From: Camelus dromedarius
Lineage: Eukaryota
Length of the DNA: 64,000 nt
Direction: 5' to 3'
Assembly (NCBI RefSeq): GCF_036321535.1
Contig: NC_087446.1
Coordinates: forward strand, 57,908,001-57,972,000
Shown: positions 1 through 64,000 of the stretch, one piece after another
Layout: every line of letters starts with the position of its first letter
Numbering within the stretch: position 1 is the stretch's first letter
Notes under the pieces: model-generated
Told to the model about the DNA's origin: nothing
The model's input: only the letters and a program-made list of their open reading frames with translations
Databases searched by the model: none
Program-made: the position numbers and the translations under genes

Positions 1-662
1 TGTCTCTCCAGTAAACCATTTTCCCATGAGCTAAGGGAGGGGTTTCTCTGTTTCAGAATCATGTCTGTGAACCCTAAATAACACACCTCGCTAACTCAGC
101 TTATGGTGATTGATAACGCTGACAATTTTAGTAGGAAGAAAAGAACCTAGGGAAGCTGGGTGAGCATAGGAAGATATGAACAGCTACTGATGTAACTCAG
201 AGTGAGTGCCAGGGAACAAGCATGGGGTAGTTATCACCCCAGACCCAGAGCTGCACTTTCATTTTTATCTTGTGACATACTCACATCGCGGAGTATGCAC
301 TGAAATGAAATACTGTCTCCCACTGGTAGCCTCACGTCTCCTGGAGGGAGCAACTTGTCAATGGTTGGATCTCCAGTCTCTGAAACTATGCCCTATAAAT
401 AATAGATGCCTATTTAGTATTTCTTTGAATGAATAAATGTAGATTATCTGCACAATAGGAAAGAAGAGGAACCCCACATATTTTTTTATTCTCTACTCAG
501 AACACACACAGTAGGTCAACTGTTTAAACACACAATTAGTTTTTCCTCTCATGTAGAAGTGTATAGTGTTTCCCACAAACCCTTGAGTTATGCCTAAATT
601 TGCTCATTTACTAATCAAGCCTCCCTAAAAAAACACAAATACACATTATAGGTCAATATGTC

Positions 663-784
663 CAATTATTATTAACCGCTGATAACCCCAGGGAGAACGC
701 AGTCACCAGTTCTTCTTTTACAGGATGGAAACCTGAGAAACCTGAGAGTAGCTGCTTGGAATATGAATCTCAGTGAGGGTAAGT
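663..784 (+). promoter_or_regulatory. Candidate promoter and non-coding first exon of the 2215 OR
   Basis: CAATTA 663-668, ACCCCAGGGA 685-694, and a strong donor AGG|GTAAGT at 779-784. Confidence 0.45.
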
Positions 785-1514
785 TCTGACATTAAGGAGA
801 GGGGAATTTTCTGAGCCTCTATTCAAAGGGGATAGATTCCTGAGAAAATGTAAATTAGAGTACAGGGAGGCTTGAAACTCGGGGGAGGGGGAAGATGCTG
901 AAATGGACAGTGAAAAACGTCCATTAGAAAGGTAGGGGACTTTATAATTTGTTTACATAGATTGGCTCACGTGTGTCCCTTTGTGTCTGGATGTTGCTTG
1001 TGCAAGTTACATATATCTAAACTCGGAGAACATAAGCAGCAGGCGGGGGAAGGAGCTGGTTGGTAAATTAGTGGAGAGAGGTGATTTGAGGAGGGGAGCG
1101 GCAGACATCATTCATGAAGAGGTCACGAAGCTACACCCTGAGACGGATTCTGAAGGCTGTGTGCTGTGAAAAGCACAGGGTTGATTAGGCTGGCAGAGAA
1201 AGCAGATACCTCAGATCATTCCCTCTGGGCTTCATCCATGACCCAAAGCACTACAATAGGACTAAATCTGCTTTATATTCAGGTTCCAAAACAATTTCAT
1301 TTTTATTGCTTCAGGTAACCCTCTGCCTATGCAGTTCCAAAACTAGCTTAGAAATAATTTCATTTGCCTGTATATAGGATGTCAAAGCAAAGATGCAACT
1401 TTTTATCTCCCTATGCAGAGACAATTTTAAGTACAAAGAGCAGAACTAACACTTTTAAGGCAATGTGCTGCTGTTAAAATTCAGCATAACAACATAAGAT
1501 GATCAACATAAAAT

Positions 1515-1750
1515 ACTAATTGCATATGTGTCCAAACCCATAGTACATACAACACCAAGAGAGAACCACCATGCAAGCTAATGGACTGTGGGTGATTGTG
1601 ATGTCAGAGTAGGTTCATCAGTTGTAACAAACATACCACTCTGGAGGGGGGGGATGTTGATAACGAAGAAGGCTGTGCATGCATGGGACATCTCTTTGCC
1701 TTCCCCTCAATTCTGCTGTGAACATAAAATGGCTCTAAAAATATGTTTTA
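1515..1750 (+). mobile_element. L1MA/L1MB-type 3' end fragment
   Basis: Typical 3' UTR text: ccaaacccatagtacatacaacaccaagag ... aattctgctgtgaacataaaatggctctaaaaa. Confidence 0.7.
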
Positions 1751-2169
1751 ACTTAAGACACAAAAATTACTAATTAACAGAGCCTTCTTGGTTTTGAAAC
1801 CAGAGTATTTTGGTATTGGGGTGGAAAAGCAAAGAAACATGAGGATGGGAGGGAAACAACTTCAAAAATGACATAATTTCCTCCAGGATAAGGAAAAATA
1901 AAGTCCGCATTACAAGGCAGTCCTGTTGAGAAAATGCATATCGGACATAAGACTTCTGTTTTTGTATTTGACATCTTTGTAAATGTGCTTTCTAGTCAGA
2001 GAATTACAGGTGTAAGATTCATAATAGTGATTGCCTATAAATGTCTCTTACTAAGATGTCAAAGGCACTGCTGTGTTAACAAACTGAGTATAAATAAAAG
2101 AAGAGAGTGCACGAGAGTTGATTTGCTAGGATATTTCATTCAGGTTCCAAAACTAGGTTCTTATGACAC

Positions 2170-2181
2170 TTCTTTCTTCAG
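2170..2181 (+). other. 3' splice acceptor of the OR coding exon
   Basis: TTCTTTCTTCAG ending at 2181, 34 nt before the ATG. Confidence 0.7.
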
Positions 2182-2214
2182 GTGGAATCACCCCTGACTT
2201 CGCAAGAGGCAGTG

Positions 2215-3153
2215 ATGAGAAATCATACAGCAATAACAACATTCATCCTGCTGGGATTGACAGATGACCTAAAACTACAAGTTCTGCTTTTTCTATTTTT
2301 GTTCCTCACCTACATGTTGAGTGTGGCTGGGAACCTCATCATTATCACCCTGACACTTTTGGATTCCCATCTTCAAACTCCCATGTATTTTCTCCTCCGA
2401 AATTTCTCTTTCTTAGAAGTCTCATTCACCACGGTCTGTATCCCCAGATTCCTGTATACTCTGACAACTGGAGATAATACTGTTACCTATAATGCTTGTG
2501 CCACCCAATTCTTTTTTGTTGTCCTCTTTGGAGCAACCGAATTTTTTCTCCTGGCCGCCATGTCCTATGACCGCTACGTGGCCATCTGTGAGCCCCTGCA
2601 CTACACGACCATCATGAACAACAGGGTCTGCACAGCACTCGTTCTCTGCTGTTGGTTTGCGGGCCTGTTGATCATCCTCCCGCCTCTGGGCGTGGGCTTC
2701 CAGCTGGAATTCTGCGACTTGAATGTGATTGATCATTTTGGCTGTGATGCATCTCCCATTTTACAGATAACCTGCTCAGACACTGTGCTGATAGAGAGAA
2801 TCGTCTTGAGTTTGGCGGTGCTGACACTCATTATGACCTTAGTGTGTGTGGTCCTCTCCTACACGTACATCATCAGGACCATTCTAAGATTCCCTTCTGC
2901 CCAACAAAGAAGAAAGGCCTTTTCCACCTGCTCCTCCCACATGACTGTGGTTTCCATCACCTACGGCAGCTGCATCTTCATCTACATCAAAACTTCCGCA
3001 AAGGAAGGAGTGGCCATCAACAAAGTGGTGTCTGTGCTCACCACTTCAGTTGCCCCTTTGCTGAATCCATTCATTTATACCCTTCGAAACAAACAAGTGA
3101 AAGAAGGCTTCAAAGACACAGTAAAACGGATTGTGTTTCTCACAAAGAAGTAA
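2215..3153 (+). CDS. Olfactory receptor, family 6 subfamily C (OR6C2/OR6C68-like), intact, 312 aa
   Basis: The ORF-track start (2182 GTG) sits at the splice acceptor; first ATG is 2215. Motifs: N-glycosylation site [44 protein letters not shown]. Confidence 0.95.
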
Positions 3154-4291
3154 GAGACTATTACTGTTTTTTGAGACTGACTTAAATTTAAACCTGAATA
3201 ACCCAGAAGCAACATTCACGAATTTGCTAAATAAATAGTTTCTTCCTATTCTGTAGATTAATCAAGTGAATCCTCTCCCAGGAATGTTCTTTTATAACCC
3301 AAATGCCAAAATCAAGCTCCTTCTTTCCAAGTTTGTTTTATTCAAAATGTTTTTTTCCATTAATGCATGTTCCAGAGACTAGATTCCCAAAATACTCAAT
3401 GTCATAAAAGGGAAATATAGATACATGAAGCTGTATATCTGGCCATCTGGCCTTCTCGTGATGTGGACTATAAATGCCCAGAGAGCATTTCTCACTCGTT
3501 TGGAAGACCCCAGTTGAACAAGAGTAATTAAAAACTCTTTACCAAAGCTTAAAACATGATCTTAAAGAAAAGTTTGCACTCCAGAGCTCTCTTTGTCATT
3601 TTAAAATGTCCATTTTTTAGGAATGACTAAAAGGTGTTAATGGGGAAATTTCAAAATCAGTGAAGATAATTATATTCTTTCTTTTAAACCAATTTATCTA
3701 CAAAAATCTTTCTACTGGCCTGTCTGGAAATGATGTGGATGTACCGCATCTTGAAATATCTGATTACAAAGAGAAAGAACAAGACTTCTGAGTGCTAGAG
3801 TCATCTACTGACATGGCCCCTGACGGTGCTTAGACACAGACCCCAGGAGAACAAGCCCTGACTTTAGGAGTAGGGCGAGTAAATCTTACCAGAAACATAA
3901 ACATGAAAGGCAAAAAAAAAATTTTAAGAAGACCATATAGGAGAACAGTTTCACAGCCTTGGGTTAGGGAAGAATTTCTTAAATTAGATACAACAAACAA
4001 TTGATAAATTCGACTGCATTAAGATTAAGAATCTGTTCCCCCCAAAAACACCATTAATAGAGTCAATAGTAGAAGATATTTGCAACTCATATAACCCAAA
4101 AAGTAATTAAGTTCAGAATATATAAGGAATTCCAATAAATCAATAGGAAAAAGACAGATAACCCAATGAAAAAGAAATGGGCAAGAGATCAAAATAGGAA
4201 CTTCAAAAAAGAGAAATATAAATGGCTAATATAGGTATAGAAAATTCTTCACCTATACTAGTAACTACAGAAAAGCAAATTAAGATCACAT

Positions 4292-4645
4292 GAGTTCCCT
4301 AATTCAAAAAGATACATGTACCCCAATGTTCATAGGAGCACTGTTTATAATAGCCAACCTAAAAGTCCATCAACCGATGAATGGANNNNNNNNNNNNNNN
4401 NNNNNNNNNNNNNNNNNNNNNNNNNNNNNNNNNNNNNNNNNNNNNNNNNNNNNNNNNNNNNNNNNNNNNNNNNNNNNNNNNNNNNNNNNNNNNNNNNNNN
4501 NNNNNNNNNNNNNNNNNNNNNNNNNNNNNNNNNNNNNNNAAAGTGAAGTAAAACAAAGATGATGATATCACTTGTATGTGGAATCTAAAAAATGATACAA
4601 ATGAACTTATTTGCAAAAGAGAAACAGACTCACAGACATAGACAT
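4292..4645 (+). mobile_element. Younger L1 internal fragment nested in the older L1, contains an N gap
   Basis: aaaagatacatgtaccccaatgttcata ... gaaacagactcacagacataga; ends before the normal 3' tail. Confidence 0.75.
4386..4539. other. Assembly gap (N)
   Basis: N run inside L1. Confidence 1.
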
Positions 4646-5758
4646 ACCAGAGGTGGTGATACTGGAAGTAACTCAACCACTTTGAAATCAGTTTGGCATC
4701 ACGAGTGAAGCTGAGGTTATACATAGCAATAACTCAGCAATTCCATTCTTGGATATATTTCACAGAGAAAATTTCAGACATGTTTCAGTATAGCTGTACA
4801 TTTCATAATTTCCCCAAAATGAAAAATAAATTCCTGTCAACTGAATAAATGAATAAATTGTCACACAGTGGAACACTATAATGAAAATGAATGACTCACA
4901 GAAACAACACAAATGAATACTAAGCATAAAATTGAACAAAAGAAGCAAGACAGGAAAGAATACATACAATGCAATTCCAATTTTATAAAGTTTGAAAACA
5001 GGTAGCACTAAATTATATTGTTTAAGGATCTATACTTAAGTGATAAAATTGTAAGTGTAAGCAATTTAATTTGTTGAAGTTTTCTCATATGCAAATGCAG
5101 ATAAAAATAAGAACAGGCTCCAAAAATTTGTGATGATTAAATAATGCATGTAACAGACTCAGTCTCTGCTTTAAAAAAATGGAAATCACTTAATAAGCAA
5201 AGTTACTCATATGGTTCTCCTTGGTCTTACTGTTAATGTTCCTGGTGTTAATACTGCTGTTGATTTTTTATCTTTTGAAACTTCTGTGAACACAAACCTC
5301 TATCCAAAACAAAGTTTTTAGCCACATACGTTTTCTCTTTTTTTGAGTCTGATCTTCATACTTCATTCTTATAATATCAGGTGATGAACAAGAAGAAAAG
5401 AATGAACAGAAAATAAGATAATATTGATTTATATTTTGGAGTGGGTGGTGAATGAATGACTTAATCATCATCTGAGAGATGGCTTGATTTCTGATGAATT
5501 TGCAAGTACTATAGGGGCCACCCATCCTCCTACAAATGAAAGGACCCCTAATTACGTTGACTTTACAAGAATAATTTATGAAATATTTCCAGAATGTGGG
5601 GCTCTTCAGTGACCCTCAAATTGCGTCACCAGTGCAGTAGCATATTTCAATGATAACTAAGTGATAAATTTTCTAACCATCCTTAGCGGTCTCACCCCAT
5701 TGCTCTCAGCCTCTCTCTCAGACTCTTAGGCCATAGCTGAGTCTCTCATTGCACTTTT

Positions 5759-5844
5759 TTTGGGTCTTTTTTGCCAGCTTTATTGAAATACAGTTGACAT
5801 ATAACACTGTGTAACTTTAAGATGTACAAGGTGATGATTTGATA
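5759..5844 (-). mobile_element. 86-bp 5'-truncated L1 3' end with a perfect 16-bp TSD
   Basis: TSD CTCTCATTGCACTTTT at 5743-5758 and 5845-5860; insert reads ttt..tttattgaaatacagttgacatataacactgtg. Confidence 0.85.
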
Positions 5845-5935
5845 CTCTCATTGCACTTTTAACACAGTCTCCCTGGCCCTTCTCCTCTCAGACATATGTC
5901 CACAACTTGCTCACAGAGTTGTCAGCAATTGGTGT

Positions 5936-6004
5936 TCATTAGCACCTTCTGAACTTGGGTCCACAGGGCACCTTTAGCTTCTTTAGGAAATTGATCCCCA
6001 TGTG
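5936..6004 (+). promoter_or_regulatory. Candidate OR promoter module (homeodomain site + O/E-like site) for the 7960 gene
   Basis: TCATTA 5936-5941, 18 nt, TCCACAGGGC 5960-5969, then AAATTGATCCCC. About 2.0 kb upstream of the ATG. Confidence 0.6.
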
Positions 6005-6584
6005 CCTGCTCTAAATAAGGAGCAGATAAAGTCTGGGTCACTCTTGCTAACACGGAATCTGCAAAGTCCATATCTTAGCTTCTAAGGACAGCAACATAAT
6101 TTACCATAAATCAGAAAACTTAGGAGATTTTCAGCTGATAAGTTGTCTTTTTTAATTCTATCACAGTTATTTTTTTAATTGGGGGGGGGGGGTTGTTTTT
6201 TTGCTGCTCCTAAATTGAACTGTATCTCTCAAGAACTGAGGTATCATTCTAGTTTGAATTATTTGGACTAATAGAAAAACAACTCACTTATTTAGTTAAG
6301 ACTTATAAAGTTGGGTACTTCCATGAGAGAGCATGGCAGGATAGGATCTGACAGTATAAAAATATGCTAATTTTTTACCATTTGTAGACTCATGTGTGAA
6401 TCTCGTCTTTGAGTCATCTTTTCAAATCAACAAAGTAAACAGACCACTGCAAATTGTGAAGAGTATGAGCACCTTATGTTTCCAGTTCCCAGAATCAGCA
6501 ATATTATCATTTTGTGGACATAGACCATGAAATTATACTACTGTGAAGTTCTGGAAGAAAACACAAAGCTACTATTAAAAATCA

Positions 6585-6593
6585 CAGGTGAGT
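6585..6593 (+). other. 5' splice donor of a candidate non-coding exon of the 7960 OR
   Basis: Perfect CAG|GTGAGT with GT at 6588, between the promoter module and the acceptor. Confidence 0.45.
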
Positions 6594-7926
6594 ACATCAG
6601 GGAAGTGAGATCCAGATCTGAGAAAACCAGTTCAAGGTTCAACCTCACCTGGTCCCTCCGTACTCACTTATGGCTGTCATGGGAAAATTATCACTGATGT
6701 CTGAAAGTATATGATTTTTCTAACTAACTATGCATGTGGATTAGATTATCCCTTAAAATGTCCTTTGCCACAGGAATCTTCAAAATCCGATAGGGCTGAA
6801 GATGGCAAATCAAAGTTTCCTTCCTTGTGCACCATTAATTTATCTACAAAGGACAACTATAATAACAATATTAGTGCCAACTTCCTGCTCTCTGTGTTCT
6901 AAGAGCAGTGGACACACATGTCTGAGATTATAACCAACTTCTACTCCCAAATACTATTCAGGCATCTTCAAAACTTTCAGCAAAATCCATTCTGAGAGAT
7001 GTGTCCTGTGGCTGCCACAGTCTCTCTCTGCCTGGAAGTGTGCCAAATCAGTGCCCAGAAGACTCCAAATACGGCAGCAAAGCATAAAGTTTAATGCTTA
7101 TCAATATGATTTAGTGATGACCGAGACCTGGACAGAGGAAAAGACTGACAGGATAAAACGACAGAGTCATGAAACAATGGTCTCAGAATCTTAAAGGCCA
7201 GATAGACATTCACCTCAAAAAATTCAAAGAGGTAGCAAAAAGTCAGTGTTGGATCTGGGACCTGCAGCATCTCCTGCACTGGGAGAATTTCCACAGGTTA
7301 CTTACAGAGGGAACCAGGAACCAGCATGTGAAGGAGATGAGGGTCAGTGACAGACACATGATGAGGTATCAGGTAGTACGTGAAGGGGAACACAGAAAGA
7401 AAAGAGGAACAAGGAGAAACATTTATACAAGAACATAGAAGTGAGAGAGGTAAGTCAGCTACAATGATTTAAGTGTAGGAAATTTATGAACATTTCATAG
7501 GAAAGGACAGGTCCAGACAGAGTCATTCTTGTGTGACATATCTTTACTAAGAACCTAGGAATAGGAGAAATGACAAGAACTTCATGAATAGAATCAGTAT
7601 TTTACATTTTGGTGCTTTTATCCCACTGTATGACTCTTCTATGCACATCCTTTGTGTGTGTGTTTTAGATATGTTTTATTCTTTGTGTTTAAATCAATTT
7701 GTACTAATGTTTTAATGTGAAAATATTAACCCTGCCAAAAAAAAAGCTTTATGAGTCAAGCCACTTGCACAGGAGACTTGCGGCTTCCCTTTAGCCAAGC
7801 CCAGTCCAATGGGATGCCAGTTCGGGTCAATTTGAATGAAGAGTTGATAACATGACCTGCTTGTGTTGGTTGCCATTAACTTCATTTTTCCTACCCTAAG
7901 AAACTTCAGTTTTCATCACTGATCCT

Positions 7927-7941
7927 GCCTTTTTTCCTTAG
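7927..7941 (+). other. 3' splice acceptor
   Basis: GCCTTTTTTCCTTAG ending at 7941; homologous to the acceptor at 15726. Confidence 0.7.
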
Positions 7942-7959
7942 ATCTACTGAGGGCCAACA

Positions 7960-8889
7960 ATGAAAAACCAAACCACATTTACTGAGTTTATCTTGCAGGG
8001 CTTCACAAATCAACCAGAACTCCAGGTGGTGATATTCATCTTTCTGTTCCTCGCCTACATGCTGAGTGTCCTGGGAAATCTGACTATCATCATACTCAGC
8101 CTGGTAGACCCCCACCTCAAGACGCCCATGTATTTCTTCCTCCGCAATTTCTCCTTCTTAGAAGTTTCCTTCACGTCCATTTTTATTCCCAGATTTCTAA
8201 CCAGCTTGACAACGGGAAATAAAGTCATCAGCTTTGCTGGCTGCTTGATTCAATATTTTTTTGCTATACTTTTCGGGGCCACAGAGTTTTACCTCCTGGC
8301 TGCCATGTCCTATGACCGCTATGTGGCCATCTGCAAGCCCCTGCAATACCTGACCATCATGAGCAGCCGAGTCTGCGTCCAGCTCGTGTTCTGCTCCTGG
8401 CTGGGGGGGGCCCTGGCTATCCTGCCGCCAATCATGTTGATGAGCCAGGTGGACTTCTGTGCCTCCAATGTTCTGAATCAATATTACTGTGACTATAGAC
8501 CCCTCCTAGAGGTTGCCTGCTCAGACACAAGCCTTTTAGAATTAATAGTCATCTTTTTAGCCATCTTGACTCTGGTGGTTACTCTGATGCTGGTGACACT
8601 TTCTTATACATATATTATCAGGACTATTCTGAGGATCCCTTCTGGCCAGCAAAGGAGAAAGGCATTTGCCACTTGTTCCTCCCACATGATTGTCATCTCC
8701 CTCTCTTATGGCAGCTGCATCTTTTTATACATTAATCCATCACCAAAAAAACGAGGAAACTTCGACAAGGAAATTTCTCTGCTCATGACTTCAGTTAGCC
8801 CCTTGTTGAATCCCTTTATTTATACCCTAAGGAATCAGCAGGTGAAGCAAGCTTTTAAGAGCACAGTGAAAAAAATTGTGAAGTTTTAA
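7960..8889 (+). CDS. Olfactory receptor, OR6C4-like paralogue, intact, 309 aa
   Basis: Full OR motif set. Paralogue of 15745-16674 with homologous flanks; several atypical residues. Confidence 0.93.
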
Positions 8890-8929
8890 TCATCAGAATT
8901 TATTATTTTAATCAATAAAATCAAACTAA

Positions 8930-9330
8930 CAAATATTTGAGTTACTACATAAGTATTAAGTGTCTACTATGTTTCAAGTGATAATCCTGGACATTGAGAA
9001 TAGAAATACAAGAAATACGGTTCCCAGTTTCTAAGAACCTCCAGTCTAGTATCACAGAGTGATATAAAAACAAATAAATTATAATCAAACTTATTAAGTT
9101 ACTACAAAGGGATAAATGAGATGCCGTAAAAAAGACTTGAGACAAATTACTTCACTCTTGATTTCATGGCATTTCACTTTTGAGGTGAAATTTGAAAGGC
9201 AAAAGGAGTTTATAATGGGAACAGTAGGAGGATGTTAATTTAGAGTGGATGGTGGAAGCCCAAGAATGAAGATATTTATTGCACATTTAGGAGACAGCTA
9301 GGCATTACTGAGCCAAGAGAAAGCAAAAGA
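8930..9330 (-). mobile_element. L2 fragment
   Basis: Reverse-complement L2 3' end (aaatatttgag..aagtgtctactatg); homologous to 16720-17150. Confidence 0.55.
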
Positions 9331-11329
9331 AAGAAAGTGATACTATCAAATTTGTCTTATGAGGAATATAGTAGTGCAGAGAACAGGTCTACTCCTACAT
9401 ACAAGTGACAAGCAATTAATCAAGAATAGCATTCAAGCAAATGGCGGTAAAGGTCTTATGGTCCATGAGAATAGAGAGAAAGGACACAGTTCCCAGCTTA
9501 ATTCAAGTAACTTAGTGTATAGGTGATGGAGATAAGAAAGTTTTCCAACCTGGAAGGCTGCACGGTTGATAAAGCCGTAAATCAAAATGAAGGATTCAGG
9601 AGGAAAATATTTGTATGTGTAATCATCACAAGTTATATCTAATCAACTTTGTTTCAAAACATAGATGAAAAATAAACATATGAGAAGGATTTCTCTATCA
9701 GTGTACCAATGGACTCAGCTTTAGAAGAACATGTGAAATATGAGTCAGATTAGTTTAAAAGTCAATTTGGGCAAGCAACGCAAGGAACAAAGTGAGGTTT
9801 AGACAGGAAGGTTTGGCTTTTGTCTCAAAATAATTTAAGAGCACAGACTTAGGAAATCTCCTTAGAAGTAGCTTCTAATCAAGGATATTCTGAAATAAAG
9901 TCTGCCAATAGTAGCCATCAGAGAGATGAAGGACGAGGAGGAAGAAGGGGAGGGGAGGGGGAGCAGCGAAGCCAGGGAGGGTGGGAGGGCGGAAATAAAG
10001 AGCTACTACAGAAAAAGAAGTAAAAACTCCCCTGGAAGTCAGGGACTACAGGCCTAAGAATTGTCAGAGCTGGAAGGGAAGCCAGCAGAATCGGCAGTAT
10101 CGTGTCTATAAAGCTTCAGTATTCTTCCAAAGTTTTATAAAGTGAAGTTTAAAAATCATTTCAATCTAGTAGTGCCAGAACAAAGAGGTCATATGGAGAA
10201 GGAAAGACCGTCGTACCTAATTTAGCAAGAAATGGAAGTTTTAACCATGCAAAGCGCACACCGAAGGAAATAATGAGAAAAGCAAAATCTTGAAGCTGTA
10301 GGTAAAATTATGAAATTTCCACCTTTGGCCTAGTAAGCAGTGTTTAACATGACACTTTCCACAATGGCAATCCGCCGTCTGTGCTGTTTGATATTTTCCT
10401 CAGCATTAGTGTCTTACGGTTGTTTACAGAGTTTCCCCAATCGTGTTTTAAACTCACAGATGGGAGCCTTTAACATTTTAAAGAGATCCTTTCCTTAGAC
10501 CCTTCTTAGACCTGAAAGACAATTATATCCTAGATGTGTATAATCAATTATATATAATATATTTTTTCAAAGTAATAAATGCACATGCTTAAGGGCTCAA
10601 ATAGTACCAACACCTCTCTATGCTCGGAACATACCTTAGGTCTTCCACTTTTAATTACTTTAGCTGTTTCTTCTGCTGGTCTTGTTTATGCTTTAAATAA
10701 TGAGTTCAGGGAACTATTTATTGATTTGAGGTATATTTCCTGTTATAAAAGATGAGGTGTCAGCCCTCTTATAAAAATCTCATCTCCAACTTCCCCATAT
10801 TCTTAATATTGCTAACATTAGATACTTTTTAAACACTTCAATGTACTTATGTAAATAATGTTCTCTGTTCACTATAAACACAAGTTGTGCCAAACAATTA
10901 CATTCTTCTCTTGAACAGCTTTTTGAGTCTCTGGCAACATCTAATTACCTTTTTATTTGGCAATATTTGCTATATCTTGCTTTAAAGTGTTTAAGTCTAT
11001 TAAATATTCTATTGAGTCCTCTTTCATCCTAAAGGCCACACGCCTAAGGCTTCCATCCTCCTACTCCATCTACACACATGGCCTTCAATACATGTTCAGC
11101 AGCTATCCGATAGTCATGGTTGGTTAATGGATTAAAAAGCAAAATGAGATGTAATTTTTAATGGTATAATGGGATATAACCCCTCAACAAGAATTACCAC
11201 AATGGGAGAACATTATAAAAAAGATAATAAACCAAAAACTAAGACTCAAAATCAATTTGTGTATCAGAAAATTAAACAATAAGATGTCCCAACATGTAGA
11301 AATAAGATCCACAGATAAAGATCATCTCT

Positions 11330-12211
11330 TCTCAGATAAAGATTATTTTAGATGCTACAAATACAGTAAGCATTATTGTCCGGATAAATGCTTTAAGAGG
11401 AAGTGAGTGGTACCCAACAACAATTGATCCAGTTAACCCAGGATATAGCATCAATGGGGAGAGGTGGTAACGGGAAATTCTGGAAATCTTTAATAATGGT
11501 TCCCATAAACTCATGAAAATTGGATTGTGGCCAACAAGTGAATGCCTGGTCCCCTCAAAGTAAGCAGACTCCTACAGTGTACACATAAAAACTGTACATA
11601 TAAAGCCTAGAATGTTCTATTGATTGCTACAAGGGTCCTCCAGTCATTTTGACCCACAGAACATATTCATTTTATGTGACTGAATAATTTTTATAGGAAA
11701 AGCCTGAAAGATGGAAATGAAAACAAACAGACTAGTGTTCATATGGTTAGTCCCATATCTGCATCTTCTTCATTGGTTAATCCTGTGTTTTGAATTTGTT
11801 GGGTTAAGCATTTTCATTTTAATAATGAGGCCCCTGTGGCCATGCCAAGTTTGTGTGGTGCTGCCTCCAGGACCCAAGGCTTAATGGGCAACTGGGTGCA
11901 GAATCACAGGCTCAGGACTTGTGAAAGCATTTATTCCAAGATGGGCCCACCATACAGCCAACATTGCCATCTTAATGATATGTAGGAGGGTGCAGCCAAG
12001 GAAGACAGTTTTTTGCACTAGAAGCCCTTGAACAATCCACAGCCACCACGGCTGATCCAGGGACTTCAGAAAGAATGAGAAAAGGCTATTGAAGCCTCGA
12101 CAGTGAAGGAGTCTCTGTGGGGGAGGAAGGAGGACACTAATAGAAGTGCCTGTTTTGTTGCAATTTAGAGCCCTCTGTTGTTGGGTGGCCCATTCAAAGT
12201 AAGCAAATTTA
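11330..12211 (-). mobile_element. Class III (ERVL-related) ERV pol fragment, connection/RNase H part
   Basis: Minus-strand translation AYFEWATQQQRAL ... MLAVWWAHLGINAFTSPEPVILHP resembles ERVL AASFEW..Q.KAL and LLACYWAL..E.LT. The lower boundary is approximate. Confidence 0.7.
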
Positions 12212-12960
12212 GGTGCAGCCATTCTGCAAAACAGTATGGAGTTTCCTCAAAAAATTAAAAATAGAAGTATCATGTGACCCAGCAATTACTCCTCTAGGTA
12301 TTTAATCTGAAGAAAATGAGAACACTAACTCGAAAAGACATCTGCGNNNNNNNNNNNNNNNNNNNNNNNNNNNNNNNNNNNNNNNNNNNNNNNNNNNNNN
12401 NNNNNNNNNNNNNNNNNNNNNNNNNNNNNNNNNNNNNNNNNNNNNNNNNNNNNNNNNNNNNNNNNNNNNNNNNNNNNNNNNNNNNNNNNNNNNNNNNNNN
12501 NNNNNNNNNNNNNNNNNNNNNNNNNNNNNNNNNNNNNNNNNNNNNNNNNNNNNNNNNNNNNNNNNNNNNNNNNNNNNNNNNNNNNNNNNNNNNNNNNNNT
12601 ACAGAGAACACACTAGTGTTTGCCAAAGGTGGGGGGGGGGGGAGGTGGGAGACATGAGTGAAGAGAGTCAAAATGTACAAAATTCCAGTTATAAAATAAG
12701 TCCTGGGGATGTAATGTACAGCATGGTGACTATAGGTAATAGTACTGTCCTGCGTATTTGAAAGTTGCTAAAAGAGTGGATCTTACCACAAAAGAAAAAA
12801 ATTTTAATGATGTATGGTGACAGATGTTAACTAGACTTACTGAGGTGATCATTTTGTAATATATATAAATATCAAGTTATTATGTTGTATTAATGTAATA
12901 TTGTAGTCAACTATACTTCCATAAAAAAATAAATAAATAATAAATAAATAAATGGAAAAA
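12212..12960 (+). mobile_element. L1 3' region inserted into the ERVL pol, contains an N gap and an (AAAT)n tail
   Basis: gtgcagccattctgcaaaacagtatggag ... gtcaactatacttccataaaaaaataaataaat. Confidence 0.85.
12347..12599. other. Assembly gap (N)
   Basis: N run inside L1. Confidence 1.
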
Positions 12961-12974
12961 GGAAAAACAAAACA

Positions 12975-13684
12975 AAGGGAGTTAATTTTTGAGCAACAGC
13001 ATAACTGACTAAAGTAAAATTTGTAAGTGGGGAACATATTGCCTCTGAAACCCAAATAAGCACAGTAAATGAGTAAGTGCTGGTGAAAAGGAAGAATTGG
13101 TTCCTTACATCAAGTATGAATTATCTCTGACAAGTAATGTTCAGAAATTTTACTGAAGTAACACGGCCTTGAATTTTACATGATGCAGTGGCCCAACCCT
13201 GATTGGAAAGTTCTATGACAAGTGTTTGTATATCCCATTTGACTGTATCATTTGAATTTCTTTGCAGAAGGATGTTATCAATGTAATGTCACAGCTCTGT
13301 TCCTGGAACGAGTTTGACGTGGTTAAGATTTTGCCTGCAAAGTTATGTGCATTGTCAGGGCTGTTGACATATCCCATGGGGAGGTGAATGAAAATGTACT
13401 GTTCCTTCAAAAGTGAAGGCAAATTGCTTCTGAGAAGCTGTAGAACTATATACACAACAGAACATATTAGCCAAATCTATAACAGCAAAATATTTTCCAG
13501 TTGCTGATTGGATTAATTTCAATAATGTTAGGTACGCAGGTCTTAATGGATGATAACATGGCATTAAGTGGTAATCCACTGTGAAGTGACATTCATTTAT
13601 ATCAGGTTTGAGCACTGCCCAAACTGGGTTATTAAAGGGAGAAATAATAGGAACAATGTCTTGGGCAGGCATACCAGTCCCCAG
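12975..13684 (-). mobile_element. Class III ERV pol fragment, reverse transcriptase part
   Basis: Motifs across frameshifts: ISPFNNPVWAVLKP, TVDY, YFAVIDLANMF, SQKQFAFTFEG, QYIFIHLPMGYVNSP, LFGFQRQYVPHLQILL. Confidence 0.88.
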
Positions 13685-13825
13685 GGTTCTCACTCCACTG
13701 TTCCCAACATCACAAACCTCACGGCTGGGACAGATTCTCTCATGGAGCCCTTCATGGTCTCTCAGGAACTTCTCTCCTCAGCCATATGTTGACAACTTGT
13801 TCTCAAAGTTGTCAACAACTGAGGT

Positions 13826-13894
13826 TTATTTGCACCTTTTGAACTTGGGTCCATAGGGCATCTTTAGCTTCTTTAGGAAATTGATCCCCCTGTG
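13826..13894 (+). promoter_or_regulatory. Candidate promoter module for OR6C4
   Basis: TTATTT (degenerate HD) 13826-13831, 18 nt, TCCATAGGGC 13850-13859, then AAATTGATCCCC. About 1.9 kb upstream of the ATG. Confidence 0.55.
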
Positions 13895-15712
13895 CCTGCT
13901 CTAAAAAGAGCAAATAAAACCTGTAGCATCACTCTGGCTACAGTAGGAACTGCAAAGAAGCCCATATCCTGCCTTCAAAGGGCTCTGCGATAATGTCTCT
14001 TAGAACAGAATTATTAAGGAATTTTGGTCTATTAAAGACCTTTCTTTGAATCCTATCATTGCCAGGGAAGGGGGCTTATTTGCTTATTTATTTGTTTTTT
14101 TTTAATACATATGCAGGGGTCTGTTTCTCAGGAACTATGGTTTGATTCCAGTTTGGAGTCACAAAACGGAAGGTAATTCACTTCCTTCCTAGTTAAGTCC
14201 CACAACCTTGGGTCCTCCCATTAAGAGAAGAACAGAATGTGGATGGAGGCCAATAGAAAACATGCTAAATTCTATACCACTCGGAGACTCATGTGGCACA
14301 TCTCATCTTCGACACACCTCTTAGGAACAACAAGGTAAACAACCCACTGCAGTCATTCAGACTGTTGAGGCTGTGAGCACGGTAGATTCTTAAAGTCAGT
14401 GATGTTACTATTCTATATACGTGGATCGTGAAATCCATCAACTGTGAAAATCTGGATGAAAATGCAGAACTTGCCAAAGATGACATGTTAGTACAGACAA
14501 GGAAGGCATGGCTGTAGGGGATAGCAGTCAATGTTTAATATCAACTAGTGCCTCCAAAAGCTGTATGGAATAATGGGGAGACTGACAAGAATGACTGTGA
14601 GGATATGATTTTCTTTATCAATATGCATGTGAGTTTGAGGGGCTTTTTATTGTCTTTGTTTCTTAATCAGAAAAGTCTAAAGATGCACATAGGATCCCAC
14701 CACCAGAGTTTCCTCCCTTAGGGATTACCAATGTGTCTACAAAGGACTCTTATTGTCAGAAACATTAATTTCCCTCTTCCTGGTTTCTGTATGCCAAGAA
14801 AATTTGAGGCATGATAAATGATCACCCGTAGTTTGCCACTGAGGGACTCTTTGAGACTTTAAGCAAAATCTACTCTGAGACGCCGTCTATAGATCTCTTG
14901 AGATCTCTATTCTCAGAGATATATCCCAAGTCAGTGTGTAGGAGACTTTGAAAATGGCAGAGAAACATATGTAAGTCCTAACTGATATGATTTACTAATG
15001 CCTGAGACTTGTCCGTGTAGTCACAAAGCTCCCAAAATAAAATGAGAGTATTGAACCAAAGATCATAAAGTCCTAAAGCCCTATTACAAATTCATCCTAC
15101 AAAAGAAGTAGGGGTGTAGGAAAAATCAATTATGCATCAAGATCTTCAGCATTACCTTCTTGGGGAAATTACTATTGGCTGCTGAAATAAGTGAGTCAGA
15201 GATTTCTACAGTAACAGAGATGAGGCTCCATGGCAGACGTCCACAGAAGCCTCAGATAGTGCAGGGGGAGGGGAAAGTGCAGAGAAGGGGGGAGCACAGT
15301 GAGGGGAGAGGGAAGCACAGAAAACAGAATCAGACAGAGATGTTTCTATCAAGTGCCCAGGAATATGAGAGATTCACAGTCAGAGAAAAGTGACTTACAT
15401 GTGAAGATTTCATAAACATTTAAGGAAGTAAAGATAAGATGGGTTCAAAAATTTCTTCTTCTGAAAAAAATTGAGTAATTATTCTGTAGTAAATTCTGTT
15501 AAGTGTCCAGGAATGGATCAGCTTGGAGAGTTACAAAGACTTAAGGAATAAGGTCACTTACATGGGAGGTGTGGGGCTTCATGGAGCCAAGTTCGGTCCA
15601 ATGGGACAGTGGTTTGGGCCAAATGGACGGAGAGTTATATTTGACCTAATTCTTTGATTACAATCAGCTTTATTTCTCCAATCCCGAGAAACTTTAGTTT
15701 TCACCATGCTCA

Positions 15713-15726
15713 CCTTTTCCCTTTAG
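15713..15726 (+). other. 3' splice acceptor
   Basis: CCTTTTCCCTTTAG ending at 15726, 19 nt before the ATG. Confidence 0.7.
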
Positions 15727-15744
15727 ATCTACTAGAGGTCAACG

Positions 15745-16674
15745 ATGAAAAACCGAACCACATTTACTGAGTTTATTCTGTTGGGCCTCACAAATCAACC
15801 AGAACTCCAGGTGGTGATTTTCATCTTTCTGTTCCTCACCTACATGCTGAGTGTCCTGGGAAATCTGACTATCATCATACTCACTCTGGTGGACCCCCAC
15901 CTCCAGACCCCCATGTATTTCTTCCTCCGGAATTTCTCCTTCTTAGAAATTTCCTTCACGTCCATTTTTATTCCCAGATTCCTAACTAGCTTGACAACGG
16001 GAAATAAAGTCATCAGCTTTGCTGGCTGCTTGATTCAATATTTTTTTGCTATATTTCTTGGGGCCACAGAGTTTTACCTCCTGGCTGCCATGTCCTATGA
16101 CCGCTATGTGGCCATCTGCAAGCCCCTGCACTACACGACCATCATGAGCAGCCGAGTCTGCATCCAGCTCGTGTTCTGCTCCTGGCTGGGGGGGTTCCTA
16201 GCTATCTTACCCCCAGTCATCTTGATGAGCCAGGTGGACTTCTGTGCTTCCAATGTTCTGAATCACTACTACTGTGACTATGGGCCCCTCCTGGAGCTTG
16301 CCTGCTCAGACACAAGCCTCTTAGAACTGATGGTCATCTTCTTGGCGGTTGTGACTCTGGTGGTTACTCTGGTGCTGGTGACACTTTCTTATACATATAT
16401 TATCAGGACCATTCTGAGGATCCCTTCTACCCAGCAAAGGACGAAGGCTTTTTCCACATGTTCTTCCCACATGATTGTCATCTCCCTCTCTTACGGCAGC
16501 TGCATGTTTATGTACATTAATCCTTCTGCAAAAGAAGAAGGTGTTTTCAACAAAGGAATAGCTGTGCTCATTACTTCAATTACTCCCTTGTTAAACCCTT
16601 TCATTTACACTCTAAGAAATCAGCAAGTGAAGCAAGCATTCAAGGACAACATCAAAAAGATCATGAAGTTTTAA
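15745..16674 (+). CDS. OR6C4: Olfactory receptor OR6C4 orthologue, intact, 309 aa
   Basis: Closely matches human OR6C4 as recalled ([52 protein letters not shown]), same length, expected position before OR2AP1. Confidence 0.88.
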
Positions 16675-16719
16675 ATATATATATTTATATATTTATATCT
16701 CAAGGAAATACATTTCACT

Positions 16720-17150
16720 TAAAAAATATGTACTGAATGTCTACTGTATTTTTGCAAGTGCTGAACCAGCACTTGAGGACAAAAGTATAAAGGGCATACG
16801 CCCTAATTTCAAGGAATCTATGCTCTAATGTGATAGAAATGTGTACAAACTGTAAATTGATGTCATAAGTTTACAAAAAATAAAATAATATGGTAAGTGT
16901 TATTAGAGAAAGATGACTGAGAATCCCTGAAAACAACAATTGGAAAGAATTAACTGTTTTCTGGAAATTACTTGAAATTTAAGAGGCAAAACATCCTGCT
17001 TATTTAGGAGAGTGGGAAGGTAAAAATTTAGAGCAAGAAAGAGGCCAGATCATAAAGGTGTTTATTACAAAGTGTGGAGTTAGCTGGATATTCGTGAGCC
17101 AAGAGACGTTTAAGAAAGGAGGTGATGTTACCAGCATTGTCTGGAAGGAG
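16720..17150 (-). mobile_element. L2 fragment (duplicate of the 8.9-9.3 kb copy)
   Basis: Same position 3' of the paralogous OR; L2-type text. Confidence 0.5.
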
Positions 17151-18264
17151 GTCGAGCACGGGCACTGCTCTTCACTGTGGAGCGCTGGAGACCATCCTTC
17201 TATCAGTGTCAATAATTTTTTATTCTCCTTTCCTCTTTCATTTATTTTTCAGCTGTAGGCCACTGCAACTTCCACCCTCCCATAAAGAAAAAAGGCTTTA
17301 CATTTGATCCACTTTTCTCCAAATGAGGTGAAAATTCTCAAGATTTTGTCAACTTACACATTTGTTTTCTAGAAGTTATGGTTAGGTTTCTAAAGGAAAG
17401 GTTAGAATCCTCTCACTTCTCCTATTGGTGTTTTTCATAAGCTGACATTTTTTAAGGTAGTGAGTCATCGACTCTTTCTCTTTGCTAGTCTCTGATAATT
17501 CTTTTTCTATTGTAATTTTATTTTCATCTTTTTGCTTATTTTGTTAGGTATTATAAAGGACAAATTCTGTGATATAACTTCATTCGTTTAACTTGTTCCC
17601 AAATTTTTGCTTTTTTTAAAACATAAGCCATGGATAACTATTTCATAAAGTGGAAAAGAATATAAGGTATTCATACAGTTCTATATCTAGAATGTTCCAA
17701 ATTATGAGTCTTTGCAGCCAACTCTACCTACCCTACCAAGACTACCCTATCAATAACTCTACACACGGAGTCAAGGTAAGAGCAAATTCAATTTGAATCA
17801 GCGTCAATGGAACAGGACATTTCGGAAATCTGAGTACTTGTACTTTGTTTGCTAATATCCTAATTCATTGCAGAATGCTGATTACTGTTTGGGGTACAAA
17901 TAGAACATCATCTGATGTGTTCACCCCTTTTATATGTGGTAATAACATTGAATGGAATAATGCTCCTCAAGCACTTTAGGAACAAACTGTATTAGAATGA
18001 TCATGAGAGCAAACTCCCAGAACCCCAGAAAGCATTGAAGAGTGTGTAATATTTTTATTAAATGGCCTTTTATATAAAGCCATTGCTGTTTTGAGTATCT
18101 AGGTTTCTTGGTGGATAAGCTAGAGATTAGTGATGACTTTCAATTTATTCCAACTTCACTGAACTGTTAATTAATAGAGAAATGTTCTTAAACAATCACA
18201 CCTGAATCATTAAGTTCCCCTAAATCCACATTGCTACCAAAACCTATGATGAAGTGGGAGACAA

Positions 18265-18450
18265 CGCCACATGGTGGTTGAAAATACAGGCTTTCGTTCA
18301 AATCCCAGATACTCAACCTTCTACCCAAGTCTCCTTGCAACACTTTTTCACCTCTCTAACACTTACTTTTCTCAACTCTAAAATGTGGATAATAATAGTG
18401 TCTATCTTATAGGTTAGCTTTGAGCATCAAATGACATCGTAAGTATTAAA
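18265..18450 (+). mobile_element. MIR
   Basis: ttcaaatcccag ... ctctaaaatgtggataataatagtgtctatcttataggtt. Confidence 0.65.
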
Positions 18451-19639
18451 AAAATTAAAGCCATTATTTATTGTTTAATAAATGATATCCATTATAACAG
18501 TATGGTAATAATAACCAATGTCCTTTTCAAGAAAGTCAGGTTTAACTGGTAGGAATAGGTATTAAATTGTTCAGTTTAACCTAAAGGGGACTGTAAAAAT
18601 GTTGGCCATTCTACTTGCCACAAGGCCAGCTTGTTTCCATTCCTCTTCTGTCCAGCTGCATCCTTAGACAGCCAGGTCAGTGAAGGTCTAACCCGCACTT
18701 CAGATAAAGTCAATCAGAACATCCGGCAGCGGACTGTTAGGACTGGGCTACCGCCAACTCCCTGTGCCCCAGACACCAAGTATGCTGAGAAGAAGAAGAC
18801 TAGTTGTATAAGTCAAAGTTCAAGAATATGAGCCAGGGCTCCACCCAGACTTCATAATAAAAGCATTTTGAAATGAAATCAGGAGGGAACGTGTCACCTT
18901 CTACAAGAGCCTGTCCAGAAGACAAAAGAAAAAGACAAGTCATGCTCTTCAGAAGCTGTCCACCTGGCTATCTTTATGTTAATATTGACTTGGAATGTAA
19001 CCCAAGTCACAGAAAAGCAAAGGAATGAGTTTACTAATTCTGCAGCTGAACCTTTAGAGCATTCAGGGTCTAAATATAAGTTGGTGGGTTTCATCCTCCT
19101 GTCACCGCTGTTGACAGAATCAAAAGAAACAGCTCTACAGCCTAGTACTCCCAGGATAGTATCAGCAGGACTGGGGTGAGGGGAGAATAAAAACAAGTGA
19201 GACCGGACCTACTGCACCAAGTGTTCACTCCTCTCTCCTCTCTCCCTGAGCCCCCAGAGGTTGTGGGCTTATGAATTATAAATCTAAACGCAAAGCCACT
19301 TCTTGCAAAGAGTTTAAAATAAAATTCAAAAGGGAAGGAGAGAATTTTTTAAGAAGTCAGGCAAGGTAACAACAGTTCTATAATGATTTGGGTTTTCCAG
19401 CCTAAGGATCATCTTTGTCATTTCTTTAGATTCACCCAGAACGTCACAAACCAGGGCTTAAGCTTCAGCCCATACATATCACTAGACAGTATTGCTGAAG
19501 CTCTGCAGGGGTTATGAGTTCAGAAGCCACAGTAACCACCTAGCTGAGGAATACAGCCACTGTGAATTGGGGGCTGGGGTGGGGAGCAAGATTACACACA
19601 AGACAACAGAGGAAGGGAAGAATTATAGGAACAGAAACA

Positions 19640-19810
19640 CCAAGAATTTAACAACAAGTTTATACTGTAGAGCATAGGGAACTATATTCAATATCTTATA
19701 GTAACTTACGGTGAAAAAGAAGATGAAAACAAATATATGTTCACGTATGACTGAAGCATTATGCTGTACACCAGAAATTGACACACTGCAAACTGACTAT
19801 ACTTCAATAA
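19640..19810 (+). mobile_element. L1 3' end followed by a (TA)n/(CA)n microsatellite
   Basis: tgtagagcatagggaactatattcaatatcttatagtaact ... ctgactatacttcaataa. Confidence 0.8.
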
Positions 19811-20066
19811 TATATATATATACACACACACCAAATATATATATATATATTTTTGTTATGTATATATACCAAAAAAATTATGTAAGTATAATTTACTCAA
19901 AAAGATACAAATGATACTGGTAACATGAAAGACAAAACATTATAAAAAATAACTAGGAAAAAATATGGCTGCAAAACCTAATAAGTGAAATAAAGATGAG
20001 GCTAATACCAAGAGAGAAGGAACTAAAACATTCATTAAAACTAAGCTAGAAGACCAGACCTGATAA

Positions 20067-20183
20067 GGAGGGAGGGTATAGCTCAAGTGGTAGAGAGCGT
20101 GCTTAGCATGCACAAGGCCCTCCGTTAAAGTAAAACAAATAAATAAATAAAATAAACCTAGTTACCTCCCCCCCAAAGAAAAT
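20067..20183 (+). mobile_element. tRNA-derived SINE (camelid Vic-1 type) lacking the B box
   Basis: GGGAGGGTATAGCTCAAGTGGTAGAG head, taaacctagttacctccccccc tail, TSD CAGACCTGATAA at 20055-20066 and 20184-20195. Confidence 0.88.
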
Positions 20184-22258
20184 CAGACCTGATAAACTCT
20201 CCCATAAAGCAACAGAAAACAATAAAGATATTAGATAGATAACATAAAACAATAATGATATTAAATTAGGTAGGTAGGTAGATAGATAAATAGGCACCAA
20301 AAGACCATTGTAGATGCCAAAATCCAGAGAATAAGCATTGCAGGTGAAGAGAAGAGAAAAAAATGAAATAATAATACATTTCCTATACTAGAGAAAGGTG
20401 GGTATGTCTGAGTATGCTGAGACAAGCTAGATAGAGAAAATTTACACCTCAAGAAACCAGACATTTAAATGTGATAGTAAAATAAAAGAATGGCTTAGAA
20501 GGCTTACTGCACAAAGAACAAATTCAAAACACTTCTAAAAGAAATACTCAAATAAAAGGATAAATAAACAGAAGGATGATGCAAATAATATGAAACATAA
20601 AAATTACAATACAACATATTAATTACATGATGTGTATTTTTAACTTTTAAAAAAGGGAGACTCAAAGATGAATAAAAGAAAATCTATATTCAAAGCAGAA
20701 CTAAAATTCTAGAAAACATGTAAACAGTGGGGTTGCAAAGAAAGACCAAAGTAACGTACAGAAACGGTAATATATTTGTTGTGATCCAAGAAAGAAATAG
20801 AAATGCCTAAGTTTAAGAAATCAGTAGATGAAAATAAACAAAACTGAATCTTAAGGTATCCATCCTAAAAATAAAATATAATTTACAACTCAACAAAACA
20901 AAAAGTATCCACCCAATGAGAGACAGGAAAAGATTTTTTAAAGTAGTAACCAGTGGAAAAAATGGCATATATAGAATAAGATGGTAGACATCAGTCCTAT
21001 TATATAACAGTCATCATGGAAAGAACATATCAGTGAATCCCATAATGAAAGACACAGAACTCAAACTGGGTTAAAAGCAATAACAAATAAATTCAGGAAT
21101 GTATTGTATATAATAGACACACTTAAGTCTATTTTACCAAAAATATAAATTTTACTTTCATGTATTCTGGTAATTAAGGGTTAGAACTGAAAATAGCACT
21201 TTGGTTCTACAGAAGGAGTTAGAAGTTACTATTAAAGTTTCAGAAGTTTGTTTAAAAATAAGACATTTTAATCAAAATGCAAAATTTCATTCACACCTAT
21301 TTGTATGCTAAAGCAGTCATTTGCTTGAATGTAACTAATTGATGAAATGGAATGGACAGAAAGTGTTAATTTGGTGCTTTGTTTGTCTAGAGCCCAGGAT
21401 TTCCTACCACATACCACTAAGGAAATACCTGAACTTCACTCATCACAATGAGTAAATGATAGATAAATACCATCCCTCCCAAAAAAAGACTAACTGACCT
21501 GATTGCAGGGTGCTCTGTAAAATTATTTAGATGATTTTCTGAAGGACACCTGCTTTTACCATCTCTTTAATCAATATAGAAATTTCTTTCGCCCCTACTA
21601 TCCTTCATGGATTTACACTGACCACATGTCTGAGTCAGGGGAGGTCAGAGGTGCCCATGTGATGCACTCATCCCATTGCCACGGTCCTAATGGTAGCAGT
21701 TGCTTATTGGGAACATCCCATATGAACAGTAGAAATATTTCACATGCTTAAAACATCTAGTTCCAAAATACATTCAGAGTAGCAGCTACAACCACTTGGA
21801 TATATAAAATGCCCATAAATATTTTGACTATCAGCCCATTGCTGGAAGGCTTTGTGAAAACAGGTGCACAAAACTGCAGACGGTCCAAAATGCTGACAAA
21901 CATCAGTTAATTTCAAGGACCCCAGTGGTGGGGGCCATTCTTGACTGACATCGTAAATCTTGCAACTTTATTTCTACTCCACTCTGATGATCAAAAGCAA
22001 ATTATAAGCCCAGCCAAGTTAAAGAGAGAGAAAAGAAATCGTGTGCCCTGATGGAGACACTGACACTGTTGTTTTCTTTCAAGATTTTTTGAACATATTG
22101 TACCTACAGAAAGGAAAAAAAATCTCAAAATTCTAAAGCCTAAGGCTTCTCACCCAGGTCTCTCAAATGACCAGCACAGCTTCCCTGGCCTCACAAGACC
22201 AACCGTGTCCTGCCAGGTCCCTGCGGCCCACCACCCAGGCAAAACACTCTATCTTATT

Positions 22259-22905
22259 TGTTAGTATCTGTTGCTGTGTAGCGTTGTCACCCCAAATTTT
22301 AGCGGAAAAGATAAATTTTTATCACTATAGTTCTGAGTGGAGACAGGACAGCTAGATGGCTCTCACATGGGCCTTTCATTTAGTTGCAATTGTAGGTGAC
22401 GGCATTTGGAACCATGTAAAGGCTCAACTGAGCTGATGTCCAAGATGACTTTAGGTCACAGGTCACTACAGCTAAGACGGCTGAATGAGACGGGGGCTAA
22501 CCAAGTCTCTCTCTCTCTACTCGCCTCTGCAAGGCTAGCTTGGGTGTCCTCGCTGCATGGCAATCTCACAGTATTTGAACTTTTGTTGTTGTTGGGAGGT
22601 GGGGAGTAATATTTTTTTTTTTAATGGAGGTACTGGGGACTGAACCCAGGACCTTGTGCGTGCGGGGCACGCGCTCTACCACTGAGCTATGCTCTCCCTC
22701 CTGAACTTTTTCATGACTCCTGGATCCCCACAGAGCACATGTTCCAAAAAAAAAAAAAAAAAAAAAGGGAGAAGCTACAAGTCTCCAATGATCTAATCTC
22801 TGAAGTGGCACAACTTCACTTCTACAACTAAAGTCAAATTCAAGTCAGAGAGCCAGTCAAGATCAAAAGGGAGAGGAAAGAAACTACCCCCCACAGTCAT
22901 GAAGC
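22259..22905 (-). mobile_element. MLT1-type MaLR LTR, interrupted by a SINE
   Basis: tgttagtatctgttgctgtgtag start; aaggctcaactgagctgatgtccaagatg; gagcacatgttcc..gaagctacaag. Confidence 0.7.
22585..22701 (-). mobile_element. tRNA-derived SINE (Vic-1 type)
   Basis: Reverse complement of ..AGCTCAGTGGTAGAGCG..GGTCCTGGGTTCAGTCCCCAGTACCTCC; TSD TGAACTTTT on both sides. Confidence 0.9.
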
Positions 22906-23093
22906 TGAAAAGGACCTCAAGGGCCACCAGGGCCAAGAGGCAAAGCAGCCGTCTACAGTCAGTCCTTCCTCCCACAGCTCTGCCTTTTCTAGAATCTCAG
23001 CCCCTCTGACCCTCATTGTTTCAAACACAGTCTGATTGTAAGTCAATAACTTTTGTGTTTTATTCATATTTGCTGGTTGTTTTGAGATAATTA

Positions 23094-23576
23094 CAGACAT
23101 ATCTCAGAGCTATTATGGGTTCAGTTCCAGACACAATAAAGCAAATATCACAACAAGGTGAGCCACAGAAATGTTTTGGTATCCCAGTGCATATTAAAGT
23201 TACATTTACACTTTACTGTAATTTAAGTTTGTAATAGTACTACATCTAAAACACCAATGTACTATCTTAATTTAAAAATACTTCATTGCTAAGAAATGCT
23301 AACTATCATCTGAGAACAAAGGGTTGCTACAAACTTTCAATTTGTAAAAAATGCAGTATCTGCAAAGCATCAAGTCACCTTTCTCTCATCTACTAGTTGA
23401 GTGACCTTGGGTTAATTATTTAATCTCTCTGTACTCCATTTCCTAATCTACAGAGTCAACAGGAATACTGCATCATAGGGTTACTATGAGGTCTAAGCGA
23501 GATAAACCACATAACACATTTACAATAGTACATACTTCAGCACAGATGTGAAGTATATTAAAATAAGGTATGCCTG
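23094..23576. mobile_element. Internally deleted Tigger1 (TcMar-Tigger) element with an internal insertion
   Basis: TA|CAGACATATCTC ... AAGGTATGCCTG|TA termini with TA target duplication; interior matches both Tigger1 ends. Confidence 0.85.
23370..23538 (+). repeat. MIR-derived segment inside Tigger1, near-copy of 25943-26111
   Basis: About 85% identical to 25943-26111 by hand alignment, including non-consensus bases; AGCA on both sides. Confidence 0.85.
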
Positions 23577-24168
23577 TAGTCAGAAGAGGAAGTTTATCGA
23601 CTATCATTAAAGACCACTTGGTTATGCTTTTATTTATGTTGTGTTTTTTGGCATATGTTTGGCATATTAGGAGAGGCAAGGAATATTATTATAATTTTGT
23701 GAAAATCCATATATTTATTGTGAGGCAGTATTAAAAAGTTGGATTTGAAGATAAAGGCAGCTTATATTTTCCTAAGAAACAATGTCTTTATCCTCTTTTT
23801 TGTTTTTTGTTGTTTTGTTTTTATCCTCTTGAAAAGGGAAAGTACTTTGAAAGAGGCTGTGTTACAAAGAGGAAAGAACAGATTCAATACACAAGATTAA
23901 TGAATAATGTGTATTTGATAAAACTAAAAAAAGAAACTGATTGAAATGTAGATTAGAAAAACAGAAGTTTCAGAAAAGTAGAGAACTACCTATCTGCGTG
24001 ATGCTAGGTCCCTCACGGTTCTTTCTTAGACTTTCTTCTCAACTCCCAAGTTGCTCCTCTGCATTAGAAGACCACATCCACAACAGCCATGCCTCAGTTT
24101 CCACCCATATGCTGCTAACTTATTGTTTTCATTTGAATTCCCAATATGAAAATTGAAATATATTTCAA

Positions 24169-25107
24169 TTAATATTTCTTTGAAAGAAATGCAAGTCTTT
24201 TCAAGATGTCATGGAAAGATTGCTTTACTTGTTTATTTCTCAGGGTATAAATGAAGGGGTTCAACAAAGGAGCAACAGATGTCGTGAGCAGGGAAATTCC
24301 CTTATTAAGGGCCACTTCATCCTTAGCTGAAGGTTTGATATACATAAAAATGCAGCTGCCATAGGTCATGGAAACCACAATCATGTGGGAAGAACACGTG
24401 GAAAAAGCTTTTTTCCTTTGCTGAGCAGAGGGTAATCTTAGGACCATCCTGATGATGTGTATGTAGGGTAGAATTACACATACAAGGGTCATTATGAAGG
24501 TCAACACAGCACAGAGTATAACCAGCTGCTCTATGAACCATGTATCTGAACATGAATTCTTCAGTATTGGAGAAGCATCACAGAAAAAATGGTCAATAAC
24601 AGAGTCACAGAATTCCAGGTGGAGACTCAGGCCAAGGGGCGGGAGAATAATCAATAAGCCAGATACGCAACAACAGACGATGAGATTCCTGCGGACTCTG
24701 CTGTTCATGATGGTCACGTGGTGCAGGGGTTTGCAGATGGCCACGTAGCGGTCATAGGACATCACAACCAAGAGGAAAAATTCTGTAGCTCCAAAGAGGA
24801 CAATAAAAAATATTTGGCTGAAGCAGGCATTGATGGTGATGGTTTTGTTCCCACTTGATATGATGTAGAGGTACGTGGGGACACAGGCAATTGTAAATGA
24901 GATTTCTAAGAAAGAAAAATTTTGAAGGGAAAAATACATAGCTGTTTTTAAATGAGAATCTACCAAGATGAGGGAAATTATGGTCAGGTTCCCAATTACA
25001 CTTAACATATATGTGATCAACAGAAAGCTAAAGGCCAAAATCTCTAGTTGTGGGTCATTCGTCAAACCCAGGGTGATGAACGTTGTTACAGCCGAACGGT
25101 TTCTCAT
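24169..25107 (-). CDS. Olfactory receptor, OR6C2-like, open frame but eroded motifs, 312 aa
   Basis: ATG at 25107 (track start 25110 is GTG). Has [31 protein letters not shown]. The only minus-strand OR in the window. Confidence 0.9.
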   Translation of the reverse strand: MRNRSAVTTFITLGLTNDPQLEILAFSFLLITYMLSVIGNLTIISLILVDSHLKTAMYFSLQNFSFLEISFTIACVPTYLYIISSGNKTITINACFSQIFFIVLFGATEFFLLVVMSYDRYVAICKPLHHVTIMNSRVRRNLIVCCCVSGLLIILPPLGLSLHLEFCDSVIDHFFCDASPILKNSCSDTWFIEQLVILCAVLTFIMTLVCVILPYIHIIRMVLRLPSAQQRKKAFSTCSSHMIVVSMTYGSCIFMYIKPSAKDEVALNKGISLLTTSVAPLLNPFIYTLRNKQVKQSFHDILKRLAFLSKKY

Positions 25108-25919
25108 CACTGACTTCGTACTATGGCCACTGGTTCAAGACTGCTTCACATAAAAGGCACAGAAATTAGATCTGAAGAGCAATGTCAAAACGTGACAGAG
25201 GCAGACCGCATCTATAATGCCCAGCAAACCCAGTCACATGCATGGCCTTCTGGAACTTAACAGTCCGATTTTAGTGAGATGATTCCCTCAAATCCACTGA
25301 AATGTGCCACAGGGAGGTGAAGCTTTGGGGAAATTTCTTTTGAAAATTACTGCTACTAAAATTGTTTTAAATATTCTAGGATCTCCCAATTCACAGCACT
25401 ATTTCCAATTCTCTTTTTTTTAAGTCCATACTTCGGTTGAGACATCTCCTATTGGATCAGAAGTTGGCCACTTTTTAGCTATACTTTGACGGGTCATTGA
25501 GTCTATTTATTCCAAAGCATTTGTACTCAAAAGCTAAATCCTAAAATTCGTTTGCTTTAAGTTGTGGTGCCTGATAAAATGCAAATATATGGAAGATAGC
25601 ATTATGCCCTAGGTGCAGAATCTCTCCAGATCTTTCCTCCAGTGAACGAAGCATTATTTAAAGGTCAAGTTAGATTTCTCCCAGAAAATAGTCATTCAAT
25701 GGCCCCTTTCTCCGGACTTTTTCTAAGTTCCTCTTATTTCCTTTTTTTCTATCTCTGTTCTCCGCAGAGAACTTTATTAATGCATGACTATTTTAATACA
25801 ATTTGAAGAAAACATGGGTAAAAATGGATAAATAGCTGAAGGATATCAAGATATACTTTGCTTTCCCTCCTTCATGACAGCAGAAGTGTGATACGTGTTT
25901 CACAGGGGCTAAATCTATG

Positions 25920-26111
25920 GACCTTGGAACAGTTTGTCTGGGATCAAATCATGTCTCTCTCATCTACTAGCTGAGTGACCTTCGGCAAATTATTTAATCT
26001 CTCTGTACTCCGTTTTCCTAATCTGTGAAGTGGAGTCATCAGGAATACTGCATCATAGAGTTACTGTGAGGTTTAAATGAGATAAACCACGTAGCATGTT
26101 TACAATAGTAC
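25920..26111 (+). mobile_element. MIR (putative donor of the 23.4 kb copy)
   Basis: gtctgggatcaaatc..tagctgagtgaccttcggcaaattatttaatctctctg..ttttcctaatctgtgaagtgg. Confidence 0.8.
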
Positions 26112-26603
26112 TTAGGACATGATTAATATTATACTTTTTTTCTGAAGCCAATCTTTCTCATAATCTCAAGAGGGCATTTAGCTCCACTAGGAGCACCTCC
26201 CTCTCTCTCTCTCTATCTCTCAGCATCATCAATTTCTTCCACTTTTCTAGACGTACTTCATCATCATCCAAACATTCTCTGGTATGACTCTATACTTAAA
26301 AAAACAATAAAAATACTCATAGGGAGTGACACGTCAATCACTACACTCTTTTATATAGTTTTTACTTTAGGAAACATGTTAATCTGCATATTCAAAAATA
26401 AAATATATCTTCCAAACAGATAATTGACCTCTTTATTAATATAATTTCTATCTACTCAGTTCATCTTTCAATGTGATATTAAGACCACTGCCCAAGAGTA
26501 TGGTTACTCAAGATCTGGGCATTAGCCCCATAATAATAGTTATATTGGTCTACTCAGCTATTTATCTTCATTCAATGTTCTCTCTTCATTCAATGTTCCA
26601 GGC

Positions 26604-26921
26604 CTCCACTGCTCAATGCAGTAGCTATCAGCTATATATGGCTATTGAACACTTGAGATGTGGCTGGTTCAAACCAAGGTGTGTTATAACCATGAAATAC
26701 ACATCAGATGTCAAGACTTAGAAAACAAATATATAAAATATACCATTTATAATTTTATACTGAATACATGTTGAACTGTTAATATTTTAGATATATGGAG
26801 GTAAATAAGATACATTATTTAAAATCAAGATCACCTGCTTCTTTTTACCTTTTGAATGACATGACCAGAAAACTTTAAATTGCAAATGTGACTCACATTT
26901 TATTTCTGTTGCACTGTACTG
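26604..26921 (-). mobile_element. MER33 (hAT-Charlie MITE), near full length
   Basis: About 320 bp; ggctattgaacacttgagatgtggctg near one end and ttttatttctgttgcactgtactg at the other. Confidence 0.8.
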
Positions 26922-27354
26922 TTCTAGGTTTTCAAGTTCTTTCACATTGGGGAATTTTGAAAAAAGGATCTCCTAAGACAAATTAATTTGTTTTCTAAAT
27001 GGCTTTCACGCTTTTGTAATATAACCCTCAAATAACTTTGAAGTGTATGCTCCCTGACACTGAAAAAAATGAGGCTTTTTTTTGTCTTTGTGAGGTGAAA
27101 AGTATCAACTCCCACCAGGTACAGACTTACTGCTGTACATTGCCAGGTAACAGACATTGTGAAAGAAAAAGGGACATTAACCTGGATTTATGAGACAAAT
27201 AGTTTGCAAAGAGGTGATACAGGTACTGAAAGATGGGGGGATATTAAAAATGGAGTGTTTACTAATGGTAATTGAGATATATAAGATATGAATACATAGA
27301 TAGAGACAAAATAGATAAACGAGAGACAGAGACGGACAAATAAAAAGTGAGGTA

Positions 27355-27580
27355 GATAGTAAATTAGGAGTTTGGGATCGGCAAATACAAACTACCATGT
27401 ACAGAACAGATACACATCAAGGTCCAACTGTATAGCACAGGGAACTATAGTCAATAGCTTGTAATAACCTATACTGAAGAAGAATATGTATATATAGCTG
27501 TATCACGATGCTGTACATCAGAAACTAATACACATTGTAAATCAACTATACTTCAATAAAAATAAAAAATTAAAAAAAGA
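27355..27580 (+). mobile_element. L1 3' end
   Basis: aggagtttgggatcggcaaatacaaact ... ctgtatagcacagggaactata ... atcaactatacttcaataaaaat. Confidence 0.85.
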
Positions 27581-27868
27581 CCGGCAGAGAGAAATTAGGA
27601 AAGGGCTTCCTGTGTGTCAGTCAGACCACGGCACGTGGTGTTGCACCAGCTTAACGATGCATAAAATGCGTCCTGCCCACGTTTCCAACTGGTGAAGATT
27701 CATGAGCTCTATAAATAACCTCAGAAATAACTGGATTTCTCAATAAAATATCAAAAACAAATAAATATTGAAAAAAATAATAATTTTTTTTACTAGAGTG
27801 AAACATAATCACAAACGCCTTCTCTATAAATTATTTGCTGAAACAGGCCTGGCTTGAAAACACCCCAG

Positions 27869-27999
27869 TACTTACCTCTGACATTCTTCATCGTTTCACC
27901 AGGAGGCTACACCTCAAATGACCACAGTGAGCTTCACAGTTAAACAAAAAGTTACTAGTAGGATCGTCTAAGTGCATTCCCAGCCCCTCGCCCCTGGGA
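27869..27999 (-). promoter_or_regulatory. Candidate promoter and first exon of the minus-strand OR
   Basis: On the minus strand: TCCCAGGGGC at 27999-27990 and a consensus donor GAG|GTAAGT with GT at 27874-27873. Confidence 0.4.
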
Positions 28000-28639
28000 A
28001 GCTACAGTCACCATATATATACACATGGTTTCTAAACATATAATACCATCCTACTCTAAAATTAAGATATACTTCTGTGCACTCTGGATAACTGAAAGGA
28101 AGATAAAGTCCAAAGGGCAAGGAGGAGTTAGGAAGACACTCTGGCTCTGCGAAAGTGAATGTTCTGATTTTCTCTGCTCAAACAGGTTTTTACATTTATG
28201 ACCCTATTTATTTCCTTCATTTCCAACAGGTGTGCACAAAATAGGTGTGAATAAAAAAATTCCTCGGAGGACCTGATTCAAAACTCTCCATTGAATTAAA
28301 AATATAATTTACTTTACAAAAAAAAAATCCTAAGCCAAGAAATAAAGATAATTTCCTGAGAGAGAAAAAGATGCAGCAGTAGTAACAAGCTCAGTCCAAG
28401 CATCAAAAGCACTAAGATTCCAGTGTCCCATCAGAAACCTGTTTCTAATTATTTGTTCACACATGGTTTATGCAATGCAACAAGATAGCCTTCTTATCTA
28501 AAATTACACCCATAACAATATTTAATATAGAAAATTCAAAAATAGATACAAAAACTGAAAAAAGAAAACCATAGAAACTGTAACATCCAGAATAAACATT
28601 ATTATTTTGGTGTTTCTCCTTCCAAATATTGCCTACCGT

Positions 28640-29075
28640 TAACATGTGACTGCTGCACTATTACTAGTTTATTATAAAGGACACTTCTCTGGAACAGCCA
28701 AATGGAAGAGTTTCATAGAGCGCAGTATGGAGGATGGGGCAGCATGGAGTCTCCATGCTCAGCCCTCCCAGCATCTCGATGTGCTCCCCAATCTGGAAGT
28801 TCCCCTCACCTCCCTGTTCAAGAGTTTGTGTGGTAATCTCCCTCTCTCACTCACCCCGCCCCAGAGGCAGTGGACAGGGCTGACAGCTTCAGTCCTCTAG
28901 TCCTTTGGTCTTTCTAAAGATCAGCCCCATTCGGAGGCTACCTAGGGTCCCCACCCTAAGTTTCCTTATGAGCATAAACACAAGGTAACAAAAGACACCC
29001 CTATCAATCAGAAGATTTCAAGAGTTTTAGGAGCGCTGTGCCAGGAACAGGGACAAAGACCACATACTTCCTATG
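28640..29075. mobile_element. MER21-like ERVL LTR
   Basis: gatttcaagagttttaggagcgctgtgccaggaacagggacaaagacca and ccagaggcagtggacagggctgacag match the recalled MER21 family. Confidence 0.65.
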
Positions 29076-29269
29076 ACATATATATTTACAAAGTGCAGGT
29101 GCAGCAAGAGAGCAGTAAGCTTTTCACTATCTTTCTCTTAATCAATAGAACAAGCAGAAAAAGAAATGAGCGTGTGCAATGAAGACCTGATCACTATAGT
29201 ATATAAGGAGAGTTAACAGATATATGTAGAAACGCACCCAAAAGATGAAGAAGACACTTTTTCATTTTT

Positions 29270-29610
29270 TGCTTAAACAAGAGAACTATGTCTTCTCACA
29301 GTTTGGAAGCTAGAAGTCCAAGATCAAGGTGCCGGCAGGGTTCGTTTCTTCTGAATCCTCTCTCCTCTGGCTGTAGATGACCGTCTTCTCCCTGTGTCTT
29401 CACATGATGCTCCCTCTGTGCACCATCTGCCTAATCTCCTGTTTTTAGAAGGACACAGTTAAATTGGATTAGGGATCATGCTAATAATCTCATTTTAACC
29501 TATTACCTCTTTAAAGATCCTATCTTCAAATATAGTCACTTTCTGAAGTAATGGGGGTTAGGGTTTCAACATACGAATTTGAGGAGAATGCAGCCCAGCC
29601 AATAATAGGA
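29270..29610 (-). mobile_element. MLT1A/B-type MaLR LTR
   Basis: ttctcacagtttggaagctagaagtccaagatcaaggtgccggcaggg ... gggttagggtttcaacatacgaattt. Confidence 0.85.
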
Positions 29611-29732
29611 TCCTAGGGAAATGTACAGCCTGGAGTTTTGTGAGACTTCAAATTGCTGTTAGAAAATAACTGAAACATACCAAGAATAATATAAAGAAAC
29701 ACATGATGTACTGGAAGCTCAGCTTATTAAAC

Positions 29733-30000
29733 ATTTTTTTAACATTTTTATTGATTTATAATCATTTTACAATGTTGTGTCAAATTCCAGTGTTCAGCAC
29801 AATTTTTCAGTTATTCATGGACATATACACACTCATTGTCACATTTTTTTCTCTGTGAGTTATCATAACATTTTGTGTATATTTCCCTGTGCTATACAGT
29901 GTAGTCTATTCTACAATTTTGAAATCCCAGTCTATCCCTTCCCACCCTCCACCCCCCTGGTAACCACAAGTCTGTATTCTCTGTCTGTGAGTCTATTTCT
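29733..30000 (-). mobile_element. Young camelid L1 3' end
   Basis: Reverse complement nearly matches 41170-41440 (tcaataaaaaatgttaaaaaa tail). Confidence 0.9.
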
Positions 30001-30206
30001 AATACAACACAAGTCCCTTGTATAAAGATCACGGCCATGATCTCCCAAGCTCCAGAAGTATCCTTACCTAGAGCTGAGCACTTCTGGTTTCCTTGTGTTC
30101 CTTTATACCTACATACCTGTGCAAATGCAAACTATATGTAAAACAGTTTGTATGTGTGTGTTTTAAACTTTGCATAAATGTTATCATTCTGTATGCTTTC
30201 TTTCCA

Positions 30207-30472
30207 ATTTGTTCTATTGTGGTAAAATACACATAACATAATATTTACCATCTTAGCCTTTTTTAAATGTATAGCTCTTAAGTAATAAATACACTCCTAA
30301 TGTTGTCCAACTATGATGCCCACCCATCTCTGTAACTCTTTTCATCCTGTAAAACTCAAACTCTATATCCATTTAACAATAATCCCCAATTTCCCAATCC
30401 CCCAGCCCCTGGCAACTACCATTAATGCTTTGTTTTTATTATTTTGCCAACTTTAAATACCTCATGTAAGTG
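30207..30472 (-). mobile_element. L1MA/MB-type 3' end running into an N gap
   Basis: attgtggtaaaatacacataacataatatttaccatcttagcc ... cccagcccctggcaactaccatt. Confidence 0.8.
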
Positions 30473-30622
30473 NNNNNNNNNNNNNNNNNNNNNNNNNNNN
30501 NNNNNNNNNNNNNNNNNNNNNNNNNNNNNNNNNNNNNNNNNNNNNNNNNNNNNNNNNNNNNNNNNNNNNNNNNNNNNNNNNNNNNNNNNNNNNNNNNNNN
30601 NNNNNNNNNNNNNNNNNNNNNN
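30473..30622. other. Assembly gap (N)
   Basis: N run between L1 fragments. Confidence 1.
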
Positions 30623-30649
30623 ATGCCACAAAAGAAGAAATGATATAAA

Positions 30650-31110
30650 TTAACTATCTCCATCTAAAGTTATACAAAGAATTTGATACACATATGTAAT
30701 GAGTTGTGTATTACATTCATAGCAGCCTTATTTATAGTAGCCAAAACATGGTAACAGCCCAAATGCCTGTCAACAAGGGAAGCAATGAACACATTCTGGT
30801 ATGTTCATACAATGGCAAACTAGGTAGCAACAAGAGCAGGCAATCCTGAGCTATACACAAATAAAGGACAAATCTCACAAACACAGTCCTGAGCAGTCTC
30901 ATTGCTTGTATAGAAAAAATTAAGGAACAAAACTGAATGATAGAATTTGGAACGATTGCTAATTTGGTTAAACTATAAAGAAAAGTATAACTTTTCAACT
31001 ATTACTGTTAAAATCAGAAGAGTGGTTAACTTCAGGAGAGACAAGAATTTTAGTGGTTGGGAGAGGCACAAAAGGCACTTGTGGGGTCCTGGCAGTGTTC
31101 TATGCACTGC
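30650..31110 (+). mobile_element. Old L1ME-like 3' region
   Basis: ttcatagcagccttatttatagtagccaaaacatggtaacagcccaaatgcc. Confidence 0.65.
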
Positions 31111-31879
31111 CTTTGGACTTTTTTTTTTTTTTTTCCGTATTTCAAAATAAAAATAGCATAGGAAGCTTTTGATCTATGTGCCTCCAGGCAGTGCCTTGCA
31201 CCAGTGACTAAACCAAAAAAACCCTTTCCAGACTGAATTCTTACACCTGCTTTATTTCTTCACTTACTTCTCCTCATGCCTCTCTACATTAACAGCATCT
31301 ACTTTTAGGGACCATCCAAAACAAAAGGTTCATGTGGGAAGTTAGCAACCTTATCTCTGACTGTTTGAGGTCCAGAACCAGTTGGTTTTGCAAAAACCTA
31401 TGTTATCCCTAATGTCTGCAATCTCTTACTGTCTAATCTAGTTGCAAACCAACCACTTATTGCCCAAGTTCAAATGTTTCTTGAGACCATTAGCTAAACC
31501 CAGCAGAGAACATTGAACAAATACTGGCTCTTTTCAGCCATGCCAACCATGCCCCTCAGAGCCAGAGACTCAGCAGACTAGTCCCTGCAGTGAACAGCTT
31601 TATAAAACGTCATTTGTGTCAAATTAAGAATCTCCAACTCTGAGGTTGGAATATATTTTTCTTTACCACCGCCTACCCATCCACTGAGTTAATGTCACAT
31701 ATTTTCTTTTTTGTTATGACAGGACTTCACTTGTAGTATGAACTTTTATATTAGTCTTATAAAAGGACAGACTGCTGAAAAAAAAACAAAACCTAAAAAT
31801 ATTGTGGCTGAAATAAGCCAAAAGATTATTTTTCTCCAAAATTCTAAAAAAAAAAAAAAAAAGTCAGCAAGCAATTCTC

Positions 31880-32860
31880 TTCCTCATAGTTAAAGGTTGG
31901 AGGCAAGAAAAATTATCAACAGCAGACATACCATAAAGAATAGGTAAAAGAAGTTCTTCAAACAAGAAGAAAATTACAAAATAACAAATCTTGGTGAAAC
32001 AAGAAAGAAGAAAGAACAATGGATGGAGAAGAAATAAGGGTAAGTAAAATAGACTTTCCTTATTCTCTTGAGTTTTGTAAATCACATGTGATGACTTAAA
32101 CAAAAATTAACACCATCTGATACTGAAGACAATGATATTTAAAAGTGGGGTGGGTAAACTGATCTAAACAGAAGTAAGATTTCCACATTTCACCTGAAAT
32201 GCTAAAACATCTATGCCAGTAGACTGTGATAATATACGTATGTTGTAATACCCAGAGCAACCACTAAGAAAATCAAAGTGATACAATCAAAAATACTGAA
32301 TTAGGGTGGGGCGGTATAGCTCAGTGGTAGAACATGTGCTTGGCATGCACAAGGTCCTGGGTTCAATCTCCAGTACCTCCTGGGGTTTGGAGGGAAAAAA
32401 CCAAATAAATAAATAGTATTTCTTAAAAAATACTAAATTAATGAATTAGTCAAAATGGAATCCGAAAGCATGTTCAAACAACCTACATATGTCCAAAAAA
32501 AGAGAGAAAAACAAAGGAAATAAACAGAAACAAATAATAAAAAGACAGACAAATCTGAACACATAAATAATTATCTTAAATGTAAATGGTTTAAACACAT
32601 CAGTTAAAAGGAAGAAATTGACAGAGTGAATTTATTTTTTAAAACAATCCAACTATATGATATTATTAGAAACTTGCTTCAAAATCAACAACATACTGAG
32701 GTTGAAAGTAAAAGGATAAAGAAAGCTATGCCATGAAAAATCAAGAAAAAAGCAGATATGGCTACATTAATATTAGATAAAGTAGACAGAAGCAAAGAAA
32801 ATTACAAATGGGAAGCAAAGGGACATTTACATAATGATAAAAGGACTGCTCCATCAGGAA
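31880..32860 (+). mobile_element. L1MC-like ORF1 end / ORF2 start
   Basis: taattatcttaaatgtaaatggtttaaacacatcagttaaaagg (ORF2 endonuclease start) and upstream A-rich L1 text. Confidence 0.7.
32304..32426 (+). mobile_element. tRNA-derived SINE (Vic-1 type) nested in L1
   Basis: GGTATAGCTCAGTGGTAGAAC..GGTCCTGGGTTCAATCTCCAGTACCTCC; TSD AAAATACTRAATTA at 32290-32303 and 32427-32440. Confidence 0.9.
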
Positions 32861-32864
32861 CCCA

Positions 32865-33050
32865 CCTTGCTTTATTTATTATCACATTTATGATGATCTC
32901 ACTTATTTTACATTTACCTGTGCATTCATTTATTGTCCCTAGGCCATGTCTAGGCAAGGACTTCAGTGGTTTTGTTGACAGTCATATACTCAGCGCCCAC
33001 AGCAGTAGCTGCACAGGGTAAGTACTCAATAAATATTTATTGAATGAATG
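32865..33050 (+). mobile_element. L2 3' end
   Basis: Ends actcaataaatatttattgaatgaatgaa. Confidence 0.8.
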
Positions 33051-33420
33051 AAAGTGTTATCCTATTATCCATCAAGATCTGCCCTTTAGATACAAGGCAC
33101 TAATCATTATCAGCTCAAGTGATTTAAATACTTTAAACACTAATGTTATGAACTAAAATTTTCCAACATCAGATCAGAAATGACCAAAGGTTTTCTAATT
33201 CTTATTATAGCATCTCATGCACAAAACGTAAGTTCTACTATCTTCATCATAAATATACTAACTATAAAATCATCAAGCAAAAACTATTGACATTAGAATG
33301 CTTCCTGGAAAAAAGTCATCATTTCCAAAATAACATTCTTCCATCAGTCACAGTTACCTCAGTCATTTCCTTATCATGCAACCTAGGTACTTCCTAAACT
33401 TTAGAAAGAAGTGTAGATTT

Positions 33421-33797
33421 TCCATACTACTCAGCCACAAAAAAAGAACAAAATCTGCCATTTGCAGCAACATAAATAGACTTGGAGGACACTGTGCTAA
33501 GTGAAGTAAGTCAGACAAAGACAAATACTCTATGGTATCACTTTTACGTGGAATCTAAAACATACAACAAACTAGAGAATATAACCAAAAAAAGAAGCAG
33601 ACTCACAGATACAGAGAACAAACTAGTGGTTACCAGTGAGGAAAGAGGGGGAGGGAAAAAAGTATGGGTAGGGGAGCAGGAGGTACAAACTACTGGGTGT
33701 AAGACAGGCTCAAGGACACACTGTACAACACAGGGAAGACAGCCAATAGTTTGTAATAACTGTAAATGGAAAGTAATCTTTAAAAAATTGTATTAAG
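33421..33797 (+). mobile_element. L1 3' region, terminal bases missing
   Basis: ccatttgcagcaacataaatagacttggagg ... gtggttaccagtgagg. Confidence 0.85.
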
Positions 33798-34200
33798 AAG
33801 CCTCTACAAATTTAAGAGGACAAATTATTTCAAGCATCTTTTCTGACCACAATGCCATAAAACTAGAAATCAACCACTGGGGGGAAAAATGAGAGAAAAA
33901 CAACTGTATGGAGACTAAACAACATGCTACCAAAAAACCAATGGGTCAGTGATGAAATCAAAGAAGAAATTAAAAATACCTTGAGACAAATGACAATGAA
34001 AACACAATTACACAAAATCTGTGGGATACAGTAAAAGCAGTCCTAAGAGGGAAGTTCATAGTGGTACAGGCCTTCCTCAAAAAACAAGAACAATCTCAAT
34101 TAAACAATCTAACCTACCACCTAAAAGAATTAGAAAAAGAACAAACAAAACCTAAAGCCAGCAGAAGGAAAGAAATAATAAAGATCAGGGAGGAAATAAA
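33798..34200 (+). mobile_element. L1 ORF2 internal fragment
   Basis: tcttttctgaccacaatgccataaaactagaaatcaac ... aaagcagtcctaagagggaagttcatag ... aaagatcagggaggaaataaa. Confidence 0.9.
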
Positions 34201-35514
34201 TTCTTTTAATTTAAGGACTAAGATTTAAAATTGTATTAAATTTTTTAAACTTTTTAGAAAAAAGAAGTGCAGCCATAAAAAAAAGTGTAGCCTTTCCAAA
34301 TAATTCATTATCAAATAATTTCCTCCATGAATCACTTCCTAAGCAGATTTCCACCTCTTGCTCTCCTTGTTTTATTTCATGTTGATCTTTGTTCCCAAAT
34401 TCCAAGCCTGCCCAATTTGCAGCCTAGACTGGCTCATCAATGACCTGCCACTCAACTTACTTCCTCTCCCTCCCCTTTCTAAAGAAGAGATTCACTCTAA
34501 CCCAAATAGAGCATTCGCAATCTGTCAGACTCAAGCAGTTTCCACTGGTAACTTTGGCTTTCTTGTCTGTAAACACAATTGAAAGAAACAACTGAACTAT
34601 TGCCAAATACAGTTGTATAGTAATTCCCTCATTGGAGAAAAGAAAGTGGGAAACGTCTGTGAGGCACGTACTGTGTAGTTGGTACTTAGCAATTATAAGC
34701 CTATTTGAAGGGCATCATGGTCTCTATTTTACAGAAGAGGAAAGTGAGAACCAGAGAGATGGAGCTTCTTGTGTCACTCAAGGTGGAGGTGATTATTGTG
34801 TTAAATTTGGTGAGACCACGTTCGTTCTCTGGGCCCCACCACTGCTATGAGAATTATATGCAACCATGTATAAGGAAGCCATTTATAAGATATTCGTACG
34901 GTGGATACTTTGTTCCTAACTCTGGCATTTTGCTCACTAGCATTGGTTCTTCTGATGCTTGAATTCTGTTGATAAACAGGTGATGAATCTGATAAATTAA
35001 CTGCTATGAAGATGTCTTTGGGTAGCAAAGGGTTAGCCCTCCCAGGTAATATATACATATCTTAAGTTCTTCACTACCTTAAACTGGAAATTTGCAAGTG
35101 TTTTCTCAGAAGAGACTCACAAGTCAAATGGGATCCCACCCCTATCTCAAACTGAGCAATCCCCTTTTATACATTCTATATTTCATTTATGCACACACTT
35201 CGAAAAATGAAAATCACTGCTTACTGTCTTCAGCCAGTAGTCTATAAATGGGCTAATTACAACCAGGCTAACAATGTTTATCAAATGGGACTCTTCAGGA
35301 CATTTGTGACCTGCAAACGGTTCCACCTAAGCTGTTGTTCTACAGCCAAGTCCAGCCCTGCCCACCCACGGGGAAAGGCAAATGTCAAGACTCCACAATC
35401 TTCCCTGCTCTGCAGCTACTGCCCACCCAACCTCACCTCCAAGCTAGTCTCTCTGGATCTCATCACTTAGCCATGTATTTAAAATTTGTTCCCAGAGTTG
35501 TTGACAAAGGACAT

Positions 35515-35584
35515 TCATTAGCCTGTTCCAAACAAGAATCCCCAGGGCAACTTGTGCTTCCTCACTCAATTGATTCCCCCAGTG
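35515..35584 (+). promoter_or_regulatory. Candidate promoter module for OR2AP1
   Basis: TCATTA 35515-35520, 18 nt, TCCCCAGGGC 35539-35548 (9/10 to TCCCNNGGGA), then CAATTGATTCCCC. About 2.0 kb upstream of the ATG. Confidence 0.65.
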
Positions 35585-37562
35585 CAATCTCTCAATAGAG
35601 CAAATATAACCTTCGTCACTCTGGGTAAAGTACAGCTGAGATGGGAGGGGGAGTTCATATTCTGCCTTCTGAGGTCATTAACATCATTTTTCCTAGAACA
35701 GAAAAATCCAGGGCAACTCTGCTCCTCAAAGTCCTTCTTTTAACCTTTATACTGGCTCCACTTTTAAAAGACAGGCTATCCAAAAACTCTGATGCAGTCC
35801 CAGTCTTAATGAGTGGAAAAACAGAAATGGGCAAATCCCCACTAAACTGGTAAGGAAGTGGTCTTAAAAGACTATTTCTTACCAAGAGAAGCCCTGGAAG
35901 TTTTTGTAACTTCTATGAAATGCTGGATAGGACTTGGTGGCAGATAACATTGAAAATGCAATACATTTTATTTTATCTTATAATAATATAGTCTTATAAT
36001 TTTATATACCTCTAAGAATATTTAGGACTAAAATCTCACTATAGCCATTCGGATAGTCAAGTGAGAAGGTATATTCCCTCTTTACAGCTTCATTGATTTT
36101 ACCTCTCTGTGGCCGTGAAGCCTGAAACCAATGCAGATGTGAATATTCAACCTTTCCCTGAAGATTTCAGGTTGGTAACCAGGAGGGCAAGGGCATCCAG
36201 AGCACTGTGTAACTTCTCCCAGTCCCTGATTCCAACTGTGGACTGCATCCCACTAGTGGCTTATGGAATCAATTTAATGGGTTGCAATCAGCATTTGAAA
36301 AAAAATTTTTAGTAAAATAAAATTTAAAATACTATGTCGTACCACATGCAGTAATAAGGAATGTTCTGTAAAACCTTTATTTAAGTTAGACATATACAAG
36401 TTTTGCCAGAAAATGATACAAAATGCAGAATGCATTATGGTCAAAATGCTTGAAAGCAGCTGCCCTATAAATGTTTGTAAAAAACAATACATATAGAAAA
36501 TCTTGAATAAGCCAGCAAGGATGCTCTCATATAATGTGATTCTTAAACAACATGAACTCACAAATCAGTAGAGACTTGAAATGTTCTTGAAGTGCTTAAA
36601 CGTGAAGACTCCTTAGAAAACCCTGGATCATAGTTTTTATATACTTTTCCTGTAAAATTTCTATACCCATATACCCAAAATGTTTTACACATGATTTAGT
36701 GGGTTCATAGATATGGTAAATCCAATCTAGAATTAACAGATCCCTAGTTTAGAACTCCTGCTTGAAATATTCTGAAGCTCCTAAAATTTCCTTGAAATGT
36801 AATAGCATCTGCCTGTCCTTAAAGGAAAGCAAAGTTCTAGATCTAAAGATTCTGAATGCATTTGTGTAAATGGAGATTTTTATTCTAATCTAATATTTGC
36901 TGAACTGTAGACAGGTATATGGAATGGTTCAAAGGACAGAAGACTTTTCATTCTAATACACAATCTTTGAATTCTAACAGACAGAGAAAGAGGGTCTGTT
37001 GAAGAAGAAGTGAGGAGCTGGTACTCTTGGCATCGAGGGAATTGAGGGAGTTCAACAGGAAGGAAAATGAGAGGCTGATATGACTGTATGAAAAATAAAA
37101 ACAAAAATGGCAGAGAAGCGTAAGAAAACAAGCTCATCTAAGAAGAGTTAGGCAGGCAAAGGAAGCAGGGCAGTAAGTGGAACCAATGAGAAGTAAGGAA
37201 AGTGAATACAGGGGAAAGAAAATTAGTAATTTCTGGAAGGAGACAGCTGTTGCAGGCATTCCTTTATTAACTCTTTTCAAAAACTATTTAAACATCATCT
37301 ACGAAGCGATTATTTCATATTGGCACTGGGGAGAGTACATTTGGAGAAATCATAATAAGAACTTTCTATATAGGGCAAACAGGACTGGCAAGAACCCAAC
37401 ACCATTCAAATGGGCTGCTGGGCTGGGTCATGTCATCAGAGGAAAAGTTCATGGTCCCTCTCCTTTTGTTCTCTTCAGATTTCATGTCCCTTTCAGAATA
37501 CCTCTTCCTTTCTCACCTTTTATTATTACCATTTTACCTTGAGACTCAAAATTGTTTAAGCA

Positions 37563-38492
37563 ATGCAAAATAAAACCACATTGACTGAGTTCATCCTGCT
37601 GGGTCTAACAGATGTCCCTGAACTCCAGATGGTGGTTTTCACCTTTCTGTTCCTTGCCTATTTGCTCAGCATGATGGGAAATCTGACGATCCTCATCCTC
37701 ACCTTGCTGGACTCCCACCTTCAGACCCCCATGTATTTCTTTCTCCAGAACTTCTCCTTCTTAGAAATTTCCTTCACAAACATCTTCATTCCTAGGGTCC
37801 TGATCAGCATCACAACAGGAAACAAGAGCATCAGCTTTGCTGGCTGTTTCACTCAGTATTTCTTTGCCATATTCCTTGGGTCAACAGAGTTTTACCTTCT
37901 GGCCGCCATGTCCTATGACCGCTATGTGGCCGTCTGCAAGCCCCTGCACTACACGACCACCATGAGCAGCAGAGCCTGCACCCAGCTGGTTCTCTGCTCC
38001 TGGCTGGCTGGGTTAATGGTTATTATACCACCAATCACTCTGATGAGTCAGCAGGACTTCTGTGCCTCCAACAGGCTGAATCACTATTTCTGTGACTATG
38101 AGCCCCTTCGGGAACTCTCCTGTTCAGACACAAGCCTCATAGAGAAGGTTGTCTTCCTTGTGGCCTCAGTGACCCTGGTGGTCACTCTGGTGCTAGTGAT
38201 TCTCTCCTACACGTTCATCATCAGGACTGTTCTGAAGCTCCCCTCTGGCCAGCAAAGGACAAAGGCCTTTTCCACTTGTTCTTCCCACCTGATTGTCGTC
38301 TCTCTCTCTTATGGAAGCTGCTTCTTCATTTACATTAAGCCCACAGCAAAAGAAGCGGATTCATTCAACAAGGGAGCCGCTCTACTCATTACTTCAGCTG
38401 CACCTTTGTTGAACCCCTTCATTTACACCCTAAGGAACCAACAGGTAAAACAAGCCTTCAAGGATACAGTCAAGAAGCTTATGAAACTTTAA
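37563..38492 (+). CDS. OR2AP1: Olfactory receptor OR2AP1 orthologue (OR6C-related), intact, 309 aa
   Basis: Diagnostic segments match recalled human OR2AP1: [21 protein letters not shown] and [43 protein letters not shown]. Lies downstream of OR6C4. Confidence 0.88.
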
Positions 38493-38619
38493 AGAATTTC
38501 AGAATTAAAACCTTAACGGGTGAATCCTTACTACGTACCAAACTCTCTGCCAGTTACTAGATATCCAATAAAGAGTTAAACTCCAGGACAGTGAGAGAGA
38601 CTTGGAAATTAAAAAAATA

Positions 38620-39480
38620 CAACCTAAATGTTCATATAAAGAAATGATTAGGTTTTATTAATGAAAAAGCAGCTCAATCTGAGTTAGTGAGTCAAAAAGT
38701 TTTCAGAGCAGGTGCCATTTAAATTGAGTCTTGACAAGTAGGAATAGGTCAAGCAAGCAAAAATAGAGAAAGAAACAGGTAGAAAGAATATTGGTGGTGG
38801 GAGCACAAATTTTCAGTCCAACAAGATTGAGGAAATGTTGTCATTCATTTCAATTAAATAAAACAGAGAAGGAAAAGAGTTGTGGAGATAAAAGTTTTAG
38901 TTTTGAATTAAGTTAAATCCCACTTTAAATAAATTAAATGCTCAAAATGTCAAGCCATTTGGATTTGGGACAAGATCTGTGAATTTAGAAATCCTTACCA
39001 TGTAGATGGCAACTGATGTGGAAACAGAGGAGGCCATGAATAGAAGCAAGTACAGAAGTTCAAATACTAAACTCTTAGCATCCTCTCATAATTTGAAGAG
39101 CATAAGAGGCAGAAGATAAGAAAGTCCACAGAACTGTGGGATTCATAAGAGAATGTCTCAAGAAACACAGGTTATTTGGCAATGTGAAATGCTGCAGAGA
39201 GCAATTAATATGAAGAATGAAAGCATGAGAACTGACAATTAGGCTACTGTTATTGATCACAGCCATTTTCAGAAAATGTGGAACTTGGGGGTGGGGTAGG
39301 AAGAAGTCAGACCACAGTGGGATACTGGTGGTTAGGAGTTGAAAAGCTAGAAATGGTAAGATGGAATTTCAAGAGTATGGGTCAATGGCTTTGGTTCCTA
39401 GACTTGAGGGCATATAACACTGTGCCACGCCTATAACAGGCACTCAATAAATGCTCAATTAATTTAAAAACATGAGTAAA
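38620..39480. mobile_element. L2 fragments (minus-strand body plus a short plus-strand 3' end at about 39380-39480)
   Basis: Purine-rich L2 text; ggcactcaataaatgctc tail. Confidence 0.55.
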
Positions 39481-39899
39481 TGATGTCTTTATTACACAGG
39501 ATTCAAGTAAGCTTTCATAAGCTTTTTTATCATCTACTAGTTTTTTAAAGGGCCAAACTCTTTCTCTCCTGAACACTTTAAAGCCTATTTTGAACCACAT
39601 AGTTATTTCTTTGTAGAGATATCCACAGACAAATCCTCTGTTAATGTCACCTTGTTTAACATTATTTTAAGAGTTTTTTTCTCCTTTTCTCAGGGATATT
39701 TATAGGTAAATAAATTAAAAGGAGAATCAGATTTTCACAAAAGCTGTCTAAGCATGTTTTCAGAAGTCTAGGAGACGCACATACCCTTTTATAAAAGTGT
39801 GTTCCCCGTTAAACTATCCCTTATATCTACGATCTACTATTAGGAATTAAATTATTTTCTTTTGAGTCTTCTTCCTATTAAAATGCAATCAAGAGAAGC

Positions 39900-40210
39900 A
39901 GTGTACCAGTGTACTATAGAAGTAAACAGCCTCAAAATCTCAGTGGCTTAAATAACCAAAGTTTATAACCTCTCATACTATATGTTCAGTGTGGATCAGC
40001 AGCCAACTCTGCTCCACATGGTAACTTCTGCATCATCTTATAATGCTGCCATCCCCACATAAGATGCTTCAAGGGTCACAACAGGAAACACACAAAACAG
40101 GAAATGTCTCAAACCTGCGATTAAAAGCTCCGCCCAAAACCCACTGGCCAAAACGAGTTAACAAATGCAAAAGATCCAAGAAGTGTGATCTTCCCACACA
40201 TACAGAAGGA
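39900..40210 (-). mobile_element. Old MLT1-type LTR
   Basis: aaacagcctcaaaatctcagtggcttaaataaccaaagtttat ... ccactggccaaaac. Confidence 0.6.
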
Positions 40211-40362
40211 AAAGAGAACATGAGAACTTGAGAGCAAAAGATGAAAACACCTTATAGGCTAGGATATGTTACTTTTTTTTTCCAAATGACAGCCAAGTCC
40301 TGTAAACAAAACTGGCTAAAGAAATTTGGCAGAGCAAATTACCGCCATGAAAACTGTAGTGA

Positions 40363-41089
40363 AATGTTGGTGGGGATGTAAACTGGGGTGGCCACTATAA
40401 AGAACGGTATGGAGGTCCCTTTGAAAACTAAAAATAAACTTACCATATGATCCAGCAATCCCACTCCTGGCCATATATCCAGAGGAAACTCTAATTCAAA
40501 AAGACACATGAACCCCAATGTTGACAGCACTACTATTTACAACAGCCAAGACATGGAAGCAACCTAAGTGTCCATCAACAGATGACTGGACAAAGAAGAT
40601 GTGGCATATATATACAATGGGAAACTACTCAGCCATAAAAAAGAATGAAATAATGCCATTTGCAGCAACATGGGTGGACCTAGAGACTATCATATTAAGT
40701 GAAGTCTAAGTCAGAGAGAGAAAGAGAAATCATATGATATCAGTTATAGGTGGAACCTTAAAAAAATGATACAAATGACCTTATTTACAAAACAGGAATA
40801 GACTCAAAGACACTGAAAACAAACTTATAGTTACCAAAGAGGAGAGCAGCGGGGGGAGGAGCGATAAATTAATTTTGAGATTACATATACACACTACTAT
40901 ATATACAATATATAAACAACAAAGACCTACTGTGTAGCACAGGGAACTATATTCAATAACTTCTAATAACCTATAATGGAAAAGAATCTGAAAAGAACAT
41001 AGATATATATTATGTATAACTGAATCACTTTGTTGTACACCTGAAACTAACACAACATTGTAAATCAACTATACTTCAATTAAAAACAG
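40363..41089 (+). mobile_element. L1 3' portion (older subfamily)
   Basis: ORF2 C-terminus (KWPSTDDW-like) through atcaactatacttcaattaaaaa; 5' TSD AAAACTGTAGTGA at 40350-40362. Confidence 0.9.
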
Positions 41090-41095
41090 AAACTG

Positions 41096-41450
41096 GAAAA
41101 ATAACATATGAGATCGCTCATATGTGGAATCTTAAAAAAAAAAACAAAGCATAAATACAAAACAGAAATAGACTCACAGACATAGAATACAAACTTGTGG
41201 TTGCCAAGGGGGCGGAGGGTGGGAAGAGAAAGACTGGGATTTCAAAATTGTAGAATAGATAAACAAGATTATACTGTATAGCACAGGGAAATATACACAA
41301 GATCTTATGGTAGCTCACAGAGAAAAAAATGTGACAATGAATATATATATGTTCATGTATAACTGAAAAATTGTGCTGTACACTGGAATTTGACACAACA
41401 TTGTAAAATGATTATAAATCAATAAAAAATGTTAAAAAACAAAAACAACA
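41096..41450 (+). mobile_element. Young camelid L1 3' end
   Basis: gactcacagacatagaatacaaacttgtggttgccaagg ... tcaataaaaaatgttaaaaaac; followed by AAAACTGTAGTGA at 41451-41463. Confidence 0.9.
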
Positions 41451-42689
41451 AAAACTGTAGTGAGACAGACTGAGGAAAACAATGTCTCATGGTTTCATCT
41501 TTTAAAAATATAAATCATATCATGTCACTTTCTTTCTTAAAACCCTCTGAGAGCTTCCCATTACTTAAATTCCAAATTCTTCACCACAGTCCACAAGGCA
41601 CTACCTCAACTAGCTCTGGCCCAGCTCTTTCAACACTCTGCCCTCGGCACTGACTAACAAGCCCAGAAGAGGTAACAATTACAGCTCATGTTCCTTCTCC
41701 TAAAAGAACTTCAGAACGAATTACATCCTGTTATTTCCTCCCTGTCAACTTAATCACTACCAGAAAACTCTCTAGATCCTCCTTCATTACCCCCGAGTGA
41801 TCTGTCATCTTCAAAATCCTCTGAAAACTCTCAGCACACCTGTCCTTCACATATTTCTGATCCTGGAGAGGGGGTGGGTACCCTCCTCGCTCTCCACTAC
41901 TTTTTTTTTTTTTTTTTTATTCACGAGATAGTCAGTAGAGTAACATTTATTGATGGTCTACTTACACCAAGACTGCAAAAAACGCTGCAGATAAATGGAT
42001 GAAAAGTCATGGTTCTACCCTCAAGGCCCTTATAACCAGTAGGAGACCTCATGCTAAATATCAGAGCAGAAATACACCAACGCAATCAAAAGGGAGAGGA
42101 CAGAGCAGATACTACCACCTGGAGAAGTTAGGGAGCATCTCATATATGTATTCTCTTATCCTTAATTCTCTTCCATTCTTTCGTCATTTTCCCATTCATT
42201 ATCATACACATGGATGATATTGAAACTAATTATCTTATTGGAGACAGAAGAGAAATTTAAAATTTCTTTTTCCTTTTTAAAAACAAAATTTTTTTGAAGT
42301 GCAGTTGATTTACAATGTCAGTTTCAGGTATACAGCAAACCGATTCAGTTATACATACACATACATGGTTTTTTTCTTTTCAGATTCTTCTCCATTCTCT
42401 CCATTGCCTCTTACAGACCACTGTCCTCTATTTTCAAAACCTGTAATTCCGTTAAAGCACATGTCATCAGATTATATCACTCCTTGTTCAACTACTCCCT
42501 CAGGTATCTGGTTGGTTCACTGATAAGTTTAGCAACTGGCTACCCCAACTCTACCACTTACTCCTGGTTTGATTGTTTGTTTGGTGACTTGAATAGCTAC
42601 AGAGATCGATGTACTGAACCAGTGTGATGTTCTGTGGGCTGGTGAACTCAGCCTGGCTCAGCTGGCTGGCTCTACTTCAAGCTGTGGGT

Positions 42690-43950
42690 CTGTTCACGAC
42701 ACTGAGGACAAGAGGACCTAAGAAACAAGTAGCTGGATTCCATGGTAAGACACACGCTTGCCCAGGGGAAGAAGATAAATTCCAAGACACTGTCGTTCCC
42801 TGCTTCCTCAGTGAAGTTTCTGGGATTCCAGATGTCTAAGGGCATATCAGGGTATACCTTCAAATTAGAATAAAAATTACTACATTTTGTACCTCCTAAG
42901 AGGAATCAAAAAGTACAATACACTACATTGACGAGATAATATACACCACATTGGTGACTGCTGTTCTGGCCCACGTACTAAGTAATCCATAAAACTGCTC
43001 ACAATAAGGGAAAGCTCTCCAGATGGCCCAGACTTCGATGCAAGCAGAGTCCTTATGACTCTGTGGATTTCACTGTATTCAAAGTGTCGGTGGGAGATCA
43101 GGACGCAGTGTAGAATTTGTGGCATGCTCCCGTAGGTAAGTCTTAATACAAACCCCCTAAGATAAATCCACACCATCTTTAGCAATTAACTTGCTGTTTT
43201 GAGAAATAAGTGTTTTGCTCGTTACTGGGCCTGGCACAGACTGAATGTCTATTCGTGGGGCAAGCTAAAAACATGTACCTTGAACTACTCATCATGAACT
43301 GAGTGAATATCTTTCACTAAGTCATAAAAATAGAAGTGTCTAAAAATGCCCCAGCTTCAAGTGGAAGTGAGACATAGGAGATGAAGCTCATGCAGACCCT
43401 TCAAAGCAGAAGCAACGTGCACAGGCAGAAGGCTCGCACTCCTGATGTATTAACCCTTCCTCTGGTGCCTCTGCTACCTCAAACCACACCTGTAACTTCA
43501 TGTTTGGTGAGGGTCAGGGAGGCGGGTTCCCAATGACTAATGGACTAGGGAAGAGAAAATAAAGCCTTCTTTACAGATGGCTCTGTGCAATACACTGACA
43601 TGAGCCAGCGGTGGACTACCGTGGTGTTACAACACCACTGAGGCACGGCCATGAAAAGTAGTTGGGAAGGGAAATCATCCCACCAGCAGAACTTTGATAC
43701 TAACAGCTGTCACTCTGTCTGGAAGGAGAGATGTCTAGAGAGTTAGACATATACCATTCAGTGCTTAGAAGATAATGGTTTGTCTATATAATCAGAGACT
43801 TAGAATGAAAAAAAAAGTTGGAGGATTGGTTAACCAGGAGGTTTGGGGTAGAGGAATAAGGATGGACCTCTCACAGTGTGACTGAAGCTGAGGACACTTG
43901 TAATACCTTATGACTGAGTGCTCACCATAAGTCTCCTGCGGCAAACACAC
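42690..43950 (+). mobile_element. ERVL (HERV-L/MuERV-L-like) pol fragment, RT C-terminus to RNase H
   Basis: Colinear traces across stops and frameshifts: HDTED (HYIDD), SVKFLG, IPHL, KALQ, PYD..VSV.D.DAV, YWAL..TE, IMN, KWK, FTDGS, GKSS..AEL, NGL, SAH. Confidence 0.88.
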
Positions 43951-44426
43951 ACATCCACCACGCACATCTATCAGAAATTTGGTAGACTTTTCCTTTTCAG
44001 GGCACAGAAGACTAAAGTGAAGGGAAAGGGTCTAATGGGGAAAACGCTAAACCCTCTACATGGCTCGTGTTACCTGACCAATGTAAGAGTACCACGGCAA
44101 CAGAAGGCAAATGGCCTCCTACACCTTGTTCTTTAGGAGGCATATGGTGCTAGGAACATTAAATAATTAAGGTATGTCGTCCAGCATTATGCACAATGTA
44201 ATGAAGGTGTGTTGTGTAGCGTTATGCGTAGCACATGGTAAATGGCTCAAAAAATATACTGTTGTTCTAGTTCCCACGATTATTTTTCATCGTTGTCATT
44301 ACTCCAGCTTCCACGAGGCTTTTGAACTATACTGATGCTCTCCTGCTAACTTCCTCAGCGTCTCTTTGGACTTCTTCCCCAATCCCTTATTAAAAGTTCA
44401 ATTCCAGAGTTCTCAGCAAATAGGGC

Positions 44427-44460
44427 TCATTAGCATGCTCTGAATGGGGGTCTCCTGGGA
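44427..44460 (+). promoter_or_regulatory. Candidate promoter module for the 48203 gene
   Basis: TCATTA 44427-44432, 18 nt, TCTCCTGGGA 44451-44460. Upstream CCAGAGTT...CAAA is homologous to the other copies. Confidence 0.62.
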
Positions 44461-45059
44461 TCTTTTCTCTCCTTCCTCATCTGATTATGCTGAGGTCTCC
44501 CCCGAATAGAATATTTAAAATATGCTTCCATCTGGTGTAAAATCAGAAGCAGCACATATCCAGGCTCAGATGAGTCAGAACGGAGGAAACTAGACTTTGA
44601 AGGGAGGGTGGTTTCTATTATCACTACCATAAACACATTTAACTTAAATAAATCACACCTCAAAGGATTACCTGCTGGCTGGGGGGCATTTTACATTTTA
44701 TGTGGAGATAAGAAGTGGCAAATGACAGCTAAGCTGATATACAGCAGGAGGAGTAGGAGTTTTTCTACCAAATTTTCATAAGTTTGTGAACTTTTGTGAT
44801 GAATTAGGTCAGTAAGTAGCGGTGGGAAGGCAGACAAGTTCAGTTTTATGCTACCTTTCCTCCACATCTGACTTCTAAACTGTGATTCATTCCATAGAGG
44901 TGCACGGGTAAAACCCTACAGAACTTTCCCTGAAAGTCAAGTGTAAGTATATTCTCAGCTTCTAGTTAAATCAGTGTTACCTGTTTGTGATTATAGAGCA
45001 TGAAATTATATTACTGTGATTTTTCTTAATTAAAAAGTAACTCACGCTTGTTTTACAGT

Positions 45060-45530
45060 ATTCATGGAATACAGACAAATATAAAGTAAAAAGAGACAGC
45101 TCCCCTTATGTCCTCCACTTCCTCATCTAACTCCATAAATGCAATACTGAAAATTTCTCCAGATCTATGTGAATACGCACATAAAAATATAGTTTTAGAG
45201 CATATACGATATATACTTTTTAACCCAAATGGGATAATACACTACTGTTCAGCAGCTTGCTTTACTCACTTAGCAATATATCAAATATATCTTTCCAAGT
45301 GAGTTCACATAAATACTTCCCATTTATTTGTATTGGTGTATTGCATTTTATAGTTTGGATGTGCCAAAGTTATTTAGTCACTTCCATACTGATGGAAACT
45401 TTAATTGTTTCCAAATTTTTACATTTATAAACAAGGCTATAATGAACATCCTTGTAAAATTATTGAAACAGAATTATCATAGAATTTATACAGAATATGA
45501 ATGTGAAATTTTGAATGATAACATACATCT
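45060..45530 (-). mobile_element. Old L1ME-like fragment, duplicated at 54150-54570
   Basis: Same relative position in both duplicated OR units; ..aatgaacatc..gaaattttgaatgata. Confidence 0.55.
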
Positions 45531-46879
45531 GTTCACCAAAGACCAACAATTAATGACCAGGAAGTGCAAGAGCCTGGACATTCAGGTACTGGATGGCATT
45601 ACCAGGTTCCACACATCCTGTGATTGGGACGTTCCTAGGGACAATGGCAAAGATGGCTCTCTGGTGTTCCAGATAGGCACACGGGCCAGGGATGTACGGA
45701 GGGAGCGGGGCTAAGGATTTCTTTATTTCAGGAAACTTAAAAGATCAGAACAATATGAAAATGCCTAATTGATTCTAAAATTCAAAGCTTCTTTCTTGGA
45801 ATAAATGCCAACATTTCTGAAAAAGAATATTATGACCACATAATCTGGTAGCCCACTTCCTGGTTCTGTGTTCGGGCTGTACCTGTATCTTATGCAAAGT
45901 GCCTCAGCCCATCCAGGGAGCTTAGAGAGCACAGATGGAGGAGTCCAGGTACAAATGAACACCTCTCTCTAAGTGTCAGGGGTAAGAATTTAAAGTAGTT
46001 CCTGAAAGCCCCTCCTGAAATCATGTGCTTTCTGAGGTTTCTCTTTCCATCAGTGACAGGTCAGTATTACGAAAACAAAGCATGAAGGAACTCTGTGCCC
46101 AAACAAACTTTACATGCATTAAGTCATTTTAAAATTATTGTATCCCCCTCACCCTCAGTAACACATAACAGAAATACAGATTTTTATTGTTTGGGGATAG
46201 AGGAGCACCAACTATGAACAAGGAAAATCTCAAAATACAACCTTGCTAACAGAGGCCTGGCTCTCAGCTCCTAAAATCTCACCAGAGACTACATGACTCA
46301 TTGATCATTCATCAGTGGAAGAGAGAAGGGAAGTGATAACATCAATTTATAGATTGAAGAGACTTTACCCTAGACTAACTCTTGAAAGTTCCTATTCACT
46401 GTTAGACAAAAAAAAGCTAGGAAAATGCACAGTTTATATGGTTGATTTTCAAGGACAAAGGGTAAACAGAGAATAAAATGGTGGGGAGGGGGTAAAAGAA
46501 AGAGAAGGGCACTACCTTTTTTCATTTATTTAATAACCATGTATTTTGATTATACTGTGTGTTTTTGCCAATGTTACTGAGGAGTAAAAGAACACCAAAA
46601 GAGGAAGAATGTATTTATGAAGAGCCTGGCATAAAACCAGCACTACAATCATTCAGCAGGTGTTGGTTCTCTTGCCCTTCCTCTGCATTTAAGGAACTTA
46701 CAGTCTGTTTTGGGGAAAGGTGACATATACACAGAAAACAGAAAATGGTCAATGCCTGAAAAGAATGCATCCTATGTGTTAATTCTTATCTTAGAATCAG
46801 ACATCTCTCTGAATTTATTCTGTGTCACAGATTTTCAGATACTCATTTTGATGTAAAAAATCCACATAGAATGCAGCCA

Positions 46880-47230
46880 GTCTGGAAGGCAGTATGGTGG
46901 TATCCAGCAAAACTGAAAATAGAATTATCATAGGATCCAGCAAGATATGCTGCTGGGTGTACACCCGGAAGAAATGAAAGTAGAATTTTGAAGATATATT
47001 TGCACACCCATGTTTACAGCAGCATTTTCACAATAATCAAGAGATAGAAGCAACCCAAACATCCATTACAGATGAATAGGTAGACAAAATGTAATATATA
47101 TGTACAATGGAATATTATTTAACCTCAAAAGGGGGGAAGTCCTATCACATGGTACAATATAGATTAACCTTGAGAACATTATGCTAAACGAAATAAGCCA
47201 GTCACAAAAAGACAAATATTGTACATAAGT
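46880..47230 (+). mobile_element. L1MA/MB fragment
   Basis: atcataggatccagcaag..ctgggtgtacacc..cacacccatgtttacagcagcattttcacaata. Confidence 0.8.
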
Positions 47231-48167
47231 TATCTGCTGAAAATGGCTTTGAGAACTTGAGAATTGTGGAGAAGTTTAAACAGAAGTTAAGTAATTTTTA
47301 TTATAAATTTATGGTAAAATGTATAATAAAAAGATGTAAATATTCAGAAACCTGTTCCTTATCAATAAGCAAAAACTAATTACTTGAATTCTCAAAGTAT
47401 GGTATAAATAGCCCCCTAATCATTCAAGTTATTCATGAGAAACTTGTAAGTGAGGCTTGCAACTTTTGATTCCAGTTATATTTGTCTAGCCAGAGGAATA
47501 TCACATACTTATTAATATAATAGACATGGATACGGAAGAAAATTATAGCAGGGATCTGATTGGAGAGGTACCATCTATTTCTCTGCTAAAACCATCTAAG
47601 ACAGGAGAACTAGGGCCTGAGGAAAAGCTGACACTGGCAGCAAAGATTTACAGACTGATAATATTAGTTACAATGGTCCACAAATTCAAAAACATCAAAG
47701 GGAAGTTAGGCCATCTTTGGTCACCACAGTTACAACAGCATTGCTGATCCCCTCCTGAAGGCTCCTCAACTGCAGCTAACAGGTGAGCTTTCCTTCTCAC
47801 ACAGAGACCAAGAAAGTTACAGGAATGAGGTGTCACTGCCAAATGAGCAGAAGCAATGAAAGAGCAAAACTAGGGCTATCATTCAAAGTGGAAATAAAAA
47901 TAGAAAACAGAAAATGATCACGTAGGCACTGGTTTAGAAGACAGGCTAGGAGAGCTGAGGGGGAGCCTGAGAAGGGGCCGCGGAAGACACCCTCCCACGT
48001 GAGACTTCAGGGAAATCGTTCTTGTGACGAGTCACCCTCTGTCCCATAGAAAACCTCATCCACGTCAAAATGACAGGAAAAAAAGGCATTTGAACCAATT
48101 CAATAAGAAAAGCTTAACCTCTTCTAAATGCTCCTGGGCTCCTCTTCCGTTCTCATCACTGACTTCT

Positions 48168-48186
48168 TTCCTTTGTACCTTCATAG
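48168..48186 (+). other. 3' splice acceptor
   Basis: Pyrimidine tract then CATAG ending at 48186. Confidence 0.65.
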
Positions 48187-48202
48187 GCAGCAAAGGGCAG
48201 CA

Positions 48203-49132
48203 ATGAGAAACCACACCTATATGACAGAATTCATTCTGCTGGGACTGACAGACATCCCAGAGATTCAATTTGTAATCTTTATACTTCTCTTCCTCACCTA
48301 TGTATTCAGCATCTTAGGTAACCTGACAATCATCACCCTCACGCTACTGGACTCCCATCTCCAGACTCCCATGTATTTCTTCCTCCGGAACTTCTCCTTC
48401 CTAGAAATTTTCTTTACAACCACTTTTACTCCTAGGCTACTGTTCAGCATCTCAACCGGGAACAAGAGCATCAGCTTTGCTGGCTGCTTCACTCAGTATT
48501 TCTTTGCCATATTCCTTGGGGCCACAGAGTTTTACCTTCTGGCTGCCATGTCCTATGACCGCTATGTGGCCATCTGCAAACCCCTGCATTACACGACCAT
48601 CATGAGCAACAGAGTCTGCATCCAACTGGTTCTTTGCTCCTGGCTGGGGGGATTCCTCATCATTGTATCCCCAATCATCCTAACCAGTCAACTGGATTTC
48701 TGTGCCTCCAATGTCTTGAATCATTATTATTGTGACTATGGACCCCTCATAGAAATATCCTGCTCAGACACACGACTCCTGGAGCTGGCTGACTTTATCT
48801 TAGCAGTTGTGACCTTGGTGGTCACCCTGGTGATGGTGATTCTCTCCTACGCAAACATCATCCGGACCGTTCTGAAGATCCCCTCTGCTCAGCAAAGGAA
48901 GAAGGCCTTTTCCACGTGTTCCTCCCACATGATTGTCATCTCCCTCTCTTACGGCAGCTGCATCTTCATGTACGTAAAACCCTCAGCAAAAGAAGGAGTT
49001 GCCTTCAATAAGGGAGTAGCTGTGCTCAATACATTAATTGCCCCTTTACTCAACCCTTTCATTTACACCCTAAGGAATAAGCAAGTAAAACAAGCCTTCA
49101 AAGATGTGTCCAGAAAGATTGTGAGTCTTTAA
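48203..49132 (+). CDS. Olfactory receptor, OR6C4/OR2AP1 clade, intact, 309 aa
   Basis: Typical start MRNHTY at 48203, just after a polypyrimidine-AG acceptor ending at 48186. All OR motifs present. Confidence 0.93.
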
Positions 49133-50349
49133 TGAATGTAAAGACCTCAAACTCAAAAGAAAATCTGAAGAGTAGTAATATTCTTGAATTCCTCCCCATG
49201 AAAACAAAGGCAGAACTCCTTTAACCCTCTCCTTAGTAAAATAGCATCTCAGATGAATTTATCATAAAGAAGTGTCGAAGTTATGTTCCAGACTTGCCAA
49301 GGAGGGGGGGGGGAATCTTCCAAAACCAGTTCAAATATTTCTTCCCAGTAAATAGATTTTTGAGCCAGACATTTTAAAATTTTACAAGAAACCTAAAACA
49401 ATACCACTCTTCTCATGACTTTTTTGCAGATTATAGTTATTTTAAATAAAAATATATTATTTGTAAAAAAAAATTGTGCTAAAAAGAAATGTTTGTTATA
49501 CAATTATTCTAAAACAAATGAATATATAGATTTTTTAAGTTCTCAGTTTAATTTCTAATAAGATTAAAAATGGATATAGATATAACCACTTGATAAATTT
49601 TTATACAAAAAAGATGTAGCAGGTAACACTGTCAGTCTGAGTACAAAAATGGAATAACTGGATAAAATTACTAGGACTGTCACAAGACTGATGGTCCTGG
49701 GCTTATTGGAAAAGTTTAACTTTACAAATGAGGCTCTTAATTTCATGAAAGTCTTTAAGAAAGTTGTGCAAACATATTTTCAGAAATACTAGACATTTTC
49801 CAGAAGAGGCTAGTAATTACATTTTGCAGTAAGGCTTTATTTCACTCTTGGAAAAAAAACACCATCTTCTCTTAAGGTTGAGACAATTTTCTTCCTCATT
49901 ATTCTTGCTTTGAGAATTCTAAAACTGTCTCCTTTTAGACGTTTAATACAAAAAGGATTTTCAGTTGTAGGGTTGATACTTATGACTCTACCTCTCCTTC
50001 CAGTCATGAAATTAGAATGAAAACTATCACCAGGGGCATCTCCAACAGAGTGAATATCCAACTTCCTCTTAAGGGAAGATTCAGAAGAGTAAGACTCTTC
50101 AGCCATGTTGCAATGGACAAAACCTACAGCACTCTGAGTGACCCTGAGCTGTAGAGGACATATTTTGGAGATGAACTTGAGGAGGCTGAGTGAAAGAACT
50201 GCCTAAGGATGCCTTAGGGAAAAACATCCACATTTTGTAAGGATTTGTTTTTTAAAGTGTAGTTAAAGTGGGGAGGGCAAAAAAGCCTATATGGTGTAAG
50301 GTGTCTGCATCCTTTGAGGTAAAATCTTGATTCTAAGTGGACTGGGGAA

Positions 50350-51325
50350 AGTTAAGCATGCATATTGTAACTCCTACAGAAATGACTTCAAAAATTAAAC
50401 ACAGAGACACAGTCAAAAATCACAAGAAATAAGTGAATTTAAAGGGAATCATAAAAAAAACTTCAAATAACTGAAAAGTAGGCATGAAAAGGGAAACAGA
50501 GGAAATAAACAGATAATAATAAAATGATGGACATGACTCCAAACAGATCAATAATTACATTAAATATAAATGGTCCAAAAATGCCATTTAAAATAGAGAT
50601 TATCAGAATGGATTTTTTCTAAATGACATAACTATATGCTGTCTAGGTGAAATTCTCTTTGAATATAATGATTTATGCAGGTTAAAAGTAAATAATCTAG
50701 AAATATATACCATGAAGACACTAATTACGAAAAGAGTCGATTCACCAAGAAGACATCCAAAATGCATACGTACTTAAAAACACAATTGCAAATTATGTAA
50801 GTTAAAACATATAATTCAAACAAGAAATAGAAAATCCACAGTTGTAACTGATGACTTCCACACCCCTCCCTCAGTAATACATATAATTAGTGGACAGAAA
50901 ATAAGCAAGGATATAGAAGAACTGAACAACACTATCAAATCAATTAGATATAACTGACATTTATAGACGATTCCACCTAAAACAGGAGAACACAGAGCCT
51001 TTTCACATGTACATGGACTATTTACCAAAACCCTGGGTCACAGAACAAACCTTAGCAGATTTTAAAAAACTGGAATAATATAAAGTATGTTCTCAATTCA
51101 TAATGGAACTAAACTTGAAATTAGTAATAGAAACATAACAGAAAATTCTCCAAGCACTTGGAAATTAAACAGCCACTTCTCAATAATTCATAGGTCAAAG
51201 AGGAAGTCTCAAAAGAAATTAGAAAATATATTGAATTGAATTAAAATGAGAACCCAATATACCACAAATTGTAATGCAAGCGATAACAGTATGTAAAGGG
51301 AAATTTATAACATTAAATGCTTGCA
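50350..51325 (+). mobile_element. L1MC-like ORF2 start region
   Basis: ataattacattaaatataaatgg ... gaagaactgaacaacactatcaaatcaattaga. Confidence 0.75.
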
Positions 51326-51339
51326 TTGGAAAAGATGAG

Positions 51340-52730
51340 GTAGGATTTTTTTCTGCTTAGCTAAGATATAGCAGGCATATAATATTATGTAAATTCAAGC
51401 TATTCAGTGTGATGATTTGATATACATATATATACTGAAATAAGGTTAACCACAATAGGGTTAGTTAACACATTCAACACCCCATATAGTTAGTTTTTTT
51501 GTTGTGTGTAGTGAGAATAGAACTATTCTTTTAGGAACTTCCAAGTATACATTATTTTTTTACTTTTTGGAAATTTGAACAATAAGTTTTTTCAGAGATA
51601 CCTTCATTTTTATTTTTTTCAGCCTCACTGAGATATAACTGACATACAACCTTCTTGAAGTTTAAGGTGTAAAACATGATGATTTGATACAGGCATATAC
51701 TGGGAAATGATTACCACAATAAGGTTAGTTAGCATCTCCATTGCCTCAGTAACCACCTTTGTGTGTGTGTTACAGAAGATGAGTGAATTCTGGGCATCGA
51801 ATGTGAAATACTGTTAGCTATAGTCACATGGAGTACATTAGATCCCCAGAACTTAATCATCTTATAACTGGAAGTTTGTACCCGTTGACCAACATGTCCC
51901 TATTTTCCCACTCCTCAGTCCCTGGTAACTATCAATCTATTCTTAGTTTCTGAGTGCAGATTTTTCAGATTCCATATAAAAGTGAGATAGCACAATACTT
52001 GTCTTTTTCTGTCTGATTTATTTCACCTAGCATAATACTCCCAAGGAACATTCATGTTATTGTAAGTAGGAGAATTTCTTTCCTTTATGGCTAAATAATA
52101 CTCCATTGTGTGCATATCCATCATTCTCTGACAGATGCTTAGGTTATTTCCATACCTTGGCTATTGTGAAGGATGCTCCAGTGAACATCAAAATGCAGAT
52201 ATCTCTTTGACATACTGATTACATTCCTTCAGATATGTGTATATATATCCTAGAAGTGCAATTGCTGCATTGTGTGATAGTTCAATTTTTAATTTTTTAA
52301 AGNNNNNNNNNNNNNNNNNNNNNNNNNNNNNNNNNNNNNNNNNNNNNNNNNNNNNNNNNNNNNNNNNNNNNNNNNNNNNNNNNNNNNNNNNNNNNNNNNN
52401 NNNNNNNNNNNNNNNNNNNNNNNNNNNNNNNNNNNNNNNNNNNNNNNNNNNNNNNNNNNNNNNNNNNNNNNNNNNNNNNNNNNNNNNNNNNNCTGGTTTT
52501 TTAAGTGAAAAAAAAAAGTGAATGATGGGCCACAAATGGCAAAGTATCTTTCTTTCTCATGCATGAGTTGTATTCCATTACATATACGTATGCTGCATCT
52601 TCATCATCTATTCAACTATTGACGTGCACTTAGGATGCTTCCACATCTTGGCAATTATAAATAATGTTGCTGTTAATAGCAAGGTGTATGTATCCTTTTG
52701 AATTAATTTTTATTTTGTTGTTGGCTTTAT
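51340..52730 (-). mobile_element. Two tandem L1MA9-like 3' regions (about 51340-51545 and 51610-52730), one N gap inside
   Basis: tgatgatttgatat..gattaccacaataaggttagtt..cataccttggctattgtgaa. Confidence 0.8.
52303..52492. other. Assembly gap (N)
   Basis: N run inside L1. Confidence 1.
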
Positions 52731-52789
52731 TTCTTTGATAACTATGTAAGTTTAAAAAGCTAAAGCTCTACATGTTCTTAGAAACAATG

Positions 52790-53320
52790 AACAGTACATA
52801 TATGTAAACTAAAAAATACATGTGCAGTGAAAAAAATGAGCTATCAAGCCATGAAACACATGGAAGAAACTTNNNNNNNNNNNNNNNNNNNNNNNNNNNN
52901 NNNNNNNNNNNNNNNNNNNNNNNNNNNNNNNNNNNNNNNNNNNNNNNNNNNNNNNNNNNNNNNNNNNNNNNNNNNNNNNNNNNNNNNNNNNNNNNNNNNN
53001 NNNNNNNNNNNNGGAGGGAGGAATGAACAGATGGAGCACAAGGGATTTTTAGGTATGATACTATAGTGGTGGCTACATGACATTACGCATTTGTCAAAGC
53101 CCATAGAATGTACAACATCAAGAGTGAACCCTAATGTAAACTATGGACTTTGGTTGATAATAATGTGCCCATGCTGGTTCATCAATTGTACCAAATATGA
53201 CTCACTGATGAGGGATGTGGAGGGTAGGGGAGTATAAATGTGTAGGTGGGGACAGCTATGTGGGAATTCTGTATTTTTTTGCTCCGTCTGCTGTAAACCT
53301 GAAACCAATCTAAACAAATA
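52790..53320 (+). mobile_element. L1MA/MB 3' end with an N gap
   Basis: gagctatcaagccatgaaacacatggaagaaactt ... gtgaaccctaatgtaaactatggactttgg. Confidence 0.8.
52873..53012. other. Assembly gap (N)
   Basis: N run inside L1. Confidence 1.
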
Positions 53321-53550
53321 GCCTATTTTTTTAAAAAGTAATCTCATTAAATGTCATGGCTTTAAATAGTGAAAAAAAAAGAAACTGATGTTGCAGTTTT
53401 TACTATTATTATCATCATTATTGCATCACTTCCCACAGGGCTTTTCTCCTGTAACTGATCCCCTTGTGACAGCTTCCTCACGGGTCTCTTTGGAGCACCT
53501 TCCCTAATTACCTGATAAAAGTTAATTCCCAACATTATTTTTTTAAAAAC

Positions 53551-53600
53551 TAATTAAAATTTTCTGGACCTGGATCCCAGGACAATATTTTATCCCCCAA
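53551..53600 (+). promoter_or_regulatory. Candidate promoter module for the 55612 gene
   Basis: TAATTA 53551-53556, 18 nt, TCCCAGGA 53575-53582, then TTTATCCCCC. About 2.05 kb upstream of the ATG; flanks homologous to 44.3-44.6 kb. Confidence 0.5.
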
Positions 53601-55570
53601 TGTCTCTGCTGAGTAAACTAGATAAAATGTGTATCACTCAAACTGGTATAAAATTGAAAAGAAGTCCATAACCAGTCTTCAGACCAAATGGAGAAAATGA
53701 GACTTTGAAGAGTAAAATGTTCCTCTATTTTTCAAATAGTTTAAATGAGGCAGCATCTTCAGGACTTACAGATCCGATTATAAATGGGATCAGTGTATAA
53801 AAAGGGCAGTAACGAGTGCTTGGTTACAGGTAAGGGGAGCTAGAAACTATTTCTTTCCAAACTAGTGCCTAAGAAGCCTGTGTGCTTTGTGAACAATCAG
53901 GGAATCAAGCAGTGTTAGAAAAGTGGAATACATGTTACATTTTATTCCACTTTTTCAACCACATCTGACTTCTCAGTTTTGACTCACCCTTCAGTGTATC
54001 AAGAGGTAAGATCCCTCAGCAACTTTCCTGACTGTCAAAAAGTACGTCCACAGGTCACTGACATTACCCTTCTATGATGACAGATTATATGAGATCCACT
54101 TTAATGTGATTAACTCTCATTCAGGCTTGTTTTTTTTTTTTTTTTTAATTTTTAAATGATCAAGATGGGTACCATGTAAAAGGGAAAGTCTTTCATTTTT
54201 CGTGCAGTGGCATTCCAGAAATAGCTATCACTGACTGTTTGGTATTTTTCTAGACATTCTTCTATGCACTTTAAGAAATATGCACATGAATTTCCAGTTT
54301 CTTCCACAGATAAAACAATATACATAATGAGAAACAATCTAATTCACTAGCAGTATGTTGTATCATGTCGAAGCCAGTACGAATAAATTTCACATTTTAT
54401 TCCAAATAGAAATGGTTGTAAGTTATTTACTTATTCACCTATTGGTGGAATTTTTATTGTTTAGTTTTTCATTATTACAAATACTGATGAAATGAACATC
54501 TTAGAACAATTATATACGCCGACTTGTGCTGGTATTTCTCTGAAACGGAAATATAAATTTTTGAATGATAATATAGAGAAATTCCTTAAAGACTAAGGCT
54601 TGTGAACAGAAGCCTGAGCCTCCCAATCACAGGGTGACGTTGCCTTGACATTACAGTCCAGTGGCTACAATGGTCCAAGGGCAAGGGTGGTCCTACACTA
54701 TGAAATTGTTCTGGATAAGCACCCACCTCAGAGGGCACCTTGAAGATCCTTAGTTCCAGTGATACTGGAAGATCAGAACAAAGATAAATGCCCAAAAGGA
54801 TCCTTGACCCTTGCAGGTTCTTTTCTGGGAGGAATCCTTATTAGTCCTTAAGTGACCAGACTGACTCTTCTCTCTACTTTTCGGTAAGAGTCACATCTAC
54901 GTCCTGGAGACTAAGGGAACATAAGAAGGGATCCAGGTCCACTAAACATTTCTCCCTGACTGTTTAAGCAGTTAAAGAAAGCTCTCCTAGAATTATACCC
55001 ATCTGTTATCTCTCTCCCATCAGTTAAAACCAAGAGAAAGGGAGACATAAAGAAAAGAGTGCAATATTGCAAAGCTTTCTCCAGCAATGCTACCAGGCTC
55101 AGAAGTCCGAACACATAAAAAGAACTATTCGCTCCTGCACTGGAGGGTTGGGGATTGTTATTAGGCAAAGCAAAAGGATACAGCAGGTGTCCGATATGTT
55201 CAGGAGAGCATCAACAAAGCAAATCACCAAGGGCATTAAGGCTGCAGAAAGATGAGACATTACTACCAGGATCTTAGAGAGGGGTTTCATCGATATGAGA
55301 AGAAAACAAAACAAAGTATGGATAAAGGGGTAAACGTTTGAATGCAGGAGAGGAATTAAGGTGGGCCAGCTGACTACTGTGTTGTTCTGAGAAAAGGGCT
55401 TCGGAAATACAGCTGCCTACACGGGAACTTTAGTAAACAGATTTTGTGAAGGGCTAGTTGAGACAAACAGACACTCTGTTTGGATCAGATGGACAAAGGG
55501 ATTTACCATTTCAAGAGAAATCGACATCCTCCCCTCAATACTCCCGAGTTTTGGTGTCCTTCTCACCACT

Positions 55571-55588
55571 CCTTCCTCTTCTTCTCAG
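55571..55588 (+). other. 3' splice acceptor
   Basis: CCTTCCTCTTCTTCTCAG ending at 55588. Confidence 0.7.
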
Positions 55589-55611
55589 CTTCACAAGCAG
55601 CAATATTAACA

Positions 55612-56544
55612 ATGAAAAACCACACCTATACAGAATTCATCCTGCTGGGACTGACAGACATCCCAGAGATTCAGAGTATCATCTTCATACTTCTCTTCTT
55701 CACCTACCTACTCAGCATCTTAGGTAACCTGACAATCATCACCCTTACACTACTGGACTCCCATCTCCAGACTCCCATGTATTTCTTCCTCCGGAACTTC
55801 TCCTTCCTAGAAATTTTCTTTACAACCACTTTTACTCCTAGGCTACTGTTCAGCATCTCAACCGGGAACAAGAGCATCAGCTTTGCTGGCTGCTTCACTC
55901 AGTATTTCTTTGCCATATTCCTTGGGGCCACAGAGTTTTACCTTCTGGCTGCCATGTCCTATGACCGCTATGTGGCCATCTGCAAACCCCTGCATTACAC
56001 GACCATCACGAGCAACAGAGTCTGCATCCAGTTGGTTCTCTGCTCATGTTTGGCTGGATTCCTGAGCATCCTCTCCCCTATTATCCTAACCAGTCAACTG
56101 GATTTCTGTGCCTCCAATGTCTTGAATCATTATTTTTGTGACTATGGACCCCTCATAGAAATATCCTGCTCAGACACACGACTCCTGGAGCTGGTTGACT
56201 TTATCTTAGCAGTTGTGACCTTGGTGGTCACCCTGGTGATGGTGATTCTCTCCTACGCAAACATCATCCAGACCGTTCTGAAGATCCCCTCTGCTCAGCA
56301 AAGGAAGAAGGCCTTTTCCACGTGTTCCTCCCACATGATTGTCATCTCCCTCTCTTACGGCAGCTGCATCTTCATGTACATAAAACCCTCAGCAAAAGGA
56401 GTTACCCTCAATAAGGGAGTGGCTGTGCTCAATACATTAATTGCCCCTTTACTCAACCCCTTCATTTACACCCTAAGGAATAAGCAAGTAAAACAAGCCT
56501 TCAATAATATGGCCAGAAAAATAGGGCATCTTTATTCATTTTAA
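55612..56544 (+). CDS. Olfactory receptor, paralogue of 48203-49132, open frame, 310 aa
   Basis: Start MKNHTY at 55612 after an acceptor ending at 55588. OR motifs present, but TM4 Trp->Cys and two single-codon deletions relative to the paralogue. Confidence 0.9.
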
Positions 56545-57336
56545 TAGCCTCAAAATCAATGGAAATTCTGAATGATTCATGAAGTTACTCCAAATGATAA
56601 TTTGAGCTTCTGATATCTGCTTTTGTAAAAGTTATTTCTCAGATAAACTGTGATCGCATTTGGAAATTTAGTTTCAAATCTGCCAGCAAGAGAGAGGTAT
56701 TCAAAGAAGTTCAGATTTTTTTTTCTATTAGATATCTCTTAATAAAGAAGGCAAATTAGGAAAGTAATATCTTTAGAGTACATAAAAAACAGAACTGTCT
56801 GATTAAAAATGATTTTACTCATCATAATTGTGGTGATCAGCTGAGTGATTAAGTCCACCTTCCCATGAAGGGCTCTTAATCTTACCAATCACTATCTCAG
56901 AGGAGATTATACGTGATGTCACACACACAAAAGAAGTCTACTTCCTATAAACTTCTCGGGTTTTAAACAACTTTCTTTCTCAAGCTTCTCCCTCCAGCAA
57001 CTCTTAAAGACTGCATCTCTCTGGCATCTCCTACAGAAAATATTCCCTACTGTAAGGCACAGTGTGGGACCTTGTGATTGTTCATAAGAGTATTTCTAAC
57101 TCTCATTTGAGGGCTGAAATTAGAATGAAAACTATTATCAAGGAATCATTTGGACTCCACTTAAAGGAAAATTCAGGTGAAGAGATATCTTAGGCCATGT
57201 TGGCAATGATCAAAATCTGTAGGACCTAGAGTCTGGCAAGGCACACCTGACTTTCAGAAGCTACGTTTACAGACGGACCTGAGGAGGTTAGGAGTGTTAC
57301 AGACGATTCTTAGGGAAACCTACGATGCTGTGGTCT

Positions 57337-57840
57337 ATCAAATTCCTCCACAACTTCCTGCACCTGAAGCCCCTTGACTGCCCCTCTGACCTTGCGAATC
57401 CTGTGGTAATTGCGTCTGACAGTTAAGTGGAGCCACCTGGCCTTACTACTGCAGGCCCCATCAGTCCTGTGAATATTAACAAGCCCGTCTCCATGACTAT
57501 CTGTCCTGTCAGCATCCCCGGTAAATGAGAGCCATCACTGAACGTTTTCGTGATGCTGGTGCTCCGCCCCACAACACACTTCTCCTGGCCTACGTGAAAG
57601 CCGCGACCTCAGGCCCTCCTACGGAACAATCTTCTAGGAGGTCCTACATTCTTGCCTCATATGTTCATTCCATCTTTCCCACCTCCCTCAGCCTTTTTAT
57701 TCCTTCCTTTACCACCTTCCAGAGCGACTCACGTACTTCCGGGTCACTGAGTGTTGGACGTCACTTTTTCACACACTAGGAGTCCCCCCAGCAGTGGTGA
57801 AATCCTTGCTAGGGTGTTAAATCCGACACCCTGAGAACGT
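57337..57840 (+). pseudogene. Possible highly decayed OR pseudogene remnant (ERVL pol remnant is an alternative)
   Basis: Motif-like traces in the correct order: KFLHNFL (PKMLxNFL), VIASDS*V (VMAYDRYV), FRD (FCD), LAYV (LAC), ILASYVH, FTTFQSD (FSTCSSH), LNP..TLR. Most spacings are shorter than in intact ORs. Confidence 0.33.
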
Positions 57841-58619
57841 GTTCCCAAGTCAGTAAATTCTTGCTCAGCCAGTCGTACATTCCAGGGCCCTGATCAAAAC
57901 CCAATCCCACGAACACTTCTCTGACTTCAGCCAGTCAAGCTAGCCCATTTCCCTCATTCCTTCAGTGTACAGGATCTTTCCTCCTTTACCAAGCCCAGCA
58001 TGTACTCAGCTGGATTATGCTGGGTTTAACCCTAGTCATCAGCCCGGCATCTCAGAGAGGAGCTGGGGACAGCTCCTGAGGGAAGCACCTGGTTCTTTGT
58101 GGGGAAGAGGCCTCCTAAGCGTCTTCCAGCAGCTCTTAGTGAGGAAGGGAGGCCACCTCTGCAAATCCAAGGTGTTCGTAACAAGCTGATAAGTTAAAAT
58201 TCTCAGAAGCATCCATCCAGATATGCCTTTTCCATGTCTCCCCCATCAGGATCCTGAGCTTCCTAACAGGCCTGCCTGGCTAAGCATTCAAATGCCTCTG
58301 GAGCTCTGTGCCTCTAACAAGTAGATGAACATGCCACTCAACTATGTCTGTCCTCCCACTACAGAGATAAGGGCCTCTGTAACCCACCACAGAGGTAGGC
58401 CCCCGGCTCTCATACCTACCCAGGAACTGACTGGTAACAGCACTTAGACTCGCGTCCCTCCTCGAGGCATCAATACAACTTAGCATCAACCAGTCAACTC
58501 TACTGTCTTTCTGGGCATTTTTCCTCTGTATTTTCCTAATGCCTGCAACATCACATCTGCCACTGTGTTCCTCTCCACTGGGACATTTCTCCAGATCAAC
58601 ACAAGGGAATCTCAATTAG

Positions 58620-59330
58620 AAAATGAGCCACCACACTACACACAAGGTAACACCAGCCCACACCTGAAGGATTTTGAAGTCTGCAGTGAGCTGAAACTAT
58701 CGAGAGCAACAACTGAAACTCAACTCAGCAACTGAACAACTAACTAAACATCTGAAACTAAACTCCTGACTCGGTGGACTTGTGCTATCGACCAGCCTTA
58801 CATAACAAAATGCATGGCCATTTCTGTGTACAAATACTATTTACCTCAGTCTCTACGGTTTGTCTACACATGATATTAAACCTGCATTCAGAAATTACAA
58901 GACACATAAAAAAGCCAGAAGAAACAACCCATTAATAAAACATAAAGTTTTAGACCAGACTCGGAAATGACACATGTGTCAGAATTATCCTACAGGGACT
59001 ATAAAGTAATTATGAGGCCAATGTTAAAATGTCTAATGAACAAGGCAGACAACATGAAGAATCAGCTGGGGAACTTTAACGGAACATTTTTTAAAGTAAA
59101 ATAGAATGGTAGAACTAGAAAACACAGCGACAGAAATAAAGAATTTCTGTAGTGAGCTCATACACCTACTGGACAGAGTTTAGGAAAGAATCAATGAAAC
59201 TGAAGAAAGGTCAACAGAAATTATCCAAATTAAGAGCAAAGAGGAAAACGTGTGAGAAAAAAGCAGACTATTTTAGAGCAATGAGACAGTATCAAACATT
59301 CAAAAATATGTGCAATCACATGCTAGGCCA
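58620..59330 (+). mobile_element. Old L1 5'/ORF1 fragment
   Basis: cagaaattacaagacacataaaaaagccagaag ... gaaactgaagaaaggtcaacagaaattatccaaa. Confidence 0.65.
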
Positions 59331-59344
59331 CAAAACAAGTGAGG

Positions 59345-59850
59345 GTTACAGATCAGGAGATAACTGCCATTGAAAAGATAGTCTGTTGCTCACAGTTCCC
59401 AAGAGGAGGGGGCATGCCACACCACACGGAGCCTCATGAAGAAACACCAGAGTCGGTCAGGAGGCAGAGGGAGCTAGGGGATGATGTGGGCAGGAGACTG
59501 TTTTGTGCTTTTCATGGGAAGGACTGGGTGAGGCAGGGTAGGCAGGTTTAGGATTAGCTAATCTGAATAATTTCAGTGGGCTCTGGGTTTAGGGGCTGTC
59601 TCTGGTTGTCTGGTACCTGGCTTTGGGATGATTAGGGCAGGAGGATACTGGCCCAGACTATCAGAACTCGGTAAAGGTGGTGGCTCTGGGTATGGACTCT
59701 GGATTGCTTGGTCTGCATATAAAAGGCATGCTTGCAGGTAAGTCATTTGTTACCTCTAGGAATTAGCTGACTCTGGGAGGGACAGTCTACCCAGGGTTAG
59801 TAAGATTCTACTTGTCAAAACATCAGAATAGAAAGACACGCTTAAACACA
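59345..59850 (-). mobile_element. MER54-like ERVL LTR
   Basis: Reverse complement begins tgtgtttaagcgtgtctttctattctgatg..; tctaggaattagc..gggagggacagt matches recalled MER54. Confidence 0.75.
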
Positions 59851-59929
59851 GGGACCAAATCACTGGGGTTCTATAGATCAAGTGAAGGAGTCTGCAGTTT
59901 ATTCTACCTAAAATGAGAATCTATTGAGC

Positions 59930-60560
59930 TATTGGAGGGTTTAAAGAAGACTGACATCATCTGACTTACACTTGGAGAAAAATCACATGAGCTAGGTGGA
60001 GACAAGATATGGAACAAGAATGACTCTGACGAAGGACAATTTGCTGGACTGGGAATTTAGCAATAAAGGTGAGAGGTGGTTGCCTGGGATTCAATTGTTG
60101 ATGCAGAACTAACAGGACTTGCTGAGAAACTGCATATGGAATATTAAGAAAATAAATGAATTTAAATGGACAGCCAGATTTTTGATCTGAGCAATTGGGT
60201 GGTAACAGGGCCCTTACTGCTGATGAGGACGTTTGGGAGAAGAAGAAGAGAGCTGTTTGAGACAAACTAAGTATGAGATACCTCTAAGACATCTAAGGGG
60301 CTTAACTCTATATGTGAGAGGCCAGGGCCAAAGATGTATATTTGGGAGTCACAGAAGTTAAAAAGGAAAGTGTTTCAAGGATGAGAGGGGATCAAATATT
60401 TCAAATGCCGCTGAGAGACTGAATAAGATAAAGACTGAAAATTATCCATTGGACTTGGTAACATGAGGGCTGTTGGTGACCTTGATAAGAAAGAGTCAGT
60501 GTTGATATAGGGACAAATGGAGAAAATGGGAGGTAAAAAGCAGAGACAGCACGTGTCAAC
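59930..60560 (-). mobile_element. L2 fragment
   Basis: tcaaatgccgctgagagactgaataagataaagactgaaaattatccattggacttggtaacatgagg. Confidence 0.8.
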
Positions 60561-62011
60561 CAGAAGATACCAGGAGCTGAGGGGAAGGCCCAGGCTATCC
60601 CAGGTAGCACCTCTGTTCTACTCCCAAATTCCACCACCCTCCCCGGACTAAAACCATTCAGAAGGCTGACTCTCTGTAAAGAACCCCACTAAGCACATCT
60701 GCAGGAACATGAGATACCTGGAGATTGATGGGAACCCTGAAACCCCTGCCATGAGCCCATGGGTAACCAGACAGGCAGTGTCTTCCCTGGAAACACTTTT
60801 CATCAAAAGCAAACCAGGCATGGAAATCAATGTGACTTAACCACATCTCACTGTCGTTAACTTCTAGAATTTTCCAGAAGCCTCTACATTTAAAAGGGAG
60901 CCAAGATTTCACATAGAGAAATGAATTACCCATGGTGAGATTCTAGACATAAGGGAGGAGGACTCTCAAATCTCCTGCCATTTGTGACCAAGGAGACCCT
61001 ATGATGAGTGAGGCAGCAAACGTTGGCAGGAGAGGGAGAAAGGTAAGAGGAAAGGGAGAAGGACACAGGTCGGCCAGGAAAAAATGAGCGCAAGGAAAGG
61101 GAAGGGGACACAGCAGTCACGGGGGACCCCGACAGAGTCACCAGCCCATGACACACCTCAGCACAGAGATACTCAGGGAACCCCCAAGAGTCAGGGCCTC
61201 CCAGGCCCCCAGAGGGTGAGTTACAGCAGCAGCTGGAGAATAACTGTGGGCACCACCGGGGCTGAGTCTTCCAGAGGAGGAGGGAACCGGCAGAGCCCGA
61301 ACCTGCGCCCTTCAGGCCCCACCTGGCTGGGTGGCCATTTCCATCGGCTCCAGGTAAGCGGCCCACACAGTGCTGGGCAGCCTTGGGCCATCCAGGGACA
61401 GAAGTGGAAAAGGAACAGTGGGTATATCAGGGCCCACTTAAGGGCCTACAACCTCTCTCTCTGGGCTGGAAGCCAATAATGGCACCAGGTCATGGGAGAA
61501 GAGTCCAGGGCAGGGTTCCCAAATCCCTATGACTGCATTTGCAAAGATGTGATCAGATGCCACCAGCCTGGCTGGACAGGGAGAAGGGATGAGGAGGAGA
61601 CAGGGAGCCTTGGACAATTTCTCCCAGATAAAACTGCACACAATACAGCAAATGCATATATGTTCAGACCATGCAAACCTGGGTATGACATGAGTGAGCA
61701 GCTGTGCTGTGGGATCGGCCGTCCTGTGTGGTAAGTGTGGCGATCATGTGATATGCAGGTGTGAAGTGGGTCTAGTAGGGTGGGGCGTGTGTGGTGACGT
61801 GGTCGGGGTGAGGCAGTGGATAGTGAGTGCCGGTCTGCGGGATGACAAGTGGTATGTGCATCAGCTAGGCATTCATAGCCTCCATCCTGCCTATGGTCAG
61901 TGTCTGATGAAAACTTAGGACAGTCTTTTCAGGTTCCTGTTAATGGTCCTCATCTCAGAGCCCACAGATAGAGCTGGCTGTTTCCCCCTTTGCTGTCCCA
62001 TATAGTCCCCA

Positions 62012-62033
62012 ACACACACACACACACACACAC
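62012..62033. repeat. (AC)11 microsatellite
   Basis: Direct read. Confidence 0.95.
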
Positions 62034-62469
62034 TCCCGCATGCACAGCTCCCATTAATACTTCAGACAAAACCACGAAATTTGAAAGAACGATGATGAGT
62101 TGTCTGGCTATGCTCCCCAAGATCTCCCTGACTTAATAAAGGCTGTCCTCCCCCCATTTCCCACACCCCCCAGCAGGCTCCAGAACCCCAGCTCCCTCGC
62201 CCACAAGATGACGAATCTCCCCCTCAAGGGCCGCTTCCTATTCCTGCGCCCCTTAGGAGCCTCAGCCCCTGCATTCAGGGCTCTCCGAGCGACCAGCAGC
62301 ACAGCTAGCCAGCCACAACTTTGTCCGCTCACCCTCTGCCCACCTGGCCATTTATCCACAAGTTACCTGTTGTTCCATTGATACACCCATTAACTGACCA
62401 GTTTATCCATCTCCCTGTCTCATTAAGACTTACTGAAAGCATACTTGGAGATGGAGGAGGGTCTGCGTT

Positions 62470-62680
62470 AAAAAGGGTCACGGGAAGGGAGAAATGGGGA
62501 GTTGCTGTTTAACTGGCATAGAGTTATACTCATTTTTCAATAGAGAAAAAGTTCTGGAGATGTGTTACACAACAAGGTGAAGGTACTAACACCGCCAAAC
62601 TATATGTGAAGAAATGGCTAGGATGATAAATTTCACCACGTGTATTTTTTACCACAATAAAAAATAAATTTTATTTTAAA
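62470..62680 (+). mobile_element. L1MB-type 3' end
   Basis: ggagaaatggggagttgctgtttaactggcatagagtt ... aaagttctggagat ... accacaataaaaaa. Confidence 0.8.
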
Positions 62681-63489
62681 GAGAGCCTCAGCTCCTCTTT
62701 ATGACCCAGAAGGGTTCCCTGTCCTCTCTGCGAGACTTTGAAAAAGATAACTGTGGCCTCAGGGCCAGTGTCTCTCTGAAGATTGTCCCAACTCTGCCAG
62801 GATGCATGGGAGGTAAAGAGAAGCTGAAGAGGGAAACTAACGGAGGCAGAGTGGAAACAGGGGTGATGGGAGCTGAGGAACAGAGAAGGGAAGAGTCGAT
62901 GACCCAGGAGAAACTTCTCTCTCCACCCTCACAGATGGTATCTTGGGCAGAATGTAACTAGGAGACAGAGGAGAAAGGCACGCACAGTGCGGCAAAGATG
63001 AGGCGGGTGAGGAGGCACAGGGCAGGGTGAAGAAGAATCGCAGCTTTACTCGGGGAAGGAGAGGACGCTGGGATTGCCACTCGTGTCCACTTACAAGAAA
63101 TCCAAAAATACATAGTACGTGGCAAGACCCATTAAAAAGTCCATGCCCTTAGCCACTTATTCCCTTGGGCAGAATTTCCAGGAGTGGGATAAGTTAATAG
63201 AAGCAAAATGAGGCATTTACAAAGATATTGTTTGCATCATTATCTAAAATAGCAAAGAAAAAAAAAGAAAGAAAGAAGAATCCAAGTTGCCCTGCAGGAT
63301 CTTACAGTGGAGACTCTGCCCCCAGGCACAAGTAATGTCTCCTGAGAGCATGCAGGAAGATGCTTTCTTTAAATACTGGGAGGGCTCTCTGGTGCAAAAG
63401 GGCTTAGACATTCTATAAAATACTAAGAATTTAGCCAAGATCTATATAACAAAGACTCTTCCTACAGGCAGAGGAGGCCAAAGCTAAAG

Positions 63490-63630
63490 GGGGCTACCTC
63501 AGTAGATGGTGAGTTCCTGTCCCTGCAGATGTTCAAACAGACACTACAGCAACCTTCTAAGATGTTGCAGATAAGACTGGAGCATTGTCATGCTGAACTG
63601 TATGACCTTTAAGGTCACTTTCAATCCTGA
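63490..63630 (+). mobile_element. MIR3 / L3 (CR1) 3' end
   Basis: ggtgagttcctgtccctgcagatgttcaaacagacact ... atgacctttaaggtcactttcaatcctga. Confidence 0.6.
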
Positions 63631-64000
63631 ATTGCCCTGAGTAATTATTTCTAACCATGAGGAGCAGAGAAGCTGCGATGGGGGACGTAGACCTTGAGTT
63701 GAGCTTGAAGGATGAGTGGGATTTTAAGAGAATGCATAGTAACATGCCCTGTCAGGGGCACTCTCTAGGGAAATGCATGGAGACCTGAGAGAACAGAGTG
63801 CGGACAGCTGGTACAGCTGATCACAGGGCCCAGATAAGGGAGCAAAGGACAACGTGCAACATGGCCAGTCTCTGCCCGACTCCGCTCACAGAGCAGGTCA
63901 CAGAACCCGATAACCTACAAAAAGAGTCTGTAGAATCCCAAAGTGTGATACAACTGGGCAGTATTATCACACACAGTCACATCATAGCGTGGCATTCGAA

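Follow-up and report, generated by a model that had tools for sequence, protein, structure and literature searches.

A conserved block with homeodomain and O/E-like sites as candidate proximal promoter of the OR6C4/OR2AP1 clade in the dromedary

The question raised by this locus is whether a short module, repeated at a fixed internal distance upstream of five olfactory receptor (OR) genes, is the promoter of their clade, and whether that distance is itself under selection. The first-pass annotation of the window (the whole stretch of 64,000 nucleotides analysed here) had proposed both, describing five homologous copies of a homeodomain (HD) type hexamer followed, after exactly 18 nt, by an O/E-like site. 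The letters and coordinates of these sites proved to be exact, with an 18-nt spacer in every case: TCATTA 5936-5941 and TCCACAGGGC 5960-5969 (g1), TTATTT 13826 and TCCATAGGGC 13850-13859 (g2), TCATTA 35515-35520 and TCCCCAGGGC 35539-35548 (g3), TCATTA 44427-44432 and TCTCCTGGGA 44451-44460 (g4), and TAATTA 53551-53556 and TCCCAGGA 53575 (g5, where the weak O/E-like 10-mer, 53575-53584, is TCCCAGGACA). The description of the hexamer as HD-type is valid for all copies except g2, in which TTATTT has no TAAT core. A degenerate pattern fitting all five gives 5 matches in the 64 kb, on the + strand only and all at these sites (1.9 matches expected; five or more reached in 3 of 100 shuffles), and a stricter one has 3 matches, where 0.06 would be expected.

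The genes lie on the + strand, with coding exons at 7960..8889 (g1, 309 aa), 15745..16674 (g2, OR6C4 type, 309 aa), 37563..38492 (g3, OR2AP1, 309 aa), 48203..49132 (g4), and 55612..56544 (g5), the last two starting at the conserved Met. The clade names are correct: g3 is 99% identical to OR2AP1 of Camelus ferus, and the next relatives are named OR6C4. The distances from the HD hexamer to the ATG (2024, 1919, 2048, 3776 and 2061 nt for g1-g5, respectively) agree with those reported before. The L1 insertion that had been placed near g4 was not confirmed; the only repeat seen there is an old interspersed one of ~350 nt at 46871-47223, and the ORFs local to the claimed insertion have no match in Pfam. 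Assembly gaps are present at 4386-4539, 12347-12599, 30473-30622, 52303-52492, and 52873-53012, none of them inside any block-to-CDS interval (the closest one stops 442 nt short of the g5 block, on its 5' side). No claim needs continuity across a gap, and only the gene-to-gene distances are uncertain.

The claimed homology is borne out by a block of ~240 nt around the module that can be aligned in all five copies, each of which is recovered from the other four in a leave-one-out profile search (nhmmer, E from 4e-18 to 5e-40). The g1 block (5839..6098, +; E 3e-63, leave-one-out E 5e-40) contains GTCTCCCTGG at 5867 and, 3' of the O/E-like site, TATA-like ATAAAG at 6026, TCACTCT at 6038, and CATATC at 6069. 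The blocks of g2 (13725..13991, +), g3 (35418..35685, +), and g4 (44330..44571, +) all match the profile; TATA-like ATAAAA is found at 13914 in g2, TTAAAA at 44515 in g4, and g3 shows GTCTCTCTGG at 35447, TATA-like ATATAA at 35604, TCACTCT at 35616, and CATATT at 35656. The g5 block (53455..53693, +; leave-one-out E 4e-18) is the most decayed camel copy, with a deletion of ~17 nt 3' of the O/E-like site and ATAAAA at 53622. The TATA-like box (ATAAAA, ATATAA or ATAAAG) is degenerate and occupies a nearly fixed place ~55 nt 3' of the O/E site. Comparison of g1 with g2 gives 86% identity in the core (5913-6032), ~55-65% in the putative intron, and the random level in the DNA 5' of 5850. In blastn comparisons among the other paralogues little beyond the block is shared. 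It constitutes the only strongly conserved non-coding island of the five.

The comparison was extended to 18 copies, comprising the five from camel and those from ten OR2AP1 or OR6C4 loci of nine other placental species (bear, zebra, elephant, hippo, hamster, Przewalski horse, tamandua, mole, and guinea pig). Every one of the ten fetched loci contains the block (nhmmer E 1e-21 to 1e-73), which lies 1.6-2.9 kb upstream of the gene (1.6-3.8 kb when camel is included), and the ~270 kb searched yielded no further copy elsewhere. Its conservation is orthologous across four placental superorders. Among six OR2AP1 orthologues the pairwise identity of the block is 0.72-0.78 versus a baseline of ~0.5-0.55, i.e. 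above that of the neighboring DNA. Within the alignment, the HD hexamer is the second most conserved of 222 six-column windows, and the whole module ranks second of 193 windows of equal length. In a tree, the copies cluster by orthology and not by species, with support of 100/99 for the OR2AP1 group, 99/98 for OR6C4 together with g1, and 100/98 for the camel g4 block with a second hamster copy. This grouping indicates that the block existed before placental mammals radiated and was then maintained independently in every gene lineage, and it favors purifying selection over concerted evolution. The block is not the sole constrained element, since in the OR2AP1 orthologues conservation at the same level runs on for ~650 nt 3' of it.

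The individual sites are less uniform. An HD core of TCATTA or TAATTA is present in 12 of the 18 copies; it has disappeared from the OR6C4 copies of camel, hippo (TTATTT, as in camel g2), and horse (an OR6C4-like copy with TCATTT) and from one mole copy, and is replaced by TTATTA in one elephant copy. In respect to the O/E site, which is identified by sequence match to a TCCCNNGGGA-like motif, 7 of the 8 specified positions agree in seven copies (g3 and g4 included) and 6 of 8 in 10-11 of the 18 (among them g1, g2, and g5), whereas the decayed mole copy retains 2 of 8; by calculation, chance alone would give a 6/8 match about once in every 240 nt. OR2AP1 of camel, bear, elephant, and hamster share an identical TCCCCAGGG. 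The sequence GTCTCTCTGGA includes the TCTGGR core reported as enriched near OR start sites (PMC3247230). Averaged over the 18 copies, GC content reaches 0.44-0.50 between -200 and +150 relative to the HD site, compared with ~0.36 in the flanks.

The module is probably the core of a ~240-nt proximal promoter common to the OR6C4/OR2AP1 clade of class II OR genes. The earlier reading as an ancestral clade promoter fits the island of conservation, the presence of the block in the orthologues, their grouping by orthology, and the published signature of OR promoters, with the promoter function as its conjectural part. From the homology, position, deep conservation, and motif content of the blocks we infer the following TSS, exon structure, and factor identities. 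The layout would begin at the 5' end with an GTCTCTCTGG(A) element, followed ~60 nt on by the HD site (which reads TAATGA on the minus strand and is of the type recognised by Lhx2 or Emx2), 18 nt 3' of it by the O/E (Ebf)-like site, and after ~55 nt by the TATA-like box. Transcription would start in the TCACTCT/CATAT region, roughly 100-140 nt 3' of the HD site, and the first exon, non-coding and a few hundred nt long, would be joined by splicing to an acceptor 15-25 nt upstream of the ATG, with the whole coding sequence in one exon. Each of the five ATGs is indeed preceded at this distance by a pyrimidine tract and AG (the candidate acceptors end at 7941, 15726, 37543, 48186, and 55588 for g1-g5). 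Candidate donors lie 455-650 nt 3' of the HD site and are kept within lineages, with no single donor position conserved across all the paralogues. For g3, the region 35690..36215 (+), conserved in OR2AP1 orthologues of seven orders, is probably the first non-coding exon or exons; its candidate donors, AA|GTGAG at 36061 and CAG|GTTGGT at 36171, are both present in 6/6 aligned sequences, and weak collinear paralogous matches to it occur at 14180-14369 (g2) and 53843-54038 (g5). In the only RNA-labelled runs that contain the locus, its shares scale with run size over a mostly non-coding stretch upstream of the CDS and over the putative exon alike, and so look like random genomic coverage. In mouse, a conserved O/E site is found no more than 200 bp from the TSS in 78% of OR promoters, and 39% match a TATA-type element between -60 and -10 (PMC3247239); promoters of OR genes are rich in AT, with GC rising close to the TSS, and carry HD and O/E motifs, which M71 requires (PMC12547500).

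Whether the 18-nt distance is selected for its own sake, as a promoter grammar with fixed spacing of the factors, is a separate matter, and we regard it as doubtful though tenable. Across species the spacing is largely constant, at 18 nt (24 nt between the starts of the HD and O/E sites) in 17 of the 18 copies, from lineages that split before the placental radiation, with a different value in one mole copy. There is no net length change in the spacer where 3.9 gap events would be expected (Poisson P ~0.02), in bear a 1-nt deletion and a 1-nt insertion in it cancel out, and the sole copy with an altered distance, that of the upstream mole gene, is also without both motifs. Against this, the Poisson test is post hoc, for one interval of nine, so that the constancy lends the claim of selected spacing weak support (post hoc P ~0.02-0.05), and neighboring intervals are almost as constant: CTCTCA-to-TATA (15 nt) varies in 3 copies and TATA-to-TCACTCT (12 nt) in 2. 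The spacer sequence is also kept within lineages (GCCT.TTCCAAACAAGGA in OR2AP1, GCACCTTTTGAACTTGGG in OR6C4), and the resistance to indels may therefore reflect further sites in the spacer instead of a measured distance. In zebra the best O/E match is found at 19 nt, and the centre-to-centre distance of 26 nt, ~2.5 helical turns, would place the two sites on opposite faces of the helix. Stereotyped Lhx2-Ebf spacing has been published for Greek Islands but not for OR promoters (PMC5608512). The most likely cause of the constant spacer is that the core as a whole is densely constrained, while a specific requirement for the distance between the HD and O/E factors is possible. A bolder version, in which the 24-nt spacing is a selected grammar in its own right, different from the Greek-Island composite with its juxtaposed sites, maintained over ~100 million years in four or more gene lineages, regained in bear through a compensating indel, and gone along with both motifs in mole, seems to us unlikely. 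If true, OR promoters, so far described without stereotyped Lhx2-Ebf spacing, would gain a testable case of it.

A further reading, which we consider rather improbable, is that the block serves as a regulatory element close to the gene, or as a 5' non-coding exon internal to the transcript, with the true promoter and TSS further upstream or at the conserved elements ~0.5-0.65 kb downstream. Several 5' exons and alternative start sites are common in OR genes, and the TSS, as deduced here, could itself lie further upstream. A pyrimidine tract with AG stands directly 5' of the core in g1-g3, but the AG reads AA in g4 and g5. Conservation in the OR2AP1 orthologues is equal or higher at 36122-36181 (0.76-0.82), beside which CAG|GTTGGT can be read as donor or acceptor; on the other side of the block, detectable homology between g1 and g2 stops just 5' of it, and no other paralogue-wide conserved element is found upstream. 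The layout of HD, O/E, and TATA-like elements with a rise in GC agrees, moreover, with published proximal promoters. That the similarity is functionless (a residue of duplication, gene conversion or a transposable-element fragment) or that of a structured RNA is hardly credible: the clearly homogenised coding sequences of g4 and g5 (4-fold divergence 0.06) indicate that conversion does act in the cluster, but the deep divergence of their blocks and the pairing of g4 with hamster indicate that it does not reach the block, the conservation is orthologous across four placental superorders, no copy was found apart from these genes in ~270 kb, and a structured non-coding RNA was rejected with no Rfam match at E up to 1 (35300-36300) and 0 pairs in RNAalifold (17 copies). 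Coding sequence is ruled out for the block by indels of 1-2 nt.

The reading as a proximal promoter places the block beside known systems. In the mouse class II OR promoters M71 (Olfr151) and MOR23, HD and O/E sites are found at most a few hundred bp from the TSS, and the present module likewise has a TAATGA-type HD site and, near it, an O/E-like site, both 5' of a putative non-coding first exon. Like those promoters, it is AT-rich with a local GC rise, no CpG island, and conservation across mammals (PMC12547500, PMC3247239), and its TATA-like box would be the counterpart of their optional one. Unlike in M71 and MOR23, the TSS and factor binding of this clade are deduced from sequence, the O/E site mostly matches at 6-7 of 8 positions, and OR6C4 of three species has dispensed with the HD core. 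The mOR262/OR37 family, as far as it is described by citation (Hoppe et al. 2003, 2006 as cited in PMC3247239, PMC12547500), also has one conserved block of ~200 nt per gene, co-duplicated, with HD and O/E-type motifs and kept across species, but it is another OR clade and its block sequence is unrelated. The Greek Islands (Monahan et al. 2017) share the same two motif types at a stereotyped distance. Their Lhx2/Ebf composite was nevertheless rejected as a model, since its sites are juxtaposed and a 2-bp insertion impairs recognition (PMC5608512), whereas here the sites are 18 nt apart edge to edge (17/18 copies); so was a Greek Island enhancer, those being intergenic, few per cluster, and shared by many genes, whereas this block occurs singly with each gene, 1.6-3.8 kb 5' of the ATG, and was duplicated along with the gene.

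Our literature searches found no published description of a promoter for the OR6C4/OR2AP1 clade. By its letters the block is genuine but an unremarkable case of a known type of promoter, with a putative promoter role; HD and O/E promoters and subfamily-wide promoter conservation are established already, and the current picture is unchanged. What the OR2AP1/OR6C4 clade gains is a precisely bounded, deeply conserved candidate promoter. It comes with natural variants, i.e. loss of the HD core (OR6C4), decay of the O/E site (g5 and one mole copy), two indels that cancel out (bear), and a shift by +1 (zebra), which could be used to ask how the likelihood that an OR gene is chosen depends on the HD and O/E sites and the distance between them.

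Seven intact olfactory receptor (OR) reading frames are present in the window. Five of them, g1 to g5 (7960–8889, 15745–16674, 37563–38492, 48203–49132 and 55612–56544, all on the plus strand), form one clade with 69–88% amino-acid identity among themselves; the other two, at 2182–3153 on the plus strand and 24169–25110 on the minus strand, are more distant (56–69% identity). The first-pass annotation named the clade OR6C4/OR2AP1 correctly, g3 being 99% identical to OR2AP1 of Camelus ferus and the next relatives bearing the name OR6C4. The start of the g4 coding exon is a conserved Met, and in each of the five genes a pyrimidine tract with an AG is located 15–25 nt 5' of the ATG.

Upstream of each of g1 to g5 lies a block of ~240 nt (5839–6098, 13725–13991, 35418–35685, 44330–44571 and 53455–53693, respectively, plus strand), with a homeodomain (HD)-like hexamer, an 18-nt spacer and an Olf-1/Ebf (O/E)-like site. 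The ten motif coordinates and the five spacer lengths first reported are exact. The motif calls themselves are weak in two cases: the g2 hexamer, TTATTT, is without the TAAT core and is not kept as an HD site, and the g5 10-mer TCCCAGGACA agrees with TCCCNNGGGA at 6 of the 8 specified positions (6/8 also for g1 and g2, 7/8 for g3 and g4). A degenerate pattern covering all five modules matches the 64 kb at just these places, all on the plus strand; 1.9 matches are expected by chance, and five were reached in 3 of 100 shuffles. With a stricter pattern there are three matches against 0.06 expected.

The five sites are homologous. The block aligns in all five copies, and each copy, when left out, is recovered by a profile of the remaining four, with E values from 4e-18 (g5) to 5e-40. 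In blastn comparisons among the five upstream regions the block is the best, and often the sole, non-coding match. When g1 and g2 are aligned globally, the core (5913–6032) is 86% identical and the intron as far as the ATG ~55–65% identical; 5' of 5850 the identity is at random level, which places the block at the 5' edge of detectable homology. Upstream of the two distant ORs of the window, and of neighbouring ORs in the loci fetched from other species, a search for the block gave chance-level matches alone (E 0.1–4). Within the window it is therefore specific to the five-gene clade, as the two distant ORs are without a detectable copy.

The g4 copy lies further from its ATG, as first noted (3776 nt), with the extra length between ~45.5 and 48.1 kb. 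Part of it is an old interspersed repeat of ~350 nt at 46871–47223, which recurs with 65–70% identity in the loci of elephant, tamandua, hippo, horse and bear, each time at a site not homologous to this one. The L1 insertion previously proposed here is unconfirmed, with no L1 protein remnants detected by Pfam in ten ORFs between 45.1 and 47.8 kb and this repeat alone seen. The five N runs of the window are all outside every block-to-CDS interval, the nearest (52873–53012) ending 442 nt 5' of the g5 block; the results are independent of continuity across assembly gaps, and gene-to-gene distances alone are uncertain.

The consensus of the block reads, from 5' to 3', GTCTCTCTGG(A), ~60 nt, TCATTA (TAATGA on the minus strand), 18 nt, the O/E-like 10-mer, 19 nt, AATTG, ~20 nt, CTCTCA, 15 nt, a TATA-like ATA[AT]AA, 12 nt, TCACTCT, a variable stretch, and CATAT. 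Among 10-mers, GTCTCTCTGG(A) is the most conserved across the five camel copies. Of 222 six-column windows, just one is more conserved than the HD hexamer, and the HD-to-O/E module as a whole ranks 2 of 193 windows of equal length, with the O/E site alone at rank 38 of 217 and the spacer of average conservation. The mean GC content is 0.44–0.50 across the block and ~0.36 in the flanks.

The excess conservation that the first-pass annotation expected in orthologues is seen. Starting from proteins found with g3, ten loci of nine species were fetched, with OR2AP1 in bear, zebra, elephant, hamster, tamandua and mole, and OR6C4 or an OR6C4-like gene in hippo, Przewalski horse, elephant and guinea pig. 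In all ten the block is located 1.6–2.9 kb upstream of the gene (nhmmer E 1e-21 to 1e-73), and it is also present upstream of three neighbouring clade members within the same loci. In a maximum-likelihood tree the 18 copies group by orthology and not by species (support 100/99 for OR2AP1 and 99/98 for OR6C4 with g1; camel g1 groups with the mole upstream copy at 97/94, and camel g4 with the second hamster copy at 100/98). The duplications thus took place before the placental mammals radiated, and every copy has since been maintained on its own, which is purifying selection and not concerted evolution or leftover similarity. The block is a real, deeply conserved cis-regulatory element.

In respect to the coding exons, g4 and g5 are 95% identical with a divergence of 0.06 at 4-fold sites (0.19 for g1 and g2). 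These values are far below the divergence of the surrounding non-coding DNA, so the CDS is no neutral clock here. Gene conversion appears to be limited to the coding exon, since the g4 and g5 blocks are deeply diverged and the g4 block groups with a hamster copy instead of g5.

One copy has decayed. In the mole upstream block (locus L009, 2863–3071) the HD hexamer is lost by a 1-nt deletion, the O/E-like site is reduced to 2/8, and ~23 nt are deleted further 5'. The OR behind it (4887–5816) retains an intact frame of 309 aa, and the copy may represent a natural promoter-decay variant.

The first-pass annotation regarded the spacing as selected; its constancy is borne out, with 24 nt between the starts of the HD and O/E sites in 17 of the 18 copies. 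The lone exception is the mole upstream copy, in which the 1-nt deletion falls inside the hexamer and both motifs are lost. Of the 41 distinct gap intervals in the alignment (209 consensus columns), none falls in the spacer, for which 3.9 are expected at the rate of the rest of the block (Poisson P ~0.02), but this test is post hoc and concerns one interval out of nine. The 15-nt and 12-nt intervals flanking the TATA-like box also vary little (in just 3 and 2 copies, respectively). In bear OR2AP1 (L001, 7103–7136) a 1-nt deletion and a 1-nt insertion within the spacer cancel out in the pairwise alignment with camel, a point in favour of selection, whereas in zebra (L002, 7379–7413) a substitution and a 1-nt insertion shift the best O/E match to 19 nt, and in the alignment 6 copies differ in the length of the O/E site. 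With 26 nt from centre to centre, the two sites are ~2.5 helical turns apart, which likewise speaks against selection on distance. Moreover, the spacer sequence is conserved within each lineage, as GCCT.TTCCAAACAAGGA in OR2AP1 and GCACCTTTTGAACTTGGG in OR6C4, the latter (13832–13849 in the window) almost invariant from camel to guinea pig. Its minus strand includes AGTTCA, which we take to resemble a nuclear-receptor half-site. The spacer probably holds further sites, which would by themselves exclude indels. The constancy is genuine and mildly interesting, and selection on the distance in its own right is unlikely.

In the OR2AP1 orthologues, conservation runs on for ~650 nt 3' of the block, and ~520 nt of this equal the block in their degree of conservation across seven orders (window 35690–36215; bear L001 7280–7797; zebra L002 7556–8073; mole L009 8576–9072; further OR2AP1 loci L003 7711–8232, L005 7338–7846 and L007 7991–8501), with a peak pairwise identity of 0.82 at 36152–36181. 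Candidate splice donors AA|GTGAG (36061) and CAG|GTTGGT (36171) are present in 6/6 aligned sequences. The region probably represents one or more non-coding exons or further regulatory DNA. Part of it shows weak similarity in g2, g5 and the elephant and horse copies, several of which carry GTAA[AG] ~45 nt upstream of where the OR2AP1 donor aligns; no single donor position common to all paralogues was found. A shared donor within the block, at GGGTAAAG, was discarded, being absent in the OR6C4 lineage and hamster and too near the TATA-like box. Database proteins gave no sign of a 5' exon: the additional N-terminal residues of P0029 look like a translation of genomic sequence 5' of the ATG, P0044, likewise extended, is encoded on a contig of 7.7 kb and probably also stems from genomic DNA, and the RefSeq "isoforms" P0043 and P0024 diverge from each other's C-terminal and not N-terminal end.

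Among sequencing runs, the locus was found in RNA-labelled runs of a "reproductive system metagenome" and in unlabelled runs alone. The former (X1–X9 and X25, labelled RNA-Seq) contain the olfactory locus including its non-coding flanks. In the RNA-labelled runs the share was 0.32 at 514 million letters and 0.47 at 939 million, and 5800–8900, most of which is non-coding DNA 5' of the CDS, gave shares similar to those of the putative g3 exon. Being proportional to run size and alike for both, these shares are no guide to expression and look like random genomic coverage; the metagenome runs behave like low-pass host genomic DNA.

In Greek Islands, the OR enhancers, the Lhx2 site directly adjoins the Ebf site, and an insertion of 2 bp is enough to impair recognition (PMC5608512), whereas here the HD and O/E-like sites are 18 nt apart, so the block is not such a composite; that motif is, moreover, enriched in enhancers and not in promoters (PMC5608512; PMC12547500). 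Coding DNA is dismissed by indels of 1–2 nt, a dispersed repeat by the lack of further copies elsewhere in the ~270 kb searched, and a structured RNA was also rejected, as Rfam gave no match up to E 1 over 35300–36300 and RNAalifold predicted 0 pairs for 17 copies.

In mouse, a conserved O/E site lies within 200 bp of the TSS in 78% of OR promoters, a TATA-type match at -60 to -10 is found in 39%, and the mean GC content is 36%, rising locally, without CpG islands (PMC3247239). The M71 promoter needs both HD and O/E sites, and ~300 bp of promoter are able to drive OR-like expression (PMC12547500). The DNA within 300 bp of OR start sites is enriched in a TCTGGR core (PMC3247230), which is included in GTCTCTCTGGA of the block. 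The block, a putative promoter, agrees with published OR promoters in every feature testable here; the feature that defines such a promoter would be a mapped TSS. Of the "ancestral clade promoter" originally proposed, homology, age and motif content hold, and we infer that the block most probably serves the OR6C4/OR2AP1 clade as its proximal promoter; it would be a fresh example of a well-known kind of promoter.
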